A stretch of 64,000 nucleotides of DNA, taken from assembly GCA_973895155.1 (NCBI GenBank), contig OZ316892.1, positions 26,993,233 through 27,057,232 on the forward strand, given 5' to 3'. Source of the stretch: Marsupella aquatica (taxonomy: Eukaryota > Plantae > Marchantiophyta). Positions 1-64,000 of the stretch are shown piece by piece. The position numbers and the translations under genes were made by a program. The notes beneath the pieces were generated by a model. That model saw only the letters and a program-made list of their open reading frames with translations. It ran no database searches and had not been told where the DNA came from. Every line of letters begins with the position of its first letter. Positions within the stretch are counted from its first letter, which is position 1.

Positions 1-357
1 TGTTCCACTCATATATCCCGTAGTTACTTATGAAGAAGAGTGGGTGTGTACTATCTATATTTTGTATTAGAAAGGATGGATTTGAATCAGGTCCTTAGTC
101 CAATCTTAAATTTGATGTCTTTCTTGAGTCTAAAGATTATTGTGCGAAGGAAGATAGCGTGTAGGGAAATCTTAATAAGAAAGTTTTGAGAAGAGTCGTA
201 TAATATTATAGTATCTTCATAAGAAGCTCTAATACTCTACGGGGATCATCCAAGGGGAACTTTAAGTATTTTTGTGCTTGTATAGTTTAGGTGAGTAGTC
301 ATATTTGCACAGGCAGCAAGGCCCAGTGCCTCTCGAGTAGTTTAAAACCCCAAGACA
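1..357 (+). repeat. 5' LTR (3' portion only; truncated by window start)
   Basis: Aligns with 18362-18715 with about 12 substitutions and 2 small indels (hand count, ~96% identity). Ends ...CCCCAAGACA. Confidence 0.95.
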
Positions 358-361
358 CAAT

Positions 362-379
362 TGGTGACCATACTGGGGA
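362..379 (+). promoter_or_regulatory. Primer-binding site TGGTGACCATACTGGGGA (tRNA-Arg-like type, tentative)
   Basis: TGG-initiated 18-mer 4 nt after the LTR end. Resembles the TGGCGACTC...CTGGGGA PBS of plant non-chromoviral gypsy elements (from memory). Confidence 0.75.
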
Positions 380-408
380 ATCTTGAGGCCTGTGCCTAAT
401 CTGATCAG

Positions 409-1052
409 TTGGAAGGAAGGTCCGTGATAGAAGAAATGGGAAACATGGAGGACATGCAAGAGATGTTTATGGCAATGATGAGAGCCATAAAGCAACAAGA
501 TGCAGAGGAGAACAATCAACGTGAGCACTTGAACCGTGTGTCAAAGTGTTTACATTCAATTTTATCTCGAAAGGAACGATTTGATGGGAAAATTGTAACA
601 AGGTACCTAAAGGAATCTTGGACGGAAGCCACAATTCATAAGCTAGATGGCAAGATTTTTGTGGAAGAGTTTTCAACATTGGTGGAGCCAAAACTCAAGG
701 GAGTAGTCAATAAGCTAGTAGGCGAGGGTGATTCATGGGAGAAGTTTGAGTTGCGAATGAAGGAAGAATTTCAAGCTGAAGATGCTGATCGAGTGACTCA
801 AGCAACATTCTTGGATTGGATAAGTGAGCGAAACAAAGGATTGGGGCCGCAAGAGTTGTTGCGTGAGTTCAATAGGAAGTTCAACCAGTTGTCTTCTGTT
901 GAAGCTCAGGTAATCAAGCTACAAAAGTCAACCTTGTTCTTGCGATCTGCTGATGAACTATTACAAGATGAGTTGGAGAATGCACTTGACTTGCTTGATC
1001 CTCAACGCTCTGAACAAGCAGTAGAGTGGGAGCAAGTGGAAAGGGCCGTCAT
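409..1052 (+). pseudogene. gag: gag, N-terminal part (interrupted by CACTA-1 at 1053)
   Basis: Retrotransposon gag-like ORF after the PBS. Removing 1053-11900 plus one CAT copy rejoins ...VERAV-MEVSQRRR in frame with ORF 11902. Confidence 0.88.
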
Positions 1053-1074
1053 CACTACTACATATTTGCCAATT

Positions 1075-1600
1075 TTGCGAAGGCGTTTTACAAGAGGAAG
1101 AAAGCTTTGCAAGATTAATCTCATCGCTAAACTTGCGATCCGATACGCATCGCACTTAGCGAATCTACACACATCGCAACACATAATTGCGAAACTTAGA
1201 CCATCGCAACATTTTACGATACTTCAGGTATCGCAAAACATTTCCGAAGCAATTACCATTGAACAAGTTAGCGATCTTTACCGCTTCGCAAATTCATTGA
1301 GATGCGCCGGAAAACTAAATGGTTGCGAATATTGAAGCATCTCAAAAGATTTTGCGAGTCTTATTATCTCGCAAATGAGCGATGTTTGTGGAATATATGG
1401 CTAACTTGCGATAGTAATAGGCTCGCAAATCCTGTGCCTGTCTAGGGTCTCATTTTGTGAATGTTTTGGTTTCGCAACTTTGAGATGGTGGTATCTTCGG
1501 AAGTTTGCGATGAGGGAATGATGGCAATTAGGGAGCAGTTAAGTATCGCAAATGTAGCGATGAGTTTGCGGGTGTAGGGGTTTCGCAAGATGTTTCGCAA
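1075..1600. repeat. CACTA-1 left subterminal repeat array (TCGCAA/TTGCGA motifs in both orientations)
   Basis: Dense (T)TGCGA/TCGCA(A) motifs in otherwise CpG-poor DNA. Confidence 0.85.
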
Positions 1601-1619
1601 AATATTATGAGCGCTTCAA

Positions 1620-2260
1620 AGAGGTGGAAAAGGAATGGGATTGGGGAGGGAGGGTAAAGGAGGGTGGATACATGTAATTTTTAGGGAGGGACAATGAAAA
1701 GGAGGAGGAAGGGAATGGGGCTAGGAGGGACAAGGAACGGAGGGATCCAAGAGGGAGGATACAGGTTTAGGGGGCACAAGGAAATGAGGGAGGAGGAAGG
1801 GTATGTAGATATAGTTTTAGGGAGGGTTTGGATTTAGGGAGTGAAAATAAAAAGGAGGGAGTTTAGGGTTTAGAGAAGGACAAGGAAAGGAGGGAGGGTA
1901 TTGGTTTAGAGAGGGACAAGGAAATGAGGGAGGTTTAAGGGTATAGGTTTAGGAGGGAGGAGAGAAGCTAGGTTGTATAGGTAAGAGTGGGGGACAGGGG
2001 TGGAAAGTAAGGAAAGTATAGGGTTGAAATAGAAAGCCAGGGGTTGGGACAAGGAGAGGAAGGAGGAAGGAGGGTTTAATAAGAGGGACAGACAATGAAA
2101 GAAAGGAGGAGGGAGGTGGGTACAAGTAATAAGGAGAACAGCTAGGGGGGGATTAGGAAAGCATGGAGGATAGAGGACTACAAGCAACATGAGTTTTCTT
2201 TGCATAAAGTCTACCAAAAGGTGTGGTGAGTGTGGGGTAGGGATGGGAGATATAGAAAAC
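1620..2260 (+). repeat. Purine (G/A)-rich low-complexity tract
   Basis: Degenerate GGAGGGAGG/GGACAAGGAA repeats downstream of the transposase stop. Confidence 0.7.
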
Positions 2261-2407
2261 AACATTTGAAAATGATATACTTACAAAACATAAGTTTATT
2301 GATAATTGAGAAGCACATATTTCTCCATTCTACCGAGAAGAGAAATCTTCATATCATCAAATCTAACTATATATCCGTGTAGCTATATATCCACAAACAC
2401 AGACCCC

Positions 2408-5400
2408 TCAAACTTGGTCCTCATCATCTTCAGGTTGGGACACAACCAGAATATCAGGCTTTTCCCCAACGATTGAACGAGACCGTGGCACATATGTGAT
2501 GACAAGTGACCATTCCTCTAGGTTTGGGGGGTATGGAATATAGAAACATTGTTCCACATGACTTGGAAAAGTGAACGGCTCTGATGTTTGCCAATGAGAT
2601 GGCTGGAAACTAGTGGCAGACGTCTTCAGTCGTGTAAATCCACACTCATCTTGAACCACAGTAGGATTGTTACCTGCAAGGTTCACTTTGAACCACTTGC
2701 ACTTGAAGACATACTCTTCAAACTTTGATTGTGCATCATAAGATATCACTAGAATCTCTTCTACCTTTCCATAATGTGGCACAACATCTCGAATAATATT
2801 TGTGTCATGGCGACTGCTGCGGGAATCTTGAGAGAATTGTCCTTGAACTCCACAATCAAAGGTACGACCCCTCTTCTCATCAAGGGAAGAAATCCTAAAA
2901 TCCATCAAACCATAAGGATATGTTACACAAAAATAGACACAAACATATTCCAATTAATTGAACACACCAAGAATCTGCCTCTTCAATATACGTGCTTGTA
3001 TTACAAATGAATTAAATTAAACCAAGTGATTCAAATCAAAGGTTACTAAGGTAGATGGAGATCACCTGAAATGTCTTCCTTGTGTCCACATTGTTGTCCT
3101 TGTTGTAACCACTCTCAAGGGACCATGAACAATGGTACGAACATCATCTGTGATAGCCGGAAAATGTAATACACTCTCTCCCCTGACCACCATGTCATCC
3201 ACCTCAACTAACTTCTCCTTCATATAGTCAAGGTACTTTGGAAAAATCCTTGGTCTTGTGCTGTTACTTTTGGCATCCTCATAGAAATCCCTCCATTCTT
3301 CCATGATAGTGCTGTTACTCAACATGAATGTGGTCAGTTGTTTCACCTCCACTGGTGTCAACATGCGAGTTTTCTTAGCACCTGTTAAACAATCCTCTTC
3401 ATCTTCCCTCTCCTCTACCCAAGTACGGGGAGAGGTACAATCAATTGTGGCCAATATGTTACTACAATAGAACATACTCTCAGCTGCTAAGTATCCTGTA
3501 GCCATGCTTCCCTCAACCAGTGCACGGTTACGTACATAACCTTTTAACACTGCCATGTATCGTTCTAGCCAATACATCCACCGACAATGCACAGGACCTG
3601 CAATGGCCACCTCATGAACAAGATGAACAAGTAAATGCACTTGACAGTCAAAAAAGGAAGGAGGAAGGGCCTTCTCCAACTTGCATACCACCTCTACTGC
3701 CAAAACCTCCATCCCAGGGATCTCATCAGTATATATCTCCTTACAGCATACCCATCTCAATAGTTTTCCCAATGACCAAAGGGCATCTTGCAATTCTTCA
3801 CTTGCCAAACCTATTATGGCCACAGGCAATATGTGCTGCAATAACCTATGGTAGTCATGTGTCTTGAGATACCTTGGCCACTTATGATTGTCCTCCATCC
3901 CAAAGGCCTTTCAGAGATTGGCACCATAACCAGTAGGAAACCGCATGTCTCCTATGCGATTCTGAAACTCCCTTCTCTGGCCAATAGGAAGCACCCATGG
4001 AGCTGAAGGTCGATGCTCGATCCCTGTGATAGGATCACTTATGACCCACACGTCTGGATGCATCTCAAGATCCTCACAAGCCTCCCTGAAGTTAGTGTCT
4101 TTCTCTCCATAGAAAGCCTTTATCAAAGCCTTTCCCACATTTCCCTCAATGTGCATGGGGTCTAATAGATGGCGGATCTTCAACTCACCCCAATAGGGCA
4201 AAGTGGTTAATATACTCCACCTTGTCAAGCCACTACCGTCAAATTGCATGGGATCCTTTGGGTCTGCCACTCTTGCAGCCATGTCTTTCCAGTGTGTAAA
4301 AGTTGTTGGCTCAGGTACATCACGCTCGTCACCAAAGGGCATATCAATAGAGGAAAATAGTAGTGGGTCACGCCTCATCTGATGTCCCACTGGAAGAAAC
4401 TTTGTATGCCCAAGATAAACAATCTTGCGAAGATGTGATGAATACTTGGCTACATCACCAAGGCTTGGGCCACAAGTGGAGCAAGCCTTGTAGCCTTGGG
4501 TTTGCAACCCACTCACAAAGCCAAATCCTGGTCATATAAACACACATTATGTTAGGATTAGCACATGGAAATGAGGGGATACTATGCATTAGAATATGAT
4601 GCATTTAAACAACAAAGTTCTTACCTGGGTAGTCATGCATGGTCCACATACAAACCCCTTTGAGTTTGAAAACCCGTGGGGTACCCCCTGTAGTCTTTCG
4701 ACCATCATATGCCCATACTCCTTCCCATAATATCTGGAGTTCCTGAACCAGTAATGTCAAATAGGTGTCCATGTTCTTCACCTTCTTTGGCCCTGGGATA
4801 ATCAAAGATAGCAACAAAAAACCCTTTTTCATGGACAACCATGGTGGAAGGTTGTAATTCATGAGAACCACAGGCCAGACCGATGTAGGTCTCCCCTTCC
4901 CTCCAAGTGAATGAGGGCTAACTCCATCTGATGCCAACCCCAGTCGCACATGCCGAGGGTCACGCTCAAAATCTGGCCATGTTGATTCCACATGTTTATG
5001 AGCAGGAGAGTCAACTGGTAATCGCATGACACCGGGCTCCGAACGATGTTTCTTGTGCCATACCATCAACTCGGCCAAGTCAGAACATCTATACATGTGC
5101 AACAAGCGAGGAATTATGGGGAACCAACGAACTGCTTTCCTTGGTACTTTCTGGGTTAGCATGTTTGGCTCATACCGTGGCTCATGACACACTGTGCATT
5201 CTGTGATATGGGCTGTATCCCCGTGAAATAACATGCAATCATTCACACAGGCATGAATAATATGGTAATCCATACCAATGGATGAGAGAACCTTCTTTGC
5301 ATCCTTCCAGGTCCCTGGCAACACATTCTCCGAGGGTAACATCAAGTCATGACAATATTCAAATATGTCTGATAACATAGAATTGCTTGTCTTGTGTTTG

Positions 5401-5801
5401 GCTTGAATGTTCAAGAGCCCCAATATGGCAGAAAGACGGCTCAACCGAGCACCCTCAAAAATAGGTGTTCGAGCATGTTCCTCTGCCTCTTTCCATTGTT
5501 GTTGTCCCTCTGGAGTATGTTGTGGCCGTGGGTCATTTGAAGGGCCAACCTCATGACCAATGTGAGGCACATCATCCTCAACATCGGCACCAAACCAATC
5601 AACCATGAAGTCATCCATGGCTCTATCTTGATCATGCATGACCTGGTCATCAGTCCGAGGTGCGGCTTCCTCATCAGCACCACCTACATCATTACTTGAT
5701 GAGGAATCACCCTCTGATGGTTCTCCCTCTTCTGGCATACCCATCTCCCGATATGTTGCTCTCAACCTTCGTGGTAACATTTGTTGAGATGGTTGCGCAT
5801 T
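2408..5801 (-). pseudogene. tnpD: CACTA-1 TnpD-like transposase (Transposase_21/DUF4218/DUF4216-type); predicted exons 5801-4625, 4527-3066, 2894-2408; one in-frame TGA at 3911-3913
   Basis: Motifs IHACVNDCMLF, LGLASDGVSP, YNLPPW, WTMHDYPG, LDPMHIEGNV, LKTHDYH, FFDCQVHLLVHL, WMYWLERYM, FKCKWF. GT-AG boundaries keep the frame. Confidence 0.93.
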
Positions 5802-6012
5802 CTATGCACATTACAACCAAAAAACCTCCTCATGTATATTTGACCAAGTACAACAAATTAAAATAGACTTAACACCATTCATTCAAGACATTAAGAATTA
5901 AAGTAAATGCATGGGCTAAAACCTTATTACTCCAAAATGAGCCCAAAGGCCATATATATAATAGTAAATGGGAAGTCCAAAATAGGTGCAAGAGGATAAA
6001 GGACATGATTTC

Positions 6013-6843
6013 CTAATCCCACTCATAGTGTGTGAATAACTCATCTCCTGCTCTAATGGTCCTAGTAGCAAGAACTAAGCAATGGTCCTTATGATATGTC
6101 GTGCCATATGGTGCCGGCATTGGACCATCAGTAAAAACCCACTCACAATTGGCCCTACGCTTGGGCCGAGTCCCCACAGTACTATTTATGAAACCAGCAA
6201 TATTCCCATTACGTATGGGATCACCATCTATCACCCGCTGCTCACTATACCTTCTAGTGCTACCATCAAAAGTATCCATCTCTAGAGCATATGTTTTCCA
6301 CTCAGGATGTTGTGCAAGGATCATGTTCCAATGTCTTCTCTTGTAGATGGGTCCACCGTATGGGAACAAAGTAGGACCCTCTCTACCACGAACACTTGAC
6401 CCACCCTCCTCATCCATGATGATATCCTCACAAGCAAATACTCCATATCCATGTCTCTCTCCAAGTGTGGAAGTTTTCACAATCCAACGTCTACCCCAAA
6501 CCACAATCTCCTCATCAAAATCTGTAAAATAAGGCAAGCCAAGAGTGATAGGTTCCCAATCCTTGATGATAGAGGCACACTTGCCAGTGAATGAACAAAC
6601 ACCCCACCTACCCTGAACTAGTGTTCTGGATGGGTCATTGGGTGCTCGTGGCCTCCTGTTGGATTGGGGCCTAGACCGGGGTCTTCGTGTCTCAGTGGGC
6701 ACATGAGGGTGTTCCCCTTCTGTCCCATGACTGGTACTAATTCCCAAACCCAAGGCTTGTGAAAGTGCATTGCCTATAGCATCTAAAACTCCTTGTGATG
6801 GGACATAGGGTGGTGGTGTCACCAATCTACGCATACTGGATCC
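6013..6843 (-). CDS. SET-domain protein exon (putative lysine methyltransferase) carried by CACTA-1
   Basis: Intact 273-aa ORF with SET motifs GYGVFA..DI, YGG, IDG...GNIAGFINS, ANC, LATRTIRAGDELFTHY. Acceptor AG at 6845-6844. Confidence 0.88.
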   Translation of the reverse strand, partial: GSSMRRLVTPPPYVPSQGVLDAIGNALSQALGLGISTSHGTEGEHPHVPTETRRPRSRPQSNRRPRAPNDPSRTLVQGRWGVCSFTGKCASIIKDWEPITLGLPYFTDFDEEIVVWGRRWIVKTSTLGERHGYGVFACEDIIMDEEGGSSVRGREGPTLFPYGGPIYKRRHWNMILAQHPEWKTYALEMDTFDGSTRRYSEQRVIDGDPIRNGNIAGFINSTVGTRPKRRANCEWVFTDGPMPAPYGTTYHKDHCLVLATRTIRAGDELFTHYEWD

Positions 6844-6954
6844 CTATTCCATGCAAACACCCACAAACAACCAAATGTGTAAACCATATGTGTAAACATT
6901 GATTCACCTCTAAAAATAACAGTAAAGCACGGCAATCAATTGAAACAAACTTAC

Positions 6955-7212
6955 CATATGGGATGAAGAAGCCCCGGGAGTAAGACCTCTATGATGTCCA
7001 TATCTCTCAATATGTTGAGCACACACATAAGATTTTTGAGAAATTTGGCCCACACATCTGGTGCAGTCACAAAGTCTTCGGGGTGGACCACGAGGACCAG
7101 TAACCTCGGGCTGAGGAGGAGGGGGTATATCGTTATCGGAGGAGTACTCACTACTGGATAGTTCAGAGGAAGAGGACATATCCACTGCCACATTACATTG
7201 CATGTAGGGCAT
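6955..7212 (-). CDS. First coding exon with transposase-associated CxCxxC...H zinc motif
   Basis: RLCDCTRC...CAQHIERYG matches the N-terminal motif of the other two CACTA transposases here (MYCSCMQC...QHLLKNG). Phase-0 donor ATG|GTAAGT at 6954. Confidence 0.75.
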
Positions 7213-7299
7213 GATTAGGAAAAATTAGGCCATATATAAAGCGATTTTAAAAAAAATGAACTCAAAAAACAATTAGGTTGGTTTATACATGGGGTTTTA

Positions 7300-8340
7300 T
7301 TACCCTTTTATATTTGTTAGCATGAAACCCAAATTAAGGTGAGTGTCATGCAAGAAGAAACCACATTATAACCTTTGGGAAAATTGTAATACCCTATGTC
7401 CTAAGTGAGGTTAGATTATTACCTGAATGAGACTCGGGCTCAACAGTGCCTATAGGTCACGTGGCTTTTGGAACATTTGCCAAATCTAGAAGTAGGAGGA
7501 AAATACTGGAAACAAAATGTAAGTTTGGATGGTAATTAGCAGCCGTCAAGTTGTGGAATCTTAGACATTTACCCACATATATCATAGCACAACAAAGAAG
7601 GGCAAGCATAAAAATCTGTACTAACAACATTGACTGTATACATGATGTTATACCTTTTAGATGCCCGGGTTCCCACAATGCATATGCATTAGACAAAAGT
7701 TGAGGTAGTAGTGTTGGCCCTGCGTTGTATCATGATTACATGGGTTTTCCCCTCAATTGTTAGCATAAAACCCTAAACCCTAAACCCTTATCCCCCCTCG
7801 AGTGAAAGGTGAGTGTCATGCAATAAAAACCCACCCTAGACCCCTGGGAAAACTCTAAAGGCCTAAGCCCAGAATGAAGTTGGACAATAATTACCTGAAT
7901 GAGATCCAGACTCAATAGTGCCTGTAGGTCGTGTGGCTCATTGAACATGAGCTGAATCTAGAAGCACGAGGAAAATACTGGAAACAAAAAAGTAAGTTTG
8001 GATAGCCATTAGCTTCTCTCAAGTTGTAGACCCCCAAACATGTGCATATAGATATTCTTGCACAACAAAGAAGGGCAAGGTTTATGAACAATCTCTTTAT
8101 CAAACCCTGCTAACATACATGTTTAAATATACCTTTTAGATGTCCGGGTTCCCACAATGCATATGCATTAGACAAAAGTTGAGGAAGCAGTGATGGTCCT
8201 GCACTGGATCATGATTACATGGGATTTCCCTCAATTGTTAGCATAAAAACCAAAACCTCATCCCGCTTCAAGTGAAAGGTGAGTGTCATGCAATAAAAAC
8301 CCACCATAGACCCTTGGGAACTCTAAAAGCGTAAGCCAAT
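7300..8340. repeat. ~470-bp tandem duplication (~2.2 copies) in the divergent promoter region of CACTA-1, with a telo-box (AAACCCT)x3 near 7768-7788
   Basis: GGTGAGTGTCATGCAA recurs at 7338, 7808 and 8278; blocks such as GGGTTCCCACAATGCATATGCATTAGACAAAAGTTGAGG occur twice. Confidence 0.85.
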
Positions 8341-9019
8341 GAAGTTAGCAAAAACCTAAATGGTCAATTCCCTTCAACCATCCTATGCTTCTCTCTACCA
8401 TAATTATATGCCACCCCTCTTGGTTACCCTCCTAAGATACCATAAAAGTAACCCAAGATACTATAAAACTGAAACCTCTCTTTCAAACCCTCCTAGCTCT
8501 CACCCTCCAATACATATAACCGCAACCTTCATAAATAAAACCCCCCTGCAAACCCAAAACATAAAACCCCTCGTATCTAAGCCAATCTAAGCCCAACCTT
8601 CACAAAAGAAACCCTCCCCTAACCAGGCCAAACCCCCTCCTCTTACCCTGCAATATAACTCCTTCAATTTTCTAACCCCCCCAATCCTTATCTCATCACA
8701 TCCCACTAAAATGCAACATAATCCTCTACATCTACCCCATTTAATGTTCATAAGCCCCCTTAGTATCCCTAACAACACATCAAATACGCATGCGAGACGG
8801 GGGTTATGGCAAAACCAAATAGCGAAGGCTTTTGCGAATCTTGAAGCTTCGCAAAGATAGAATTTGCGAAGCTTTTTGCGAAGGCCGATGCATCGCAAAC
8901 TGCGATGCGAAACGAATCGCAAAGCCCAATATTTTGAATCCTTATGGATTGCCGAGCGCGGACAAGGCGGATTCAGTTCATTCAGGCCTAAGGAGAGCAA
9001 CGAGGGCAAGGGCGGAGCG

Positions 9020-11112
9020 ATGGCGAGCGAAGAGGGGACTGGTGGTGATGGAGGAGCTTCTGGCAGCAGTGGAGGCAACCGAGGGGGGGGGGATCGATTG
9101 AAGGCGATTGTGGATGAGCATTTTTTGGTTGCACAGTTGAGTCAAATTGATTTCACCAGTCCAGCAGGGCTGGCATCATTGAGTGCCCTTCTGGGCCAAG
9201 CCTTGCAAGCAGGTCTCACTGCAGGGCAAGCAACAGTGGAGGAGGATGCAAGGAAGGCAGCAGAACAGGCGGCTGCTGAGAGGAAGCGAAAGAGGGAAGA
9301 GAGAGCTCAGGCTGGAGTGCTCTCGCCTCAAGCATTGGAAAAGAAGAGGAGGAAAGATGAGAGAGACCTGATCAGGAAACAGAGGGAGGAGCAAAGAAAG
9401 AAGGAGGCAGCAAGGAGGAAGCTGCCTCTGATTACTTTAGAGGATGAGGGGATTCCCACCGAGCTTGCTTACAATGGGGCCAAGAGCACAATCAGGCACA
9501 TTGTATCCACAAATTTTGCAAGAGGAGTCGAGTGGGGCACTCGCTCAAAGGCAGAGCAGAAGCGAGTCATCAATCAGGTGAAAGATGCATTTCAAAATGG
9601 AGGAGAGATGGATTCACAGTGACTTGCTGACAAAATTTCAAACTCCATGTCACAAGCTAGATACCATGATAGAATGAAGATCAGGTCTCACCTTAGAGAT
9701 TTGGAGGAGTATAGGAATTTGCAGAGGCCGCTGCAATTCTCAGAAGATATCTGGCAGGCCTTCTACCAGACAGAGGTGAAGTTGAAAGCAGCCAGGCTCC
9801 TCAATGATTTCACAGAGAAGCTGGCAAAGGCTCGAAGGGCAAAGGAGGCCGGGAAGTCTGACCGGGACCTAAAGGTGATGGAGCAGAAGGTAGCCCAGCT
9901 CCAGCAGGTTGTAGCAGAAGTAGGCGATCCACCCAACAAGTTCCTGAAGGCAGCTGAGCGAGTCCGAGACAAACCCAACATCACCCACAGGCTGGGTCAA
10001 GGTGGCCTCCCCGGCCTCAAAGCAGCATTCGTGAGTGCACCTCCCTCTCCTCCCTTGACTTCTTGCTACTCCAATTCCTATTCCAACACACCTGCAATGA
10101 GCCAACTCTTTCTTGCATTTCCACCAAGTAGTTACAATTAGACTTGTTGTGTCAGATTAGGTCACGTACAGTTGCTTCCCTCTCGGGTTTTTGCCATGAC
10201 AGAGTTTGCGATACATTTGCGATGCGGGTAGCTTCGCAAATCCTTCGCAAACCTTATTATGCCCTTTTTTTGCTTATGTTTGCGAAGGCGTTGCGAAGAC
10301 GTTCGCATCGCAACCAGCTTCGCAAACGTAATTGTCCTTATGATTGCGAAGCTGGCGCCTTCGCAAAATTTCAAAAATTTGAATTTTTAAATTTTCCGAT
10401 CGTTTAAGTGTTCTTTGAGGGTCTTCCCCATATATGCCACCCTCCATAACCCCAAAACCTTGATGCACCACCCCACCAGCCCCAACAAACCCCCTAATTT
10501 TTAGAAGCCATGTGAATCGGGTTATGGGTTGGTGTTAACCCAATTGTGCTGGTTTTGTTTTGGCTTAGTACAAGAGGTACAAGAGGAAGATTATGGCGGC
10601 TGAGATGGAGGTGGGCCAGAAACATGGGAAGGAGCATCTCTTTCAGCAAGTTGATGAATTATTGGTGAGAATTTTTAGGTTATTACATTCATTGCAATTT
10701 TGAATGAATATCTCTTTTGTTCACACTTGTAAAGAATATGAGACTAACAGACACCCTGGTTTGCTAATGGAAGCAAGGAGGGGAGGATGGTGACTCCCAT
10801 ACCGAGGGTGGCACCGATAGTAGTGATGAGGATGTGGAGGGGACAGGGGAGGGGAGCACAGCTCCTGCTACTCAAGCTAGGCCAACTAGCACTAGAGACC
10901 AGTCATTTGCATCAGCACATTCCAGTGGTGCTGGGGGTGGTAGCGCGGCAAGCCAGGGCGGTGGAGGTGGGGATGAGGATGAGGATGAGGGTGACCCCGA
11001 GGGTGACCAAGAGGAGGAGGAAGTCCAGGTTGCACCCCCCCCAAGAGCACACAAGGGCAAGGAGAAGGCCAAGGGGAAGAAGGCAAGGAGGGGCAGGAAC
11101 ACTCCTTTCTAG
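9020..11112 (+). pseudogene. CACTA-1 ORF2 / TnpA-like protein, multi-exon, divergent from the transposase; premature TGA at 9620-9622
   Basis: ORFs 8864-9622 and 9647-10141 are in the same frame across one TGA. THRLGQGG motif resembles Transposase_24-type proteins. Donor GTGAGT at 10031; acidic/basic tail 10834-11112. Confidence 0.65.
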
Positions 11113-11364
11113 CTCGATGTAGACAAGTTGTAGCTAGAGCACTTACATCGAGTTCACATGTATAGCGATCAGCATGCATGGCCGTGGCACTTTACCTAAG
11201 GGTTTTTACCCTTCCATTTTGTAACTTTTGTACTTTTTCAGTAATGCCATTTTAATTGCGGCAGACTGGGTCAACATCACTTTCCTCCCTCCTTCAAAAC
11301 CCATGAATGGTCTCCCTCACCCTCACCCTAACCCAAATACACAAAAACCCATGAAATATACATT

Positions 11365-11880
11365 TTGCGAAGCTTTTGAGAACCAACCCCCATCTCAAAG
11401 AGCCACGGTGAACGTATCGCAACCATTCCGAGGAGAAACGCATCGCAACACTTGCGATGTTGTCTAAATCACAACCCTAGCGAAGACTTACTCTCCACAC
11501 GTTTGCGAGTTAAATGCCTTCGCAACAAAGCGGTCATCCGCTTCTCGCAATCTTACGAGTTTGTTTGCATCGCAAGTTATAGAGAAATTTAACATCGGAA
11601 ATTGCGATGTAAATGTTATCGCAACGCGAGCGATTCATTTGTTCTCGCAAAATAATGAAATTTGTCATTTCTCAATATTTGCAAGGACAGTGCCGTCGCA
11701 ACGTTGCGGAGATGTTGCGACGTATTTAGAATCGCAAGTTGTGAAGTAGTTGCGAAGGGCCGTTTGCGAAGAATTTGAGATGGGAAGTAGCGAAGACGTT
11801 GCGATGCGAGTAAGTTTGCAAATTGGGTATTTTGGATTTTGTTTCCTTTGTATGATGCGAAGGGTGGTGGTTCGCAAAAG
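11365..11880. repeat. CACTA-1 right subterminal TCGCA/TGCGA array
   Basis: Same motif as 1075-1600, directly before the right TIR. Confidence 0.85.
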
Positions 11881-11900
11881 AGGTGCATAGTGTTGTAGTG

Positions 11901-13150
11901 CATGGAGGTCAGTCAACGAAGAAGAAGACAAGTACTTGATCGAGAGGCCATTTTGGGAACATCAAAAGCGCTCAAGGGCAAAGGAGTGAACAATGGGGAA
12001 GAAGCAAGAAGACCAAGAGAAGAGGAGAGGAAAGAAAGTTATGTTGATGACCTATCAAAGCTCATGGAAGGATTAAAAATCCTAAGCACACAAGTGATGG
12101 GGCCGAAAAACAACTTGTGACAAGGAGGGAGCTCGAGTCGAGGCAGTACTTGGGGTTGTATGTGGTGTGATAACAAAGATCATGCTAGAAGGGATTGTAG
12201 GGAATTTTCTGAAACACTCAGAAAACAACATGTAAAGTTTTTTGGTGAAGCTGGCATGAAAAAGATTGCATACTTTGATTCTGGAGAACCTGTGCCACTC
12301 AATGGCAACAAAGGAGGTATGAAGGCATTGGTGGAAAAAAGGTTAGCTGAGCAAGATGTAAGTATGGTAGCAGCAACATATGAGCCAAATGTCTATGCAG
12401 CTCAGAGACATGAAGACCTTGCAGCAAATTTGTCTTTACTCAATAAGAAAAGATTAGCTGAGCATGTTCGACGTCAAACAGGATGGGATGTACCTGTTCA
12501 CATCACGGCTATCACAACTGAAGTAGGAGCAGCTTGGGATGTTACAGTGGAAGACAAACACAAGGCTGCAGAAGAGGCAAGAAAAGAATCTCGACAAAAA
12601 CAGCAAAGGATAAACGAAGAATCCAAAAGGAAGACTGTGCGTTTCAAACCAACAAAAGGATCAAGCTCCAGTCCCGGCTCAAGCAAAGAGTCATATGGAA
12701 ATAGTTCTGGACCTGAGGGGCTAGTTAGTAAGAAGAAGCAAGGAAACAAGGGTCCTGGTTGGGTGCTAGGCCGAGATGTCGAGAGAGATCTTGATCCAGA
12801 AGCATTGGCCAACAAATTTTGGAAGCAAGAAGTACGGGGTTTCACTAACGAAGAGTTTTTTGGCTGTCTAAGGAGGGATGTTCAAGAAATAGTATTAGCC
12901 AAGGCTAAGAAGAAGAGATTCTACAAGGAGGGTCCACATGCCTTGGCTGGATCAATCTCAGAAGATTCAGATGAAGACATGGAGGGAAGAGAGAGTTACT
13001 TAACACAAATCTTGGAGCAAGAGGATGGAGCAGATCCAGAGGAGCATGAAGAGTGGGTGCAAGTCTATGATGCTAGTTTTGAAGATGTCAACACATCTCT
13101 TGGATGGGAGACAAGACAAGAAGAAGCAACAAAAGCTTATTGGGCAAGAG
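11901..13150 (+). pseudogene. gag: gag continuation with CCHC zinc knuckle; stop at 12118-12120
   Basis: CMWCDNKDHARRDC = CX2CX4HX4C, in frame with the N-terminal gag after CACTA-1 removal. Confidence 0.88.
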
Positions 13151-13457
13151 CTCGGGGGCCTCAATCCAAGGGGTGTCTCATATCACGCTCGAAGTTTTGG
13201 GGGAATAAACACCCTAAAAGTTAAGTCAATAAAGTTTTTTTTAGGAATTTTTTAACCCCTAACTTAATGGAATATTCCAAGAATATTCTCATATTTGATT
13301 TTAAAAAACCCTATGATTCTCATAATTCTCAAAATTGGATTAAAATAACCCTAATGTTCTTCAACAAAAATTTAAAAGTATTTCACTAAACCCAATAAAA
13401 AAACCCTATACTTATTTGCGCGTGATGGGTCGGAATAAAAGAAGTGAGGACCCCGGG
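13151..13457. mobile_element. 307-bp MITE with 13-bp imperfect TIRs and 8-bp TSD GGCAAGAG; related to the P-like element end at 28116
   Basis: Left end CTCGGGGGCCTCA vs right end rc CCCGGGGTCCTCA. TSD at 13143-13150 and 13458-13465. Removal restores YWAR-GCSECLVEL. Confidence 0.93.
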
Positions 13458-13465
13458 GGCAAGAG

Positions 13466-13935
13466 GGTGCTCTGAATGCCTAGTGGAGCTTGAGGGAATC
13501 AAGGGCACAATACGTGCACTACTTGATTCTGGTTCTGAGGTAAACCTCATGTCCTTGAAGTTGTACAAAGAAGGGCAGTGGAAGGTGGATCGAGACATCA
13601 ATTGGGGAGTTAAAGCAGTAAATGCTACCAAAAATGGATTGTGAGGAGCATGTCCAAGAGTCAAAATTAGAGTAGCCCATGTGGTAGAGCCTATCAATAT
13701 TTTTGTGCATGAGAATCTTCCATATGATTTTCTCCTTGGGCAGCCTTTCATCACAGAGTTAAGGTTGGAGACAAGAGTGCTTGATGATGGTACTCATGTT
13801 GGAAAGGTGAAGAGTCGAGATGGCATGAGAGTCATCCAATTCCCTACTGTTCTTCCTAAAAATAGTAGGAACAAGAAAGAACTAAGAGGACCTGAGTTTC
13901 GTCAAGGGAGACAAGACTCTCAAGATTTCTCTTAG
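13466..13935 (+). pseudogene. Aspartic protease of the retrotransposon; TGA at 13642-13644
   Basis: LLDSGSEVNLM active-site motif and FLLGQPF flap motif. Confidence 0.9.
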
Positions 13936-14212
13936 GCGCCCTGCATGCTAAGATGGAGTTCAAGCGAGGCGCCAATCTGATATCTCCATCTCCACAGGTC
14001 AGGATTGAAGCTCATCAGTTTTTTTTTCTTCCTTTCATGGAATAAGTAAGAATAGGGTTGTTTCATTTGTAGAAAAAGAAAAATTTTCAAGAAAGCTACA
14101 AAAAAGAATGGATAGAAAGAGGAAAGGTTTGCAAGAAGATGGTATCATAAAAGAAAGTGAATAGATTTTTGGCATCTTAGAAGAGAGTGGATGTGAACCA
14201 TCGATAGAGGAA

Positions 14213-17200
14213 GTGCTTCTATCAATATATCAAGGTGAATCAGAGATAGAGATTGGAAGAAGTTTATATGAGGTTCTAGCCTACCTAGTTCAGGAAGAGA
14301 TTGAGGTTAACACCAAATATAAAATAGTGGATAAAAAGATTAGACCAGCAGCTACTCCATTACCTTTAGAAGCTAAAGAGTTGCTACAGAAAGCTAGTAA
14401 AGAACCTTCTTTGAGGAATTGGGATAAGATAGGTCATACATTCACTAAGAAGACATTGGATAGTTTGCAAATTGGAGGGGATGGCTTACTCACCAATGTT
14501 GAGGTCGAGGCTTTTCGGAAGATGATATCAAAACATGGAAAGGCCCTTTCCTTCAACATAGATGAAATAGGTTGTGTCAACCCAAGGGAAGTGACACCAA
14601 TGATCATCTTTACTGTTCCTCATATTCCATGGGATTTGAGGCCATTACCAATACCTCGAGCATTGATGCAAGGAGTGGTAGACTTGCTGAAGGAGAAGTT
14701 GAAAGCAAGAATCTTGGAGAGATCCAATGCACCATATGCAAATCGTTGGTTCACTGTGAGAAAGAAAAATGAGAAGTTGCGATTCATTCAAGATATGCAG
14801 CCGCCAAACAAGGTCATAATCAGAAATGTTGGCACCGGACCAGTGGTTGATGAATTTGCAGAGGAGTTTGCTGGTAAGGCAATTTACTCAATTGGGGATC
14901 TGTATTCTGGGTATGATCAATTCTAACTTGTTGAAAGTAGCAGGGATATTACCACCATGAGAACACCGTTGGGGTTGATGAAGATGTGTACCTTGCCACA
15001 AGGAGCTACAAATTCAGTAGCCCACATGCAAAATGCCATGAATAGGATTTTGCAATCTTTTATTCCACAAAAGACTCGACCATTTTTGGATGACATTCCT
15101 ATCAAGGGATGTGTGGAGGAGTGCAAGGATAAAACAGTTAGGGAGGATGGACTACGACAATTTGTGTGAAACCATCTTCAAGACGTTGCAGCAATTCTGA
15201 AACTATTGATGGAGGTTGGTGTTACACTTTCTGGTGAAAAATCTGCATTTGGCCTTATAGAGATCTTAGTGGTTGGGCAGAAATGTGGTTCATATGGAAG
15301 GAAGTCTAATGATGCAAAAGTAGATGCTATTAATCATATGAAGGATTGTAGTTCCGTGAGTGAAGTTAGGAGATTTTTGGGTGGATGTGTGTTCTACAGA
15401 ATATGGATACCTCATTTTGCTCATATTGCAGAACCTCTATATGATTTATTAAGGAAGAAGGTTAAGTTTGTATGGACTGATAGACATTCCAAAGCAATGA
15501 CTAGGATGAAAGAAGCATTGTTAAGTCCACCAGTTCTTAGAACAATAAACTATGACAATGATCAACCTGTAATTGTCATAGTTGATTCTAGTCCCATAGC
15601 AGTAGGATGGGCTATAGGACAGGATGACGAGGAAGGACATCGTTTTGCTACTCGCTTTGGGGCTAAGATCTTTGATGAAAGGCAAAGAAGGTACCCGCAA
15701 GTCAAACGAGAACTATGGGGTGCAAGATGCGCCATAAGACAAGAGAAAGATTTCTTGATAGGAGCAAAGGTTATTCTGGAAACTGATTATAAGCCATTAT
15801 TAGGGATGATCTCTAACTGTGACACTCCAGATATAGCTATGCTAAGGTGGATAGCCTTTATTAGGATGATTAATCCTGAACTAAGGCATATCAAGGAAAA
15901 AGATAATCCAATGGCTAATATGTTATCAAGGGCAAGATATCACAAGAATAAAATAATTAGTAAACATGTCATAGCAGTCAGTGGAAGTGAGGCACATACA
16001 GAAATTGAGTCTATAGAGTTTAAAGAAGAACTCTATTCGGGGAAGCTACGAATCATAGGGCAATATCTGAAGAAATTGGAAAAAGAAGAAGGGTGGACAC
16101 ATGAGGAGTTCAAGAAGATTCGGAAAGAGGCATACCAATTTCTTCTCAGAGATGAGTATCTTTGGAAACGTCCAAAGAAAAAGGGACATGTGCCTTTGCG
16201 GGTCATTGATGATGTTGATACAAAGGCACAAGTACTTCAAAATTATCATGATGATCAAACAGCAGGACATAGAGGAGTCCAAGCTACTTACAATAAGATT
16301 CGTGAGTTCTATTGGTGGCCACGAGTTTACATGGATGTTAGGGACTATGTGGAGAGTTGTAAGGTGTGCCAAATATACTCCAAGCTAAGGCATAGAGATG
16401 GGTTGAAGCCTACTTACCCATTGGCCTTACATTTTCAATGGATGTTAGACATAGTGCATATGCCAAATGGAACAAAGGGTGCAAAGTACTTAGTATTGGC
16501 AAGAGAAGACTTATCTTCATATGTAGAGGGAAGGGCACTAGCATCCAATAAGACAGAGCCGGTTTGTAGGTTTGTTTTGGAAGATATCATTGCTAGACAT
16601 GGATGTTTTTCTCAAATGAGGGCTGATCGAGGGGAGCTAAATAGTGAAGAAGCACACGATTTTTTTGCTAAGTTTGGCATCAAACTTAAGCTTACAACAT
16701 CTTATAATCTAGAGGCAAACGGAAAAAGTGAAAGAGGTCATCCACCAATAGTCAATGCTTTAGTTAAAGCATGCAAAGGCAACACATTCCAATGGCCTAA
16801 TCTACTACCATTAGCTCTGATGGCAGATAGATTAACTTGTAGCTCGGTTAGTGGATTTCTCCCTGTAGAGCTTGCTTCAGGACATTTACCATTGATGCCA
16901 ATTGAAGAAAAAGTACAAAGCTGGCGGACCATAGAGTGGAAGGATGAGGTTTCTAGAGAAGAATTGATTGCTAGAAGGATAGAGCATTTCAATCAGACTC
17001 CAGAAAAGATTGCTATAGCCTTAGAGCACGTCAAAGCTGCAAGATTGAAGAACAAATCAAGATTTGATTTGACTCACCGACTCCGACCTATCCCAATCAA
17101 AGAAGGAGATTGGGTGCTTATCTCAGATAACGCTTTGGACAATCAACACTCAACACTTAAAAAGTTTGCGAGGCGATGGATGGGACCTTTTGTGGTCACC

Positions 17201-17386
17201 CAAATCCATGATAATGCAACATATAATGTCAAAGAGATGGACGGAACACATCATCGAACCCGATATGCAGGAAAGCGGATCAAGCTATTCAAAAGAAGGA
17301 CAAAATTTAGTGTCGAGGATATCATTGATGAAGACTTACCAAGTGAAGAAGAAATTTGGGACTCACATATTAGTAGGGGTGAATAG
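14213..17386 (+). pseudogene. pol: pol: reverse transcriptase, RNase H, integrase; stops at 14924 and 15167
   Basis: RT motifs DLYSGYDQ, LPQGATNS, FLDDI. RNase H IVDSS...RELWG...ETDYKPL. Integrase H-x6-H...CKVC, LDIVHMP, ADRGE, NGKSER, WMGPF. No chromodomain. Confidence 0.95.
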
Positions 17387-17430
17387 TCTTATCCAGAATG
17401 ATTGGTGTAGACCAGAGGCTGCACAGGTTT

Positions 17431-17443
17431 AGTAGGGGTGATA
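17431..17443 (+). promoter_or_regulatory. Polypurine tract
   Basis: AGTAGGGGTGATA directly before the TGTC start of the 3' LTR. Confidence 0.65.
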
Positions 17444-18715
17444 TGTCGTAAAAAAATGGTTTTGGAGTTAGAATACCTCACATAGAGTTTCTCACTCCAT
17501 TAGACATTATTAAAAATTAAATAAAAATAAATAGTGTGACTTAGAGTAGTTATTTATAAATTATTAGATATAATAGACCAAAATCATAGAATAGGTAAAA
17601 ATAAAATAGTATACCAAAATAATAGTATACCAAATGAGTATAGTAGACCAAATGAGTATAGTAGACCAAATGAGTATAGTATATCAAATGAGTATAGTAG
17701 ACCAAATGAGTATAGTAGACCAAATGAGTATAGTAGGCCAAGATAATAAAATAGGACAAAAATAAGATAGTGTGCCAAAAAAGTGGGCTAGCAAATTGTG
17801 GATAGTCCACTTTACAAAATAGTGTGCTAAGATAGTGGGCTAGCAAATTGTGGATAGTCCACTTTACAAAACAGTGTGCTAAGATAGTGGGCAAAAAAAG
17901 TGGGCTAGCAAATTGTGGGTGGTCAACATTTCAAAGTATAAATAGAAGGGAACTTGCTTCCCATAGGGCATTGTGTTCCCACTATTGAGAGTGGAGTCCA
18001 TGGTTTGCCTTGATATAACGGAGGACTATGCCGCCGATTTTCATGATGGAAGGAATTGAGGATTTTTCTTATGGTCATGGAGGGCTATGCCACCACTTAA
18101 GCACCTTAAGTTAAATACTCAAATCTGGCAAGGATGGCTATGTCGTCTGCATCAAGGATATATTATCAAAGGTTACCTTAGGCTTAGCTATTCCCATAGA
18201 TTGTGAATGATGTTGCATGGGTTGCCAAGAGTGCATAGACCACCGGGAGTGGTTGTCAACCCATTTTTGATTAGATTATATTGTTTAGATAAAAATGTAA
18301 TGCGTCAAATGCTTATGTATCAGTTTGGTATAGATTTTGCCACCATGGTTATGAATTTAAATGTTCCACTCATATTCCCGTAGTTACTTATGAAGAAGAG
18401 TGGGTGTGTACTATCTATATTTTGTATTAGAAAGGATGGATTTGAATCAAGTCCCAAATCCAATCTTAAATTTGATGTCTTCCTTGAGTCTAAAGATTAT
18501 TGTGCGAAGGAAGATAGCGTGTAGGGAAATCTTAATAAGAAAGTTTGGAGAAGAGTCGTAATATTATAGTATCTTCAGAAGAAGCTCTAATACTCTACGG
18601 GGATCATCCAATGGGAACTTTAAGTATTTTTGTGCTTGTATAGTTCAGGTGAGTAGTCGTATTTGCACAGGTAGCAAGGCCCAGTGCCTCTCGAGTAGAT
18701 TAAAACCCCAAGACA
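17444..18715 (+). repeat. 3' LTR (~1272 bp), TG...CA
   Basis: Starts TGTCGT after the PPT and ends AAGACA; last 354 bp match 1-357. The start coordinate is inferred because the 5' copy is truncated. Confidence 0.85.
17629..17925 (+). repeat. Tandem repeats inside the LTR: 6x 18-bp ACCAAATGAGTATAGTAG (17629-17736), then ~52-bp GTGGGCTAGCAAATTGTGG units (x3)
   Basis: Directly visible. Confidence 0.9.
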
Positions 18716-20533
18716 ACGGCTCAAGTTTCAGTTTGCTTTGAGCTTTCGCTTGCTATTTTCTTCTGATGTAGTTTGCTGACATTTGAATAGGAGGAAGGCG
18801 ACGCTGGAAAGAAACAGTGGGAGGACGTCGTTGCCTGGCTGGACATTTGGATCGAGGTCACTGTGGAGGTCACAATTGAATCTTGGATTGAATCATTGAT
18901 TGTCATCCTAATTGTCGTGTGTGGTTCTTCACTTTGCAGCTTGCTATAGCCTGGAGGACGGCTACTCTTCAGAGAACAACAGTAACAAGTAAGTGACCAA
19001 AATGTTGAGGACTTGCGCTTTCTGCCTCCCATATGCAAGCTTCATAGAAACTGACGTCTCTACCATGATACCCTGGCTTGCTGATTGAGCTTGCTCGCTG
19101 CCTTGTTTGTATGTTTTTCTTTTGCATGTATTAGGAGGACGACAACGCTGGTTGGAGGACTATTGTTGTCGGTTGTGTAGCTGCGTCACATTGGAAGACA
19201 AGGACGGTCCGGAAGGGACGCTCGGCGAGGGCGGAGGCGAGGGTAGAAGAGCGTTACATCTAGTACCAGGTTTGAATCTAGCTCCTTGTCCAGGTTGCAA
19301 TTGCAAGTTTCCTAGACAACCAAGTCCACATTGTCTGTGTGCTTGCATTGCCTACTCGCATTGAAAAGAGCTAGTCTAGAATGTTACGTAGCTATTTCTT
19401 TTGTAGTAGTAGCCAAGCAGAATCCACAGAAGAGGCTTCCAATGTAGTATGCGACGGTCTGTACACATTGTTGTTGTGCTGCATTCATAATCGTTGCTCG
19501 GACCTGGGTTTGGTCAGGTCTCGCAGAAGTTTTGGTCAGGTCCTGGCTGCGGAATTTTTCTGCATCTTGCTTCTATTGAACTATCAAACTGAGGATTTTG
19601 TGTCTTGCATAGGATCTTCCTGATCTATGGAGCTCGTTTTGCTTGCCTCTTATCGGAAGCAATTGGGATTGAATGCCTTGTATTCCCTTCCCGGTTGTTG
19701 CTTTTGAACTTTGGCCAATAGGCTTCTTTGTGGTAGGCCGCCTTGAAATTGCCTTGAAATTGGGCGGTTGAAAAGCTTTGAAGGAGGTGGAGCGACTGTG
19801 GCCTTTTCCAGTGTTGTTACTACCAAATTTCCACTGCGAGGTATGTATGTGGTAATTAATTGATGTCGATAGCAAATAATTTAGTCTTGTTTGCTGTTAA
19901 GTAGGTTGAGTTCACTTCAGTTTACTAGACAGACAAACCCTCAGAGTTAAGCAAATACTTAAGTTTGAGGAAGCTTGTTGGTAGTATGACTGTGAACAAT
20001 GTCATAGCGCAGGTCAACATTATTGTCTGCAAGGGCTTCATTCTGAATTTTCTGCTCCACTGTTGTCTTTGTAGGGCGAGGCGAGTTCACTTACTAGTGG
20101 TGGGTCTCGGATCGTGTTGTTTAGGGCTGTATTCTATATTGGTGTTGTGCAGAAAATAGCATACTTCATGTGTGGATCTCCCTTCTTTTCAATTAATTAT
20201 GGTCTGGTGTATGTACTATAGATGAAGTTGTGTAGTATTATAATTCAACTGTTTGACTGATTTGAATGTACAGAGACAGGACAGTGGACCATCTAGGGGA
20301 ATGGACACTTGTTTCATGGATATGCATTTTTACTCTCATTTTTACTACGCTGGTGAGTCGCTGATATGTTTTAATTATGCACTATGGAATGTGCAGATTC
20401 ACACAATCTTGGGTGGTGACCAGGAGTTCGGGTTCTCATTCGACTACAGAAGTTGTGGGGAGCCTAGGATCCAAGTAAGCTCCACTTTGTTGCAGAGGAC
20501 AACAGGGCCTTTAGCTTTAGGGTTGACTATGCC

Positions 20534-20959
20534 ATGGGTCGTAGATATGAGTCTGCACCAAAGGTTTTGCCCTGTTCAATTTCGAAGCCAATTTTTGAGG
20601 GTGTGAATGCCTTCTTAGTTCCAAATGAATTTTCAAGAGCTCATTTTGAAGTTTTCCATAGAAAGCTAATTGAACGTCATGGTCAGCTTTGCACTGTTGC
20701 TTCCAGCAACACCACTCACATTGTTGCTGGTTCTTGGAGAGCAGTCATGTCCGAGTGGACATGGTCTGGTGTTAATTCCCTCATTCAAGAGCAGGCATTG
20801 AAAGTTGTCTAATTTGAATGGATGTGCGAATCCCTCAAAGAAGGAGTCCTACCGGAAGAAGGCCCTTTCAACTTAATGTTGACTGAGGTAGAGTCTGAGG
20901 TAGATTGTGCTAAGAGAAAAGTAGAACAGATTGAACAGGATAAGGCAGGTTCAGTTTGA
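20534..20959 (+). pseudogene. Single BRCT-domain protein; TAA at 20810-20812
   Basis: IFEGVNAFL...TTHIVAG...LKVV*FEWMCESL. Homologous to the first BRCT of ORF 52556-53419. Confidence 0.8.
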
Positions 20960-21289
20960 AGAAGTATAAACTTGATCAAGCCAAAACGTAAATGTGTGTA
21001 GCTTACTGTAAATGTAACCTCTACTCAGTCTTGGAGCAATTTAATAAAGCGTTGCTTGCTGCAATTCTTTGCAAATCCGCTGTTTGGTTCTTGGAGCACT
21101 ATGTAGTTCCTTTGGTTTGTGTAGGTTTTTAAAGATTAGTTGCTTCTCTTTTTTGTGCAGGGACATTCTAGCGCAAGGCAGAAAGTGTGGAAGTTCTGGG
21201 TCCAAGCAAAGGTTGGCCCTTGTACCCTATTTGTTGTGGCCTTGTGATTTTGTTGGAGTGAGCACAATCTCAATCTAGGTGCACTAAAG

Positions 21290-21727
21290 ATGGTTGTGAC
21301 ATGCAGTGCATTGTCTGAGTACCATCAACAGAAGGGTGAGCGATTCCATGTGAAGATGATTCACAATGGGGTCGTGCCTACTGACTATGCTGTGACGTGG
21401 GGCTATCCAAGTCTGCCTTGCAACCATTATAGGAGGCTGAATACATCCCCACTAGTCCCAAACAGTATCCGTCTAGTTAAACGGACACTTGGGGTGTTGG
21501 ATGAGGACTGTGTCTTCCTGGAGGCTTGTCTCCATTGTCACACCCAGACATGTGATCGTTGTAGGGGAGGTCACTCAAACATAGTGCAGACTTTTGCACA
21601 GTACATGGCAAGAATGGCATGGGGCCGTTGCCTAGCATGGAATACTTGTCATTTCATCAATGATTGTGTCTGTGATGGGACACGTCCAGGTTCTGCCCGT
21701 GATGATGATGCACATTCAAGTTGTTGA
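21290..21727 (+). CDS. ~145-aa Cys/His-rich protein of unknown family (copy A)
   Basis: Open ORF; aligns with 37818-38264 and 55353-55802 (ACLHCHTQTCDRC). Confidence 0.72.
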   Translation: MVVTCSALSEYHQQKGERFHVKMIHNGVVPTDYAVTWGYPSLPCNHYRRLNTSPLVPNSIRLVKRTLGVLDEDCVFLEACLHCHTQTCDRCRGGHSNIVQTFAQYMARMAWGRCLAWNTCHFINDCVCDGTRPGSARDDDAHSSC

Positions 21728-21894
21728 CGTCTAATTTGCATTCCTCATATTGCAAGATGGATCAAAAGAGCCCACAGGGAAGTGATGCCCCTGGTGGAGG
21801 CTACTGGCTGTGATTGCTGGTGGACTGTTGCTCCTTCTGGTACATCACATGCCTGTCCCTATTTTTGAAGGTAATTTTGCAGATCTTGTTCAGC

Positions 21895-22590
21895 ATGGCA
21901 CACATCGCTCGTCAGTTGCTGGATCCAAGATTTGGGCATAGGGAGCACCTTTGTATGGATCCCCCTTGTTGTTTTGAATGTGACGAGGGAGGAACTGTTT
22001 TGTTCTGTGATGGCCCTTGTGGTCGCCATTTTCATTATATAGTTGATGGCCACAACCCTGATGAAGAAGATGGCCATGGACCTACATGTCAGCGCATTGT
22101 CATTTCCAGAGGTCATGATTGGGCTGCAGCTTGGCTCTGTGATCTCAGTCAGCAAAACAGAGGAAGATGTTTTGGTTGTGGGCTCCTTGGCAGAACCTTG
22201 AGACCCAGCACAGATGAGCCCCTTGTGGTCCAGTGTTCTCATGATGATTGCTACTCATTTTACCATGTGGGTTGCCTCCGGACACTTCTGCGATTGGGGG
22301 AAATGCCATTCACCCGCCATCGAGATAACCCTGATGCACATCCCGATGCTTTTATATGCCCACGACATTACTGTGAGGTCTGTAAGGAGTATCGGGAGGG
22401 CATTTGGGACTTTGTCCAATGTTGTAGATGCCCTCGTGCATGGTGTCGTGATGAAGGACCAACAGCAGACAGACACTTGAGGAGAGGGGTGAGGGGCCGA
22501 GACACCTGGGACATTGGATAGTGGCACATGATTTATTGTAATCGCCATGTCATTCTAGAGGGTTCTGATATCCCTAGTACCCATGACTAG
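21895..22590 (+). pseudogene. EDM2/NSD-type multi-PHD finger protein (copy A); TAG at 22519-22521 near the C-terminus
   Basis: CFECDEGG...CDGPCGRHFH; CFGCGLLG...QCSHDDCYSFYHVGCL; FICPRHYCEVC...QCCRCPRAW; IYCNRH after the stop. Confidence 0.85.
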
Positions 22591-22912
22591 ACACATCATG
22601 ACTGCTACAAATTCCATCTTACAAACTTCAACCTTTTTTGTAGTGGACCCATAAGACAACCTAAATTATATGAACTTAAGTATTTGGTTGAATGCTATGG
22701 ACTTAAGTATTTCGATGAATGAAAGGGACCTAAGTATTTGGTTGAACAAAATGGAATTTTGATGAATTGAAATGGACTACAATAGATTGAGTGTTCAGAT
22801 GACATTGTGAATGGTTGACTTGAGTCCTGATCTTTTTCCATGTCTATCCATTGTTGTATGACAGGTTCATCTACCTAATCCCTCTCCCTCACAGCCTGTA
22901 TAACTGTCCATC

Positions 22913-25900
22913 ATGGCACACCTAGGCATGAGCTCTGTCAGATTGGTAGAAAAGGGTGAGGAGGGAGGAAAGCCTGATATGCCAATCTGTGTCATGTCCT
23001 TCAAAGAAGGGCAGACTCTGGCAGATTTTTGTCTAAAATGTGTTGGTGCAGTAGAGTTTGACTTTGATTTTGGGGATGAGAGGTTGTCTGGTCGAGTCCG
23101 GCGCTTTTTAGAGAAGACTGTTGGGGTGACTGAACTTCAAGGGACAATTTACGTGATTGCAGAGTTACCCTCAATTGCCTTGCCTGCGGAGAGGGTCACT
23201 ATTGGTTCCTCTCATTCATCTGCTGCCATTGTGTCCAATGTGGCAGGCACGACTCTATTGTCTCAAGGACAAACACAAGGGGTGCCAGTACAGGCTATTG
23301 TACAGCCTGTCACGGGCTCCTTTGAGTCTCACCTCATATCTGAGGCTGCATCAAAGGCTTGGAATGATGAGTGGGTGGAGCTACAATCCTGGGTAAACCA
23401 GAAGGGCTTTGGTGAGCACAAGTGGAAAGTGCGGACGTGGGATGAGGGAGGGGAGTGTCAAGGTCATCTAGAATGCTTAGAGTGTAGGGAGACTTATGGG
23501 AATGCAGCCACTTCACAGGTGCTCAAGTCCATTGCAAATTGCTTTAGCAACTTCAAGACAAAGCACCTGACCAACCCTAAACACAAGGAGAACTGGTGTA
23601 AGCGAAGGGGTTTAGCTGGAGCTTTGGTGACGGCTGCTGACACTATACAGCAACCACTGTTTGATCATAGTATGCAAATAGGGGCTGGTGTGGAAATAGT
23701 GGGAAAGTTGAATGCAGAGGTAGGTGGGGTGGTAGAAGTGTTCTCTATCACACCATCTCCCACTGATCCAACATTTGCACAGAGGTCATTCCTGTCTAAG
23801 GTGAGATGTACAGTCTGTGGTGAGCTACATACTGACATGTGCCTTAAGAAATCCAATTTGGAACACAATTTAAGGCAACATCTTGTCAGTCGGGATCATA
23901 TGGATGCACTTGAGAACGTCGTCACCAGTACCCAGGCTGCACTGAGGGCAAGGAAGAAGGGGAGACCAAGGAAGCCTGATGCTCGTGATCTGTTTCCATC
24001 TCAAAATTCTATTATGAATTTCTTTAGAGAGGACAACTCTGCTGCAAGGAGCAGTTCAGGCAGAGGTGGGTTGTATTCCTCCATTGAGCCAAGTTTAAGT
24101 TTGCTTTGTTGGGGCTATGGGAGTCAGAGGTCAAGTGGACAGGGGATTCTATGGCTGTGAAGGGCATACTTGATGATCAAGAGGGAGGGAATGTCTGGGA
24201 CTGTGACCGTACCACCCGTGCTGAGGTTTTCAATATAACTAGCCAATTAGTTGTTGGTATACAGGATTGTTTTAGGCACAAGCAATGTCACAGGGTGTCC
24301 ATTAATGGAGGTGGTTTTCAAAACCTCACTTGCACTCTATGTGATTCTATAAAACGTGAAGATGATTTTCGTGGCAGGGTGCACAGGGAAGCGAAAGCAT
24401 TAGTGCAGAGAGGAGACAGGACTACACAGGGTGGGATGAGGTTGGCATACTTGACCAAAACCGAACTGAGGGAATAGGTTGGTAACCTCAACACTCGCTT
24501 TAGGAAACAGCGTTGGCTGTTGGCACAACAGGCTCAGAAAATTTGTGCCTTGAGTGTTAGGCGAAAGAAGCTAGAAGATTTATTAGGAGTAGCCCATGAT
24601 AGGAAAGATTTAAGACTGTTTCTGAGAAATATTGTGAATGGACATAGGCATGGTGCTTTTGGTGGCAAGGAAGGGTTGTGGGATTTCCTGACAGATGTAG
24701 CTAAGAACTTGCAGAGAGTTGCTAAGGGTTATCAATACAGTAAGAGAACCAAGGCCTTTTCCCAAGCCATGTTCTAGTTTGGAGGTAGACAAGTGGCTCA
24801 TTGTTTCCAGGAAGATCTAGGTGGTCCAGGTCTGAAGACCTTAAAATGTGATAGAGCAAAACTACCACCCTTTAGAGCTGGCATTCAAAAAGAGATATTC
24901 CAGGAGGTGTGCAGAGTACTATGTGCATCAAAGCAGTCACTTGGAATTTCAGGAGATGTACCAGTAATGTTTGCTGAGGATGAAACAAGGATAAAAGAGA
25001 GACCCAGGTTTGTGTTTTTGTCTCTATAGTAAATTAGCTTGTTCTTTTCAATGTGTTGGATGAGTTTGCACGTCATGAGCTGATGTCTGTATTGTATTGT
25101 GTGTAACAGATGGGAAGCTAAATATGACACCCTCATTGGTTTCTGTGGCCCCTTAGAGGAGCACACATGTTCTTTTGGCTTGGAAGTATTGGTTGGAGTA
25201 GGTACTGAAGGGTATGACAAGATTGTAAGTACTTTTGAGCAGTATGCCAAAGACATGTATGCTAGAGTAATCATTGTCAATCTTGAGCTGCATGCAAAGA
25301 TGCCTAAATTGGCATTGTGTGTTGTACCAACATGTAACAAGTTTAAAGCTCCCTGGGTAAGAGAGCATTGGGTGCAGCTAAAGTCCATGTGGGACACACA
25401 TTGTAGAGACAGTGTTGGTCCTTTGTTGGGCCATGCTAGTGATGGTGATGCTCATCGTAGGAAATTGATGATGGAAGATTATACTGCTATGAATGTTTCC
25501 TTTCCTAGGTACAGTGTAGGATGGGTTGGGTGGCAATACTCAGTGTCCATACTTTCGAATGGAGATTTATATGGTTTTGGAGACCAAGACCCACCTCACA
25601 ATGGCAAAAAGGCAATTAACCCATTAGACCGAGTGTTTGCTATGTTAGTCCTTGGTGATCAGCATGCATCTTTGTCAAATGTCACATCTGTTTATAACCA
25701 CTATGCAATTCATGAGCATGGTTTGCATTGGGATGATGTGAATAGGACAGATAGACAAAATTGGGCTGGCCCACAACGAATAGCTTCCAGGAGAGTGCAA
25801 GCCTGCCTGCAGCATATGTATGAGCAATGAGATGTTTGTCATGACAGAAGCTTTGGGACCATGATATACTTGGAGGTTTGTGCAGACTACATGGATATTT

Positions 25901-27513
25901 TCTTCTCTGTTAAGTATGACCTAAGAACCCGTGTTGTCTTGGCATCAAAGGTATCTTGGTTCTTCCGATTGTGGAGGCTATGGTTGAGGTATGGTGATCA
26001 TTCTGTGATAGGGAATGTTGGATCTATCACAGAGAAGAACGTGATTTTTGTGTAGGCTTTCCATGATATCAACATGTCTTGTCATTTTGTAGTATTGTTA
26101 ATCTGTGCCTTTTGGGACAAGTTCCCATATCTGCAAGTTCCATTTCACTTGCTGGGATCAGATTGTTGTGAGATATTTTTCAGCAAGGTAGGTGGCATGA
26201 GTGGCCATGAGAGAAATGATGACTTTGGATCTCTACTGGATAGTGCATAGTGCAGTGAGACTGAATCGACTAGCTGGATTAGAGTATGGACCAGAGGGAT
26301 TGAAGATACGTCGATCACATGATAAACAAGATCATGTTTGGGCAACTTTACATCCTCTGGATGAAGGAGAACAAGCTCCAAATTTATTTGATTACTCTGC
26401 AGTTCAGACTAATGATCTGGTTGTTGATGCTCTAAAGGAAGGTTTGGGGGAAGCAAAGGATTTGTTGTGCAAGTTGAACATGTCACCAAGGAGTTCTTTG
26501 CCAGCAGCGAAAAGACGATGGTGGGTTCATCCTTGGGAGGTGGAGGCAGAGACTTGGCCAGATACAAGTGTCATGAAAGAGGCTGTGTTATGTGATGATG
26601 CTGAAGACATAGTTGAGCATCGACCTACTGTAGGCCCTAGACCTGAGCCCCCAATTAGAGAGTTTCTAGAGTTTGATGATCCTGAAGAAGATCTCAATCG
26701 GATTGATTCATGGGACACTCTGGACAGTCATGATTGTATTGAGCCATTAACAGTTGATGATTGTGAGATTGAGGTGGACACTGACCCATTTTGTGAGATG
26801 GAAACACTAGGACATGAAGTAAGGCATGTCTTGGCTGGAGTTCAAGCAGACTTAACTGATGTACAGACACCCCGGTCAGTGGTGTCTACTGTAACTTATG
26901 AGGGAAGGACTATCTACAAGTCCACTCTTGTTAGTCAATTGTGCTGCAATCCTTTCATGTCAAAGGATCTAGGCTAACTAGGATAGCCCAGAAGACCTAT
27001 TACACTACTGGTAAGGAGAAGAAAAATGGTGACTCTGTGACTTGTTTGGTTGACATTGGTACTGATATAGCAGTTTTGTTTGAGTCTGCTGCAGAGGTTG
27101 GTCCTTCTACCAAATTATCCAAGTCAAAGAAGAGGAAGGGAAGAGATAAGGCGTCTACTGTTGTCAAGGCACTATCTGCAAAGAAGGAATATTGGTTGGG
27201 TAGGATTGAGTTTATGATACAGAAGAATGGCTCCCATTGGGTCAGACGTCAAAAAGCAATAGATCTGTTGGACAGGCCTGTACCTGCAGTTGGATAGAGT
27301 GGAAGTGTGTGCCGCTTGCAATGTAATTGGTACAAATCTATTGGTAACAACAAAACTTTGTTCACTTATGATGCAATGGATGGACAATGGATTGATATTG
27401 AGATGGTAATTTCAAATGTGAACTTGACTATGAAGTCTGGGGTAGTTGACAGAGTATGTACTAGATCCAAATGACTTGCAGGCTTTGACCACATACATTC
27501 AGAGTGTGAGTAA
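22913..27513 (+). pseudogene. P-element/THAP9-like DDE transposase with N-terminal C2H2-type fingers and AT-hook; several stops and frameshifts; intron 25008-25109
   Basis: Ordered motifs FAEDETRI (24970-24993), HASDG (~25432-25446), DPPHNGKKAINPL (from 25588), DRQN (25750), GSDCCEIFFSKVG (from 26155) match the P-superfamily pattern FDE / SD(G) / DxxHxxKxxRN / QDxxExxF. Confidence 0.75.
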
Positions 27514-29588
27514 ATTATGATATATACTTGACTATTGTTTATTGTAAGTAGTTTATTGTGTGTGTATGTGATGCATGTTTAGGGTTAGTGGGAGGGAGTA
27601 GAGTAGGGGATGGCGGATTGGAAAATTGAGATTTATGCTCAATCAGGGGTTCAATTCCCCTCCATCATGTGAACATCATCATGTTGGGAGCTTGTGAAGC
27701 AAGGTAGAGAACCAATGCCTTGAATAGGTAACCTATGGTGTTTGGTTACCTATTCATGGTATCTGGCACCCACCATGCTTCACTATTCAAGAGTGAGAAT
27801 TACAAGTTGTTAGATGATCGTGAATGCAATTTACAAGATATTCAGCTTCATAATCGAACTGCATCGAATGTATTGGAAATGCATATCAATTTACACAATT
27901 GGCTCTACACTATTGAGGTACTTTACTTTCCTTAATAGGCATTTTTTTAATCATCATAAACTTTACATAAAGTTTTATAGGGGTAAACAATTCAAAAAAT
28001 GGCCGCTTTTCAGAAAGTAAGGGAGTGATGAAAAAAAATTCACTTAAAAGTTAGGGGGTCCAGACCCTAAAACGTCGCACGTGATGTAGAGCCCTACATA
28101 CAGTGACCCCTCCGAGTATGGAATGCCCAAAATTGTTACATGATCACAATGAAAGAATATATTTGAGAAAAAATCTCAATACAAGTCAAACTAAAAATAA
28201 AATATTTTACAAATTGCAGGAAAATTCATGAAAAAATAATAAGAAATGCCCAAAATTGTTACATGGTCACAACAAAAAAACATCTTTTCATATGATGATC
28301 ATTTATGATGAGAGAAGCTTACGAGGTTATGCCCCTAGAGGTTGACCGGCACGAGTGTTTTGACACATGGGTGAGAAACAAACGTGAAATTACCGCCATT
28401 TGAGCTAGGCTAGCATGGACCGATATTACGGCCCTACGTCGCAACTGTAAACGGCAATAGACATTCACCTACTTCATAAAGATTGCAACAGAAGAACGCA
28501 TAGCTGAATGAAGGTTGCGTTTTAGAAAGCTCATTACCGGAACGAGAAAGTCTATAATGGCGGTAAGAAGCTCGGTTTTGGATTGGATGAATTCAGAATG
28601 ACGCACAGTTGAATAAAGATTACGATTTCTGGATGTGATTACGAGCATATATTAAAAAGCTCATTGGCGGGACAACAAAATGTATAATGGCGGTCAGAAG
28701 CTTGATGGTGAGTTGACGATTTTAGAGAACTATGTGCAAACAATCGCAATGGGGAATAGACCATTTTCTGCGCCATAGGGCGCCACTTTAAAGAATCTCA
28801 AGCCGTTGGTGGAATCCACAAGATTGCAGAATTTCATCTCCCTCACCTTTCCGAATGAAGGCACTTCTTCTGTCATTCACCAGCTCAACACTAGTAGAAA
28901 ATGGGGCCTTTTATGACTATGACACATATGACTTATGTGCTCAAATGACAAAATATGTAAATGACATAACATAAATGACATTGAAATGACTATCCAAAAT
29001 GACGGGGTGCAAAAAATGACTAATACTTACAATAGTGTCATTTAAACCAATGAGCCAAATGACTTTGACTGCTATAATGACAATAATCATGAGTTGTAGT
29101 CATTTTGGAAAGTCTTTGTGAATGACACAATTAACAAAAACTGTCATATCAGTGTTTCACATATGGGAAGTCATTTCAGACGACAGTGACTAATGACTAA
29201 TAAATCAAATATTAGTGTTTAAAAATGTTAGTAGTCATTTAAACCAAAAGTGATAAATGACATGATAAACAACATATGACTATTTTGAGGTTTATGGTTT
29301 GTATATATTTTAGGGTTTAGGGTATGATTAGTCATTCAAAATGTATGGTAGTATATATAAAGACTAGTGGCACTCACATATTAGATTTGAAATACATTTA
29401 GAGACCTAACAAGCCTTCTTTTGTTGTGAGTCACATCATTAAATTGATGTACAACTTAAAGGCTTGATAATCTCTAATAAGTATGTACATTTATATATAC
29501 TTGCACCCATTTATTACATCTTTCCTATATATGCCAAGGACTCCTGAAGTGTTTACATTCCTTAAGATGTATTCACATTTCACATGTT

Positions 29589-30273
29589 GGAGTAAAGTTA
29601 CATCATCAGTTATCAGTGTTTTTCATCAGTCGACCTGATATCAGTCGCCACGTCATCTTAGAGAGGCCGCCAAGTTGGGGCGCTAAAAAAAATGCGAAAA
29701 AAAAAACTTTTGCGCATCTCAGCTGGGGCAGCTGAGATTGACTCAATCTCAACTGACCTCGCCGAGATTGGCGTAAGGCCAAAAAAAATGAAAAAAAAAA
29801 ATTTAATTTTTTTTCCAAAAATTCTCAAAAAAAAATTCCCCAAAAGTATTTTTTTCACTATGGATGTCCGTACCGTACGGACACCGCACCTCGGCGAGAC
29901 CCGCCGAGATAGACTGATGTCCGTACGGTACGGACACCGAATTTTGTCGGAATTTTTTTAAAGATTTTTTTTTTTTTAGAGAATTTTTGAAAAAAAAAAT
30001 TAATTTGTTTTCTTCGTTTTTTTTGTCCTTACGCCGATCTCGGCGAGGTCAGCTAAGATTGACGAGGTCAGCTGAGATTGACTCAATCTCAGCTGCCCCA
30101 GCTGAGATCCTTACGCTGATCTCGGCGAGGTCAGCTGAGATGCGCGAAAATGCGAAGGCCCTATCTCAGCTGCTCAGCTGAGATTCAGAAATTTCAAGGC
30201 GACCAAACTGATAACTGATATCAATGACTGATATCATTATCAGCCACTGATAACTGATGATCCTCGCTACCCC
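29589..30273. mobile_element. ~685-bp foldback/MITE insertion with long internal inverted repeats
   Basis: ATCATCAGTTATCAGTG near both ends, inverted. Inverted ATCTCAGCTGGGGCAGCTGAGATTGA and TGTCCGTACCGTACGGACA blocks. Flanking direct repeat CACATGTT (29581-29588, 30274-30281), extendable to 14 bp. Confidence 0.85.
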
Positions 30274-30384
30274 CACATGTTGGAGTATATATGGGGGCAT
30301 GCAAGGTTGCCAAATAACACTCTCGAGCATAGGTCTAGGGTTTAAGGTTTAGAATTTAGGTACTACATGCCTATATTTGCTCAT

Positions 30385-33300
30385 GTCATTTTTTTCAATA
30401 TATTATTCATGTTATTTGCAAAGGATTCCCAATCATTTTTGCTCTCATTCAACTTTCTAGTCATTTGACAAGTGCCGCTAGATGTCATTTATGCAAATGT
30501 CATTTGGGATGTCAATGTTGTGGTCATGTATGCCATGCAGAATATGACTCTTAAGAGCCTTTGGTGGCTGATTGACCCCATTGGTGATAGGGGCCGGCCA
30601 TTAAGGATGATACCCACTTCACATGGTGCAGGATAGGGTACTTGACAACCCTGGGCCACTGGTTATACCATTTGGCCTCCACAACACTTTTTAAAATACA
30701 CATTTTGCATCATGGAAGGGCATCACCCAACTTTGGGCAAAACACTTCCAAGTTGTATGACTTTGGAGTCATTTGCCCAAAGGGGTGCAAACCACTATTG
30801 TGAGTCATTGGCAAGGGATCTAGAGTCATTTGTGCATGTGACTAAGGGTTTGTGTCATTTACGGAGTGTTGGGAGACGTCATTCATGCAAATGACACAAA
30901 AATAGGTCATTCATGATGTCACTATTGCAATCATGCATGCCATGGACAATATGGCTCTTTGGGGCCTCCGGGGGTCGATTGGCCATATCCATGATTGTAG
31001 CCCACCATTAGGGATGCTACCCACTCCACATGGTGCGGGGTAGGGTACACCTAAACTCTGGGCCACTAGTTATCTCAATTTGGCCTCGCAATAGTTTTTA
31101 TGACCCAACTTTTTCACCTTGGAAGGGCATGGCCCAACTTTGGGCAAAACACTCCCAAGTTGTATGACTTTGGAGTCATTTGCCCAAAGGGGTGCAAACC
31201 ACTCGCATTTTGTCATTTGCAAGGGATATAGAGTCATTTGTGCGCTTGACTAACGGTTTTTGTCATTTGTGGAGTGCCGAGGGGTGTCATTTAAGCAAAT
31301 GACACAAAAATAAGTCATTGATGATGTCAAGGCGGCAGTCAAGCATGCCATGGACAATATGACTCCTTGGGGCCTTTGGGGGCTTATTCGCAATATACGT
31401 GATTGTAGCCGGCCATTAGGGATGCTACCCACTCCACATGGTGCGGGATGGGGTACTTGTACACCCTGAGCCACTAGTTATGCCACTTGGCCTCCACAAC
31501 ACTTTTTAAAACACACATTTTGCATCATGGAAGGGCATCACCCAACTTTGGGCAAAACATTCCCAAGTTGTATGACTTTGGAGTCATTTGCCTAAAGGGG
31601 TGCAAATCATTCTAATTTGGTCACTTGCAAGGGATCTTGAGTCATTTGTGCGTCTGACTAAAGGTTTTTGTCATTTGTGGAGTGCCGAGGGGTGTCATTT
31701 AAGTAAATGACACAAATATGAGTCATCAATGATGTCAAGGCGGCAGTCAAGCATGCCATGGACAATATGACTCCTTGGGGCCTTTGGGGCTTATTCGCAA
31801 TATCTGTGATCGCAGCTGGCCATTAGGGATGCTACCCACTCCACATGGTGCGGGATGGGGTACTTGTACACCCTGAGCCACTAGTTATGCCACTTGGCCT
31901 CCACAACACTTTTTTAAGCACACATTTTACATCATGGAAGGGCATCACCCAACTTTGGGCAAAACACCCTTAAGTTGTATGACTTTGGAGTCATTTGCCC
32001 AAAGGGGTGCAAATCATTCTAATTTGGTCATTTGCAAGGGATCTTGAGTCATTTGTGCGCGTGACTAAGGGTTTGTGTCATTTAGGGAGTGTTGGGAGAC
32101 GTCATTCATGTAAATGACACAAAAATAGGTCATTCATGATGTCAATGTTGCAGTCATGCATGCCATGGACAATATGACTCTTTGGGGCCTCCGCGGGTTG
32201 ACTGGCCATATCCATGATTGTAGCCCACCATTAGGGATGCTACCCACTCCACATGGTGTGGTATAGGGTACTCGACAACCCTGGGCCACTAGTTATACCA
32301 CTTGGCCTCCACAAAGCTTTTTAAAACACACATTTTGCACCTTGGAAGAGCATCACCCAACTTTGGACAAAACACTCCCAAGTTGTATGACTTTGGAGTC
32401 ATTTGCCCAAAGGGGTGCAAACCACTATTGCTTGGTCATTTGGAAAGGATTTAGAGTCATTTGTGCGCATGACTAAGGATTTGCGTCATTTTGGGAGTGC
32501 CGAGAGACGTCATTCGTGCAAATGACACAAAACTCAGTCATTCATGATGTTAATGTTGCAGTCATGCATGCCATGGACAATATGACTCTTTGGGGATTCC
32601 GCGGGTTGACTGGCCATATCCATGATTGTAGCCCACTATTAGGGATGCTACCCACTCCACATGGTGTGGTATAGGGTACTCGACAACCCTGGGCCACTAG
32701 TTATACCACTTGGCCTCCACAAAGCTTTTTAAAACACACATTTTGCACCTTGGAAGAGCATCACCCAACTTTGGACAAAACACTCCTAAGTTGTATGACT
32801 TTGGAGTCATTTGCCCAAAGGGGTGCAAAACACTATTGCTTGGTCATTTGGAAAGGATTTAGAGTCATTTGTGCGCATGACTAAGGGTTTGCGTCATTTT
32901 GGGAGTGCCGAGAGACGTCATTCGTGCAAATGACACAAAACTCAGTCATTCATGATGTCAATGTTGCAGTCATGCATGCCATGGACAATATGACTCTTTG
33001 GGGATTCCGCGGGTTGACTGGCCATATCCATGATTGTAGCCCACCATTAGGGATGCTACCCACTCCACATGGTGTGGTATAGGGTACTCGACAACCCTGG
33101 GCCACTAGTTATACCACTTGGCCTCCACAAAGCTTTTTAAAACACACATTTTGCACCTTGGAAGAGCATCACCCAACTTTGGACAAAACACTCCCAAGTT
33201 GTATGACTTTGGAGTCATTTGCCCAAAGGGTTGCAAACCACTATTGCTTGGTCATTTGGAAAGGATTTAGAGTCATTTGTGCGCATGACTAAGGGTTTGC

Positions 33301-33960
33301 GTCATTTTGGGAGTGCCGAGAGACGTCATTCGTGCAAATGACACAAAACTCAGTCATTCATGATGTCAATGTTGCAGTCATGCATGCCATGCGTAATATG
33401 ACTTGTTTGGGCCTTTGGGGGCTGATTGACAATATTTGTGATTGTAGCCGGCCATTAGGGATGCTACCCACTCCACATGGTGCGGGATAGGATATTCTTC
33501 AACCCTCGACCACTAGTTATGCCACTTTGTCTCCTAAAGGTTTTTTGTAGCCAACTTTTTGCACCAAGGAAGGACTATGAGATTCTTTGGGCAAAACACT
33601 CCCACATTGTACGACTCAGTAGTCATTTACCTAAAGTGGTCCATATCACTCCCATTTGGTCATTCCCAAGGGATTCCGAGTCATTTTCAAAGTGAGTGCA
33701 CTTTTTGGTCATTTGTGGAGTCCTATAATACGTCATTTATGCATTTGACATGAAAATGAGTCATTGTTGATGTCAATTCGGCAGTCACGCATGCCATGGA
33801 CAATATGACTCTTTGGGGGCTTGGACGCTGATTGGTCATATTGGTAATAGGAACCCACCATTGAGGATGCTTCCCGCAAAGAATGTATTGCATTTGGCAA
33901 TTATGGAGTGCCGTGAGTTTAGGTTTTGGGCAATGACATGAAAACAAGTCATTTATGTTG
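30385..33960 (+). repeat. 408-bp tandem array, ~8.5 copies, inside CACTA-2
   Basis: CCCACT(C/T)CACATGGTG at 30613, 31020, 31428, 31835, 32243, 32651, 33059, 33467 (spacing 407-408). Confidence 0.96.
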
Positions 33961-34594
33961 TCAATCCTAGGAGTGAGGACTATGAGATTAGCCATTTAAT
34001 ATGTGAGTGACTAATTTTATGAGAATGTCCACCAAATGACTTCCTCACTTAGGTAATTATGACGTCATTTGGTGGGTCAATGAGGATGTACATCCTAAAC
34101 CTATGCGCGCATATGTTTGTAATTTATTTTGTGTTATATACTATTTGGGAATTTTGGCACCTAGGTTTCCACATCAATGGGTTTCAAAGGCCACCAGTAA
34201 ATTAAGTTTTTGAGTCTCTGGTTATTGTAGATGGTAATACATACTTGTGACAAGTATTTGTGTCATCAAAAAAGCATTTGGCCCCAAACTTCCTCCATCT
34301 CCTAAAATTGATTGGCGAGGGGATAACAATGTTAGAGGGGTATTATGGAACCTGGAGATTGACTCCATTACTACCCTCAACATCCCAGTAAAATTCCCGT
34401 TGCCGTCCCAAAGCCTTATTTGCTGACCATGTGTCATCTTGTCATGCCCCGGCCCTATCTTCCTTGGATCCCATGAAACAATGCCCGGCCACATTGGATC
34501 CCATTTTCCCATAAGAAATTCAGACCTGGGTTTAGGGTTGCCCGTTCAGTCACACCGGTCACACATTCAAGTCACAAGTTCACGTTGGGAGTTA

Positions 34595-34820
34595 AGGTAT
34601 TCTCGTGAAGTTGAGCAGCGAGTTGAGGTGCGAGGTCACTGCTGCAAGATTGGTGCTGAGCGGTGAGTTGAAGTGCGAGGTTGCTGCTGCGCGCAACCTT
34701 GGTGCTGAACAGTGAGTTGAGGTGCAAGGGCACTACTGTGAGGTCGCTGCTACGAGGTCGCTGCTGCGAGGTCGCTACTGTGAGATCGTTGCTGTGAGGT
34801 CGCTGTGAGGTCGGTGCTGT
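34595..34820 (+). repeat. Short degenerate tandem repeats (GAGGTCGCTGCTGC ~14 bp; GAGTTGAGGTGCGAGG), probable 5' leader of the CACTA-2 transcript
   Basis: Repeats are directly visible and CpG-richer than the flanks; the leader role is inference. Confidence 0.6.
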
Positions 34821-36856
34821 GTTTTAGGGTGAAGGAGCTGAGGTCCGCTGCGCCTAATTTGTGATCACATTGTGAGTTCCCTTACGGACTTGGAACTCCT
34901 CACAGGTGCCCTTACTTACTGCCACCATTCAGTTCATGAGCTCGAGTCGTGGTGACAATTTTTGAGCCCATTTCTGAGTAGAGGATCAAACATTGGGTTA
35001 CGAAGTGGGTGCATTGAAGCTCCATTTGAGGTGTGGTTGTGTTGGAGTTGGAGCTACAGACAAAGATTAGGTCCTGAGCAGCAGTCGCAAACAATTGAGG
35101 AGCACAGGACGTGATACGAGGTGGGGGCCGCTTCATTTCATTGCTGTGGTAGTTGGCATATTACTTGCGCCTTGGCTACCTCGTTTTTCTTTTTGGCATC
35201 GACTGTTATTGCTCTGAGTTCTCTCTCTGTTTTGCTTCAAAGCTCTGTCCATTTTGTGGTGCCTCGCTTGTACAGCAGGAGAGTTCCTTGTATAGCAGGC
35301 TCAGGGACTGCGACTGTCTTTCATTGTGTGTTGTGTTATGGGCTGCAAGGTGAGAACTGCGCTCCACATTGGCGAGGACGGGATCCCTTTCTTTCAGTTT
35401 CAGTGAAGGGCCAAGCTGCAATTGAAACGCCTTTACCTGCTGCCATTTAAACCGCTTTGAGCTCCTTGAAGCTTGGGTTATCAGGTAAGAGTATGGATCT
35501 ACATTGCCCTTATTTGTTGTCCTCTTTGAATATGTACATAGCTCTACCCGATGGGGAGTATGACTGTACACTCAGCTAGAACCAAGGCAAGTGGTTGCAA
35601 TAGTGAATGAATGCTACTATCGGCCACACAAATGAATTCATTCAAGTTGAATGTTTGAGACATTCTCTAAAGTTTTACGGACTTTGCTTATATAACCCGG
35701 CGTTTGCTCTTCCGTAAGCTTTGACTGTTTATTATTGTGCGACGTGAGATTGTATGAAGGTGGGAGCTGCACTCCACACTGGCAAGGACCAGAAGGTTTT
35801 TTTCAGTTTCCAGTGAACGACAGAGCTGCAACTAAGGTAGAGCTGTGCTACATTCTACCAAGGCAGACATTGGACCTGCAAGTTTCAGTTTGAGTGAAGG
35901 ACAGAGCAACTCAGGTACAAGCAAGCTGCTAGTTCGATTAACTGAGTTGCAAGCAACTTCCAACATTCAGTGAGACTGCGAGTGATTGGAGCTACGACAA
36001 GAGCTGCGATCAACGTGGGCGGACATTGGACCTACATTGGACATTGTGTCCCCATCAGTAGAGTGCACAAATCCTGCTAATTTGCATTTTGGTCCTGGCC
36101 TGGCTTGCTTTGTGGTCCTATGCACTGTGCATCCTTTGTGTCTCCATGGAATATCAAATAGTTACATAGTTTGGTTCTTGTCTCTGCTCTGAGTACAGTG
36201 CTGTGCATTATTGTTTCATCGAGCTCCTCAAGACAGTACCAATTTGTAGAGCAGCATGTAATGCTAGGTTTGAACACCAAGGACCAAGTAGTTTTTACAG
36301 AGTCTCGGGTACAAAGCCAATGTATGGAGAGGTCAAAGGCATGAGGATTTTTCTTTAGTACAGAGTTCTTGGGATCTACAAATAATGCTTGTACATGGAC
36401 AAAGTATTTCTCTATAGATTTGTTTTTAGTCTGCCTGACTGCAGCCACTTTGTTGTCCTTCCATTCCACTCCAATGTTTGTAATTTTCTCAATCTATTGA
36501 GCCTGTCAACTCAATTGCTGCTACTTTGTTTATTTTCAACAACTTTGATAGAACACAAATTAAATAGATAGCCAGTGTGAGTCAACAAATTTTCAGAGAG
36601 TAAATCCATCCCTAGATTTTATCTCAAAGAACCATGTTTAACTTTTTGCTCTTTGTGCAGAGCACGCAAGAAGCATTGCCAAGTTATTGTACTCCGTGAA
36701 ACTTAGGTGGGCAGGACATCTGTTGATTTGGACTTTTTGCTCTCTCACGGTAAGTACACTACACACACGCTCTTCTTGTTTGTGTCTTGCCCCTCTCCAT
36801 AAACTTCTTGTAATATTCACTTAGGTAATTGTGCAGATCCACACATCACATCGGGC

Positions 36857-37486
36857 ATGGCACGGGCTGCTGCTGCCTGGCTGGATCCAAAGTTTGCCCA
36901 TAAAGAGCACCTTCGCATGGATCCCCCTTGTTGTTTTGAATGTGATGAGGGAGGTACTGTGTTGTTCTATGATGGGCCTTGCAGTCGTCATTTCCATTAC
37001 TTAGTTGATGGGCAGAATCCCGAGGAGCCTGATGGCCATGGGCCTGAGTGCACACGCATTGCCATTGCTTGTGGGCTGCTTGGCCGAATTTTGAATCCCA
37101 CTACAGATGAGCCCCTTATGGTCCAGTGTGCACAGGATGACTGCTATTCCTTTTATCATGTGGGTTGTCTACGGACTATACTGAAGGCGAGGGAGTTGCC
37201 TCTGATAGGGTACCCAGAGAACCCAATTGCACATCCCGCTGCTCTGATATGCCCAAGGCATTATTGTGATGTTTGCAAGGAGTATCGGGATGGCATCTGG
37301 GAATTTATCCAGTGCCGTAGGTGCCCTCGTGCATGGTGCAGGGATGAGGGACCAGAGGCAGACAAACACCTGAAGAGAGGGGTGAAGGGTAGAGAAATGT
37401 GGGATATTGGTCCATGGCGTATGGTGTACTGCAATCGCCATGTCATTCCAGAGGGTTCTGATGTGCCACCTCATGATTTCAAATAG
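36857..37486 (+). CDS. EDM2/NSD-type multi-PHD finger protein (copy B) with a 23-aa in-frame deletion relative to copy A
   Basis: Open 209-aa ORF, closely similar to 21895-22590; lacks SRGHDWAAAWLCDLSQQNRGRCF. Confidence 0.85.
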   Translation: MARAAAAWLDPKFAHKEHLRMDPPCCFECDEGGTVLFYDGPCSRHFHYLVDGQNPEEPDGHGPECTRIAIACGLLGRILNPTTDEPLMVQCAQDDCYSFYHVGCLRTILKARELPLIGYPENPIAHPAALICPRHYCDVCKEYRDGIWEFIQCRRCPRAWCRDEGPEADKHLKRGVKGREMWDIGPWRMVYCNRHVIPEGSDVPPHDFK

Positions 37487-37817
37487 ACCATAAGCCTTCA
37501 ATTGTGTAGGAAACACTGCATAGTACAAAGTATACTAAACATAAAAGGGGCTAAGGACTTATGGAAGTATACAGGTTTTAAAATGGACTAAAGGACTACA
37601 GTGGAACACCAGACCTTTTGGTTTGATGAAAATGGAGTGAAGTGTCAAGTTGGATTGAATGGACTAAACTGTGAGATTGTATGAAATGGGGTAAATTGTC
37701 TGATGGACTAAACTCAAATGGACTAAACTATCTGATTGTATGAAACATTTGGTTGAATGTTAAAGTGTTTGCATGGGTTCCCGGATAAAATTTTGGCTTT
37801 TTGTATTTGTCACAGTA

Positions 37818-38264
37818 ATGCCAAGAACACTCAGCAGCTTGGAAGCTGACCTTGAAGGCAGAGCTGAGAGGCTACGCCTGAAGCTGAGTGGAATGAGGTT
37901 GGTCCCTGGCAGCTTTGCTGTGAAATGGGAGTTTTTGCCTGTACAGAGAGACACGCACAGTCAGCCCATTACTCTAGATGCTCCACCCTTGCCCATAGGT
38001 TTTTGTATTGTGGCAGTCAAAAATGGAGTGGTACAACCAGAGCAGATATGCTACTCTGCCTGTATCCACAGTTGTGAGGATTTTTGCCCAAAATGTCAAG
38101 TGCGCCCAGGGGATATATATAGGCGGGATGGACATAGTAGAGTGCAGAGGAGGTGTGCCTGTATAATGTTTCACCATGATGAGCCGGTCTTGGGACCAGG
38201 AGTTGAGACTGTTTGCCCAAGAGTAGAGCAGCACTTAGTGGAGAAAGACCAGTATCAATTCTGA
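37818..38264 (+). CDS. ~148-aa Cys/His-rich protein of unknown family (copy B)
   Basis: MPRT...RAERLRL...ACIHSCEDFCPKC...RRCACIMFHH; homologous to copies A and C. Confidence 0.75.
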   Translation: MPRTLSSLEADLEGRAERLRLKLSGMRLVPGSFAVKWEFLPVQRDTHSQPITLDAPPLPIGFCIVAVKNGVVQPEQICYSACIHSCEDFCPKCQVRPGDIYRRDGHSRVQRRCACIMFHHDEPVLGPGVETVCPRVEQHLVEKDQYQF

Positions 38265-39256
38265 TTGTATGATGACTGTTAGAGTGTGGCAAACATATGA
38301 AGAGCCTTAATGGAGTTACATAACAAAAAAACTAAAAAACATCACACTGACATCTGAGGCAAGACCTAAAATCCATCCAAGGTCTATAAAATTGTGTTGT
38401 CTCTTTGAGGGATCTGGCCATAAGAAGGCAAACTTCACTTAATGTCTCTAGTTTTGTAGTACTGCCTTTGTAAACCCACAGCCTTAAGAAGGAGTTCAAC
38501 CTGGGTCTCTGAACTTTATTATTTTTTATAATTTTGAACATTGAGTGTGTATTTCATTCTTACTACTGCACAAAAACACTATATGTTAAATTATGTACAT
38601 TACATGACACCCTTTCAGGCCCTTGTCCATATGTATCCTAGTTTTGTGTGGCGATGATAAAACATTGTGATCATTCTGCCTGTTTGAAGAGGATCATTTC
38701 AACAAATGAATTCAAAAGTCAAAGAATATATGAAGGAGGCTGGGGATTGTTGGACATTATGATTAATGTTTGTTATTGTACTCATTGTTTTGAAGGGTCT
38801 GAGATTGCTGACTACTGTGAACACCCTTGGCGTAAATCTGGTTCAGGTAGGCCTTTATTTTGTCTTGTAAACTTATGACATTTTGCTTTGTACAATTCAA
38901 GTCTCCTTCAAATAACCATTGCCACTTACAATTAATATGAAATGAGATTAGGTGACGTACCCAAGTAAATAATTTATGATCAAATTGCTAATATGTCATA
39001 TGTTTACCTGTTGTTGGCATGCATGTACTATTCTATTGGCAATGAAGGGTAAAGTGGGAGCTGCCTTTACCTCAGTTGGAGTACTGTACCTCAATTGTAT
39101 GTCTATTCTTCACTTGTGCACACATTTGCTTCACATGACGGTCTAGAGGATGGTATGGAAGAGTTTTGGAGTTGTCTAAAACAAATTCATATGCTCTGCA
39201 AGATATCATAGAAGGTAGATGTGCAACTGTGTTTTTGATTAGGTAGTGCTGCAATC

Positions 39257-42200
39257 ATGGCTTCTTCTAGCCAGGCTGGATCACATAACACTGCACATAC
39301 AACAGAGGCAGACAACCTGAGAACTTTACCTCTTTCCTATCCTAGTCGAATACAACGTCGTGATGATAACTTATGGGCTCGGGAACAGACAGCTTGCTCT
39401 GGTAGTGCTGATCATAGAATGTATTGCTCTTGCATGCAATGCAAAGGGATTGTTAAGACTACTCGAAAGACCAGTCGACAACATCTTCTTAAGAATGGCC
39501 GCTACCCTGCCTATCGAGTGTGGGTAGGAGAGGGTGAAGATTCTTCTGATGAGGAGTGGAGATCCAATTACATCCGTAACTCTGGTCCAGAGGCACTGAG
39601 GGCAGGAATGTCTCGAGAGGCATTCCACTCAGGCCAACCAGCAATAGACATTGAGGAGCAGGTCAGAGTTTTGCTTCAGGAGACATTGGCAAGAGCTTCT
39701 GAAGAGTCTGACGAATTTGTGGATAATGATCCTCCTTTTGATATGGATTCAATGTTTCAAAATGATGAGATTGAGGTAGATCCACCCTCTGTTGAGACCA
39801 GTCATGAGGACACACCTACAACAGGGCGTCCTATGAATCCTGTCCCTCTGCAAGGGTCTTTAGAAGAAGCAATGAGACCCTTATTTCCAGGCAGTAAGAC
39901 AGATGTAGTTTCCTTCATGTTGTTGTTTTTAAACATCTGTCACAACAATAGGTTCTCAAACACGGGAGTGAATGCCATGCTGTCTTTGTTGACTGAGCAT
40001 GGAATGCCAACAGAGCACACTCTCCCTAAGAACCTATATGCTGTAAAACAATTACTGAGAAAATTGGGTTTAGACTATGAGAGAATCCCAGTCTGTGAGA
40101 ATGGATGTATGTTATTTAGAAATGAGACTGTAGAGTTGGACAATTGTTCCAAGTGTAATCAACCAAAGATGAAGTTAGTGGGGAATTCTTTACAGCCTGT
40201 GAAGGTCTTGAGATATTTCCCTATAATCCCTCGATTGAAGAGATTGTATACTACTAAGGGTACATCTAAGCTAATGACTTGGCATCATGAGAACAAGAGC
40301 AAGGACAACATGGTTCGACATCCAGCAGATTCAAAGGCATGGAAGCATGTGGACACAGAAATTGACCCTACTTTTGCTGCTGAGCCAAGGAATGTGCGAA
40401 TGGGATTGGCACTTGATGGGGTAAATCCATTTGGGAATAATTCTACTGCCTGGTCTACATGGCCAATCCTGCTGTTGAATTATAATATCCCTCCTTGGCT
40501 TTCCACAAAGAAGTTCTTTGTCATGCTGGCTCTTCTAATTCCAGGTCCTGTGTCTGTAAGCGAGGAACAATTTGATGTATACATGGCTCCACTTGTGGAT
40601 GATCTTGAGACATTATGGTCAGAAGGAGTAGACTATTTTGATGTTCTACCAAGGCTAGGATTGCAGCAACAGTTCAAGCTAAGGGCTTCAATATTGTGGA
40701 CAATCAATGATTATCCTGCATATGGATTAGTCTCTGGACAACAACATGCAGGGTACAAAGGATGTGTGGTTTGTGGGCCAAATTGTGTGGCACATGGTTC
40801 AAAACAGTTGGGCAAGTTACTATTTGCTGGCCATCGTCGCTGGTTACCACAGAGGCACTATTTTTGCAAAGAGGAAGTGGCAAAATACTTTAATGGTGAG
40901 GTAGAGGCACGAGCTGCACCGTGTAGAGTGTCCAGCTCTGATAGGAAACGTTGGGGAGAAAAGGCCGCTAAATATGTGGAGAAGAACCAGGGAATGCGAT
41001 GGATGATGAAAACTCTCCAGTAAAGAAGAATGGAGTGAAGAGGGTTACTGGATTATACAAGTTGCCGTACTGGAGTGTAAGTATCTGGTTCCCCATACTG
41101 CTTCCCTCAGTGTGTAATGTTAAGTAGCAAAGAGTAACATTTCTTATTCTAATTTAGTTTGTACTAAACTGTGCGTCCAATGCAAAAACTTCTCATCAAC
41201 CATTGTTTGGATCCCATGCACTGTGAGAAGAATCTTGCACACAACATTGTGCACACTATTTTGGGGACAAAGGATACTCCTTCTGTTCGAGAAGACATGA
41301 AAGTCATGGATGTGCGGGAACACCTGTGGCTGGTTTCAAATCCAGATCCAAAAAAAGATTCAAAGATCATGCCGCCAGCCCCATACTGCCTCAGTACGAC
41401 AGAGAAGACTAAGTTCTTAGAGGTATTGTTGACCTTTAAAGGGCCCACTGGTTTCAGCAGTTCTCTGGCTAAATGTGTCACAGTTAAGAAGAAGTTATCA
41501 GGGCTGAAATCTCATGATTTCCATCACCTCATGCAACAAATCCTTCCATTGGCAACAATGGGATTACTTGATGAAGGTGTTCGGTTGGCCATAGCCAGAG
41601 TGAGCAATGTGTGGCGTACCATCTGTGCCAAGGTTTGGGATCCCTCACAGTACGACTCTATGATGATGGATGTTGCATTCACACTCTGCCTTATGGAAAT
41701 TCATTTCCCACCAAGCTTCTTTGATGTCATGACCCATCTATTGATTCATCTGGTTCAAGAACTAGACATCTGTGGTCCAGTGAACATTAGATGGATGTAC
41801 CCAATAGAAAGATATCTAAAGACCTTGAAGGGTTATGTTCGAAACAAGGCACGTCCAGAGGCTTCCATGGCTGGAGGCTACCTTCTGGATGAATCTTTAG
41901 GATTCCTTTCTGAATACATGATCGATGTTAAGGGGACAGGAATGAGAACATGGGACTTGGAGGAGAATCCTAGTGTTGCAGGCATTGTCTTGGAAGGAGC
42001 TGGAAAATAGATCACCTTGGAGTGGAATGATATGATAGCTATGCATCATTACATACTGGAGAATGAAGAGCTGGTGGAACCATGGTATAGGTATGAGCAT
42101 GGTTTATATTGTTAAGTTCTCTGTTGTTTTTTTAAAACAAAATTGAGTTTTGAGCAGAAATTGTGTGGGCCTAGGAGCTGACTGTCATTATTGCCATGCA

Positions 42201-43042
42201 GGGTTTATGATGATCAAAAGGAGGCAGTTACCAAGCACAGAGCAGATTTCCGGAAAGAATGGATGAAGAATCCAGGAAATCGGAGGAATCCTGTGCCTTA
42301 TCCCTCTGATTTGGATGAGTTGCCTCCTTTTAGAGAATGGTTTGAAGTGACAATTAGAAGGCATAATTTTGAGAATGAGTTTGAACGAATGGTGTTGGCA
42401 GCGTATAGTGTACCACCTAGTCTGAAGGCACTACGGTACAGGGCCTGTAGAGCCTATGGGCACCATTGGAGGACCATTCCATCACTAGGTTCCTTGATTG
42501 ATTGTGACTCATCTGGGTTCAAGACTTTTGATTCTGGGATGGCTTGTACATTCACTGAGAAGCGGGTCATTAGGTCAGGGGCAACAGTAGATGAATCTGT
42601 ACAATATGTGGGGGTGTTGACAGACATCTTAGTGTTGAACTATGGGCCTCTGATAAAGGAAGTGGTCCTTTTCAAAGGAAGGTGGGCAAACCCATCTTGG
42701 ACTCCCAAAGCCACTGCAAGTATGAGATATGATGCGTCTGGATTGTGGCAAGTAAATTTTCAGAAGGAGCTAGGTGCTTCCAAGAAAATGGACTATGTAT
42801 TGCCACGACAGGTAGAACAAGTGTTTTTTTACCCAAATGATAAGGGGATTGCATGGAGAACAATCCTCGATAAGGAATCCAGGTCTACAAGGGTGCTGGG
42901 TGATTACATGGAAATTGATTTCCATGATACTATGGATGACAATGCTAAGTTTCACATAGAGTTGCCAGAAGCCTGTACAACTAGACAGGAGCCTGGACCA
43001 AGTACTACAGACAAAGGAAAAAGAAAGTATAAAAGAAAATGA
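39257..43042 (+). pseudogene. tnpD: CACTA-2 TnpD-like transposase; introns ~41077-41190 and 42091-42201; frameshift near 40990, TAG at 42008-42010
   Basis: Motifs MYCSCMQC, IPVCENGCMLF, LALDGVNPF, YNIPPW, WTINDYPAYG, LDPMHCEKN, GLKSHDFH, FFDVMTHLLIHL, WMYPIERY, VVLFKGRW. Confidence 0.93.
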
Positions 43043-43099
43043 ATGGTTTGAAGATATTGTACAGTCCGGTTTCATTTAGTTGGAAGTGGGATCATACTA

Positions 43100-43705
43100 A
43101 CATGGCATGCCATGGTCTAGCAGTGAATGCAGCGAATACCTCCATATGAGGAGGAACGAAATCAGAAGGTAGCAGCCAACAATAGAAAATTTAGGGAGAT
43201 ATTTGGATCAAATTTCAATTTCATGTGAGTATAATCTTGCATGTTGTTTTGAATGTGCAAAGATATGTTAACATTGCTCATCAGCAATATTAGTTGGTTT
43301 TTGGTACTTGTCATTCATGAATTGATATTCTCTGATGTAGACTGGGTGCAACACAGACCATAGGGGGCAAGAAGGAAATAAGTGCACGTCGAACTCCTAG
43401 AAGTGAGGTTACCACACAGAGGAGACAGAGTTCCAAACTATCAAGAATTGCCTCAGTGAGTATGGCAGAGTCTGGTGATGAGGGCTCTGAATCAGATTAT
43501 GACACTGATGCTGAGTACAGTGAAGATGAGAAACCAGAAAGTTCATCCAAGGTGAGATTCCTATTACATTTCACCAACATTATGAGGAAACTATAGACAT
43601 TGGTAGTGATTCTGTTTAATAACATTGGTTTTAACTTGATCTGGACAGGAACATCTGCAACCTCCATCTAAGAGCTTGGCAGATGCAAAAGAAACCCCTA
43701 CAAAG
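43100..43705 (+). pseudogene. 5' exons of CACTA-2 ORF2, cut by the CACTA-3 insertion
   Basis: PYEEERNQKVAANNRKFREIFG motif followed by short GT-AG exons (~43341-43551, from 43650) ending at the CACTA-3 TIR. Confidence 0.55.
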
Positions 43706-44472
43706 CACTAGTAGAAATCGGGGGGTATTTAGACCCCATTAAACGACTATTCAGTACCGTATAGGACTTGGAAACGACTGGGAAGGACTCTAGTCCTTTA
43801 TAGGATTGCGAGTCGTATGTTTTGTTACTATAATCAACTGAGTCCTTTATAGAACTGGTTTATAAGTCGTTTAATAGACTGGATTTTCAGTCTATTTTAG
43901 TCTTTGTGTGGGTAGCTTTGGTGAGTCGTTTTTAGTCTTTTATGGGCTGCGATGATGAGTCGTTGGGAACGACTAAAAAGGTTATGGAGGGTAGTCTTTA
44001 AATATACTTTGTGGGGTATGTATAAGTCTTTTATGTCAACTGGATATGAGTGATGAAGACCCCACTATACTACTTGGAATGAACTCACTCTATAAGTTCA
44101 CCATTCATCATGTTAACATTAGAATACATAGTTTCAGAAAGCCATCTTCTATACCATGTACACTAATATGAATTCACAGATTCAAACTTCATAGACTACA
44201 AAGAAGGTCACAAAGTATTCCTCTATACCATACACACTAATACTGAAATGATAAAATAGATTCAAGTATCATAGACAATCACCATAGAGCCATAGTTTGA
44301 CATCAATCACTTGTTTCATACATACAGAATTCAGAAATATCAATGTCACACACAACGTCTCCTTCATCCTCTTTACCAAATGGAAAAATTGGTACAGATA
44401 TTTCTTGGATCTTTCCAAGGCAATGTCAAAATGTGACACAATTCACATGATGCTATCTACACTTGCATTCAG

Positions 44473-47400
44473 TCACTGCAGACTAACACACTCTGATGGC
44501 CAGAGCACAAGAGATCCTACTGCATCTGCAATTATTTCCTGAGGTGGATCATCGTCTCTATTCGGAAATGGCAAATTACAATCAGATACAATCACTGTAG
44601 TCAACAACACTACTACATGGTCATCCGGGACCACTTTGCCATGGAATTTTGCATGATCCGGTCGCAAAATGCCTGTACCCACACATACCTGCGAGTCATC
44701 CTCCCATGATAGAAGATTATGGACTGGCTCTGCTGTGGCTATCACCTCCACCTTACCCTGGCTGTTTTTCTTGGCTTTCCTGGGTGGCTTATACATGATA
44801 TTATTCATACCTTGGTTGCGAGTCATGACTTTGGCACGAGTGTTTTGTGCTGGTGATCGAGAATTGGCTACACTCTTCTTCAAAGAATCTGCATCCATAT
44901 TTGACACTTCTGATTGTGTAGCAGGATTTCCCTGCGACATCATCTCAGTATCTGCCAACATTGTACTTGCTTCAATTGAAGCATCTACAATCTTACTTGC
45001 ATCCAATGTTGCTCCCAAGTTTCGACGTCGCTTCACCCTACTCCCACTTGGTTGAGAGTCTGTCAACTCTGCATCAACTACAATTCAGTGTCATGTCCAA
45101 CATAAGTCAATCACTCATCACATGTGCTAAATGTACATGTCACCAACCACAAAGTTGTCACTATCTCCTTACCATTATGAACAGCCTTCTTCCCCTTCTT
45201 TGCCATTGCCATATGCTCCATGTCTGCTTCTGTTGATCAATAAACACACCACAATATTCAGGTTGAATCTATTAACCACTAAATTGTTGCTCAACATTCA
45301 TATAGAGGAATTTAAAGCATCAGCTTACCTGATACCTCCTTGGCTATGGTCACTGAGGCACTGGGCACATCTTCTTCATTATTGCTCTTTGAATCACCTG
45401 ATACATCAATCATGATGTCACTTCAGATCCCAGTTCATCCAACCAGTTCTTACAGAAAAGATTACCTCCAACCGGCTTAAGCTTCACAAAACTCCATGCA
45501 CTTTTCAAATGTAATGTATTGGATCATAGCAGGTTACCTGTCTCAGCAACCTTCTTGCCCTTCTGCTTACTGATTACAGGGTCCTTCTCTGCCTCCACTC
45601 TTCCTGCATTCAAACCATTCACTCAATTCATGAAAACTTACTTCTAACATTTGAACATAGGACACAATGAACAATGGGCCGGTGTCATTTCCATACCTGT
45701 GTCAGATTTGCCAATTCCCTTTTTTGTTAACAAGGGCACACTTTGTACAATGTTGCCCTCATTGTTTGGTTGGGAACCACCCAATTTTTCAATCACAAGC
45801 TTGAAATTAGATTCCACTGATGCAAGAAGGTTCGCTACAAATGCCTCCACAATATCCAAACGATCAGCCAATTTACTTTCCACTCGAGGGAGTCCACACT
45901 CTAATGACTTCAACCGTTCACACATCTCTGTGAGAGTTGTAACAGTTCCCTGTCATAACACAGCTTACATATCTCAGATAACTGTCCCCAAGAACTGGTT
46001 GCTTACTTCCTACTACATTTCTTTCTGATGCTCAAGGCCAAATAGTCACAGAACATACAGAATTACAACATAATCACCTGTTTGGAAGTTACACTTGTCA
46101 CCTCACTCCTTTGTTTCATGAACTCCTCTCTCACTTCTTGTGCTGATGGTTCTTCACCTGTCAATTTCTTCTGCAGTCCACATCAACATACATATGAATG
46201 AAACCAAGTGTTGATTGTCAATGAAAATGTAATAATGGTAGCAAGATGATAAGTTTGAGGCTTACTATCAGGCATGTCACTGCCTTACCAATTGTTCTTT
46301 CACTGGAGCATAACTTCCTCTCCCAGCCTGTGAAAGGTGTTTCACTTTGCCTCGAGCATTTGACATCAGTTCACTCTTGCTCTGTCCAGCCTCCGACATG
46401 AACCCTTTGATTAACCGTGTCCATTGATCCAGTTCCAATGATGGGGGTGGTGGCATTCTCCTGTTAGAACCATTGTCTATCCACATCCTTTTCAACCTAT
46501 GCCTCTCTTGTTTCAAAATCCTCATTGCATAATCTGATATGCAATCTTCAACTGGGCCCTTACCATCATTACCAACATACTCCCACCGTTCAAGAATGTC
46601 CTTGCAGATAGCAGCCCAATCAGCTTTGTTCTGACTCCTAAACTCTGTAATGCTCAAATCTAACCAACGCAATACTTCTCCTCTTAGGTCAGAATGCCAA
46701 CGGTTCTTACCATCACATGTGGGAGTTATCCAACCTTCGGAATTCACTTCTACTTTACCAAATTTGTTACTGTCTCCTGCCTTGGTACTCCCTGAAGCGC
46801 TACTAGGTGTCCCTCCACGGCCTGGTGTCCCCCCACGGCCTGGGGTCCCTCCACGGCCTGATCTCCCCCCACGGCCTGGATTGCATTGTCCAAACCTCCC
46901 TGGAGTCCCTGCACATTTACAGGATCCATTTACAGTCACTTACATTAGGTAAGTATGAATCATAAATCCCGCTGCCAAATATACAGTGGACTTCAGAGCA
47001 ATTCTGCAATGACCAAGTTACCTCTCCCTTGGCGCATAGATGGTTCTGGACCACCTGTCCTATTGCTTTGTCTTGATGAATTAGGGGCGTTTCTCCCGCC
47101 TGTGAATGATTGCCTCCTATCTGAACGTGGATGGCCTTTGTTGTTTTCGTGATTGTCCCAATCAGAGTCTGCATACCAACAGGTACATGCCACACTCATG
47201 GACCTGTAAGATAAACTCTTTGCCCTAGCTACACATCAGATAAGTGCATATTGAGCTAAATCTCTACTACCATCACAAAATCACTAGCACAAGGCACTTA
47301 CTTGTCCAATCATCCTCCTCACCTTTCCATTGCCCTCTGTACCCGTCTCTACCACGCTCTGGGTGTTCATATTCATCCCATCCATCTTCTGCTCCATCAT

Positions 47401-47644
47401 AGTCATCATCATAATTATCAGGCGTCCCTTGCCAATAACTCTGGCTCCTTCTAGGGTATGGATTATGTGATTTCTCTCTAGCTGCCCACCTACCTGGGAC
47501 TTGATGAGGGCCCTGTGCATCTTGCACAGGTGCATTTTTCTGTGAGCCCCCTGCATCTGGGTCTCCATCCATATCCAATCTTTCCTCTTCACCCCACTCT
47601 CCAAGCCCCATGTCTGTCTCCATGTCATCACCCTCTTCCCCCAT
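44473..47644 (-). CDS. tnpA: CACTA-3 TnpA/TNP1-like multi-exon gene (Transposase_24-like core, RGG repeats, TNP1 C-terminal-like domain); intactness not verified
   Basis: QWTRLIKGFMSEAGQSKSELMSNARGKVKHLSQAGRGSYA (46277-46939), GRGGTP 18-bp repeats (~46805-46880), FHGKVVPDDHVVV...LPFP...DAVGSLVLWP (44473-45066); many GT-AG junctions. Confidence 0.78.
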
Positions 47645-47821
47645 AGCTTCTGCACAGCACCCACAACCAAACAGGGAGAATCAGCACACTAAATTCAAAG
47701 TATCAATCAATTTCATGCATATCCAACTATCCTAAACATCATTCCAGGCAGCAATTCCCGTTATGTGACTCTGTGCAGGTAGTCATCCTCAACCTCATAC
47801 TTGCCAATCGCCAGCTGTTGC

Positions 47822-50800
47822 CTATTGCAAATCATCAACCTCATCATATTCCATTTGCCCAGGTTCATCATATGTCTCTCTCAATGTTAAGGGGATGTAG
47901 TCAGTCCCTGCCCGAGTTGGAAGTACAGTCTCATGACTAGGATGCTCGAATGCAGCATGGTCATCCAAACTGAACTCTACTTTACTTCCATCCATCCGCC
48001 TGTTCCGTGCTTGGCTATGGCATACCACCCTCTAGCCATGTGACTCCTCCACATCTGCAAAGAAAGCCTGTTCAACTTGGCTAGGGAAAACAAAAGGCTC
48101 AGACCATTCTGGTACTCTGGACCTAAAATTGGCCAACAAGAACCCATCATGATCACGCTTCATGGTGGCCCTTGGTCTCTGCCACTCTGATTTCACCCAT
48201 GATCCCTTCATCAATATCACTGGGACACTTGTGTTACCATAATTCAACACCCAAATGTCGGTCAACTCCCCCACGTAACCCATCTTCATCCACCCCCTCT
48301 ATTCTTCAGAGGTTCTCTGCTCAAACACAGAAATCAAACCACAATCATATGATACACAATGGTCACCCTGCTCATCCCTCACTAGATAATGATTTCCATA
48401 AGCTCTCATCCGTTTGTAGGTCAGAATAGACAATCGTGGTGGCACAGATAGAAGATACAAATCCTTCTCCATATCTGGGTGATGTCTACTATGCTCTCGA
48501 ATTGTCACCCGAATCCACTGCTCGAACTGTGGGAAGGGATCCTGCTGCCCAGAGTGTGCAGCTTTTTGCATATCATATTCCCTGCATTATGAGGTACAGG
48601 CATAGTTAGGTCTAAACAACACATGACAACCTAAGATCACCCTTGGAACAGACAAGAAGCATCACAACAAAGGCAAGTCAATTCAATCACTCACCTCCAC
48701 CATGGTTGCATAGGCTCTGTGTTTGCCAGCACATATGAATGAGCCTTGTCTCGAATCGCAACAGGCAGCTGAACAGCACGTCCCACACCTTCAACAACCT
48801 CGCCACTCACTCCATCATCTTCACCAGATTTCCAAACTCTTGTCATAGCTTCACCAGACCCAGCCATGTACTCTGTTAGGAATCCCAACGTCTCATCCTT
48901 AATGTACCCCAATGCCATGGAAGCCTCTGGCCTGTAGTATGTTCTCACATGACCTTTCAACAACTTCATGTATCGCTCCATAGGGTACATCCATCTGGTA
49001 CTGACTGGCCCATACTGCCCTAGCTCTTCTACCACATGGATTAGGAGATGAGTCATAACATCAAAGAAAGCAGGGGGGAAGTATATCTCCAAGTCACAGA
49101 GGACATAAGCAGCATCCTGCTTCAACTGCTCCAATCCTTGGGGATCCCACACTTTCACACATATACGGCGAAATACATTGCACAGTCGAAGAATGACATT
49201 ACGGACTGGTTTCTGCATGAGACCTCTGAGGCATAGGGGCAGAATGTGCTGCATCAACACATGGTAGTCATATGTTTTCATACTGCCAAGTTTATTCTTT
49301 GTAATATGCTTCTTGAAGGCACCAGCATAGCCAGAGGGCACTTTCAGACAGCTCAATCTATACAAGAATGTCTTCCATTCATCCTGTGTGCACACATAGG
49401 GAGCTTGGAACTTGAGAAGTACATTGGGATTGCTTGCATGGGGCTTCAACCAAAGGTGAGGGCGAATCCCCTTCTGTTGCATATCAGCTCGAACTGCTCC
49501 TGTATCTTTCTCACCCGACAAGAACTTCAGCAAGCTCTCACAAATATTTTTCTCAATGTGCATGACGTCCACATTGTGTTTGCTGGGCTCGAATTCCTGC
49601 ACTCCACAAAGCAAAGAATTCAACAACAGAAACACTAATTAACCACATAGGAGGATTGTAACCAACATCAATCCACCATTGCTCCAATCTAAAATTGCAA
49701 TCATACAGGGGCTGGAGGCTAAGTACATTACCCTCCAGTACTCCAACTCCAAGTCCATCAAGGTCTGTCTTTTCACACCGTGTTTCACCACTGGATCCTC
49801 AGGTTCTCGATCAGTGGCACTTCTCTTGTCCCAATCAGCCTTCCTGGCTGCCCACCTCAGGACTTGCTCTCTGGTGACCCTCTGTGGTGGGCCACGAAGC
49901 TCTGTTTTGTTGTTGAAGTGTGCAATTTGAGACCGTGTGTGCCTGTAAGGATGATCAACAGGCAGATACCTTCTATGCCCCTGAAATTTCATACTGTGCA
50001 GGGCATGCGACCACTCACTTGTCACATTTTTCCCACATGGTGTGCACCCCACATAGCCCTTTGTCACTCGTCCAGATATGATGCCATGGCCTGGGTAATC
50101 TGCTATATCCAGCAAACAAATTGCATGCAGTCTAAAGGGGCTGGGTCGAAGAAGCCCCTTCAGAACATCATGGGTTAACACCCCTTCTATCCACAAAGTC
50201 TTCCACTCTTCCACTGCTGGAGCCAACATGATATCTATGAATTGCTCGGTCACAGAAGCTGGTCCAGGGATTAACAGCACCATCATGACAAAAAACCTCT
50301 TTGTAGTCATCCATGGGGGAAGGTTGTAATTTAGCAGCGTAACCGGCCAACATGAATAACGGTTGTTTTTGTCTCCAAATGGGTTTACTCCATCCAGTGA
50401 TAGACCAAATCGAAAGTTCCGCTTCTCTGCAGCAAACTGTGGCCACCTCTCATCAACAAATTTCCAATGGTTGGAATCTCCAATGTGACGCTACAGGCCA
50501 TCACTGCTCTTGTTATCAGGAGTCCATGTCATCAGCTTGGAAATGGCAGGGCATCTAAACAGACGTTGTAGTCTAGGAATGAGAGGAAAATGACGAAGAA
50601 CCTTGGCAGGGTGTGTACATTTCCCTACATTCTTGTACCTGTGCTTACCACAATGAGGGCATGTCAATTTATCTGCAGGCTCTTTGCGAAAGAGAACACA
50701 CCCATCAGGGCATGCGTCAATAGACACATAGTTCAGCCCAAGGTTAGACATCAATTTCCTAGCCTCGTACATATTTTTTGGAATTGAATTACCATCTGGT

Positions 50801-51519
50801 AACACATTTCGGTGCAGGAAGGTCAACAACTCTGTCACAAATATATTGGGAACATTGTGATTGCCACAGATGTTCAACAACACGACAAAACCCAGCTTGG
50901 AGCAGTTCGACCCCTCGTAGATAGGAATGCAAGCTTCTTTGATGTGTTTTGGGCCCCCAAACACCCACTCCCTCTCTGCTGCACCTTCCCCAATGTCAAA
51001 GTCAGGTTGAGCTTGGCCGTCGCCAATGTGTGGCTGTGGTTCATTGTCCTCTTCTGATTCCACTGTGTCGTAAAAAGCATCAAGGTCTTCAAAAATCTCT
51101 TGAACCATTCTTGGGACATCCATCCCACCGTCCTTAGTGACTGCCTCTGCATCTCCATCTTGGTCATCCACGTTCTCATGTTGGACCCCAGGACCATCCT
51201 CTGCACAGTCTATGTCCTGCTCTACGTAGTCTCTACGCCTAGCTGTATTAGAATCCACAAAGTCAGCTCTCCACTCTTCATCAGAGGAGTCTTCTTCTGC
51301 TGGTACATTCCAAACCCTCCACCGAGGGTGCCTTTCATGCCGCAGCAGGTGAAGGTGCACAGTGTTCAAACTCAACGACTTGAATCCTTGGCACTATGTG
51401 CATGGGCATCTCATCCTCCTACTCCTACCTTGGGCGGCCCGGGCTTGTTCACGCATCCACAATTTAGAATCATGATGCCTAATCCTAAATGGGTTGTGAA
51501 GAGGCAACCTTGGAGCCAT
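47822..51519 (-). pseudogene. tnpD: CACTA-3 TnpD-like transposase with introns, stops and frameshifts
   Basis: Motifs MRCPCT*CQG, IDACPDGCVLF, DIADYPGHG, VDVMHIEKN, MKTYDYH, FFDVMTHLLIH, WMYPMERY, MKGSW. N-terminus (EDSSDEEWR) shared with the CACTA-2 transposase. Confidence 0.93.
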
Positions 51520-51845
51520 CACTATACACACGCACTCAGCACCCTGTCATTTTATTATGCAAGTGAAAAATACACTTCCTGTTAAGGATTTCACCCCCGA
51601 CTGTACTTGCCAAAATACGTAACGTTCCAAAAAAACAAAAAAACAAAAAATATAGGTGCCTGAGTCATGTACCTATTCTCAAGTGAATGAGACAAAATTC
51701 CTAAATGTTTGAGGGTGTCAACTCCTCCGCTGTCCTCACATGTACTGCCTCTGCACGTACATCCATGACCATATCAGAGTCCAATCATGTATAGTCATAG
51801 ACACAGGTGCCAGGTGCGAGACCGGTGTGAGATGTCCTCATCTTA

Positions 51846-52415
51846 CTACCACATCAAATACGGATACCAATCCTGTTGTCGATGCCACTCAGCCCTGAGG
51901 TACTCAGGCATGTACATTAAGTCATCAAGGTCTAAACCCTGCTCATGCCATGGTGGTCTTTGATCCGTGCCTACAAGCAGTGGCAGCAGTGCCCTCCATG
52001 GTGCACATGTTGCTACCAAGTCCCTCCACTGGGTACTAATTAGTCTATATTTGCAGATATCTTGTGCGCCAGACACCACAAGAACCCTCGGCCAGACATG
52101 TGTAAGAACTATATCATCTGCCAAATCAGGCAACAAGGAACCACCTACAGCATCGTGCTTGTCTAACTCATCTGCTGAAAAGTAAATGTCCTCTTCCGAC
52201 TGTGCATGCTCATTCACCACAGCATTCACAACACATCCAAGGTCTGCAGGCATTATCTCGGATGGAGCTACACTCTGTCTGGTTACCAATCCACACAAGT
52301 AAGCCCAAGCAGTAGCCATGCACGATGCAACCCGTAGGAGGACCCTACATAGGGCCTGACGGTCTGGAAGAGGCAGCATACCCACCAAAGTCTTCAGCCA
52401 AACAGAGCCCAGCAA
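51846..52415 (-). CDS. F-box-like small protein (ATG probably at 52319)
   Basis: LLPDLADDIVLTHVWPRV...KYRLISTQWRDLV fits the plant F-box consensus; no substrate-binding repeats follow. Confidence 0.62.
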   Translation of the reverse strand: MLGSVWLKTLVGMLPLPDRQALCRVLLRVASCMATAWAYLCGLVTRQSVAPSEIMPADLGCVVNAVVNEHAQSEEDIYFSADELDKHDAVGGSLLPDLADDIVLTHVWPRVLVVSGAQDICKYRLISTQWRDLVATCAPWRALLPLLVGTDQRPPWHEQGLDLDDLMYMPEYLRAEWHRQQDWYPYLMW

Positions 52416-52555
52416 GTAGATTCACAGTCACACCCCACGCAGCAGGAAACAACAATCACTTCAACTGCGACCAACCATGACAAGATGAGTTAGTTCAAGG
52501 ATCACATTTATTACAAAATTGTGTTTTATACAAAAATATGAGGGACTCCTACTCC

Positions 52556-53419
52556 TCACTCTCTCCCACCTTTGCTAAGCATACATCTCCGCTGAATCTT
52601 GGAGGGCCAGGCCTCAAAAATATCAAAGTCCCAAGCATTCTGTCGCTTCCCTCTAGCTGCTGATTCCAGAAGCCAATCAGGGGAAAGCACCCAAAGATTG
52701 TTGTTCATGACAAAATCACGCACTGTTGTCTTAAAGAATTTTCTGCATATTTTCATGTATGACAGACCTACAACATGAGTGGAGGTTTCTGTTAGACTCT
52801 CCTCCACTGTCCCACCTAGCTCAACAACTATAGACTTGTACAGTCTGCACTTAGTCTCCCCAATTCCTTCTTCTGCAAATACCACACTGAACCCCTTCAT
52901 AATGGTATTTCTCTCCTTGCCATGCTCATTCAATATAGCATCTGCACGCATAGGATGGTGTCCTATGTTGACAACAGGTCCATATTGGACAGAAGCAAAG
53001 TTGGGTTTCTCTGCCGCTGCTTCATAGGCTTCCTTTTCAGCCAAAGCCTCTGTAGTGGCCTCCTCACTCTCCCACAACTCATATTGCTCAGTACTCTGTA
53101 CACACCTATGTTTAACAGAATCGGTCAGCCAAGAGACTTCAACTACTTTTAGACCTTGGTTGGTAATGGCAGAATCAATGAAGGACCATGACCACTTGTT
53201 CGTCACATCCAGCCATGTCCCCGCAACAACATGTGTAGTCTGTGGAGTGATGTCCTTGACTTCAGTCCCATGGAACTCTGAGAATCGTTTTTGTACGATT
53301 GGCCAACTCACTTGGGTGAACCCATAGTGGCCAGGAATCAAAATGGCTTTGATTCCAGCCAACAGAGGCGGGTGGTCAACCTTTGTACGTTTCCTAGAGG
53401 CCATGTACACACGGGCCAC
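52556..53419 (-). CDS. Tandem two-BRCT-domain protein
   Basis: Intact 287-aa ORF with TTHVVAG...LKVVEVSWLTDS and ELGGTVEESLTETSTHVVG...VLSPDWLLES. Confidence 0.88.
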   Translation of the reverse strand: MARVYMASRKRTKVDHPPLLAGIKAILIPGHYGFTQVSWPIVQKRFSEFHGTEVKDITPQTTHVVAGTWLDVTNKWSWSFIDSAITNQGLKVVEVSWLTDSVKHRCVQSTEQYELWESEEATTEALAEKEAYEAAAEKPNFASVQYGPVVNIGHHPMRADAILNEHGKERNTIMKGFSVVFAEEGIGETKCRLYKSIVVELGGTVEESLTETSTHVVGLSYMKICRKFFKTTVRDFVMNNNLWVLSPDWLLESAARGKRQNAWDFDIFEAWPSKIQRRCMLSKGGRE

Positions 53420-54002
53420 CTAATCACTGCAGACCGGAAGATAATGCGTTCACCTGATAATCGGAGGGCCCTTAAAATGCTGCATTTATAACTTGGTCCA
53501 GTCCAGTCGTCTGGTGAGTCTCTGCTCCGATTCCAAACGGGAGAAATATTGGGACAAACGTACTAGACACCTGCAAGCATGCACCTCATAGTTTGAATAT
53601 GTGCCTTCACAATATTGAAGGTGACAAGTGCAATTGTTTTGTGATGCCACATACAGATGTTGTAAATGGGCAGACATTCAATGAGAATACAAAATGTTGG
53701 TACACTTTAAGGGAATTCTCGCAAATTAAATAGCCTTGTAACTTATATGCTCATAATGAGAAGTCCTGATTTAATTTAAGCAGTGTCATGTAAGTCATGA
53801 TCAAAATGATTGCAGAGTTAAAAAAGTTCCTAGAAGGCTTAAGGGCAGTTTTTGAAGGCATGTACCCAGGAACAAGTAATGAACTTAGGGTACTTGTTGC
53901 CTAAGCATCCTCTCCTACAGAGGTCCTTCTTCTCAAAATTGGAATGTCTGCAATCTCCAAGGTATCCACATCAGGTGCACTATGCATGTATATTATTCAG
54001 GT

Positions 54003-54683
54003 TCAAAGCCAAGAAATGTGATCTCTCATGGGAGTGTGCAAAGTAGGATCTATGGCATGGCGATGACAATAGAAGATCCATCGATCAACACCATGTGCAG
54101 AGTGATCATAGATGTGTCTGTCACAAGCATAGCCTTCTACTTGACGCTCCTTCAAACAATGAAAGTGCCACATGGTGGGACACCTAACACAGTGGACTAT
54201 GTCCACCCAGAAATCTTCATCGTGCTGACCACATGCCTTGCACTTATGAAGTGGGCAAGCTGTGGCAAGATCGGGCAAACATGAAAAACAAAAGAACCTC
54301 ACACAATATCTGTCAGGGCATTTCCTAACAAGTGGTGGAGCATCAACAGAGCCCTCATAAGACCCCAACTTCCCACACTGTGCACACTTAGCCTGCTTCT
54401 CCAAACAATCAGTGCACATCCAGCCTCCCTGGTGTGCTGACGGGAGGCCCACCCTTGGACAGTTGTTTTCTGCAGCAAGGTCAGACTCCGGGTTGAGGTG
54501 GAAATGCCTCATGCAAGGGCCCTCACATATGGCTAAGCCACCACCATCGTCACAAATGGCACAACAATGAGCTGCCTTCTGGAAAATCTGACTTGCGGAG
54601 AAGTTACTACCATCTGGCCCAACTACACCTGTGTTGCTCACCTCTGTCCCCCGCTTCTTGGCTCGGATTTTAGGGCGTGCCAT
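54003..54683 (-). CDS. EDM2/NSD-type multi-PHD finger protein (copy C), intact, with N-terminal basic patch
   Basis: CAICDDGGGLAICEGPCMRHFH...WMCTDC...CAQCGKLGS...CPDRYCVRFF...CPLHKCKAC...CVRCPTMWHFHCL...IFYCHRHAID. Confidence 0.9.
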   Translation of the reverse strand: MARPKIRAKKRGTEVSNTGVVGPDGSNFSASQIFQKAAHCCAICDDGGGLAICEGPCMRHFHLNPESDLAAENNCPRVGLPSAHQGGWMCTDCLEKQAKCAQCGKLGSYEGSVDAPPLVRKCPDRYCVRFFCFSCLPDLATACPLHKCKACGQHDEDFWVDIVHCVRCPTMWHFHCLKERQVEGYACDRHIYDHSAHGVDRWIFYCHRHAIDPTLHTPMRDHISWL

Positions 54684-55352
54684 GCCTACGCATGAGACAG
54701 ATAGTACAATTTAGCAGAGTGCACGGACAATACAATTTAGTGCAGTGTACAAAAAGTACAGTGTAGCATATAGACTAGAGTGGCAATTGCTACTGCAATG
54801 AAATGTTCACACACATGTGCAGAGTAGACATACTTTTTGGTTTGTTGAGCCCACACTAAAAACTGATCCCCTCGTACAATAGCTCCACCTACACCTCAAT
54901 TTTGTGGCTATGATTCACCAAAGGAGATCTGCAACAAGATTTAATGCATTTGAATCACATATAACAGTCGTGACATGTAAAACAGGCATTTTTTGAACAG
55001 GATTGGTATCAAGCATTGTGATCAGGGTTGTAATTTATACATCCTAAATAGGCTATGATAGTGAATGAGACAAATAAGTTAGGCAGAAATCACTTTTTCC
55101 AGGTTATCACATGGCCCATTAATTCCAGTCTTTGAAAGGAGACTTTTAAGTGAGCTTGCTAGCCTCTTAAATTAGGATATTGTACTTAGTGCAGCCATAA
55201 TAGGATAAGTTATGTACTGTTGACCCTAAACCCTGGACCCAAAATTGGTCATAATTCAAAATCTTAAGTAAATATCCTCTCTGTTCAAGTCAAAGTGTTA
55301 AGTTATAGGTCAATGGTCTCTGGTTTGTGCATGCGGTGTGACAAGTGGTCCT

Positions 55353-55802
55353 CTAGAGCGTGTGATCCAAACATGTGTAGACACCAAAGTGACCGGTGGT
55401 GGGGTCTGGGAGGGCAGGACAAGTGACATCGCCAGGCACACTGCAGGATGGTGAGTGGTTCCAGATGATACATTGTGCTCTGTGAAAAAACCGACATCCA
55501 AGAGAACGGTCATCCAACTCTAGGCCAGAAGCCCTACAGGCAGGACAGTCATATTGGCAACTGTGCACACACCCTTGGGCCCTAATTTGTGGCGGGTCAT
55601 GTATGAGAGACAGAAATACCAAGGATGTTGGGAAGGGTGGAGAAGCAGGTATAGGCCGGCTGTAGTTGTTCCTGGCAACAACTGGGTACTCAAAGTACCA
55701 TGCAGACTGGGCTGGAAGGATCCCAAGTCTGACATACTCAAGGCGCAACATCTCTGCCTTGCGTGCAAGCCGCACATGTTCAGCATTGCGGGTCCTCACC
55801 AT
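55353..55802 (-). CDS. ~149-aa Cys/His-rich protein of unknown family (copy C)
   Basis: MVRT...KAEMLRL...GCVHSCQYDCPAC...RAQCIIWNH; homologous to copies A and B. Confidence 0.75.
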   Translation of the reverse strand: MVRTRNAEHVRLARKAEMLRLEYVRLGILPAQSAWYFEYPVVARNNYSRPIPASPPFPTSLVFLSLIHDPPQIRAQGCVHSCQYDCPACRASGLELDDRSLGCRFFHRAQCIIWNHSPSCSVPGDVTCPALPDPTTGHFGVYTCLDHTL

Positions 55803-58800
55803 AAGTGTTGCTTTTGTGGAGATGTCGTGTGTTCACGTCCTCTGATAAGCACCTTCGATCAGCAAGGTGAGCAGGAGCTGTACTTGCCTCACCAACAGCA
55901 ACCAACCTTAAATTATCAGTTCCCACTCACTGTGTCATTCCATTGGTTCCAGCTAGGGGTCAAAGTGTAAACATAGCATGAAACACTCCTAATCAACTTG
56001 CTTACAAACTACAATATCCAGAAAGAGTGAAAGTCTCACCCTCCAGTGAGTAGCAGAGAGGTAGTTCACTAGATGTGTTGATGTGCAGTTAAACCTCCAC
56101 TATTGCTTACTTCTGGTGTATGCTGCTCAGAAGAAGACATATTAGTAGCAGCAAATTGCAAATAATGGCCATAAGCAAACCGTGAGAGTTTGCAGAATGC
56201 TACGACAAATCCATCACAGCAGTGCTCCATAGGAATGAAACCAAGCAAAATTTGGTGACCTCGGCCAATGACAAGGCCAATGTAGTGAACAATCCTTGAC
56301 CGATCAGGATATGGATTGGAATTACAATTAGTCAGCTCTTCTTCTTTGTTTTCTAACTCTAGGGGAAATGAGCATGACCAGGGAATTCTTTGAGAAATAG
56401 AAGTGCACAGGGAAAATGAAATTGGCTCATTCAGCTGCGCAAGACCGGCCATTGCAGCAAACTTGGACAGTTGTTCCGCAATACATAAAATACCCTGACT
56501 TACATGCAATCGATACAATCTGCTTCTGTTGGCTGTCCTACAGCTCACGGTAGTGCCGTTGGGATAGGGTAAGTGAATATTGCCATAGCTGAAGCACATT
56601 GAGCTTGCAGCAAGAAGTGAAGGAGCATGGCCAAAAGCAGAAAAGACAGACAGGTTTTACAAGAAGAAACTAACAACCGCCAATCTGCTCAAATCCGCTG
56701 CATAGATCAAACCCTCCAAACTACACAGCCCTCCTTTGAAAACAATCCAATGTGCTTTGGCTGGTGGATGACAAGGACTGGGAGAAGAGGAAACGTCTAC
56801 ACAATCAATCCAAATGACGGGACACAGAGACCAGGCACAGAGGGGATTTGTGCTTAGATAAAAACCACAAATTGTAGCATGGACGCCATAGCATTGGGCG
56901 GCAATGGGAAGAATTACATCAAATGAGTGGACAGAGAATGAACAGTCCGGTTATAGGCAAACAGCGACTAATGCCCTGATGCAATGAAACACGCATTGAC
57001 ATAGCGGAGGGACATAAAAACTACATAAGCCAACTTACTGACCTTTTAAGGCCCACAATTTCAAGGGGAGGGACAAAGACAGCAATAACAGACGCAAAGA
57101 CAAAGCTGTACTCTGTCAATTGAGTAGGCAAGTGGGTGGGTGAAGATCAACAACCAATGTAGCAGCGCAACCAGAGTAGCAACAAAGAAGCAGGTTGCCC
57201 TCAGTCTCCTATTTTTCAAGCAGCTCGTGCTCGCGGTCAATCTCCTATTCTGCAAGCAGCTCACGCTCGTCCCTCTTGTTCTGCAAGCAGGTCATTCTTG
57301 TCGGCGATGGTGCAAGCTGTCCTCCTAAACTCTGACACTCAAAATGAAAAGACCAAGCACCTCCAATCTGTTTGATCCCTTCCGCAAGCAGCCGAGCAGC
57401 AGACGATAATGTAGGGATCAAGAACCAAGTGCCAGGCGGACATTGCACAAAATGAGGACCGGGGGCAGAGACAAAATCTACCGAAATCTACCAAAATCTA
57501 CTTCTTGGGGTCCAGCCCACGGATGGACATCATGCAAGGTGGTCAAAAATGGTAAGTGCAATTGTTGGAGAGCTGTACTCGCGATTACTAACGGTGCATC
57601 CACAAAACGCGTCATCAAGTTGTCAGTGCGGCCACAACAATTTTGACAGTCTCAGGATCACAGGTCCACAAACAAGTTGCAAATGAAGACACACAACGTC
57701 CAGGAGGGAAAGTCCGCAACACTAACCCTTTGTAAAGCCCCCGAGGTTACCTTCTAGCTGCCGACGCAAAGAGAAAACCTACTCGGACACTGAAGCAACC
57801 CTAAACTCAAAGTCTCACCTTAGCGCAACAACTCCTGGATTGGATTCAGCTAGCTCAGGCTCAATGAAGCATGTCGCCTCGGGCTCTCCGGATCCTCCCA
57901 AGGCAGCAAACAAGTTAGGGTCCACGGTCCTTGTACCTTCACCGCACCGTTGTGTCCTTCCCAATGCCTCCTCTGTAGTTGCGTCTTGTCTGCAACTCTA
58001 CAGCTCCCCGTGTTGCTCTGCCGCACTTAGTTATATTCCAATGCCCGATCGTGACCAAAAAGAGTTTTCTCCTGCTGGACAGCACTAGGTATTTGTTCAA
58101 TCTCTTGATCACGCGTAAGCAGCTACAGGTATGAATCACTCAGTTGGCAGCTCAATACGCTTACAGCAAGAGGGCGCAATAGGTAGAAGCTCGCGCTACC
58201 TAGACCAGCACAAGGACAAAGCATTAACATTGAAACTGTACCATGGAGCTGGAGAAAACCACAGAGTAATTGAAGCCTAACAATACCCTTCTTAGCTCCC
58301 GACTCCAAACTCTCGGCTCCCAGTTTGCAAGAACAAGCACTATGAAAATATGGATTCCCACATTGACTGTGTCCGCAGAACAGATGCAACCCGCATGCAA
58401 CTTCACCAGCTCAACGGCAGCTTGACAATTGAAGGACCTCCCAATGAGCCTCACGGCCTCCCGATGCTCGTTATGGGTGCAGCAAAAGGGTCTATACCAC
58501 AACTGTGACCGAGATTGTCACCCAAAACCTTGAAGAAACCCCAACCTTCGACTCCTCAAACTCCGACAAGCTCCTCACGAACGTTGCAGCAGCCACAACC
58601 TTCTTCGCCCTACCAGCCAAAAACTAAATGTCCCTAAAGGAGATCGAGCAGGAATGCAGGTCTATGAGTAGACTGCAAGCGCAAGGTTAGATCACTGCAA
58701 CTGCCTGAACACTGCTCCTCGAGAGCATAAACAAGCACATAACGCGCGGGAAGTTCACTCCGCAATGGTCGCAAAAAGTGGGCAACACTGAAAGGAAAAC

Positions 58801-59983
58801 CCTACGTAAAACCCCGAACACTCCACCCCTCACGTTCTAAGTTCAATGACAATGGCGAAAACTCCAAAGAGACTCCCAAAGTGAAGTTTAGTGCCTGAAA
58901 CCGAATTAGGGGAAGCCACTCAGCCTTACCGTTTGAGTGAGCCGTTGAGTGTCACCCAAAGTGGGACAAAGCTACAAAGTGTTACTGCATGGCCAACTTA
59001 GGCAATGAATGGTCATATTTGCACATACATGGTCGGTAGTGACATTTTATTGCACGCCGTAATCAGGATTAAGGTTGCCCAACATTATATCCGGTCCTAA
59101 AATGCAATATTCCCGGTGCAAGAATGTGACCTAGCTCTAATGTATGAAAAAGGACCGGTACAAATCTACCTTTGTGCATCTTGACCTTTTATAGATGGAT
59201 TTAGTAATGGCCAAGAATATCTTGACCATCCCTCCATGGTCCAACCTCCATGAACCCCACTTCATTAAACCCAAAACCTTTTTGGTCACAAATAAGGACA
59301 TTTAATGAGTTATGCCCCTTGCTATCACCCTCTTTATAGATTTATTTTTTTGTTTGAAATTTTACATTTATTCCGCGTGAACCCCACGGATGGGGGAACC
59401 AGTAGGCCAAATGGCATCATAAAACCTCAACACCCAAAGGAGGCAATAACAAAGAGTTACTCAACCAGGGTCATCAGATCAGGCAAAGATTGCGAAGCCG
59501 TTCTTCTAGTGGTCCATGCAACAAGTAACAACTAGAATGCATACTTACTATGGCTCTAAGCACCTTCACTACCTTGTTGAACCCAGTCCTGAAGTCTTTT
59601 CAGCGTGTTTGTTGTGCTGTCTCCTTTGGCACCCAACACCTTAGTCCTTGATGTAACAGAATGCGATTTTACAAGTTAGATGCTTTGGAACCTTCTATGG
59701 TCTTAGCTGAATTGATGTCATCGTAAGTGGTGAAAGACAAGGAAGACGAAAGCTGGTTGAAGAGCTGTGGACAACACACTAGCATGAAGTGCTTCAACCA
59801 ATCCACTGCCAAACGGAACTCTTACACAGTCACATTCTTTTAGTAAACAAAAACTCAGTCAAACTTTAGAATCAAAGTACAGACTCTGAAGGACCAAAGG
59901 AGGATGTTGTGAGTTTCTCTGTTGTTTAATGTGTTACCCTTCTAGTTTCGAAGTTAGCAAATGTTGAATAATGTGTCTACCAG

Positions 59984-60326
59984 ATCTTCGAAAAGAAGCC
60001 CACCACAATTAAGAACTTCGGTATCTGGGTCCACGTATCAGAGTCGTACAGGTTATCACAACATGTACAAGGAATATTGTGATACCACAAGAAACGGAGC
60101 CGCAGAGCAGATGTATGATGAGATGGCTTCTTGTCATAGAGTTCGGTTCCCTTGCATCCAGATCATGAAGACTACGACAGTCCCTGTCTCTCTGTGCAAG
60201 CGAGAAAGTACCAAGCAGTTCCATGATTCAAAGATCAAGTTCCCCTTGACGTACTGCAAGATTCAACCTCCATTGCGAAAGCTAAAGACGACTTACAAGG
60301 CCACCAAGCCCAACACAATTGTTTGA
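59984..60326 (+). pseudogene. RPL18a: 60S ribosomal protein L18a (eL20) last-exon fragment with a frameshift
   Basis: After a CAG acceptor: [15 protein letters not shown], then (shifted frame) [38 protein letters not shown]...[12 protein letters not shown]...[11 protein letters not shown]. Upstream exons not found. Confidence 0.92.
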
Positions 60327-61512
60327 GTAGTGCGGGTGCAGGTTCCCAATTTTGAGACAATTTGGCTCATTTTATGTCCCGAGGGAATCCTGGAGTTTAT
60401 GTATTGAGTTTCTAGGTGAAGATGCTTAATATAAGGAAATTCAATTATCACTTCGTTCCCAACTTCTATTAATTGAAAATACACAAGCTGGAAGCAAGAA
60501 GACAAGCCACAATCTAGCATCTTAGCCAAACACAATCGTCCCGACAAAGCAAAACTCAGCTGGACAGAAGTCACTCGGATCCACAAAAAATTGAAGATTC
60601 ACCTCCAAGCCGGAGGCTGATCACTTCAGTACAGCAGCTTCTAGACGAAACAAACTCTGCTCAGCCCCACAGAAACACAAATGTTAAGGCTCCAAGTCAG
60701 AGCTCACAAACAGAAACTCAGATAAATAACATTCAAAATCTGTCCAGGTTTGTGCAAAGTGTACATATTCATTCTTCTGGAATGAACACGCAATGCATAC
60801 ATCACCTAGACACAGTCATTATAAATCATTGGGCGATTGGGGACCACTAAGCAGGTGTGTTCCTATTTCGAGGCTACAGGAAAGGATAGAGTGACACCAA
60901 ACTCAAGAGTACACCAAAAGAAAAACAGCAAGAACCAAAGTCAATCATGTGTGGATAAACTGCACATGGGAAGTTCCCCTGAAGAAGCATCAGTTGCTAA
61001 CATTGTCACCCGAACCACACCTAGTTTATTACCTCAATGTCTTCAGCCTCAATATCCAATCCTCAGCCCCCTGGTGCTTCCGTGTTTGTTCTGAAAATTT
61101 CTGTGATGAAATAATTATTCAATACATTCAATAGGAGTTCAGACAATCTGAAGAGGACTTTGGACTTGAATGGGGGACAGCGTGGCCATATAGTTATCCT
61201 TGTGGCCTTCAGCTACGTGTCTCACGCTGAATTTCACTTTCCAATTTCGAGAGTTGTGAAGGTCTAGTTTTAGTAACTTCCTCCTGACTCGACTTGGGAG
61301 CATTCTCTGTATTTGCTAGCTTGTAGTTAGCTTTGACTCCTTTCAGCTTAGTTGACGACCCTCTTGAGATATTAACAATTAGAACAAACACAAGTTGTCA
61401 AGACAGATTCCACCGGAGCAAAAAGTCCAAAACCAGGTGAATGAAAACCTAAGGAGAGTCCATAAGAACGAAAGTAGGAAGGCAGGTGCACGGGCCACGG
61501 AGAAAAGTAAAG

Positions 61513-61674
61513 GATGCATGTCATTAGTGGGGAGGGATCTTAGCAAAAGCAGGGGAAAGCAAGGGAACTTGCGGCTAAAATCAGCTGAAAGATGCATGTG
61601 ATTAGTGGGAGGGATCTTAGCAAAAATAGGGGAAAGCAAGGGAACTTGCGACTAAAATCAGCTGAAAGATGCAC
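61513..61674 (+). repeat. 78-bp tandem duplication
   Basis: ATTAGTGGG(G)AGGGATCTTAGCAAAA...TAAAATCAGCTGAAAGATGCA starts at 61523 and 61601. Confidence 0.9.
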
Positions 61675-64000
61675 AGTTCCTAGAAATGTAGTGAACCTTA
61701 AGGTCGTCTGTTCACCCCCCCACCCCACCGCCGGGCACAAGGCATGTTCTGATACAGGGAGGAGCAAAACAATCATGTCAAGCAAGAAGTGTGGAGAGAC
61801 CAATCTGTAAGCAAAAATAGGGGAGAACATACATATATCAGCAGCAACAGGAAACAAGAAAGATGAGTTCGGAAAGCATCTTAGGGTTGGGGACATCACT
61901 GCAACACCGGGACTTAGGATATGACTTGTTCTTAATCTGTTGATAGCATCCGGTAGGCCGGCAACCCATGGCAAAAGGGCAGAGCAGCAATAACAGTTTG
62001 AATCTGACGGATGAAGCTCCAGGAAAATGAGCTCCAGGCGATTGGGTGCATGATTGAGCAGGCGATTGTAACAGCAGGCACCAGGTAATTTAAAGGAAGC
62101 AACATTTGGCAATGGACCTAGGCAGCTCACAAATTTTGTTTAGCAGCGATGTCACCTAGACCCTAAACACACAATGCATACATCACCTAGACAACTATAC
62201 TTGCAGTCACGAGGTGAGTCCGCGTCGATAGGGGATTGCAGCCTTACCTGTGCCGATGTAGCACCAAGCCGCCCTAACTGAAGCTGCGTAGCAATCCGCA
62301 GCAATCGCTCAATGCAAAACAAGTCCCCGGTTGGCCTTGCAGCCCGATCATCCACCTTCAACCCTGCCACCAAGCAATGAGCTCTCCGCTGTTGCTCACC
62401 CTAAACCTTCAACACTCCCGCAAAGTTGTGTCTGCCCGCAAGATTGGGTGCGTGATTGATTCGGTGATTGTAACAACAGGCAGCCGCAATCGATCGCAGG
62501 TCATGGATACACAAGCTCCAATGTGCTCCCTTTAGCTGAAACAATACCAGTTGTCGCTCACCACCAACACTTTCAGCAACAACACATATTTGTTGTAGTC
62601 CGCACCTTAAACCTTAGCCATGGGGTGGTCAATCAAGTTCCGCAATGCCTAAAACACCGACCACCTGACTTACATGAAATGTGCACACAGCTAAGCTCAC
62701 CTGTAGCTCACGCCAACCACATTGGGACAATTGAAGTGAATACTGCCATAGCTGAACTCGACTCCTCATGACTCTTTCGCGCCTCCGTAGACTGCCTTAC
62801 TCACAGTGCCCAATGCAAAAAAAGGCCCGGTCAATGTTGCAGCCACGATGATCCACCTCACGCTAGATAGTTGGCCTTCAAGATCACTCCCCACTTTCTT
62901 GCAGCTCCCCGGCCCTCCACAGCTCCTCGTCCATGGCAGTGCTGCAAATCAATAAGCTCTTGGTTGTAGCTCCTCAGTTGTCGATCACAGCTGCAACAAC
63001 AGAAGCTCGTAACCTTACGATGGAAACCCGGAAAAAGCACCTTCCTGCTTGCCAACGAGCGACACTGTCAACACTCAACGAATGACACTTTGACTCAGTT
63101 TCTCTGAATAGTTTTGGAAACAATTCGTAGACTGAGAACGAGGAATAGGGTTGTGGTATGCATTGGACAAGAAGTCAGTGAGTGAGGTAGTCGACTCTCG
63201 GCCACAAAGAGCAGAAGACAAATTAGACGAGCATGAAGACCCCGACAACAATGACATATCCAGACGACGAGCAGGGACTTACGCAATAAAGTCTAGCCTT
63301 GATCAAGCACTGCTGTTGCACCTGCCTGCCATCACCATCTCTCAAGCGAGAGTGAAGTCCGTAAAGCTCCTCGCACAAAACCCTTCACAAAACCTTCAGG
63401 CACGATGAATGTCCCCGGCCGACAGCAGAATGGACAAGCTAGTTTTTCCCTAAACCGAGTTCCCGCGCACATTCAACTTAACTTTGCACTCTGCTGCCGT
63501 GTTAAACGAAACCCGCGCACCCTAAACTTGTGTCCAAAGGCACACTCACGCACATTGAAGTGGAGACATTGAAAGCACAAAAGAGACACAAAAGTCTATG
63601 ATTTGCCTAATTAGTTTTTTCCTTTGAAACCAAAGGACTTACGCAATAGTTATATGTGGGGTGAGTGGTTAGTCACAACTTTGAACCACCCCCTTTGGTG
63701 AAAATGTGGCCAAATAGTCAGGTATATATGACCCCACATTACCATTATGATAAGTACACTTTTTTAGGGTTGGGGTAGTGAAGAGCTGATCATATATATT
63801 TAAGTTGGACATTTAAGTTGGACTTATATTGAACATGAACCATGCATTGGTTGTCATATATGAAGGGGGCATGGGAAACATGAAGGTTTATGGGGCATGG
63901 CAATAAGTAAACCCAACCTGGCTACATATGTGAGGCTGAAATTGGGTGATAATTAAGCACCTTTTTGGCACGACCAGAAGACGGCGATAGAAAAATTAGA

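Follow-up and report, generated by a model that had tools for sequence, protein, structure and literature searches.

A SET-domain exon lies inside the first intron of the transposase gene of a CACTA (En/Spm) element in the window, the 64-kb stretch of DNA analysed here as a whole, and comparison with relatives shows that this exon is a selected accessory module of a bryophyte CACTA lineage, neither a passenger nor a nested insertion. Judging from the reading frames and splice sites, it is highly probable that exon 1 of the transposase is spliced to either of two acceptors, with the SET isoform ending in the spacer that separates the two. Our preferred overall reading, to which we give modest preference, is that one transcript would yield both a zinc-motif–SET protein, a predicted lysine methyltransferase probably acting on chromatin, and the TnpD transposase, to the benefit of the element. 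Joining the exon 1 donor to the near acceptor at 6843 would produce a protein of 362 aa terminating within the SET exon, the 3' end of its transcript lying in the 211-nt spacer; joining it to the far acceptor at 5801 would skip SET and produce the 1127-aa TnpD. As the two isoforms would exclude each other, the amount of modifier relative to transposase would depend on which acceptor is used.

The element and its exon layout

The features of the element are given below in window positions.

1053..11900, minus strand: whole CACTA (En/Spm) element, 10.85 kb, delimited by its termini and target duplication
1053..1600, no strand: left terminus and subterminal T(T/A)GCGA cluster (16 and 5 motifs per 500-bp bin)
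2408..2894, minus strand: TnpD exon 4 (PF13952)
3066..4527, minus strand: TnpD exon 3 (PF02992, PF13960), carrying a private stop at 3913-3911
4625..5801, minus strand: TnpD exon 2 (PF02992), with a conserved acceptor
5802..6012, minus strand: spacer of 211 nt, predicted to serve the SET isoform as 3' UTR and poly(A) region and TnpD as the 3' end of its long intron
6013..6843, minus strand: SET exon, 276 codons and a stop (PF00856), predicted alternative last exon
6844..6954, minus strand: intron 1a, 111 nt, GT-AG; its retention runs into a stop
6955..7212, minus strand: exon 1, 86 codons, with a Ser-rich start, the CxCxxC...H transposase-associated motif and a phase-0 donor
7213..9019, no strand: region between the two divergent genes, presumed promoter, containing a tandem duplication of ~480 bp and, near 8800-8920, a motif cluster
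9020..11112, plus strand: ORF2, divergent accessory gene; first exon 9020-10030, later exons predicted, private stop at 9620-9622
11370..11900, no strand: right terminus and subterminal motif cluster, from motif counts

Four features of CACTA membership (termini, 3-bp duplication, Tnp2/TnpD domains and subterminal repeats) were found. The ends read CACTAC...GTAGTG in inverted orientation, with nine of the first ten terminal bases matching, and are flanked by the duplication CAT at 1050-1052 and 11901-11903. Joined across the empty site, the flanks form a single open gag-like frame; the element thus appears to sit in the gag frame of an LTR retrotransposon, labelled Gypsy-type from its pol-like ORFs. 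The T(T/A)GCGA motif clusters at 5-16 copies per 500 bp, against a background of 0.2 per 500 bp in the 13-64 kb part of the window, and does so at both element ends, near 8800-8920 (just upstream of ORF2) and near 10200-10370 (in the first intron of ORF2). The same clusters near or within ORF2 occur in relatives, which suggests autoregulation by an element protein. The tandem duplication, upstream of exon 1, spans 7415-8230. ORF2 itself is 65% identical to its relatives and gave no Pfam, PDB or profile match. We considered it as a candidate TnpA, an identity that was not confirmed, the gene being conserved but without a family match; its position alone hints at a TnpA-like role.

The original prediction placed a minus-strand exon with a phase-0 donor at 7212-6955 and two acceptors in frame with it, and these coordinates and phases are correct. 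The exon is 258 nt long and ends ATG/GTAAGT (the slash marks the junction); from the acceptor at 6843 (AATAG/GGA) the frame formed with exon 1 is open for 362 aa to a stop at 6015-6013, and the acceptor at 5801 (GCATAG/AAT) is also in frame with exon 1. A four-exon GT-AG model of TnpD (7212-6955, 5801-4625, 4527-3066 and 2894-2408) comprises 1127 codons with one internal stop (codon 684, 3913-3911), and its three Pfam domains, PF02992, PF13960 and PF13952, all score above cut-off. Exon 1 has no direct Pfam match, and a profile built from ten exon-1 homologs matches, at E 3e-7, the N-terminus of a neighbouring CACTA TnpD in which the motif is contiguous with the transposase and matches PF13963. 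Because of this match to a contiguous N-terminus, we regard exon 1 as TnpD's own N-terminus; as exon 1 would then carry the usual TnpD N-terminal Cys/His motif, a full TnpD requires that SET be skipped. None of the 15 phase-0 GT sites in the SET exon resembles the donor consensus, and the SET stop is conserved among relatives. Polyadenylation of the SET isoform presumably takes place within the 211-nt spacer. Near window position 3928, six loci (L011, L014, L015, L023, L025 and L028) carry a ~150-nt TnpD intron that the window copy lacks, apparently a precise intron loss or gain.

Several other features of the window deserve mention. It holds two more CACTA transposases, at 39239-43042 (+) and 48691-51393 (-); in the former the Cys/His motif is contiguous with TnpD and there is no SET exon, making it a natural control. 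ORFs with NSD-type PHD fingers lie at 21814-22521 (+), 36803-37486 (+) and 54003-54710 (-), with PF22908 above cut-off in two of them, and two of the three precede other CACTA transposases, so chromatin-reader cargo may be carried by further elements of this genome. A twin BRCT ORF at 52556-53419 (-, E 7e-14) is found between a PHD ORF and the third CACTA transposase, and a weak F-box-like ORF at 51846-52421 (E 0.08). The first PHD ORF is followed at 22904-27297 (+) by large ORFs with zinc-finger-like motifs and no Pfam match, possibly another transposon type. A 408-bp unit containing a palindrome is repeated 8-9 times in an array at 30500-33900, and a ribosomal protein L18a-like fragment at 59958-60326 (+) is probably a pseudogene.

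Conservation, selection and spread of the SET exon

We compared this copy with sister sequence, that is, with contigs of five related sequencing runs (X1-X5), in which contig depth does not equal copy number. The original prediction had set the intact SET frame against the stops in tnpD and ORF2; the stops are present, but the contrast is uninformative, as the stops are private and SET often stays open by chance. The TnpD stop is missing from 1243 of 1274 depth units of X1, 3618 of 3713 of X3 and 9647 of 11722 of X4 (about 97% for X1 and X3, 82% for X4), and in X5, from a different organism, the TnpD stop change is seen in 3575 of 29864 depth units. In X1, X2, X3 and X5 no depth at all carries the ORF2 stop. 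Both stops thus reflect decay of this copy alone. Over 3451 bases there are 15 majority positions at which X1 and the window disagree, and X1 may derive from the very sample that gave the window; the element appears young in its host, about 0.4% from sister sequence. When we simulated private transitions at 0.4-1%, the SET frame stayed open in 70-86% of cases, and an intact SET in one copy is for that reason uninformative alone. Single X1 contigs with a depth of about 600 span both the joint from exon 1 through the intron to SET (6748-7043) and that from the SET stop through the spacer to TnpD (5767-6041), so the exon 1–SET–TnpD layout is the family's main form. The run contigs cover the introns; neither splice junction is matched by any of the joints listed, which is what DNA reads should give.

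A metagenome scan recovered 33 loci from 268 candidate stretches; their junctions translate like those of Sphagnum gene models, and we take the loci to be Sphagnum-type. The retention of the SET exon in sister copies, on which the original prediction depended, is borne out by these loci and by gene models of Sphagnum, Calypogeia and Riccia. The transposase lies downstream of SET in 21 of the 22 loci with enough flank (11 were too short), and exon 1 lies upstream in 17 of 18 testable loci (15 of the 33 were not testable); the exceptions, L021 and L022, each hold a fragment of SET surrounded by unrelated DNA. Of the 17 loci carrying exon 1, 15 were examined for its donor, which is GT in 15 of 15; the SET acceptor is AG in 14 of 15 loci and the TnpD acceptor in 20 of 21. 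All three splice sites are conserved more than expected by chance, across a lineage about 30% diverged. Intron 1 measures 111-118 nt in relatives, and in the three lineages the first conserved codon lies 24, 18 or 12 nt from the acceptor. Between lineages, intron 1 (z 4.0) and the first 100 nt after the SET stop (z 4.6) are more alike than the two constitutive TnpD introns (z -0.6 and 0.3). This extra conservation could reflect signals for splicing or 3'-end formation, or else a more recent exchange of the module, which we consider because dS is lower in SET (0.65-0.82) than in TnpD (0.93-1.49). Public gene models in six Sphagnum species and in Calypogeia fissa join exon 1 to SET at the same junction, and five Riccia sorocarpa models and one Logan ORF (P0057, on a 2.1-kb contig) place a Cys motif before SET, with identities of about 30-40%; every relative with a species name is a bryophyte. 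The gene models could be ab initio predictions.

Nei-Gojobori estimates against 15 of the 33 loci, those with a near-complete and unshifted SET, gave dN/dS of 0.21-0.32 for the SET exon between lineages and 0.16-0.22 for its core (residues 106-276), with bootstrap upper bounds of at most 0.45. The corresponding values were 0.11-0.17 for TnpD, 0.20-0.29 for exon 1, and 0.28-0.40 for SET when L005 was compared with the main family; the loci belong mostly to one family, such that the test amounts to about two independent comparisons. Neutral evolution of the SET frame, which would have spoken against the original prediction, was not found; the frame is under purifying selection. Within the family, SET dN is close to dS (0.052 versus 0.060) and 8 of 15 copies have stops in SET, which is the decay expected after insertion; transposase copies carry stops too.

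A full HMMER scan returned 99 proteins at E 0.001 or better, and no host-type SDG gene was apparent among about half of them. No relative was found in viral and prokaryotic collections (0 of 50 and 0 of 85 candidate stretches), one of 22 family members matched PHROGs weakly, and the viral fold matches to SET were generic SETs at 22% identity or less. Besides clusters of the family itself, the ESM Atlas returned a phage SET cluster at 0.92, which is a lead only. The SET family is deep, with several diverged lineages within individual liverwort species. In our tree the window SET, a Sphagnum protein (P0001) and one Calypogeia protein (P0002) form a short-branched clade (100/98) far from Riccia. 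That moss and leafy-liverwort SETs lie closer to each other than to Riccia hints at a possible horizontal transfer; a single split between moss and liverwort rows is all that the unrooted tree requires. Very distant SET lineages with an NS motif and no post-SET region were also seen in Calypogeia (P0122, P0130) and in Logan contigs (P0109, P0116, P0121, P0124).

The SET domain and its putative activity

The SET exon passes the Pfam cut-off for PF00856 (27.1 bits versus 22.4, E 5.7e-6), and an AlphaFold model based on 36 sequences takes the SET fold with a pLDDT of 82.7. A single-sequence PDB search with SET gave no matches, and Foldseek gave 307 at E 0.001 or better. In a further fold search the top eight structures scored Z 11.9-10.9, with rmsd 2.3-3.0 over 120-134 residues to Set1, SET8, EZH2 and SET7/9; these matches tie across Set1, SET8, EZH2, SET7/9, NSD2 and LegAS4 and favour no histone-lysine class. 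In a comparison with the host SDG classes E(z), ASH1, TRX, SUVH and ATXR5/6, Pfam detected no pre-SET, AWS, SRA or post-SET domain in the window protein. The GxG motif, the motif-III Asn and the tyrosine of the C-terminal ELxxxY are present; across 36 sequences, down to 27% identity, G132, G134, G164 and D206-G207 are invariant, and N220, E268 and Y273 are at least 90% conserved. With these residues kept, we consider it reasonably probable that the domain binds SAM and methylates lysine.

The original prediction also observed that the canonical NH reads NS (FINS) and took this as grounds for doubt about activity. The substitution is there, but the doubt is weakened, since NS is the family norm and the active LegAS4 has NF. 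Motif III reads NS in 120 of 141 family motif matches and NH in none, and the NH(S/C)xxPN signature is absent; a profile aligns the motif to NH in MLL1 and to NF in LegAS4. LegAS4 is described as methylating H3K14, and as having a post-SET region and requiring its ankyrin repeats (PMC10653858). According to the review PMC3178901, five backbone atoms and a single Asn side chain hold SAM; the review also places post-SET regions in all SET methyltransferases and ties truncation to inactivity in PRDM constructs. Because LegAS4 is active with NF and SAM contacts are mostly with the backbone, NS alone does not imply a dead enzyme. The missing post-SET region appears to be the larger doubt: only three residues follow Tyr273 (family median 3, fewer than 10 in 89 of 112 members). 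A partner, a dimer or the family-specific extension that is folded in the AlphaFold model at residues 73-120 could act as a substitute. Two residues before the tyrosine, at what we take to be the Phe/Tyr switch, 110 of 112 members have Thr, Cys, Ala, Val, Ile or Ser, and a small residue here would leave room for multiple methylation. In a model of the exon 1–SET fusion, exon 1 is unfolded and of low confidence (pLDDT 30-50).

Whether the substrate would be a histone tail at element copies or insertion sites, with the effect of countering host silencing, is a proposal we hold with less than even confidence. The SET protein might reach its substrate through the N-terminal motif that it would have in common with TnpD, or through ORF2. 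The most specific version, in which a histone methyltransferase lineage lacking post-SET, alternative to the transposase by splicing and targeted by its zinc motif, lays down a mark that keeps the element active or prepares its targets, is rather unlikely in all its parts and is offered tentatively.

Alternative readings and comparison with known systems

If splicing proceeds as described, SET may still be a non-catalytic binder, a reader of histone tails or methyl-lysine or a scaffold, that tethers a complex or shields the element. We think this unlikely: the post-SET region is missing, NH is never present, and other elements in the window carry reader-type domains (NSD-type PHD, BRCT), but against it stand the invariance or near-invariance of GxG, Asn220 and Tyr273 over such divergence and the nature of the SAM contacts, mostly backbone plus one Asn (PMC3178901). 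Somewhat less probable still is an active methyltransferase with a non-histone substrate (TnpD, ORF2 or a host silencing protein) by which transposition would be tuned. The failure of any histone-class SET to match above the rest, the family-specific folded extension and the predicted co-expression from one unit agree with such a role, against which the top-ranked solved structures are almost all histone methyltransferases.

Other readings dispute the gene structure. SET and TnpD could be separate genes, each translated from its own early Met codon (at residue 4 in the SET exon and at residue 8 in TnpD exon 2, where relatives keep it), with exon 1 serving only one of them. Many ORF calls are 263-aa SET-only proteins, none of nine long proteins carrying exon 1 is a clean exon 1–TnpD gene model, and split-gene CACTAs are described in Arabidopsis (PMC13547354); a full TnpD of the SET-bearing family was likewise lacking among six longer relatives, none of them above 51% identity. 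We nevertheless judge separate genes improbable: both acceptors are conserved and in phase 0, L005 has a 6-nt indel before the Met that leaves the frame intact (a single event, with a one-in-three chance), the Calypogeia model P0002 lacks the early Met in its SET exon, TnpD would lose its usual N-terminal motif, and only 111 and 211 nt would be left for promoters. A single exon 1–SET–TnpD fusion, with SET spliced onward into the transposase, is very improbable; seven gene models do run from SET into transposase sequence, but their junctions are inconsistent and most truncate SET, and the window exon has a conserved stop and no consensus-like phase-0 donor. As for the idea that SET is a captured piece of host sequence or a separate nested insertion of no use to the element, the SET stops in relative copies and the within-family dN near dS would suit it, yet between-lineage dN/dS is far below 1, no host-type source gene emerged from the HMMER matches inspected, and no TIR or TSD of its own was found around the exon, as the original prediction anticipated; the conserved layout and purifying selection effectively rule it out.

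Were the histone-mark version described above as rather unlikely nonetheless true, the family would be a chromatin writer encoded by a land-plant transposon and governed by alternative splicing, and it may have moved horizontally between mosses and liverworts. The literature consulted notes that transposons can carry SET genes but gives no test of their role; a family that is compact (362 aa), abundant, young and present in both mosses and liverworts makes self-writing of histone marks by transposons testable, and a SET lineage without NH or post-SET is material for enzymology. Hundreds of annotated Sphagnum, Calypogeia and Riccia 'SET domain-containing proteins', in a cluster of 360 members, are likely to be transposon parts that inflate counts of host chromatin genes. 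H3K27me3 is described as preferring DNA transposons in bryophytes, in a report whose available text does not mention this family (PMC11982613).

The original prediction held that a SET methyltransferase is not a standard CACTA product. Its combination with a shared exon does appear to be unreported, but SET cargo as such is already described in Plavaka, a member of the EnSpm superfamily. SET-bearing DNA transposons and En/Spm alternative splicing are each published, and we found no paper on a SET exon in a land-plant CACTA, in a search whose reach excluded Repbase Reports, most subscription journals and bioRxiv supplements. SETMAR/Metnase, which we take to be a domesticated host fusion of SET and transposase in one gene, differs in that the window family is mobile and multi-copy, with SET and the catalytic core predicted in different isoforms.

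The closest system in structure is En/Spm itself: maize En/Spm and Arabidopsis EN/SPM3 and SPM7 are described as making TnpA and TnpD by alternative splicing (PMC13547354; bioRxiv 10.64898/2026.08.24.746577). The window element shares with them the CACTA ends, the 3-bp duplication, a Tnp2-family transposase, two predicted proteins per unit and subterminal clusters. Where they make the HTH protein TnpA, the window element is predicted to make a SET protein encoded by an alternative last exon within intron 1, and it has a separate divergent ORF2, at most a candidate TnpA. In cargo, it resembles the red algal Plavaka, whose PAG2 carries a SET domain (bioRxiv 10.1101/2025.02.11.637652). PAG2, compared here by its published description, is a separate accessory gene combining a DNA methylase domain (PF01555) with SET, whereas the window SET stands without a methylase partner and is predicted to have exon 1 in common with the transposase; PF01555 joined to SET was absent, and PF00856 was the only domain, in the window protein, P0001 and P0002. 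SET genes are also described in HarbingerS and oomycete MuDR elements (PMC12730594), and SET-carrying Helitrons are cited (PMC12730594; bioRxiv 10.1101/2025.02.11.637652, Bostrychia). These are likewise DNA transposons that keep a SET gene, for which counter-silencing has been proposed, but by their descriptions they belong to other superfamilies and hosts and carry SET as accessory genes. Anti-silencing is reported as demonstrated for the VANC proteins of VANDAL elements (PMC12730594; bioRxiv 10.1101/2025.02.11.637652), to which the window SET, with its conjectured anti-silencing role, offers a functional analogy rather than a claim of homology.

Follow-up and report, generated by a model that had tools for sequence, protein, structure and literature searches.

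A 307-bp MITE at positions 13151 to 13457 of the window (the whole 64-kb stretch of DNA analysed here) is probably a recent, high-copy member of a divergent P-type transposon family that is moved in trans by an intact copy elsewhere.

Structure and mobility of the MITE

The MITE is non-coding, has an interior of ~25% GC and was assigned to neither strand. Its inverted ends are built in two parts, and it is flanked by an exact 8-bp target site duplication (TSD), GGCAAGAG, the left copy of which lies at 13143 to 13150 and the right copy at 13458 to 13465 on the forward strand. A 9-bp TSD with the right end of the element at 13456 also fits the local letters, yet it is disfavoured, since 13457 was the commonest right loose end in all four sequencing runs compared and the intact homolog L005, described below, has an 8-bp and not a 9-bp TSD.

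The host of the MITE is a gypsy LTR retrotransposon on the forward strand (1 to 18715), the left LTR of which is cut by the start of the window and the right LTR of which ends at 18715. The two LTRs are identical at 342 of 354 aligned bases, and the element has Pfam matches to RNase H and integrase. A preliminary description of this DNA had placed the MITE in the gypsy gag; the MITE does lie within the gypsy element, but at the junction of gag and protease rather than in gag proper, just upstream of an aspartic-protease match (gag-asp_proteas, E=1e-4) that begins ~17 codons downstream of the insertion.

Contigs from four public sequencing runs (X2 to X5) were compared with window positions 12750 to 13850; five runs contain part of the P-like region considered below. 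In all four runs the MITE is not present at the matching site, where a joint leads from 13141 to 13457 and skips 315 nt, corresponding to the element plus one copy of the TSD (307 + 8). The flanks of this empty site are near-identical to the window, and one X3 contig (record 9) spans the site with one difference on each side. The empty-site contig of X2 has about half the depth of the flank, and thus a near-identical paralogous copy of the gypsy element could be its source. Among the matches listed, 16 to 58 contigs per row have loose ends at 13151 and 13457, and the flanks at these ends agree only at ~0.35; therefore, the MITE occupies many unrelated insertion sites with exact ends. Summed contig depth, which is not a copy number but gives a clear order of magnitude, reached 9,000 to 34,000 over the MITE against ~30 over the flank in X2 and 127,000 to 320,000 against 56 to 69 in X5; across runs, the MITE stands at hundreds to thousands of times the flank depth. 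Taken together, the empty site and the many copies that end at 13151 and 13457 in unrelated flanks demonstrate that the MITE moved after the gypsy element had inserted. No copy of the MITE was found in the 60 metagenome loci that carry homologs of the P-like transposase. The ratio of MITE depth to flank depth was roughly 5-10 times higher in X2 and X4 (organism A) than in X3 and X5 (organism B), with near-identical flanks throughout; a recent lineage-specific burst is a possible explanation, and a tentative one because contig depth is not copy number.

The P-like relic and its intact relative

A decayed P-type transposase gene occupies positions 22904 to 27429 on the forward strand, with the motifs EDET at 24973, SDGD at ~25432, D(2)H at ~25582 and E at ~26164. 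Its HSPs contain eight stops and several frame changes, and therefore this local copy is a dead relic that cannot be the helper of the MITE. Named homologs were found in Riccia sorocarpa, R. fluitans and Calypogeia fissa (46-58% identity) and in the fern Adiantum nelumboides, and a liverwort is accordingly the likely host. A profile search returned 1458 cluster representatives at E <1e-10, and a metagenome scan yielded 60 homolog loci, in 43 of which a blind search for TIRs with an 8-bp TSD was performed around the gene. The only convincing pair in these 43 loci delimits L005 (192 to 6287), a 6.1-kb element whose 26-bp TIR is perfect, whose TSD is 8 bp long and whose one intact ORF encodes 1493 aa; the TIR runs on with mismatches to about position 50. 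A TIR pair in L026 (10/12 tip matches) and matches that were AT- or GC-rich were treated as chance, and L002 has both tips without a matching TSD.

The alignment with the window gene covers residues 148-1467 of L005, and 42% of the 719 aligned core residues are identical. An AF2 model of the L005 core (pLDDT 85.6) was compared with known structures, and the best Foldseek match was 6p5a (E=4e-10), followed by RAG1 as the next family (4e-4). With VIA, the model aligned to 6p5a_A at Z 23.9 (rmsd 3.8, 407 of 442 residues aligned); the next best were RAG1 at Z 8.4 and Hermes at Z 7.6 (rmsd 8.0), and the L005 core model accordingly does not have the Hermes-type fold of hAT transposases. An RNase H domain split by a P-type helical GTP-binding insertion is present in the model. 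In a 34-row alignment (A3), the three DDE residues are kept in 21/23, 28/28 and 22/22 rows and the D and H of D(2)H in 30/30, and both motifs are also readable in the window copy. P-type TSDs are 7-8 bp long, and those of the MITE and of L005 are both 8 bp. Judged by the modelled fold and the motifs of its homologs, the decayed window gene is a P-superfamily-type transposase, and the assignment of the family to the P superfamily is made with high confidence.

Sequence profiles did not reveal this relationship in most cases. There was no Pfam match to a P transposase or THAP in the window pieces (22904-27294), in five close homologs or in L005, nor any THAP match at E up to 10 in the N-termini of L005 or L002; the Tnp_P_element cutoff was passed by one of 28 distant homologs, and a second matched below the cutoff. 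Atlas neighbours at 0.78-0.82 carry TNP-like families, which is a lead only. A PDB sequence search with alignment A2 gave 0 matches at E up to 10, the C-terminal ~290 aa of the L005 transposase have no Pfam match, and none of 21 candidate stretches in viral contigs held a relative. Two C2H2-like pairs are conserved in the family (C197/C200/H227/H233 and C311/C321/H334/H340), together with a third Cys cluster. The N-terminal model resembled only beta-grasp folds, weakly, over residues 1-85 (Z <=7.8), and a beta-grasp (ubiquitin-like) domain is tentatively predicted at 875-1130 of L005, at the start of the transposase. In L030-L034, L044-L049 and L053 (GC 0.57-0.68) the core of the transposase is divided among frames and recognisable tips of the family are missing; these loci possibly derive from other hosts with introns or insertions.

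Position 28116 is very likely the true terminus of the P-like element, because the tip on the reverse strand (28102 to 28116) is identical to the TIR tip of intact L005 at 14 of 15 bases and depth is at a low-copy level by 28195-28375. When two runs were compared over 18660-28700, depth over 22-28 kb was 220-780 in X2 and 1,500-5,000 in X5, and it dropped in the last bin to 33 and 85, respectively; contigs at 28195-28506 have a depth of 30-41. No loose end at exactly 28116 occurs among the matches listed, and the terminus was assigned to this base by the tip match. In L011, L012 and L013, which are 99% identical copies, divergence begins exactly at the CCCGGGG tip. The 5' tip of the local copy was found nowhere in the window, whether by PWM or by pattern. 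The likely 5' part of the element, on the forward strand at 18716 to 22903, holds BRCT-like and PHD cargo and was attributed to it by a contig joint in X5 and by its multi-copy depth; in the 60 metagenome loci there was no tblastx match to the cargo region (18716-22900). Since no 5' tip lies between 18715 and the gene, and since an X5 contig connects 18717-19498 with 27468 (29 nt on its short side), the gypsy element likely inserted into the P-like element, whose 5' tip would then lie outside the window, on its upstream side. This makes the local P-like copy likely older than the gypsy element, and the later mobility belongs to the MITE. The earlier proposal that the family was mobile after the retrotransposon inserted consequently holds for the MITE, by the empty site in four of four runs, but not for the local P-like copy, which is broken and likely interrupted by the gypsy element.

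Two-part ends and their proposed function

End A of the MITE, on the forward strand, has a 15-bp tip block at 13151 to 13165 and, at positions 32-41 from the tip, an inner motif at 13182 to 13191 that is a predicted transposase site; this end is similar to the 28116 end over ~90 bp. On the reverse strand, end B has its tip block at 13443 to 13457, defined by the tip sequence and the loose ends, and its inner motif, again at positions 32-41, at 13417 to 13426. The inner motif of the 28116 end, ATCACGTGCG, lies at 28076 to 28085 on the reverse strand. As had been reported in the preliminary description, the three ends share CyCGG, TCA and ATCACG; all three were found where they had been quoted, and the 64-kb window has no exact match to CYCGG-N5-TCA-N18-ATCACG other than those at 13151(+), 13457(-) and 28116(-). 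When up to two mismatches were allowed, there were four matches against 0.26 expected, the fourth (two mismatches) being at 5070, and 0 of 100 shuffles reached four; the signature was derived from the three window ends, so this control is partly circular and the independent test lies in other elements. Local alignment of end A with the 28116 end scored 48, whereas the maximum among 200 shuffles was 38. Apart from the ~90 bp of one end, the MITE interior does not align to the P-like element.

Matrices for the tip (positions 1-15) and the inner motif (32-41) were trained on the three window ends only; the tip matrix by itself was used to pick ends in 42 loci, and the inner PWM score was read afterwards. 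Ten of 27 tip matches were kept for the inner-motif test; of the 17 that were dropped, 10 came from GC-rich loci, 2 nearly duplicated L011 and 5 had tips that were not C[ACT][CT]GG-like. Six of the 10 ends contained the inner motif at a distance of 32-34 bp from the tip, with locus-background fractions of 0.0001-0.0021 in five and 0.014 in the sixth. The ATCACGTGCG of the 28116 end recurs unchanged in L002R and L011R, where it is set one base deeper, and the right ends of L011-L013 all carry it at position 33. No score was obtained at the remaining four ends (L005L, L005R, L028R and L014R), which include both ends of the intact L005; these two have a common block of their own, ATA[CG]GTGAGA, at +2, behind a stretch of mismatched positions. 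The 32-34 range was fixed after the scores were known; if the fractions are corrected threefold for having scanned nine offsets, five ends still fall below 0.01. The ends L001R and L002R are relatives of each other and the tip of L001R was moved 1 nt by hand, so that the combined p of 1e-11, obtained with this post hoc range, exaggerates the case.

All 11 of the 11 ends have ACCCT/AGGGT motifs on the inner side of position 42 (20 occurrences vs 2.5 in mononucleotide shuffles), the broader ACCCT-type motif being only ~threefold denser near ends than in element interiors. These comparisons support the shared bipartite signature of the MITE and the 28116 end, in that the ends are related, end A of the MITE aligns above all shuffles and related elements have two-part ends as well; at the level of sequence, the two-part end appears to be a family trait in related elements, not a universal one. 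The spacing proposed as fixed drifts by 0-2 nt (inner motif at 32-34), and the inner motif of L005 has diverged. Likewise, the signature was said to define the cis-requirements of the family and seems too narrow for that, as the tip extends over ~15 bp (to CACT) and ACCCT/AGGGT lies further inside; the motif first described would be part, not all, of a candidate cis signal.

We propose that an intact transposase copy elsewhere in the genome likely moves the MITE in trans. In this account each end consists of a conserved 15-bp tip, C[TCA]CGG...CACT, a freely varying spacer of 16-18 bp and the inner block ATCACGTGCG at 32-41 (shift 0-2 nt), with scattered ACCCT/AGGGT motifs further in. By analogy with the P element, whose mechanism is taken here from a part of PMC7776569, the transposase supplied in trans would pair both ends, its RNase H/GTP-binding core would engage and cut the tip, and insertion would occur with an 8-bp stagger, probably with GTP; the same part of that source describes a GTP requirement and 17-nt staggered end cleavage for the P superfamily. 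N-terminal C2H2-like zinc fingers, replacing THAP, are predicted to bind the inner block.

We lean toward the inner block being a separate site. The main rival, which is conceivable although rather unlikely, is one long TIR of ~40 bp with a drifted middle, the inner block of which would be contacted by the core or HTH and not by the N-terminal domain. The mismatched extension of the L005 TIR is in keeping with it, as is the architecture of Drosophila P, the TIR of which spans 31 bp, with the THAP site lying inward of it (PMC7776569); positions 32-41 adjoin a TIR of P size, and the ACCCT/AGGGT repeats are alternative candidate binding sites for the fingers. However, in both the MITE and L002 the spacers at the two ends of one element are unrelated and both blocks are preserved. 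Across the 11 anchored ends, columns 1-15 and 32-41 are highly conserved and those in between poorly so, and the elements differ by 0-2 nt in the length of the spacer. The inner motif starts at nearly the same position at the two ends of one element (32/32 in the MITE, 32/33 in L002, equal in L005).

It is very improbable that 28116 is the end of an adjacent non-autonomous insertion and not of the transposase-bearing element. The bin 28040-28374 has a depth well above that of the element body and no TSD partner is visible, but the same tip follows the transposase gene by 0.6-1.1 kb in six homologous loci (L001, L005, L007 and L011-L013) and by ~0.7 kb in the window, there is no break in depth between the gene and the end bin, and no inward-facing partner tip lies between 18716 and 28116. 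If the excess depth of this bin is confined to the last 77 bp, there are ~tenfold more copies of the end than of the body, which would imply that the extra copies of the 28116 end are further non-autonomous derivatives. Least probable of all is that another superfamily with 8-bp TSDs, such as hAT, moved the MITE and that its likeness to 28116 is due to chance: 8-bp TSDs are not unique to P and the MITE interior is unaligned beyond one end, but homologous P-type transposases in unrelated contigs have this tip and inner block at their flanks, the alignment of end A with the 28116 end outscores every shuffle, and no such ends lie near the other transposase genes of the window.

Relation to known transposons and other features of the window

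The family described here has much in common with Drosophila P (6P5A), namely the predicted core fold (Z 23.9) with HTH, split RNase H, GTP-binding insertion and CTD, the DDE and D(2)H motifs, an 8-bp TSD, a terminal and a separate inner block, and non-autonomous derivatives. It differs in that structural-alignment identity is 14%, the protein is ~1500 aa long and that of Drosophila P 751 aa, the N-terminus carries C2H2-like fingers and a beta-grasp-like domain, Pfam gives no P or THAP match, the tips are mostly CCCGG or CTCGG, and a 15-bp tip block stands in place of the 31-bp TIR. The spacers of Drosophila P are unequal (9 and 21 bp, according to a part of PMC7776569), whereas those here are equal within 1 nt; the suggested likeness to a P-element TIR plus internal site is therefore seen in the two-part end and not in the spacing. 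Both THAP and unequal inner-site spacing, as in the animal P element/THAP9 family, are absent here, and THAP, the reader of P inner sites, is confined to animals according to PMC7776569.

In the part of PMC3698922 used here, the BuT5 MITE of the Drosophila repleta group has, like the present MITE, minimal TIRs, imperfect inner repeats and an 8-9-bp TSD, and it is linked to a divergent P transposase by common ends. As given there, BuT5 and its partner share 96-260 bp at 96-99% identity and BuT5 has THAP sites, whereas the present MITE is similar to the local relic only at the level of motifs over ~90 bp and its host is likely a bryophyte. The heptamer-spacer-nonamer signals of RAG/Transib likewise combine two conserved blocks with an intervening spacer that is free in sequence and limited in length. 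The fold here is far closer to P (Z 23.9 vs <=8.4), there is no 12/23 asymmetry, and the TSD is 8 bp, while that of RAG/Transib is 5 bp. With the TIR superfamilies of land plants (hAT, Mutator, CACTA, PIF/Harbinger, Tc1/mariner and Sola as well as Ginger) the family shares the MITE life style and, with hAT, the TSD, which is 8 bp in that superfamily; in contrast, the L005 fold matches Hermes only at Z 7.6.

Green algae have P elements on record. In a search of the literature by title and start of abstract, no P elements were reported in bryophytes or ferns, and the parts of PMC9033089 (Table 1) and PMC10741241 used here list six or seven TIR superfamilies of plants with P absent. Prior cataloguing of land-plant P elements, e.g., in Repbase/Dfam or in supplements, is possible. 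We see about an even chance that these elements represent an undescribed THAP-less P branch in liverworts and ferns, with ~1500-aa zinc-finger transposases, symmetric recombination-signal-like ends and an insertion-polymorphic MITE present in thousands. If so, P would join the DNA transposons of land plants, and the branch would be a natural system for P-type end pairing without THAP or the 9/21 asymmetry. A P-type family missed by Pfam (Riccia, Calypogeia, Adiantum) would escape standard annotation, and MITE finders that need near-perfect TIRs would overlook such ends; the two-block end could serve as a search signature and a minimal substrate, and the intact L005 as a matched pair of enzyme and ends for studying end recognition without THAP.

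Chromatin- and repair-related cargo was found repeatedly across the window. An NSD-type PHD gene within the P-like element (21814-22518) has 77% DNA identity to 36803-37486, a PHD gene situated between a CACTA-type end at 28889 and the CACTA transposase at 39239, which suggests that PHD genes are cargo common to two transposon superfamilies; a third PHD-like frame lies at 54003-54710. BRCT-like (20468-20809), twin-BRCT (52556-53419) and SET-domain (6013-6843) frames lie inside or adjoin DNA transposons. CACTA-like transposase regions are located at 2408-6843, 39239-43042 and 46277-51393, with Pfam confirmation for the one at 39239 only, and one CACTA-like region is nested in the gypsy element between gag pieces. 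In addition, 29660-30200 holds a foldback-like insertion that is GC-rich, has inverted arms 93 bp in length and contains CAGCTGAGAT motifs repeatedly, and at 30499-33827 a 408-bp unit, with a 52-bp near-palindrome in each copy, is tandemly arrayed in 8-9 copies.

Follow-up and report, generated by a model that had tools for sequence, protein, structure and literature searches.

Accessory genes in three DNA transposons

Upstream of their transposase genes, three DNA transposons in the window (the whole 64-kb stretch of DNA analysed) possess a gene for an EDM2-derived protein with 2.5 PHD fingers and a gene for a Cys/His protein (CH). PHD and CH genes co-occur in all three elements, a putative P-type transposon, CACTA-2 and CACTA-3, and BRCT genes are present in two of them (P-type and CACTA-3). 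The features, together with an exon of a fourth element, CACTA-1, are the following:

6016..6843, minus strand: SET-domain exon in CACTA-1 (PF00856, E 5.7e-6), between the first two transposase exons
18716..28338, plus strand: P-type DNA transposon; on its left it adjoins the 3' LTR of a Gypsy element, and a candidate for its right end is near 28338
20534..20959, plus strand: BRCT1, single BRCT gene; premature TAA at 20810
21290..21727, plus strand: CH1, 145-aa CxH-x5-CxxC protein
21895..22590, plus strand: PHD1, EDM2-type 2.5-PHD gene; premature TAG at 22519, ligand columns 22/26
22913..27400, plus strand: P-type transposase; N-terminal Cys/His fingers, intron near 25009-25110, several stops and frameshifts, 3' end approximate
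28889..28906, plus strand: CACTA-2 left terminus, CACTAGTAGAAA; next come subterminal repeats and a 408-bp tandem array (30410-33875)
36857..37486, plus strand: PHD2, sister of PHD1; 69-nt in-frame deletion, ligand columns 19/26
37818..38264, plus strand: CH2, 148 aa
39257..43042, plus strand: CACTA-2 transposase (Transpos_assoc, Transposase_21, DUF4218, DUF4216); has stops
43336..43705, plus strand: probable second gene of CACTA-2, without Pfam match; broken by the CACTA-3 insertion, loose end of run X5 at 43705
43706..43723, minus strand: CACTA-3 3' terminus, reading CACTAGTAGAAA on the plus strand
44476..47680, minus strand: exons of the CACTA-3 second gene, TnpA-like; weak Transposase_24 match, E 0.014
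47950..51519, minus strand: CACTA-3 transposase; has stops, 3' end approximate
51846..52379, minus strand: F-box-like ORF, 177 aa; under the Pfam threshold
52556..53404, minus strand: BRCT3, tandem 2xBRCT gene, 282 aa, intact
54003..54683, minus strand: PHD3, EDM2-type 2.5-PHD gene, 226 aa, intact; ligand columns 25/26
55353..55802, minus strand: CH3, 149 aa, intact

An HMM scan of the window in six frames gave three PHD genes, three CH genes and three BRCT repeats, and no others. An all-against-all comparison of 11 proteins showed that the copies are homologous, at E 2e-112 to 1e-20 between PHD proteins, E 4e-18 to 2e-7 between CH proteins and E 2e-15 between BRCT1 and BRCT3. The ORFs of the first-pass annotation were recovered at or adjoining the positions it had given and in the same orientation as their transposases. 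Its start positions were near, but for BRCT3 and the F-box-like ORF it had reported frame starts, and the respective ATG codons lie at 53404 and 52379. Both BRCT genes had been named there as well; BRCT3 matches PF00533 in two stretches (E 7e-14) and its profile matches the BRCT of BRCA1 at E 6e-7, whereas BRCT1 is interrupted by its premature TAA and reaches E 0.0015, just under the cut-off, when read through. The ORF described as an F-box gene is real, but its F-box match is weak (13.3-13.7 bits against a gathering cut-off of 20.5; E 0.06-0.08).

In Pfam searches, Transposase_21, DUF4218 and DUF4216 were matched in both CACTA-2 and CACTA-3. Direct Pfam and PDB searches with the P-type transposase gave no match; among its atlas neighbours at 0.92-0.95, PF21787 occurs in 17-25% of members and PF21788 in 15%, and the protein shows a D..D..D(2)H..E pattern, which we take to be the P signature. 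The putative P-type assignment rests on these neighbours and this pattern, and a literature search found no report of a P-type lineage in land plants. CACTA-1 (1053-11900) has CACTA termini at both ends and a 3-bp target-site duplication, CAT, and with its SET domain it is a fourth element in the window with chromatin-related cargo. A piece of RPL18A is also carried by CACTA-3.

Residence of the accessory genes inside the elements

One CACTA terminus each was found for CACTA-2 (at 28889) and CACTA-3 (at 43706), and terminal-repeat searches in the window gave no complete terminus pair with target-site duplication for these elements or for the P-type element. Transposons of the P superfamily have terminal inverted repeats and a target-site duplication of 7-8 bp; here an 11-bp motif is common to 28326-28338 and 59309-59321, with no similarity beyond it, and is a hint only. 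Incomplete ends would also be expected if the genes were a recently duplicated host gene cluster with transposons adjacent by chance, or domesticated host genes; the outside homologues (15 CH and 8 PHD proteins) were compared as protein sequences. Read evidence, which consists of contigs from four related runs and covers the P-type and CACTA-3 elements, argues against this explanation. An internally deleted P-type form is evident from a joint 19498->27468 in runs X3 and X5, and depth falls at 28426. In X3, joints at 49146->55364 and 55910->50754 connect the CACTA-3 transposase with the CH3 region, and depth in X5 is 278-1554 over 43664-56279 and 9-62 over 56280-59599. These deletion derivatives and the flat depth show that the accessory genes belong to the P-type and CACTA-3 elements and reside inside them, as had been proposed in the first-pass annotation. 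In addition, the flanks of the three loci are unrelated and most pairs are at or close to saturation at synonymous sites, which speaks against one duplicated host region, so that this explanation retains hardly any probability. PHD2 and CH2 are assigned to CACTA-2 by its terminus and by gene order only. One outside CH1-type protein and one outside PHD1-type protein each lie on a contig with a length of 2152, a hint of linkage elsewhere.

Ancestry, probable exchange and selection

The PHD genes matched the NSD-type PHD families PF22908, PF23004 and PF23011 in Pfam. The 68 long homologues recovered by a PHD profile among 3430 candidates were EDM2-like, with 19 named EDM2 and none named NSD, and the top named matches came from Sphagnum, Marchantia and Riccia. 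The 2.5 atypical PHD fingers of the window proteins are homologous to those of EDM2, the match extends through a C-terminal YC..H..P.RDHI motif, and the ORFs stop right after the PHD cassette (209-231 aa), without ELP or other EDM2 domains. These comparisons show that the PHD genes descend from EDM2, the origin already suspected, and that all EDM2 sequence beyond the cassette has been lost. In a tree, a single branch (99/97) divides 11 stand-alone PHDs from 25 host proteins, and PHD1 and PHD2 are sisters (99/94) in a clade with a long branch and altered C-terminal ligands; the tree joins long branches, of which the tree tool gives warning. Among metagenome contigs, the PHD profile picked out one relative in 133 pattern matches, and it was rejected as a transposon because it is a piece of a long acidic EDM2-like host gene on a 2.7-kb contig. 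Scans of viral and prokaryote collections gave 0/48, 0/62, 0/44 and 0/35.

PHD1 and PHD2 are 73% identical in amino acids and 77-80% in nucleotides, with nucleotide homology restricted to the coding region, whereas the CH proteins of the P-type element and CACTA-2 are merely 19-28% identical. The divergence that had been attributed to the copies is not deep in this PHD pair. The comparison shows that the two superfamilies have had a PHD gene in common more recently than a CH gene, which bears out the idea of sharing across superfamilies, and it is likely that the reader gene was swapped between them. The history of the PHD genes differs from that of the CH genes, which gives no support to a portable module that moves as one unit; instead, the genes move singly via a shared pool and not as a cassette.

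For PHD1/PHD2, dS was 0.94 and dN 0.16, and a dN/dS of 0.17 (bootstrap 0.10-0.26) shows that the PHD gene has evolved under purifying selection; dN/dS for the CH and BRCT pairs was saturated or too wide for use. Six read variants, among those listed, lie within the CACTA-3 accessory genes (2 synonymous, 4 not) and were set aside as evidence. The value for PHD1/PHD2 is far from the neutral expectation near 1 for passive Pack-TE cargo, that is, host fragments of no benefit to the element. Such an origin could be read from the decay of the window copies, from the RPL18A piece in CACTA-3 and from the variable gene content and order. However, ORFs and ligands are kept in proteins merely 20-50% identical, identity between the PHDs and the host EDM2 proteins found is about 30%, and a search for a host parent gene of CH found none; passive cargo is therefore highly improbable and, for PHD, largely refuted, in line with the distinction drawn in the first-pass annotation.

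Of the 26 Cys/His columns conserved in the host proteins, PHD3 keeps 25, PHD1 22 and PHD2, which also has a C>Y change, 19, so that the statement that the ligands are kept applies to PHD3 and less to the sister pair; the 7 full-length outside PHDs keep 23-25 of them. Acidic residues before the first PHD cysteine number 0-2 in 11/11 stand-alone PHDs and at least 3 in 24/25 host rows. The loss of this acidic stretch suggests that mark specificity may differ from that of EDM2. It could even be that the PHD is no longer a histone reader and forms, with CH and BRCT, a DNA-binding or protein-interaction scaffold for excision or repair, or a self-limiting repressor of the element. This would be consistent with the lost N-terminal patch, with the long branch and altered C-terminal ligands of PHD1/PHD2, with BRCT genes in two of the three elements and with the repression of a DNA transposon by EDM2 (PMC3632883). 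We consider it unlikely, as both PHD clades keep the EDM2 cassette in full, with the PHD1 strand C..CDxGG.L..CDGPC, and the best matches of the PHD fold model are histone-binding PZP and NSD PHD domains, although weak (E 4e-4 at best).

CH proteins form a stand-alone family. Outside the window it has 15 members, of 132-200 aa and 17-56% identity to CH3, and an invariant CxH-x5-CxxC motif supplies four invariant ligands. A Pfam search with 18 CH proteins gave none at cut-off (best E 0.035), PDB sequences gave nothing better than E 0.74 and an atlas search gave no match, so the novelty claimed for this family stands. For the CH model (pLDDT 76, pTM 0.74), Foldseek returned no match at E 0.001 or better and the best VIA Z was 3.9; null fold searches do not prove that the predicted fold is new. 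Prediction of a PHD3+CH3 complex, with alignments unused, gave no verdict either way (score 0.00).

Proposed role and known systems

EDM2 PHDs bind H3K9me2, and the ASI1-AIPP1-EDM2 (AAE) complex promotes read-through of heterochromatin within introns (PMC7472560, PMC5364540). We tentatively favour, with something short of an even chance, the reading that the transposon PHD is a reader-only EDM2 mimic which keeps the element transcribed in H3K9me2 chromatin. It would probably bind the element's own H3K9me2-type chromatin, and element genes would stay transcribed there via competition with, or recruitment of, the host ASI1-AIPP1-EDM2 machinery. As the same PHD serves unrelated transposases, it probably acts on host chromatin and not on the transposase. 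CH is probably a zinc-binding adaptor working with the PHD, and the BRCT genes probably serve to dock DNA-damage proteins, in phosphorylated form, at the break left by excision. A single ancient capture from EDM2 would have been followed by passive single-gene exchange among co-resident, nested elements. In CACTA-2, a P-type PHD was most likely acquired ahead of the CH gene and the original PHD lost, which would explain the reversed gene order of this element.

The anti-silencing analogy that the first-pass annotation drew from EDM2 holds in part, since EDM2 promotes COPIA4 but represses Mu1 and is not purely anti-silencing (PMC3632883); a mimic could act either way. Moreover, all copies in the window are decayed, the three transposases carry stops and CpG is depleted in all three elements (observed/expected 0.19-0.38 in accessory genes), so that anti-silencing, if there was any, failed to protect the copies seen here.

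Alternatively, the PHD might read heterochromatin marks and tether the transpososome through CH, such that copies land in gene-poor repeats. Chromodomains of chromoviruses target integration to gene-poor repeat regions. The window is indeed nested, with CACTA-3 within CACTA-2 and CACTA-1 within a Gypsy element, and the cargo is a reader without a catalytic part. However, nested insertions are frequent in any repeat-rich region, the PHD has a gene of its own, unfused to the transposase, and the two PHDs of a close pair serve unrelated transposases, for each of which a different interface would be needed; integration targeting seems rather unlikely.

Beyond the reader-only mimic, it is possible, if somewhat doubtful, that early-diverging land plants harbour a cross-superfamily pool of transposon counter-defence genes, in which a stolen reader-only EDM2 and a zinc protein of new fold would hijack the host heterochromatin read-through complex, BRCT, F-box and SET would be optional, and which would reach a P-type lineage. 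The plant anti-silencing factors known so far, VANC and TnpA, bind DNA in a sequence-specific manner and are each bound to a single lineage; a histone reader from a host heterochromatin read-through complex, traded between unrelated transposons, would if true be a different strategy, and would offer a new family of zinc proteins as well as small natural tools for probing EDM2 function.

The idea is not undescribed, as had been supposed: fungal TET/JBP and oomycete SET genes, encoding chromatin enzymes, have passed between DNA-transposon superfamilies (PMC12730594). The concept thus has precedents in these and in VANC; EDM2-reader and CH cargo in transposons was not found in a literature search. 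The fungal TET/JBP dioxygenase genes resemble the present case in that a chromatin-related accessory gene occurs in several superfamilies through passive transfer, one pair is about 80% identical without a signature at its ends, much like PHD1/PHD2, and function is likewise inferred (PMC12730594). The fungal genes encode a DNA-modifying enzyme; the plant elements, a putative P-type transposon among them, carry a histone reader, BRCT and a new Cys/His protein, and extend the pattern to plants. VANC of VANDAL and TnpA of Spm (PMC6446971; bioRxiv 10.64898/2026.08.24.746577) are transposon-encoded anti-silencing factors analogous to the proposed role, but TnpA comes from a transposase and the PHD from a host histone reader, and the CACTA elements here keep a separate TnpA-like gene besides the PHD. 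SET in Phytophthora HarbingerS and MuDR and PHD in the Rehavkus transposase (PMC12730594, PMC6446971) are chromatin domains on DNA transposons, like the CACTA-1 SET exon, in other hosts and superfamilies, and the Rehavkus PHD is fused to the transposase. Capture as in Pack-CACTA and Pack-MULE elements (PMC13317346) is a plausible route for the first capture and for neighbour exchange, whereas here whole ORFs, separated from the host gene for a long time and subject to purifying selection, are the cargo of transposase-encoding elements. Finally, host EDM2 and EDM2-like proteins of the AAE complex share the 2.5 atypical PHD cassette and the conserved motif after it, but are long proteins (470-1655 aa) with a methyltransferase-like (ELP) and other domains (PMC7529245), whereas the transposon PHDs, at about 220 aa and about 30% identity, have neither these domains nor the acidic patch.

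Elements of the window and their accessory genes

Repeat-dense eukaryotic DNA extends throughout the window, its best named protein matches indicating a land plant, probably of an early-diverging lineage. The following elements were delimited in the window.

1-357 and about 17439-18715: LTRs of a Gypsy element, which hosts the nested CACTA-1
1053-11900: CACTA-1, complete, TSD CAT, nested inside the Gypsy element
about 18716-28338: P-type element
28889: left terminus of CACTA-2
43706: insertion point of CACTA-3 (minus strand) in the probable second gene of CACTA-2

The last three elements carry genes for a stand-alone 2.5-PHD cassette of the EDM2 type (PHD1, PHD2 and PHD3, respectively) and for a small Cys/His protein (CH1, CH2 and CH3), at the positions given in the first-pass annotation and on the strand of their own transposase (Tnp). 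Gene order is BRCT-CH-PHD-Tnp in the P-type element, PHD-CH-Tnp in CACTA-2 and CH-PHD-2xBRCT-Fbox-Tnp in CACTA-3, with intergenic gaps of 167-992 bp. Comparison among the window proteins indicates homology well above chance among the PHD, CH and BRCT copies, and when the window was scanned with HMMs in six frames, the PHD and CH genes each appeared three times, as did the BRCT repeats, with no further copies of these. The F-box gene annotated in CACTA-3 is present as an ORF, but its F-box match is below threshold.

All copies had been described as diverged but with their Cys/His ligands kept. However, PHD1 and PHD2 are close (73% at the amino acid level), and of 26 Cys/His positions conserved in host proteins PHD3 keeps 25, whereas PHD1 keeps 22 and PHD2 19. 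A premature stop is found in PHD1 and in BRCT1 of the P-type element, PHD2 has a 69-nt deletion, and all three transposases contain stops.

Several further features accompany these elements. The two genes of CACTA-1 (1053-11900) are divergent in orientation, and a SET-domain exon (6016-6843, minus strand), perhaps an alternative splice product, lies between transposase exons one and two, making CACTA-1 a fourth element with chromatin cargo. Its TTTGCGA/TCGCAAA repeats (1156-1478, 8831-8899 and 10216-10367) resemble the Arabidopsis Spm1 TnpA motif CCVTCGCAAA. The left arm of CACTA-2 contains a MITE-like hairpin repeat (29716-30108) and, at 30410-33875, about nine arrayed units of 408 bp. Repeats of two kinds lie in the Gypsy 3' LTR (17586-17938), an 18-bp one in tandem array and another of 59 bp.

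Residence of the accessory genes inside the elements

Six public runs contain 19-49% of the sequence words of 36000-43100, and four of these runs (four studies, three organism labels) were compared over 18000-30000 and 43000-62900. Two of these, X3 and X5, contain an internally deleted P-type form with a joint 19498 -> 27468, which places BRCT1, CH1 and PHD1 within the P-type element. For CACTA-3, depth is high over 43664-56279 in all four runs and drops beyond, joints in X3 connect the transposase with the CH3 region, and X5 has an empty site at 43705. Host duplication is extremely unlikely as an explanation of the three loci. In X5 the CH1 contig has a depth of 65 and the main P-type transposase contigs 73-99; as contig depth is no measure of copy number, the depth pattern is taken to agree with multi-copy families and nothing beyond. 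Two proteins from outside the window, P0015 (CH1-type) and P0099 (PHD1-type), each came from a 2152-bp contig, and the two may be linked.

At two stop positions of the P-type transposase, each of the four runs has CAG at full depth, so that these stops are private to the window copy; related runs also contain copies of this transposase (22913-28338, plus strand) in which some of the stops and frameshifts are missing. A joint across 56035-59853 in X3 marks a later insertion into the CACTA-3 5' region (56036-59852, lower depth), which has a 176-aa ORF (56599-56069) of no clear family and an 11-bp motif in common with the candidate P-type right end. The probable CACTA-3 5' region contains a piece of ribosomal protein L18A (59958-60323, plus strand; PF01775, E 1.4e-17), which has high depth in related runs.

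Origin, selection and exchange of the PHD genes

Pfam assigns the PHD genes to NSD-type PHD families, and matches to PDB structures (AIRE and NSD2) were weak. The EDM2 ancestry proposed for them was borne out by profile search and whole-cassette alignment: among long proteins, 68 out of 3430 candidates matched the profile, of which 19 bear the name EDM2 or EDM2-like and none NSD, the best named homologues being from Sphagnum, Marchantia and Riccia (33-35% identity), and the alignment with EDM2 spans the entire cassette and a motif beyond. Against proteins of similar length, 8 of 1422 candidates were returned, all unnamed and of 128-247 aa. A tree was built from 36 rows, of which 11 are stand-alone proteins and 25 host sequences picked from the 68; in it the stand-alone PHDs form one side of a branch (support 99/97), which was kept when four long or partial rows were dropped (94 SH-aLRT). 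As long branches meet at that point, a single capture from EDM2 is likely rather than demonstrated. The acidic stretch preceding the PHD1 finger of host proteins is absent from the stand-alone PHDs. A long acidic ORF with an EDM2-type PHD at its end, on metagenome contig L001 (1310-2629, plus strand), is a piece of a host EDM2-like gene.

Over 206 codons, PHD1 and PHD2 differ with dS 0.94 and dN 0.16, and the ratio of 0.17 (0.10-0.26) is far from 1, which answers the check proposed in the first-pass annotation. Weighed against this ratio, passive cargo is very unlikely. Nucleotide similarity between the two is restricted to the coding region, and in the tree P-type PHD1 and CACTA-2 PHD2 are sisters (99/94), distant from PHD3. 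CH2 shares 19-28% identity with CH1 and 29-31% with CH3; each CH has nearer outside relatives of its own (54-57%). The PHD thus appears to have crossed between superfamilies without its CH neighbor. In the simplest history, CACTA-2 would have acquired a P-type PHD upstream of its CH and lost its own, which would account for its reversed PHD-CH order, the transfer probably running from P-type to CACTA-2. A portable module moving as a unit finds no support in these disagreeing histories, and the sequences instead indicate a shared gene pool rather than a fixed cassette.

The CH family, possible function and known transposon cargo

Two CH homologue searches yielded 3 and 14 outside members, two in common, giving 15 distinct proteins of 132-200 aa, and the second, unrestricted in length, found no fused form. 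The four residues of CxH-x5-CxxC, likely a zinc site, are invariant in all 18 CH proteins. None of the 18 reaches the Pfam cut-off, and the predicted structure (pLDDT 76; helix, three strands, helix) gave no clear match among PDB structures. Within the libraries searched, CH constitutes a new family.

EDM2 is reported to bind H3K9me2 by way of its PHDs, to favor read-through of heterochromatic introns together with ASI1 and AIPP1 (PMC7472560, PMC5364540, PMC7529245), and to repress Mu1 and promote COPIA4 (PMC3632883). An element-encoded PHD serving unrelated transposases would most likely have host chromatin as its target, and our preferred, though tentative, reading is a reader-only PHD acting there as a putative decoy or recruiter, which would keep element transcription going. 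Insertion targeting by the PHD is a less likely alternative, and a role as non-histone scaffold or self-repressor is slightly less likely still. Roles for CH and BRCT can only be surmised.

Our search of the open-access literature found no report of EDM2-type PHD cargo in transposons or of P elements in land plants; the P-type transposase at 22913-28338 (plus strand) lies in an apparent land plant. The main text of an Arabidopsis transposon-product atlas (PMC13547354) mentions no PHD, BRCT, F-box or EDM2, and a bioRxiv survey covering 962 Spm protein models (10.64898/2026.08.24.746577) no PHD, although its supplements could list such domains. TET/JBP genes are described in 11 fungal DNA-transposon lineages, with passive transfer between superfamilies, by Kojima (2025; PMC12730594), who also refers to SET in the HarbingerS and MuDR elements of Phytophthora, and VANC, a Rehavkus PHD and SET-bearing MULEs are listed in PMC6446971. 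The accessory genes are real and under selection, with support beyond what the first-pass annotation could show, and, their function being putative, they are a variant within this known class of transposon accessory cargo.

What the first reader, a model, noticed from the sequence alone, without database searches (positions are those of the whole stretch)
21290..21727. Unrecognised ~150-aa metal-binding protein family, present three times and always next to the PHD gene
Seen: copies at 21290(+), 37818(+) and 55802(-) share M.(R/V)T...(K/R)(A/G)E.(L/F)(R/H)(L/V), a (V/L)P...A..(W/F).(Y/F) motif, a Pro-rich linker, (A/G)C(L/I/V)H-x5-6-CxxC and a downstream R..C. All three frames are open even though the neighbouring transposases are decayed. 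I cannot assign a known domain. Inference: a dedicated partner of the PHD reader, such as a DNA-binding or adaptor subunit analogous to VANC.
Basis: partly seen in the sequence, partly recalled or inferred. Interest (0 to 1): 0.75.

Follow-up and report, generated by a model that had tools for sequence, protein, structure and literature searches.

The report
Transposon zinc protein with nucleosome-anchor motif
Three different jumping genes in this plant-type genome each carry a small protein of no named family beside a histone-reader-type gene; it is predicted to bind zinc and likely grips nucleosomes with a virus-like tip, which would help these elements escape part of the host's silencing.

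Summary
The family is real. The three ORFs are homologous, and 18 unnamed public proteins join them. All 21 keep C-x-H-x5-C-x2-C; most start M-[VP]-x-T-R-S. None has a Pfam match below E 0.035; AlphaFold2 gives a compact domain, pLDDT 79.6. Each copy lies 167-669 bp from an NSD-type PHD gene in a DNA transposon, two CACTA and one unclassified; a fourth, complete CACTA element has neither gene. It is not a strictly co-inherited PHD partner: PHD-A and PHD-B are 73% identical, their neighbours 25%, in swapped order. The open frames are expected by chance (P 0.6 each). Two leads are new. The N-terminus has the register of the cytomegalovirus IE1 acidic-patch anchor (M-x-T-R-S; PMC9040877). The three carrier elements keep CHG sites better than the two non-carriers while losing CG equally (only 3 versus 2 elements). 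Best reading: a modular transposon chromatin accessory, likely a nucleosome tether serving anti-silencing. Binding and function are untested.

The parts
21290..21727 (+). Family X copy A (145 aa); C80-H82-C88-C91; motif Arg5 is Cys (codon TGC) in this copy
   Evidence: nearest relative P0008 (55% identity) keeps the Arg
37818..38264 (+). Family X copy B (148 aa); motif position 5 is Leu; acceptor-like AG 2 nt before the ATG
   Evidence: nearest relative P0007 (55%) keeps the Arg
55353..55802 (-). Family X copy C (149 aa); intact M-V-x-T-R start; C78-H80-C86-C89; the modelled copy
21895..22590 (+). NSD-type multi-PHD gene A; premature TAG at 22519
   Evidence: PF22908 E 2.6e-9; read-through
36857..37486 (+). 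NSD-type multi-PHD gene B; 73% identical to A, with a 23-residue gap and one Cys replaced by Tyr
54003..54683 (-). NSD-type multi-PHD gene C
   Evidence: PF23004 E 9.7e-6; Atlas first hit 0.93, PHD_NSD cluster, commonest phylum Streptophyta
20468..20959 (+). BRCT-domain frame upstream of copy A, broken by TAA at 20810
   Evidence: PF00533 E 0.002 when read with X at the stop
52556..53404 (-). Tandem-BRCT gene in element 3
   Evidence: PF00533 E 6.8e-14
51846..52379 (-). Weak F-box-like ORF in element 3
   Evidence: PF00646 E 0.1 only
22913..27510 (+). Element 1: broken, unclassified DDE-type transposase-like gene (SDGD, DxxHxxK, DxQN and SDxCExFFS motifs; likeness to P-element transposases is recalled, not shown by a call)
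   Evidence: frames; no transposase Pfam or PDB hit
39257..43042 (+). Element 2: CACTA/EnSpm Tnp2 transposase, broken by stops
   Evidence: PF02992, PF13963, PF13960, PF13952; stops
48035..51204 (-). Element 3: CACTA/EnSpm Tnp2 transposase, broken by a stop; TnpA-like frames follow at 46939-44476
   Evidence: PF13960; PF03004 E 0.014; frames
28889..28900 (+). CACTA terminus (left end of element 2)
43706..43717 (+). CACTA terminus with the same 12 bases (inferred 3' end of element 3, which interrupts element 2)
1053..11900 (-). Control: complete CACTA element (CAT target-site duplication) with Tnp2 and a SET gene but no X and no PHD

Best explanation
The three ORFs encode one small accessory protein family of plant-type DNA transposons that is predicted to fold around a single zinc site, likely tethers to nucleosomes through an N-terminal arginine-anchor motif, and would act alongside the neighbouring PHD reader to keep the elements out of CHG/H3K9me2 heterochromatin. 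Shown: homology, an invariant C-x-H-x5-C-x2-C, a conserved M-[VP]-x-T-R-S start, residence beside an NSD-type PHD gene in three transposons with two kinds of transposase, discordant X and PHD histories, and weaker CHG loss in the carriers. Predicted: the alpha/beta fold. Inferred: zinc binding, acidic-patch binding by Arg5, and an anti-silencing outcome caused by this cassette. X and PHD look like separately exchanged modules of a shared toolkit (with BRCT in 2 of 3 elements), not a fixed heterodimer. Rough odds by step: transposon accessory protein 0.9; acts on chromatin 0.65; nucleosome anchor 0.4.
For: Four ligand-type residues are invariant in 21 of 21 rows at about 20-55% identity. T4 is kept in 18 of 21, R5 in 17, S6 in 11, V or P at position 2 in 18, and K/R15 in 20. 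The motif is not a search artefact: 8 of 10 distant hits stay at E < 0.001 without the first 8 columns. Only 2 of 347 Met-started frames in the window have M-x2-3-T-R, one being copy C. IE1 binds the acidic patch with M483 in a hydrophobic pocket, T485, anchor R486 and S487, the same -3/-1/0/+1 register (PMC9040877, passages); Arg and Ser are enriched in such motifs (PMC10606924, passages). The neighbours are chromatin-type domains. At synonymous sites the carriers keep CWG 335:355 against 90:212 in non-carriers (odds ratio 2.2; control sites 1.01; Tnp2 genes only 2.1, control 0.96). All three carriers rank above both non-carriers in both codon tests, while CpG is depleted in all five. CHG maintenance is tied to H3K9me2, which the plant 2.5-PHD protein EDM2 binds (PMC7529245, passages).
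Against: The motif is four residues, and acidic-patch motifs are variable in sequence (PMC10606924), so the match may be coincidental or a localisation or phosphorylation signal. Two of the three window copies (A and B) lack Arg5. The CHG comparison rests on 3 versus 2 elements; perfect ranking arises by chance 1 time in 10, and much of the pooled effect comes from the LTR retrotransposon. In the second codon test element 0 (0.46) is close to element 1 (0.55). The GWC control is also low in element 0 (0.74), the right flank with no visible cassette has CWG 0.85, and the 408-bp array inside element 2 has 0.27. The signal cannot separate X from PHD, BRCT or TnpA. All carrier copies here have broken genes, so any protection is incomplete.
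Confidence: 0.4

Rival explanations
1. X steers or assists transposition: a chromatin tether for target-site choice or nuclear retention of the transpososome, like MURB or TnpA-type cofactors, with no anti-silencing role of its own.
For: It lies in transposons in all three cases seen. Viral arginine anchors serve tethering and integration-site selection (PMC9040877, passages). Accessory proteins bind transposases in MULE, CACTA and Harbinger (PMC12973397, passages).
Against: It accompanies two unrelated transposase types and is missing from a complete CACTA element. This reading does not explain the CHG pattern.
Confidence: 0.2
2. X is a dedicated subunit of the PHD protein, possibly binding it through an N-terminus that mimics the histone H3 tail (likeness to the H3 tail is recalled).
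For: Adjacent in 3 of 3 carriers, both absent in the fourth DNA transposon. The motif sits at the very start of the inferred protein.
Against: PHD-A and PHD-B are 73% identical but X-A and X-B only 25%, with swapped order; X falls into three separate subfamilies. No conserved fusion: 1 of 5 candidate donors gives an in-frame joint, cutting before the zinc motif.
Confidence: 0.15
3. X is a VANC-like sequence-specific DNA-binding anti-silencing factor that recognises repeats in its own element.
For: A basic N-terminal helix, a zinc motif, short motif clusters near the PHD genes (GGACY 4 in 321 bp, 6 in 332 bp and 4 in 598 bp against about 1.5 per kb per strand) and the CHG pattern. VANC acts through arrayed motifs (PMC5735166, passages).
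Against: No VANC- or PMD-type Pfam hit in 21 of 21 rows. VANC derives from MAIN-like proteins and is dicot-specific (PMC13547354, passages). X is only about 150 aa. The motif clusters are short and may be terminators or relics.
Confidence: 0.15
4. X is passively carried cargo captured from a host gene, with no role for the element.
For: The open frames need no selection (P 0.6). CACTA elements capture host pieces (established knowledge); an rpL18a retrocopy lies at 59961.
Against: No named host family matches. The three copies belong to three old subfamilies that keep the same core, which implies long purifying selection and repeated retention in transposons.
Confidence: 0.1

Closest known systems
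VANC anti-silencing proteins of Arabidopsis VANDAL (MuDR) transposons (PMC5735166, PMC13547354; passages read)
   Same: Extra ORF inside a plant DNA transposon; carriers show a signature compatible with reduced non-CG methylation.
   Different: No sequence or Pfam link. VANC is MAIN/PMD-derived, dicot-specific and binds DNA motifs. X is a 150-aa Cys/His protein in CACTA and an unclassified element, beside a PHD gene.
Viral acidic-patch tethers: HCMV IE1 CTD, KSHV LANA, foamy virus Gag (PMC9040877; passages read)
   Same: Short terminal motif with a hydrophobic residue at -3, Thr at -1, Arg, and Ser at +1, as in IE1 M483-x-T485-R486-S487.
   Different: No homology beyond four positions; the motif is N-terminal on a small folded domain; binding is untested.
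Transposon-borne chromatin cargo exchanged between superfamilies: TET/JBP in fungi, SET in HarbingerS and MuDR (PMC12730594; abstract and passages read)
   Same: The same accessory gene sits in different transposase lineages, with signs of exchange between them.
   Different: Those cargos are enzymes of known fold. X has no catalytic signature and no named family.
EDM2 and NSD-type composite PHD readers (PF22908, PF23011, PF23004; PMC7529245 passages read)
   Same: The neighbouring gene carries this type of PHD array.
   Different: This concerns the neighbour, not X (hhalign probability 0.1%). The PHD genes are stand-alone, and their mark specificity is unknown.

Membership tests
Any Pfam-A family | Match at or above the gathering score | tested here: not met
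   0 of 21 rows reach a cut-off; best E 0.035, and each family is hit by one row only
VANC | MAIN/PMD-related domain | tested here: not met
   No such Pfam hit at E <= 1 in 21 of 21 rows; X is about 150 aa
VANC | Encoded by VANDAL/MuDR elements | tested here: not met
   Two carriers are CACTA Tnp2 elements; the third has no MuDR Pfam hit
VANC | Sequence-specific DNA binding and hypomethylation in trans | not testable with these tools
   Only an indirect CHG-retention signature
PHD finger | C4-H-C3 cross-brace with eight ligands | tested here: not met
   Only four invariant ligands; no profile match to the neighbouring PHDs
Acidic-patch arginine-anchor binders (IE1 type) | Hydrophobic-x-T-R-S register in an exposed terminal segment | tested here: met
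   T4 18 of 21, R5 17 of 21, S6 11 of 21; lies before helix 5-25 in the model; register from PMC9040877
Acidic-patch arginine-anchor binders (IE1 type) | Physical binding to H2A E61/D90/E92 | not testable with these tools
   Needs a binding assay or a structure
Zinc-binding domain | Four conserved Cys/His ligands | tested here: met
   C-x-H-x5-C-x2-C in 21 of 21
Zinc-binding domain | Tetrahedral geometry and bound metal | not tested
Known solved folds | Significant structural match | tested here: inconclusive
   See Tried and rejected
CACTA/EnSpm (elements 2 and 3) | Tnp2 transposase and CACTA terminus | tested here: met
CACTA/EnSpm (elements 2 and 3) | Paired TIRs with a 3-bp target-site duplication | tested here: inconclusive
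   One clear end each; the candidate at 59500-59511 has 2 mismatches and no matching duplication
P-element superfamily (element 1) | P-type transposase profile, TIRs, 7-8 bp duplication | tested here: inconclusive
   Motif likeness is recalled; no Pfam or PDB hit; the left end is cut by the LTR element

The most novel reading that the evidence does not exclude
Plant DNA transposons of unrelated superfamilies share and swap a chromatin toolkit in which a zinc protein of undescribed family docks on the nucleosome acidic patch with a herpesvirus-style arginine anchor while an EDM2-like PHD reads H3K9 methylation, keeping the elements CG-methylated but largely free of CHG heterochromatin: an anti-silencing system independent of VANC.
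Probability: 0.25. Interest if true: 0.8.

Novelty: new variant of a known kind. Interest (0 to 1): 0.58.

Why it matters
Few transposon anti-silencing proteins are known in plants: PMC12973397 (passages) names VANDAL proteins and a rice CACTA microRNA as the cases. A second, unrelated protein system shared across transposase types would widen that picture. It gives direct tests: a four-residue motif to mutate, a zinc site, and a CG-kept, CHG-spared signature that can be checked genome-wide. Acidic-patch docking is established for viruses; one search found no paper on it for a transposon-encoded plant protein. If the mechanism is wrong, what remains is an unnamed, old transposon protein family with a confidently predicted domain.

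Tried and rejected
Fold searches gave no clear match. Foldseek on PDB: 0 hits at E <= 0.001 with either model (best E 0.58 with the better model). BFVD: 0 (best E 0.19). VIA-align wide: 0 of 48,161 chains at Z >= 5; best Z 3.6, rmsd 4.4, 91 aligned. This does not show that the fold is new, and AlphaFold DB was not available. PDB sequence search with the 21-row profile: best E 0.61 to T4 gp32, set aside as a CxxC chance match. ESM Atlas: no usable hit for copy C. Complex job (X residues 1-120 with an H2A/H2B pair from a giant-virus contig, L001, as stand-in): no answer; my alignment was not used and the partner fold was uncertain. X with PHD was not folded. No RNA holder listed. Context for relatives: two metagenome scans (0 of 61 and 0 of 99 stretches) and one viral scan (0 of 41) found nothing; a prokaryote scan gave 2 of 91 stretches, both rejected by the family profile (best E 0.47). 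Longer fused forms: none among 7997 candidates of 351-2000 aa, weak evidence; lengths between 350 aa and shorter pieces under 72 aa were not all covered. No whole genome is held. Summed contig depth peaks over copy C in three of four runs, but depth cannot rank genes and was not used. 'Open frames prove selection' was rejected. 'X is an exon of the PHD gene' was rejected as unsupported. Paper searches listed no description of this family or cassette; Repbase Reports and subscription papers are not searched, and no supplements were opened. Earlier scan notes: nothing by sequence or place; the 8 notes concern other systems and were not used.

Full report
Observation. Pairwise identity is 25-30%. 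A profile from 10 distant library proteins alone finds these three frames and no fourth among 2096 segments of the window. I call the family X.

The family. A word-indexed search gave 3 relatives. An exhaustive profile search of 1.84 billion representatives gave 17 at E <= 0.001, two of which were in the query. The final alignment holds 3 window and 18 library rows. For the 18 library proteins looked up, the sources are Logan, JGI/IMG, ENA and NCBI; the only name is 'hypothetical protein' and no accession was shown. All 21 rows have C-x-H-x5-C-x2-C; P58 is kept in 20, W114 in 19 and N115 in 17. No row reaches a Pfam cut-off. AlphaFold2 with 21 rows gives pLDDT 79.6, pTM 0.75: helix 5-25, strands 33-38, 60-65 and 72-78, the ligand loop, helix 99-116, and a variable tail; with 6 rows it gave 57.5. 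Zinc binding is inferred from the ligand pattern. The fold searches are told under Tried and rejected. In the tree the three window copies fall into three separately supported groups, each 55-58% identical to a library protein, so the family is old and these are not recent duplicates.

The N-terminus. Most rows start M-[VP]-x-T-R-S, 73-81 residues before the first Cys where the motif is found: T4 in 18 of 21, R5 in 17, S6 in 11. Removing the first 8 columns leaves 8 of 10 distant hits significant, so the search did not select for it. Background in the window is 2 of 347 Met-started frames. HCMV IE1 binds the nucleosome acidic patch through M483, T485, anchor R486 and S487 (PMC9040877, passages), the same register. 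A structural survey finds such motifs variable but enriched in Arg and Ser (PMC10606924, passages). This is a lead, not a test. Copies A (the given coordinates) and B have Cys and Leu at position 5, while their nearest relatives keep Arg. I infer decay in these copies; it also counts against the motif being essential.

Setting. The window is nested transposon DNA of plant type (Tnp2 families; the PHD's nearest Atlas cluster is mostly Streptophyta). An LTR retrotransposon has LTRs at 1-357 and 18362-18715 and contains a complete CACTA element at 1053-11900 with a CAT duplication, Tnp2 and a SET gene, but neither X nor PHD. Element 1 reads BRCT, X, PHD, then an unclassified DDE-like gene. Element 2 starts at a CACTA terminus at 28889 and reads PHD, X, Tnp2. 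Element 3 lies on the minus strand and reads X, PHD, BRCT, weak F-box, Tnp2, TnpA-like, ending at 43706. Contigs of 4 runs from 3 studies cover 30 of 30 bins of 43000-60000 and 25-30 of 30 bins of 18700-29500, with 207 to 14,293 contigs laid per run at mixed identity, as expected of multi-copy families; one run may be the window's own source. Acceptor-like AGs precede several ATGs, so I infer separate genes reached by splicing from a shared leader.

Partner or module? X and PHD co-occur in 3 of 3 carriers and are both absent from the fourth DNA transposon. But PHD-A and PHD-B are 73% identical (about 80% in DNA, dS 0.94, dN 0.16), whereas X-A and X-B are 25% identical and in swapped order; the other PHD pairs are 37% and 32%. 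One of the two genes was therefore exchanged between elements without the other, here between a CACTA and a non-CACTA element. That fits separately mobile modules, as described for TET/JBP genes among fungal transposons (PMC12730594, abstract and passages), better than a co-evolving pair. It does not exclude binding. The open frames carry no weight: P = 0.60 per frame at element 1's stop density. PHD-A and BRCT-A are themselves broken.

A methylation footprint. CpG is depleted in all five elements (0.30-0.44 for the four DNA elements, 0.32 for gag-pol). CWG, corrected for dinucleotides, is 0.60 in element 0 and 0.56 in gag-pol, against 0.83, 0.79 and 0.89 in the carriers; in Tnp2 genes alone 0.64 against 0.94 and 0.92. 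At synonymous positions the carriers keep CWG 335:355 against 90:212 (odds ratio 2.2; control sites 1061:790 against 647:486, ratio 1.01; Tnp2 only 2.1, control 0.96). Per element, test 1 gives 0.62, 0.76, 0.92 against 0.32, 0.18; test 2 gives 0.55, 0.82, 0.58 against 0.46, 0.19. Sites are not independent: the real comparison is 3 elements against 2, and perfect ranking has chance 1 in 10. Against: the GWC control is low in element 0 (0.74), the right flank is at 0.85 without a visible cassette, and the 408-bp array in element 2 is at 0.27. CHG maintenance is linked to H3K9me2, and EDM2, with 2.5 atypical PHDs, binds that mark and affects CHG (PMC7529245, passages). The footprint fits escape from CHG heterochromatin but cannot say which gene is responsible.

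Mechanism. Best reading (0.4): X is a zinc-stabilised accessory domain whose N-terminal Arg docks on the acidic patch; with the PHD reader it helps hold the element in a transcribable state with little CHG methylation. Rivals are a transposition or targeting tether (0.2), a dedicated PHD subunit (0.15), a VANC-like DNA binder (0.15) and passive cargo (0.1).

Comparison and novelty. It may work like VANC (PMC5735166, passages) but is not a member: no related Pfam domain, other host elements, and VANC is MAIN-derived and dicot-specific (PMC13547354, passages). PHD fingers in transposons are known as part of Rehavkus transposases (PMC6446971, passages). Ten paper searches listed no account of this family or cassette; Repbase and subscription journals were not searched and may hold these ORFs. 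Verdict: a real, unnamed transposon protein family, a new variant of a known kind of system, with a testable but unproven chromatin mechanism. Interest 0.58.

Noticed in passing
window 18716-59400 versus 1053-11900 and 12160-18715: The X/PHD carriers are CG-depleted but only weakly CHG-depleted; the SET-bearing CACTA element and the LTR element are depleted in both.
   Followed up: yes
window 22913-27510: Unclassified transposase-like gene with P-element-like motifs (recalled) and no Pfam or PDB hit; it shares a 73%-identical PHD gene with a CACTA element.
   Followed up: partly
window 1053-11900: Complete CACTA element with a CAT duplication, a stand-alone SET gene (6013-6834) and an opposite-strand gene at 8888-10141, nested in the LTR retrotransposon.
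   Followed up: partly
window 28889 and 43706: Elements 2 and 3 share the same 12 terminal bases although their DUF4218 regions are only 50% identical; element 3 appears to interrupt element 2.
   Followed up: partly
window 30508-33841: 8.2 copies of a 408-bp tandem unit with an internal imperfect palindrome, inside element 2.
   Followed up: no
window 29716-30108: A 393-bp MITE-like inverted-repeat structure inside element 2.
   Followed up: no
window 22590-22910, 37486-37817, 53405-54002: Small GGACY clusters downstream of each PHD gene on its coding strand (4, 6 and 4 copies; the third lies beyond PHD-C).
   Followed up: partly
window 21883, 36838, 37816, 54685: Splice-acceptor-like AG just upstream of several cargo ATGs, suggesting one leader spliced to several ORFs.
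   Followed up: partly
window 59961-60326: Intronless ribosomal protein L18a copy (PF01775), probably a retrocopy.
   Followed up: no
L001 2862-4062: Giant-virus contig with adjacent H2A-like and H2B-like genes beside a thymidine-kinase-like and an ATPase-like ORF (labels from my reading).
   Followed up: no

What the first reader, a model, noticed from the sequence alone, without database searches (positions are those of the whole stretch)
22913..28116. P-element-superfamily transposon in a plant genome, lacking THAP and carrying C2H2 fingers
Seen: motifs EDET / ASDG / DPPHNGKKAINPL / DRQN / SDCCEIFFS in the order typical of P/THAP9 transposases. The N-terminus has two CxxC...H...H fingers (LECLEC...KHLTNPKH; VRCTVC...QHLVSRDH) and an AT-hook (KKGRPRK) instead of THAP. 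The related MITE makes an 8-bp TSD, as P elements do. Known: P elements are mainly described from animals, some protists and Chlamydomonas and are not a standard land-plant superfamily. Inference: a little-known plant P lineage with non-canonical C(T/C)CGG termini.
Basis: partly seen in the sequence, partly recalled or inferred. Interest (0 to 1): 0.78.

Follow-up and report, generated by a model that had tools for sequence, protein, structure and literature searches.

The report
P-like transposon lineage in land plants
This is a broken copy of a DNA transposon whose enzyme is predicted to share the fold of the fruit-fly P element's but has zinc fingers instead of the THAP domain; its relatives occur in liverworts and a fern, plants where P-type elements have likely been overlooked.

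Summary
Window 22913-~27520 is a decayed transposase gene of about 1,480 codons, colinear with intact relatives of 1,475-1,530 aa. A model of an intact relative matches Drosophila P transposase far better than any other listed structure (Z 25.9 against 11.6 Transib, 8.8 Hermes). The D-D-E triad and DxxH motif are near-invariant. A complete relative (L003) has 29-bp TIRs starting CTCGGGGGGGTCACT and an exact 8-bp TSD; this copy's right end (28116) matches 14 of 15 bases. A MITE at 13151-13457 has an exact 8-bp TSD. Corrections: this copy's left TIR is not in the window, so its TSD is unverified; the element probably extends left over BRCT, Cys-rich and PHD cargo genes; the family is not plant-specific (named animal members too). 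It has no THAP domain, keeps 3 of 8 P GTP-contact residues, ends in a predicted BAH/Tudor-like barrel and mostly escapes Pfam's P models. Named plant members (Riccia, Calypogeia, Adiantum) form one well-supported clade with no sign of recent transfer from animals. Verdict: works like P, a divergent THAP-less sister lineage; new variant. Repbase and Dfam could not be checked.

The parts
22913..27520 (+). Decayed transposase gene, about 1,480 codons; six in-frame stops (24475, 24775, 25828, 26053, 26248, 27295) and frame breaks near 24130, 26240, 26970 and (by eye) 27455
   Evidence: tblastn colinearity with intact 1,475-1,530 aa homologs; end at 27520 read by eye
23474..23584 (+). C2H2-type zinc finger 1 (CLEC...HLTNPKH)
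   Evidence: pattern and conservation in homologs; no Pfam hit
23807..23899 (+). C2H2-type zinc finger 2 (CTVC...HLVSRDH)
   Evidence: two Riccia homologs are named 'C2H2-type domain-containing protein' by their source
23954..23974 (+). AT-hook-like KKGRPRK
   Evidence: GRP core at the same place in most full-length plant-clade members listed
24600..24900 (+). Coiled-coil end and HTH region, aligning to P residues 106-247 (bounds approximate)
   Evidence: profile A4 against 6p5a, E 0.0092; Pfam P HTH model hits 2 of 43 relatives
24979..26172 (+). RNase H-like DDE core (D 24979, D 25441, E 26170) split by a helical insertion with the fold of P's GTP-binding domain; DxxH at 25588-25599
25009..25110 (+). 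102-bp GT-AG intron just after the first catalytic Asp
   Evidence: sequence; appears as an insertion against intronless homologs
26900..27520 (+). Conserved K...LSxDRxxR motif followed by a predicted SH3-like beta barrel closest to BAH domains
   Evidence: model of the L003 counterpart; top seven matches are BAH-containing proteins, Z 7.0-8.0
28076..28116 (-). Right end: terminal 15-mer CTCGGAGGGGTCACT and subterminal box ATCACGTGCG at positions 32-41 from the end
   Evidence: 14 of 15 match to the L003 TIR; box in register in the MITE and L002; contig depth falls after the bin ending 28226
28117..28124 (+). Predicted right TSD copy TATGGAAT (partner not in window)
   Evidence: inference from the 8-bp TSDs of L003 and the MITE; unverified
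18716..22912 (+). Probable left arm of the same element with cargo: BRCT-like ORF 20468-20812, Cys-rich ORF 21248-21727, NSD-type PHD ORF 21814-22521; splice-acceptor-like site at 22865 before the transposase ATG
   Evidence: Pfam; joint 19498->27468 in two runs; no TIR here
13151..13457 (.). 307-bp MITE of the same kind, TSD GGCAAGAG, inside the protease region of an LTR retrotransposon
1..18715 (+). LTR retrotransposon that abuts, and probably interrupts, the left arm (context, not part of the element)
   Evidence: LTR copies 1-357 and 18362-18715 are 95.8% identical; RNase H and integrase domains

Best explanation
The locus is a broken copy of a DNA transposon whose DDE transposase is predicted to have the P-element fold and likely moves by cut-and-paste, leaving 8-bp target duplications. 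Shown: the gene, its conserved D-D-E and DxxH residues, CYCGG-type inverted ends and exact 8-bp duplications around a complete relative and a MITE. Predicted: HTH, split RNase H and a GBD-shaped insertion as in P. Inferred: the two C2H2 fingers and AT-hook take THAP's place and bind the ATCACGYGCG box 32-41 bp inside the ends; the HTH holds the TIR; strand transfer at sites 8 bp apart gives the TSD; an intact copy elsewhere mobilised the MITE. Less sure: GTP use (about even odds, 3 of 8 contact residues kept) and chromatin tethering by the C-terminal barrel (about 0.3). The plant clade has likely been inherited within land plants for a long time.
For: AlphaFold model of intact relative P0028 (pLDDT 84.8; 45% identical to the window core): Foldseek best 6p5a E 3.1e-10, next RAG1 2e-4, Hermes 1e-2; VIA Z 25.9, 408 residues, rmsd 4.0, against Transib 11.6, RAG1 9.9, Hermes 8.8, ISCth4 8.4. 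An 87-sequence profile ranks P transposase first among PDB sequences (E 0.0092) and puts the EDET Asp on D230. Atlas neighbours carry PF21787 in 17-25% of members. L003: complete 6,096-bp element, 1,493-aa open ORF, 29-bp TIR, TSD GTTTTCAT. MITE: the retrotransposon protease frame continues only when 8 bases are skipped (0, 7, 8, 9 tested). The MITE left end is the best match to this element's right end among 22,872 upstream positions (19 of 25, next 16). Multi-copy in four runs, with depth falling 10-fold or more past the right end. Plant clade support 100 SH-aLRT, with liverworts together and the fern outside them.
Against: No Pfam P or THAP model hits any of 9 window pieces; only 1 of 43 relatives passes a P cut-off. 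Structural identity to P is 13-15%. Only P, Transib/RAG, hAT, MULE-like, Tn5 and mariner-type structures appear among the listed matches; none is labelled Novosib, Kolobok or KDZ, so 'best match' is relative. D1-D2 spacing is 119 residues against 73 in P. Of 28 loci screened only L003 gave TIR plus exact 8-bp TSD; L028 gave 7 of 8 and L002 has TIRs without a TSD. The subterminal box was not found in L003 or L028 (4 of 10 ends negative). The folded proteins are relatives, not the window's own. No activity was measured.
Confidence: 0.85

Rival explanations
1. It is an ordinary, already catalogued branch of the P superfamily (for example filed in Repbase or Dfam as P or P-Fungi) that simply swapped its N-terminal DNA-binding domain.
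For: Repbase holds P entries for Pucciniales and Allomyces (PMC5751038, passages). The top Atlas hit is a Basidiomycota-rich cluster at 0.97. Fold and TSD are P-like. The class name P-Fungi is recalled, not from a call.
Against: Pfam P models miss nearly all members; a 1,007-genome plant survey that screened for P reported seven superfamilies and not P (PMC12973397, passages); ten paper searches found no description.
Confidence: 0.35
2. It belongs to another DxxH-type superfamily with no solved structure (Novosib, Kolobok, KDZ/Zisupton), and P is only the nearest available structure.
For: Those superfamilies lack Pfam domains (PMC5751038), as does this family; Novosib and Zisupton are recalled to make 8-bp TSDs.
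Against: The match covers HTH, RNase H, the whole insertion domain and beyond (P residues 134-569) at Z 25.9, and sequence-level links go to P models only.
Confidence: 0.1
3. The BRCT, Cys-rich and PHD genes upstream are not cargo: a compact P-like element landed in a CACTA remnant and lost its left end.
For: The same genes sit beside CACTA transposases in the window (PHD 63% identical to 36842-37411). L003 is compact, with its left TIR 683 bp before the ATG; no fetched locus carries this cargo (0 of 54). Contig depth falls off leftwards of about 21,400.
Against: Only about 390 bp separate the PHD ORF and the transposase ATG, with a splice-acceptor-like site and no TIR remnant; depth over the PHD gene is like that over the transposase, and two runs from two studies hold a form joining 19498 to 27468 (sides 29 and 53 letters, one at depth under 5, so modest evidence).
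Confidence: 0.3
4. The plant elements came by recent horizontal transfer from animals or fungi.
For: Patchy named distribution: liverworts, one fern, a mussel, a brittle star. The animal-containing clade is among the nearest groups.
Against: The plant-containing clade is separate (support 100, stem 0.37), internally deep, and not nested among named animal rows; identity to the named animal members is about 33-35%. Most rows are unnamed, and an ancient transfer is not excluded.
Confidence: 0.07

Closest known systems
Drosophila P element / THAP9 (P superfamily; PDB 6P5A, 6PE2)
   Same: Predicted coiled coil, HTH, split RNase H with D-D-E and a helical insertion of the GBD fold; TIRs; 8-bp TSD; counterparts of D528, S409 and D444 kept (PMC7776569 sections 7-8).
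   Different: No THAP; two C2H2 fingers, an AT-hook and an extra N-terminal region; about 1,480 aa; K385, K400 and N447 replaced (G, N, L/F), V401 and F443 changed (W; I/M); longer D1-D2 spacing; C-terminal beta barrel; CYCGG ends (canonical CA ends are recalled).
1360/Hoppel and Galileo (other P-superfamily families)
   Same: P-type transposase and TIRs; MITE partners are known in the superfamily (BuT5; PMC3698922, passages).
   Different: They make 7-bp TSDs (same paper); not compared directly here.
Transib/RAG1, hAT (Hermes), MULE-like ISCth4
   Same: RNase H DDE core with an insertion domain.
   Different: Much weaker structural matches (Z 11.6, 9.9, 8.8, 8.4).
Transposons carrying chromatin-reader domains (Chromo/PHD fusions)
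   Same: TE capture of reader modules is documented (10.1101/2021.11.30.470311, passages).
   Different: Here the candidate reader is a BAH/Tudor-like barrel fused to a P-type transposase; the passages seen did not mention such a fusion, and function is untested.

Membership tests
P superfamily | RNase H-like DDE triad | tested here: met
   D 80/80, D 87/87, E 85/85 in A4; first D aligns to D230
P superfamily | Helical insertion domain with the GBD fold between beta5 and alpha4 | tested here: met
   Predicted model aligns over P residues 134-569, Z 25.9, rmsd 4.0, 408 residues
P superfamily | Conserved GTP-contact residues (D528, K385, K400, V401, S409, F443, D444, N447) | tested here: inconclusive
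   3 of 8 identical in the window protein; mapping of seven rests on a weak HMM segment (-0.6 bits), D528 on spacing to the catalytic E
P superfamily | GTP required as cofactor | not testable with these tools
   needs biochemistry
P superfamily | N-terminal THAP domain | tested here: not met
   No THAP hit in 9 window pieces, 27 members of A1, 43 relatives or the L003 and L002 N-termini; a loose C2CH pattern missed the window and hit 4 of 25 proteins
P superfamily | Coiled coil and HTH before the catalytic domain | tested here: met
   Model helices 108-240; PF12017 on 2 of 43 relatives, one above cut-off; profile match to P 106-247
P superfamily | 7- or 8-bp TSD with TIRs | tested here: met
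   L003 and the MITE exact 8 bp; L028 7 of 8; L002 none; this copy untestable
P superfamily | Termini starting CA (recalled feature) | tested here: not met
   All 10 ends examined start CTCGG or CCCGG; they were partly found by that motif, L003, L002 and L028 independently
P superfamily | 17-nt staggered cleavage of the ends | not testable with these tools
   needs excision assays
hAT | Hermes-like fold and hAT domains | tested here: not met
   Hermes Z 8.8 against 25.9 for P; no hAT Pfam hit
MULE / IS256 | MULE-type core | tested here: not met
   ISCth4 Z 8.4; no MULE Pfam hit
Novosib, Kolobok, KDZ/Zisupton | Family-specific transposase profile | not testable with these tools
   no reference profile at hand; none appears among the listed structural matches
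BAH domain | BAH fold and histone-mark binding | tested here: inconclusive
   Best Z 8.0, rmsd 2.6, 81 residues (AIPP3 BAH); chromo and Tudor follow at 6.8-6.3; Foldseek best E 0.008; no Pfam hit

The most novel reading that the evidence does not exclude
An unrecognised, eukaryote-wide sister group of P elements, resident in land plants since before liverworts and ferns split, that replaced THAP by C2H2 fingers, no longer needs GTP, steers its insertions through a fused BAH-like chromatin reader, and in liverworts trades PHD/BRCT cargo genes with CACTA elements.
Probability: 0.25. Interest if true: 0.82.

Novelty: new variant of a known kind. Interest (0 to 1): 0.62.

Why it matters
P elements are not among the superfamilies that a 1,007-genome plant survey recovered, and this family shows how one could be missed: Pfam's P models do not see it. 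It adds a P-type lineage to land plants and offers intact, single-ORF elements (L003) with defined ends. Because the insertion domain keeps P's shape but loses several GTP contacts, it allows a direct test of whether GTP dependence, unique to P among transposases, is ancestral or derived. The C-terminal barrel and shared PHD/BRCT cargo suggest testable routes by which DNA transposons read host chromatin.

Tried and rejected
No whole genome is held, so copies could not be counted nor TSDs collected genome-wide. Pfam on window pieces: no transposase family. PDB by sequence with the single protein or the narrow profile: nothing relevant. Atlas on the N-terminal ORF: no usable hit; the Atlas query for the C-terminal domain did not complete. 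Left TIR: none in 1-22912 apart from the MITE. Sequencing runs: no RNA holder listed. A closer look at read contigs over the right end was not obtained, so the exact junction rests on homology and coarse depth. Cluster look-up gave no organism names for 10 unnamed relatives, so moss membership is not shown. Earlier findings of the scan: none. No Novosib, Kolobok or KDZ structure appears in the fold lists, which is no evidence either way. Paper searches listed no description of this lineage; four key papers were not held (Yuan and Wessler 2011, Majumdar and Rio 2015, Wells and Feschotte 2020, Ghanim 2019). No complex prediction was run, since a ligand cannot be scored.
Full report
Observation. 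The motifs are present and in order. The gene runs from the ATG at 22913 (or 22928) to about 27520 and is colinear over nearly its whole length with intact proteins of 1,475-1,530 aa. It has a 102-bp GT-AG intron, six in-frame stops and three or four frame breaks; CpG observed/expected is 0.20 against 0.66 in the intact relative L003. This copy is dead. The host is inferred to be a liverwort: the closest named homologs are from Calypogeia fissa (59%) and Riccia (up to 60% on partial alignments).

Family. Searches gave 26, 201 and 335 proteins and 4,905 representatives at E<=1e-3, 829 at E<=1e-30 (the weak tail was not seen and may include canonical P). Named members: Riccia sorocarpa, R. fluitans, Calypogeia fissa, the fern Adiantum nelumboides, Mytilus edulis and Amphiura filiformis; most are unnamed. 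In an 87-sequence alignment the first D, second D, the H of DxxH and the E are invariant among rows with a residue (80/80, 87/87, 87/87, 85/85). A loose C2H2 pattern hits the N-terminal part of 19 of 25 proteins examined, including rows outside the plant clade (P0038 was mis-cut), so the fingers are a family trait. No THAP hit was seen in any Pfam scan.

Fold. I folded the intact relative P0028 (1,073 aa, 45% identical to the window core, 105-row alignment; pLDDT 84.8). Foldseek ranked Drosophila P transposase first (E 3.1e-10; RAG1 2e-4; Hermes 1e-2). VIA-align gave Z 25.9 over 408 residues at 4.0 A, spanning P residues 134-569, against Transib 11.6, RAG1 9.9, Hermes 8.8 and ISCth4 8.4. Independently, the broad profile ranked P first among 177,635 PDB sequences (E 0.0092), aligned the EDET Asp with D230 and, in a weak second segment, DRQNW with the K400-V401 region. 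Of the eight GTP-contact residues listed in PMC7776569 (sections 7 and 8 read in full), D528, S409 and D444 have identical counterparts in the window; K385, K400 and N447 do not; V401 and F443 are other hydrophobic residues. GTP use is therefore open. The last 160 residues form a beta barrel, present in 60 of 65 selected rows. Folded alone from L003 (pLDDT 80.1) it matches BAH-containing proteins in the top seven places of 48,161 chains (best Z 8.0, rmsd 2.6, 81 residues), with chromo and Tudor domains close behind (Foldseek best E 0.008). These are middling scores: the fold class is likely, a reader function is not shown.

Ends and target duplication. Of 54 loci fetched, 28 were screened for TIR plus TSD and all 54 for the terminal motif (11 with a hit, 3 with paired ends). 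L003 is a complete 6,096-bp element with one 1,493-aa ORF, a 29-bp TIR and the exact TSD GTTTTCAT. L028 has CCCGG ends with 7 of 8 flanking bases duplicated; L002 has TIRs and no TSD. The window's right end at 28116 matches L003 in 14 of 15 bases. The MITE at 13151-13457 has GGCAAGAG on both sides (1 of 773 motif pairs, 0.012 expected) and the interrupted retrotransposon frame continues only when 8 bases are skipped. A box ATCACGYGCG lies 32-34 bases inside 6 of 10 ends, in exact register in the window end and both MITE ends, absent in L003 and L028 at three mismatches. The MITE's left end is the best match to the element's right end among 22,872 upstream positions, which ties the two together. 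No left TIR lies in the window.

Extent. Contigs of four public runs (three studies; the best may be the window's own source) cover the element with many copies, and depth drops from 5353, 34579, 816 and 408 to 557, 338, 65 and 0.3 in the bin after 28226. Two runs hold a form joining 19498 to 27468, suggesting that 18716-22912 is the left arm; the sides are short (29 and 53 letters) and one depth is under 5. This arm carries BRCT-like, Cys-rich and NSD-type PHD ORFs. Related ORFs flank two CACTA transposase genes in the window: PHD 63% and 31%, BRCT 36%, Cys-rich 25% (E 5e-8). None of the 54 loci has this cargo. The simplest reading is a large element whose left end lies beyond the LTR retrotransposon at 1-18715; the rival, insertion into a CACTA remnant, keeps 0.3.

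History. Trees of the core (120 of 274 proteins with at least 85% coverage, FastTree; 38 chosen rows, IQ-TREE quick) put the window with Riccia and Calypogeia (93) inside a clade of 17 rows (100) that also holds Adiantum; the named animal rows lie outside. Twelve of the 17 rows are unnamed and no canonical P was in the tree. This fits long residence in land plants and gives no sign of recent transfer from animals; it does not exclude an ancient one.

Mechanism. Shown: gene, residues, ends, duplications, copy multiplicity. Predicted: P-type fold. Inferred from P biology: end binding, pairing, excision and strand transfer at sites 8 bp apart. Inferred here: C2H2 fingers and AT-hook replace THAP at the subterminal box; the MITE moved in trans. 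Speculative: GTP independence and chromatin tethering.

What is known. A survey of 1,007 plant genomes screened for 17 superfamilies including P, by Pfam and custom profiles, and reported seven, not P (PMC12973397, passages; supplements not read). In fungi P was listed for Pucciniales and Allomyces only (PMC5751038, passages). P-superfamily TSDs are 7 or 8 bp (PMC3698922, passages). GTP residues are conserved in zebrafish THAP9 (PMC10983969, passages). Passages from moss and liverwort genome papers (PMC7466625, PMC11735767, PMC12885004) did not name P; PMC5718144 gave nothing relevant. TE capture of reader domains is described in 10.1101/2021.11.30.470311 (passages; its supplements are closed and list fusions that could bear on the BAH point). 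Ten searches listed no paper on this lineage, but Repbase, Dfam and four key papers could not be seen, so prior cataloguing is quite possible (0.35).

Verdict. It works like a P element (0.85) but fails the THAP and terminal-sequence tests, so I file it as a divergent P-like sister lineage: a new variant of a known kind, interest 0.62.

Noticed in passing
window 34300-44000 (+) and 44400-57000 (-): Two large CACTA-type elements (Transposase_21, DUF4218) carrying PHD_NSD, Cys-rich, BRCT and F-box-like ORFs related to the cargo next to the P-like transposase; suggests module exchange between superfamilies. Outer bounds are rough.
   Followed up: partly
window 2408-6843 (-): A third CACTA-type element nested in the LTR retrotransposon, with a SET-domain ORF at 6013-6843 (E 5.7e-6).
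   Followed up: partly
window 21248-21727, 37764-38264, 55353-55832: A small Cys-rich ORF family (C-x-H...CxxC) with no Pfam match, one copy in each of three elements.
   Followed up: partly
window 30410-33875: Tandem array of about eight 408-bp units, 77-87% alike.
   Followed up: no
window 29600-30262: Foldback or MITE-like element with CATCAGTTATCAGTG-type ends and long internal inverted repeats; ends unlike the P-like family.
   Followed up: no
window 59990-60330: Decayed intronless stretch that reads like a ribosomal protein L18a retrocopy (identity recalled, not tested).
   Followed up: no
L028 967-8467: Element with CCCGGGGGG...TACTC ends; these resemble very abundant short repeats that I recall from coral and other marine invertebrate genomes, which this family may mobilise.
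   Followed up: no
L002 308-9065: 8.8-kb element with TIRs, an open 1,517-codon frame and an extra 174-codon ORF without Pfam match, but no TSD.
   Followed up: partly
proteins P0159, P0164: Distant family members with added SAP (E 6e-10) and C1 (E 5e-6) domains.
   Followed up: no
window 22913-23150: An N-terminal region of about 80 residues conserved across full-length plant-clade members, with no Pfam or Atlas match; not folded.
   Followed up: no

What the first reader, a model, noticed from the sequence alone, without database searches (positions are those of the whole stretch)
36830..37486. PHD gene appears to have moved between superfamilies: the CACTA-2 copy is closer to the P-like copy than to the CACTA-3 copy
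Seen: copies A (21895, P-like) and B (36857, CACTA-2) share long identical stretches (MDPPCCFECDEGGTVLF, DDCYSFYHVGCLRT, RCPRAWCRDEGP) and the upstream context AGGTAATT.TGCAGATC. Copy C in CACTA-3 is far more distant, although CACTA-2 and CACTA-3 have related transposases and near-identical TIRs. A-B differences are frequent at third codon positions. B lacks 23 aa spanning the PHD1/PHD2 junction. Inference: cargo exchange between unrelated DNA transposons, followed by purifying selection.
Basis: partly seen in the sequence, partly recalled or inferred. Interest (0 to 1): 0.7.

Follow-up and report, generated by a model that had tools for sequence, protein, structure and literature searches.

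The report
Chromatin-reader gene shared across transposon superfamilies
Two unrelated kinds of jumping DNA in what is likely a moss- or liverwort-type plant genome carry closely related copies of a small gene resembling the histone-reading part of the plant protein EDM2, so the gene likely moved between them and was kept by selection, possibly to help them get around silencing.

Summary
PHD genes A (21895) and B (36857) are 73% identical, each about 30% to C, with dN/dS 0.17. A sits upstream of a transposase whose relative folds like P-element transposase. The element's right end (28116) matches the inverted repeat of a complete relative with an 8-bp target duplication. No left end lies between A and the transposase, and contig depth runs evenly across both in four public runs. 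B sits in a CACTA. The PHD family is a stand-alone version of the EDM2 PHD block. New here: the P-like element also carries BRCT and Cys/His genes shared with the CACTAs, but only 28-35% identical, so the PHD gene moved separately from and later than the rest. A CACTA-like end 55 bp after A suggests the cargo arrived as a nested CACTA module. B's 69-bp deletion is probably not fixed; both window copies carry private disabling changes. Not shown: the P-like left end (outside the window), direction of transfer, expression, function.

The parts
36857..37486 (+). PHD cargo gene B (EDM2/NSD-type PHD block), damaged copy: 69-bp deletion and Cys38 to Tyr
21895..22590 (+). PHD cargo gene A, damaged copy: Cys85 to Ser and TAG at codon 209
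54003..54683 (-). PHD cargo gene C, distant subfamily
20588..20956 (+). BRCT cargo remnant in the P-like element, 29-35% to the CACTA-3 BRCT gene
21290..21727 (+). Cys/His cargo gene A, 28% to the B and C versions
22634..22645 (-). CACTA-like terminus motif (CACTACAAAAAA) just after PHD A; possible relic of a nested CACTA module
22646..22850 (+). 3' trailer of A, probably homologous to the trailer of B (37617-37770)
22913..27441 (+). broken P-superfamily-like transposase gene (about 1500 aa in intact relatives)
28101..28116 (-). right terminal inverted repeat of the P-like element
28889..28902 (+). left terminus of CACTA-2
37773..38264 (+). Cys/His cargo gene B
39257..43042 (+). CACTA-2 tnp2 transposase (Transposase_21, DUF4218, DUF4216), broken
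43706..43719 (+). 3' terminus of CACTA-3, inserted into CACTA-2
47948..51507 (-). CACTA-3 tnp2 transposase, broken
52556..53404 (-). BRCT cargo gene of CACTA-3
55353..55802 (-). Cys/His cargo gene C

Best explanation
A P-superfamily-like transposon and a CACTA transposon carry closely related copies of a stand-alone EDM2-type PHD gene, which likely crossed between the two superfamilies and was kept by selection, most likely as a chromatin reader that helps the element be transcribed despite silencing. Steps: (1) Shown: A and B form one clade, apart from C and from cellular EDM2 proteins, with omega 0.17. (2) Strongly supported: A lies inside the P-like element and B inside CACTA-2. (3) Inferred: the P-like family gained a BRCT-Cys/His-PHD module by nested insertion of a CACTA-derived cassette into its 5' region, between its left end and its transposase. 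(4) Inferred: a roughly 1-kb unit (PHD gene plus trailer) was later copied on its own between lineages, probably during gap repair or nesting and deletion. I lean slightly (about 55:45) to P-like as donor and CACTA-2 as recipient. (5) Predicted, untested (about 40%): the protein binds methylated H3 tails on the element and mimics or competes with host EDM2, which in Arabidopsis binds H3K9me2 and suppresses premature polyadenylation in heterochromatin. That would favour read-through to the downstream transposase.
For: A-B 73% versus about 30% to C; A, B, P0001 and P0002 form a clade at 100/99; AU test rejects B grouping with C, p 6e-56. With 16 longer proteins added (mostly named EDM2-family or liverwort cellular proteins where looked up), the 14 stand-alone PHDs stay apart from them and A and B are sisters (quick tree). 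Transposase relative P0012 (56% to the window's core) folds like Drosophila P transposase, E 8e-10, the only entries under 1e-3. Locus L001 has a perfect 26-bp TIR and an 8-bp TSD; the window's end at 28116 matches it at 14 of 15 bases and shares a subterminal CACGTG box. The best match to that TIR in 18716-22913 is 11 of 16, inside a coding region. Single-contig depths over A equal those over the transposase: X4 1251 versus 1130-1409; X3 199-238 versus 263-266. The bin between them shows no dip in 4 of 4 runs, and depth falls after the right TIR. In X3, B and Cys/His B (315-359 summed over 2-3 contigs) track tnp2 (271-306). 0 of 60 loci of P-like relatives carry PHD, BRCT, Cys/His or tnp2 matches. 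CACTA-like end at 22634-22645: 3 matches in the window, 0.14 expected, the other two being real CACTA ends. A's trailer beyond that motif scores against B's trailer above all but 0-3 of 1140 control windows. The family profile retrieves EDM2 proteins; EDM2 function from passages of PMC7529245.
Against: The P-like left end is not in the window, so containment is not closed by a TIR pair and TSD. No listed contig spans 22590-22913 in one piece (11,589 pieces were not shown), and the tool warns that contig depth is not copy number. Depth is 3-10 times lower over 18717-20400 than over the element body, so most copies differ there. In X4, contigs over B and Cys/His B reach only about 780-1500 against 3900-4700 for tnp2, so only part of that family carries B at 85% identity. 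The CACTA-like end pattern was chosen after seeing the site, and no matching left end or TSD was found. Only 27 of 60 relative loci have 1 kb or more upstream of the transposase, 16 have 2.3 kb, and many are duplicates. The element context of all database PHD homologues is unknown. No function or expression was tested. A long-branch warning applies to the tree.
Confidence: 0.68

Rival explanations
1. The BRCT-Cys/His-PHD block is a truncated or non-autonomous CACTA ending at 22645 that lies beside a 5'-truncated P-like element; no gene crossed superfamilies and all shuffling was CACTA to CACTA.
For: CACTA-like terminus at 22634-22645 in right-end orientation; all three genes have homologues in CACTA-3; P-like relatives are cargo-free; the left P end is not seen.
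Against: No P-type TIR in the 268 bp before the transposase, whereas L001 and L009 have theirs 635 and about 880 bp upstream. Depth is equal and unbroken across the junction in 4 of 4 runs from two organisms, with no strong loose end listed there. A-B similarity probably runs past the motif.
Confidence: 0.13
2. A and B were captured independently from the same stand-alone cellular PHD gene, so part of the low dN/dS reflects host-gene history rather than selection on transposon cargo.
For: P0001 and P0002 are stand-alone members of the same clade with unknown context.
Against: None of 21 short homologues carries an organism name from an annotated genome. The named liverwort relatives are 619-1628-aa proteins outside the clade. 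Contigs in all 4 runs show Cys at the damaged ligand codons of both A and B, so both families kept the ligands after amplifying.
Confidence: 0.1
3. The gene did cross superfamilies but is a neutral passenger in its new host element; selection acted only in the donor lineage before the move.
For: Both window copies are pseudogenes; omega was measured only between A and B, not within families.
Against: Family consensus positions are intact at the zinc ligands checked; omega 0.17 over dS 0.94 needs long constraint on at least most of the path.
Confidence: 0.09

Closest known systems
EDM2 (ENHANCED DOWNY MILDEW 2) PHD block; NSD1-3 PHD array
   Same: Same Pfam families (PF23011, PF22908, PF23004) and C-terminal motif; the family profile retrieves Arabidopsis and other plant EDM2 proteins and NSD2/3 structures.
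   Different: About 210-245 aa and stand-alone, without the RFD-like N-terminal region and other EDM2 domains; carried by transposons; forms a separate clade.
Transposon-borne accessory genes: VANC and Ulp1/KAONASHI of Arabidopsis VANDAL MULEs (PMC13317346 passages; PMC10398659 abstract)
   Same: Host-derived or novel accessory genes kept by an autonomous DNA transposon, with a shown or suspected anti-silencing role.
   Different: A histone-reader fold; several cargo genes in a row upstream of the transposase; one gene lineage shared by two superfamilies. Ulp1 domains in several superfamilies are recalled, not checked here.
Pack-CACTA transduplication (PMC13317346 passages)
   Same: Neighbouring or nested elements giving hybrids that carry extra DNA.
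   Different: Pack cargo is usually a non-functional host fragment within one family; here a whole ORF under purifying selection passes between superfamilies.
P superfamily (Drosophila P element, THAP9, Galileo, 1360)
   Same: Fold match to 6p5a/6pe2, D(2)H motif, 8-bp TSD in a relative (criteria from PMC3698922 passages).
   Different: About 1500 aa, no THAP domain found, ends begin CTCGG or CCCGG, occurs in liverworts and a fern, and this family carries cargo.

Membership tests
P superfamily | P-type transposase fold | tested here: met
   Model of relative P0012 hits 6p5a at E 8e-10, TM 0.66 by target; next non-P hit 4e-3. The window's own broken protein was not folded.
P superfamily | DDE triad with D(2)H motif | tested here: met
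   D212, D257 and H260 invariant in 21 relatives; window shows FAEDET, ASDGD, DPPH, SDCCE. Assignment of catalytic residues is by motif.
P superfamily | TIRs with 7-8 bp TSD | tested here: inconclusive
   Met in relative L001 (26-bp TIR, 8-bp TSD); L009 has TIRs without a TSD; only the right end is present in the window.
P superfamily | N-terminal THAP domain | tested here: not met
   No THAP hit in the window ORFs or in 15 of the 22 relatives scanned; hence 'P-like' rather than P.
CACTA/EnSpm (CACTA-2, CACTA-3) | tnp2 transposase (PF02992, DUF4218, DUF4216) | tested here: met
CACTA/EnSpm (CACTA-2, CACTA-3) | CACTA termini at both ends with 3-bp TSD | tested here: inconclusive
   One end each (28889, 43706); partner ends not found in the window. 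CACTA-1 has both ends and TSD CAT.
EDM2 family | Atypical PHD array | tested here: met
EDM2 family | Full architecture (RFD-like region, methyltransferase-like domain, about 1300 aa) | tested here: not met
   Cargo ORFs are 209-231 aa and PHD-only.
EDM2 family | Binds H3K9me2 chromatin and suppresses proximal polyadenylation | not testable with these tools
   Known for Arabidopsis EDM2 (PMC7529245 passages).
VANC-type anti-silencing factor | Sequence-specific loss of silent marks on cognate elements | not testable with these tools
   No assay possible; no VANC homology was searched.

The most novel reading that the evidence does not exclude
Bryophyte DNA transposons run a shared, swappable pool of chromatin-factor cargo (EDM2-type PHD, BRCT, Cys/His, SET). 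The PHD is a hijacked mini-EDM2 that controls read-through to the transposase in silenced chromatin. It went from CACTA into a land-plant P-like lineage and back into another CACTA: horizontal spread of an anti-silencing gene between superfamilies inside one genome.
Probability: 0.25. Interest if true: 0.85.

Novelty: new variant of a known kind. Interest (0 to 1): 0.58.

Why it matters
Transposon accessory genes are usually treated as family-specific. A selected gene moving between superfamilies that share no transposase or ends would mean counter-silencing tools can spread within a genome like accessory genes in a pangenome. The cargo derives from EDM2, the host factor that handles transcripts crossing silenced transposons, so it gives a concrete test of transposons turning a host heterochromatin reader to their own use. 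It also points to a large P-like lineage in liverworts and ferns that Pfam misses. My ten paper searches listed no description of EDM2-type PHD cargo or of bryophyte P-like elements; subscription journals and Repbase are not covered.

Tried and rejected
No whole genome is held, so copies could not be counted or bounded directly. No RNA holder listed. A metagenome scan with the A/B-type PHD alignment found no locus. Pfam and PDB sequence searches did not identify the transposase: only a weak PF21787 hit in 1 of 15 relatives. The VIA-align fold searches were not run because the machine was busy. The first AU test (p 0.27) was mis-specified: it left 12 rows free and only asked whether B branches first within the A/B clade; one search is the proper test. 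The 8-mer after the right TIR recurs at 20383; rejected as a TSD because no TIR follows, an X2 contig of depth 411 crosses it, and the 8-mer occurs 3 times on the + strand. 63780 was rejected as CACTA-3's far end: the empty-site continuation seen in contigs does not follow it. Splice-acceptor-like sites before cargo ORFs: 8 of 11 against a background of 240 of 500, uninformative. No older PHD remnant lies behind Cys/His B. The Cys/His protein has no Pfam hit and its model was too poor to search (pLDDT 49); the Atlas look-up for it did not complete. Look-ups of earlier findings returned nothing that bears on this locus. One paper on transposase signatures was not held.

Full report
Setting. The window is a nest of transposons. 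An LTR retrotransposon spans 1-18715 (LTRs 96% identical) and holds CACTA-1 (1053-11900, TSD CAT). Then come a P-like element ending at 28116, CACTA-2 from 28889, and CACTA-3 inserted into it at 43706. The named relatives of the P-like transposase come from Riccia, Calypogeia and Adiantum, so the host is probably a bryophyte (inference). No whole genome is held.

Observation. A and B are 73% identical (151 of 206), each 30-31% to C. Differences fall 34/31/81 on codon positions 1/2/3; dS 0.94, dN 0.16, omega 0.17 (0.10-0.26). In a tree of 19 stand-alone PHDs, A, B, P0001 and P0002 form a clade at 100/99 on a long stem. Forcing B with C and C's two closest relatives against the other 15 rows is rejected at p 6e-56 (one search was mis-specified). 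CACTA-2 and CACTA-3 transposases are only 33-48% identical, so B-C distance fits their age. What needs explaining is A-B.

Is A's host a different superfamily? The broken gene at 22913-27441 aligns over nearly the whole length of roughly 1500-aa relatives. Pfam misses it, but a model of relative P0012 matches the Drosophila P-element transposase (E 8e-10 and 3e-9, the only 2 hits under 1e-3). The D(2)H motif is invariant in 21 relatives. Locus L001 is a complete element with a 26-bp TIR and an 8-bp TSD. The window's 28101-28116 matches that TIR at 14 of 15 bases and shares a CACGTG box at a similar offset with L001, L008 and L009. No THAP domain was found, so I call it P-like.

Is A inside it? 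No left TIR lies in 18716-22913 (best match 11 of 16), while relatives have theirs 635 and about 880 bp before the transposase. Contigs of four public runs (two studies, two coded organisms) cover A and the transposase at similar single-contig depth: X4 1251 versus 1130-1409; X3 199-238 versus 263-266. The bin holding the junction shows no dip in 4 of 4 runs, and depth drops beyond the right end. Limits: the tool warns that depth is not copy number, no listed contig spans the junction alone, the tables are cut, and depth is lower over 18717-20400. CACTA-2 shows the same drop in its 5' region although its terminus lies further out, so the drop need not mark an end. The left end is presumably beyond the LTR insertion; one X4 contig continues 61 bases past that junction with other sequence.

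Is B inside CACTA-2? It lies between the left terminus and tnp2, in the same orientation. In X3 its depth tracks tnp2; in X4 only about a quarter to a third does.

State of the copies. Contigs in all four runs read Cys where A has Ser85 and where B has Tyr38, so these changes are private; A-family contigs may add to the count at B's site. Two X3 contigs follow B to 37076 and then continue with sequence like the part of A that B lacks, so intact B-type genes probably exist and the deletion is not fixed. That they align 12 bases past the breakpoint suggests a short repeat at the deletion ends (inference).

The P-like element carries three cargo genes, all with CACTA homologues: BRCT (29-35% to CACTA-3), Cys/His (28% to both B and C; B-C 31%) and PHD. 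Only the PHD is close to CACTA-2's. The orders are BRCT-CH-PHD-transposase (P-like), CH-PHD-BRCT-ORF-tnp2 (CACTA-3) and PHD-CH-tnp2 (CACTA-2). So there is an old shared kit plus a later single-gene move. A CACTA-like terminus lies 55 bp after A (3 matches in the window, 0.14 expected, pattern chosen after the fact; no partner end found). None of 60 loci of P-like relatives carries this cargo, though only 27 have 1 kb upstream and many are duplicates. Both points suggest the kit entered the P-like lineage as a nested CACTA module. A's trailer beyond that motif resembles B's trailer (above all but 0-3 of 1140 controls), and A shares the CH-PHD order with C. Both hint that B was then copied from a P-like element. 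Alternatively a third CACTA family supplied both. Either way at least one crossing of superfamilies is needed, no older than dS 0.94.

What the gene is. A profile of the family finds 1180 proteins at E 0.001 or better. Of the 10 looked up, three are EDM2 or EDM2-like by cluster name and five are unnamed liverwort PHD proteins. The 14 stand-alone proteins group apart from the 16 longer ones in a quick tree with a long-branch warning. At least 21 short relatives exist, none with an organism name. EDM2 binds H3K9me2 chromatin and suppresses premature polyadenylation at transposon-containing introns (PMC7529245, passages seen). I therefore predict that the cargo is a reader-only mimic or competitor of EDM2 that favours transcription through to the transposase. 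This is untested, about 40%.

Literature seen: passages of PMC9033089, PMC7529245, PMC13317346, PMC13547354 and PMC3698922; abstract and outline of PMC10398659; search listings otherwise. No supplements were read. VANC, Ulp1/KAONASHI and Pack-CACTA are the known precedents for cargo; sharing of Ulp1 across superfamilies is recalled only. Ten searches listed no report of this PHD cargo or of bryophyte P-like elements.

Verdict. Containment by a TIR pair, direction and function remain open. New variant of a known kind; interest 0.58.

Noticed in passing
window 22913-28116; loci L001-L060: A large P-like transposon lineage (about 1500-aa transposase, no THAP, TIRs beginning CTCGG/CCCGG, 8-bp TSD in L001) in liverworts, a fern and unnamed metagenome contigs, missed by Pfam.
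   Followed up: partly
window 6013-6834 (-): CACTA-1 carries a SET-domain gene upstream of its tnp2 (PF00856): another chromatin-factor cargo.
   Followed up: no
window 51846-52379 (-): Extra ORF between BRCT and tnp2 in CACTA-3; looks F-box-like by eye, no Pfam hit.
   Followed up: no
window 59961-60326 (+): Intronless fragment of ribosomal protein L18a, probably a retrocopy, upstream of CACTA-3's cargo.
   Followed up: no
window 30508-33841: 8.2 copies of a 408-bp tandem repeat inside CACTA-2's 5' region; VANC targets are also tandem repeats (PMC10398659 abstract).
   Followed up: no
window 29580-30274: Palindromic MITE-like insert in CACTA-2 that is absent from other copies in X3 and X4 contigs.
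   Followed up: partly
window 54683 (-); P0037, P0039, P0046, P0047: Several stand-alone PHDs begin MAR(T/P)K, which resembles the histone H3 N-terminus (resemblance recalled); possible mimic.
   Followed up: no
L009:7018-7527: A P-like relative carries a different extra ORF downstream of its transposase, inside its TIRs.
   Followed up: no
window 63765-63783: A CACTA-like right end followed by AAG that does not fit CACTA-3's empty site; belongs to an unidentified element or is chance.
   Followed up: partly
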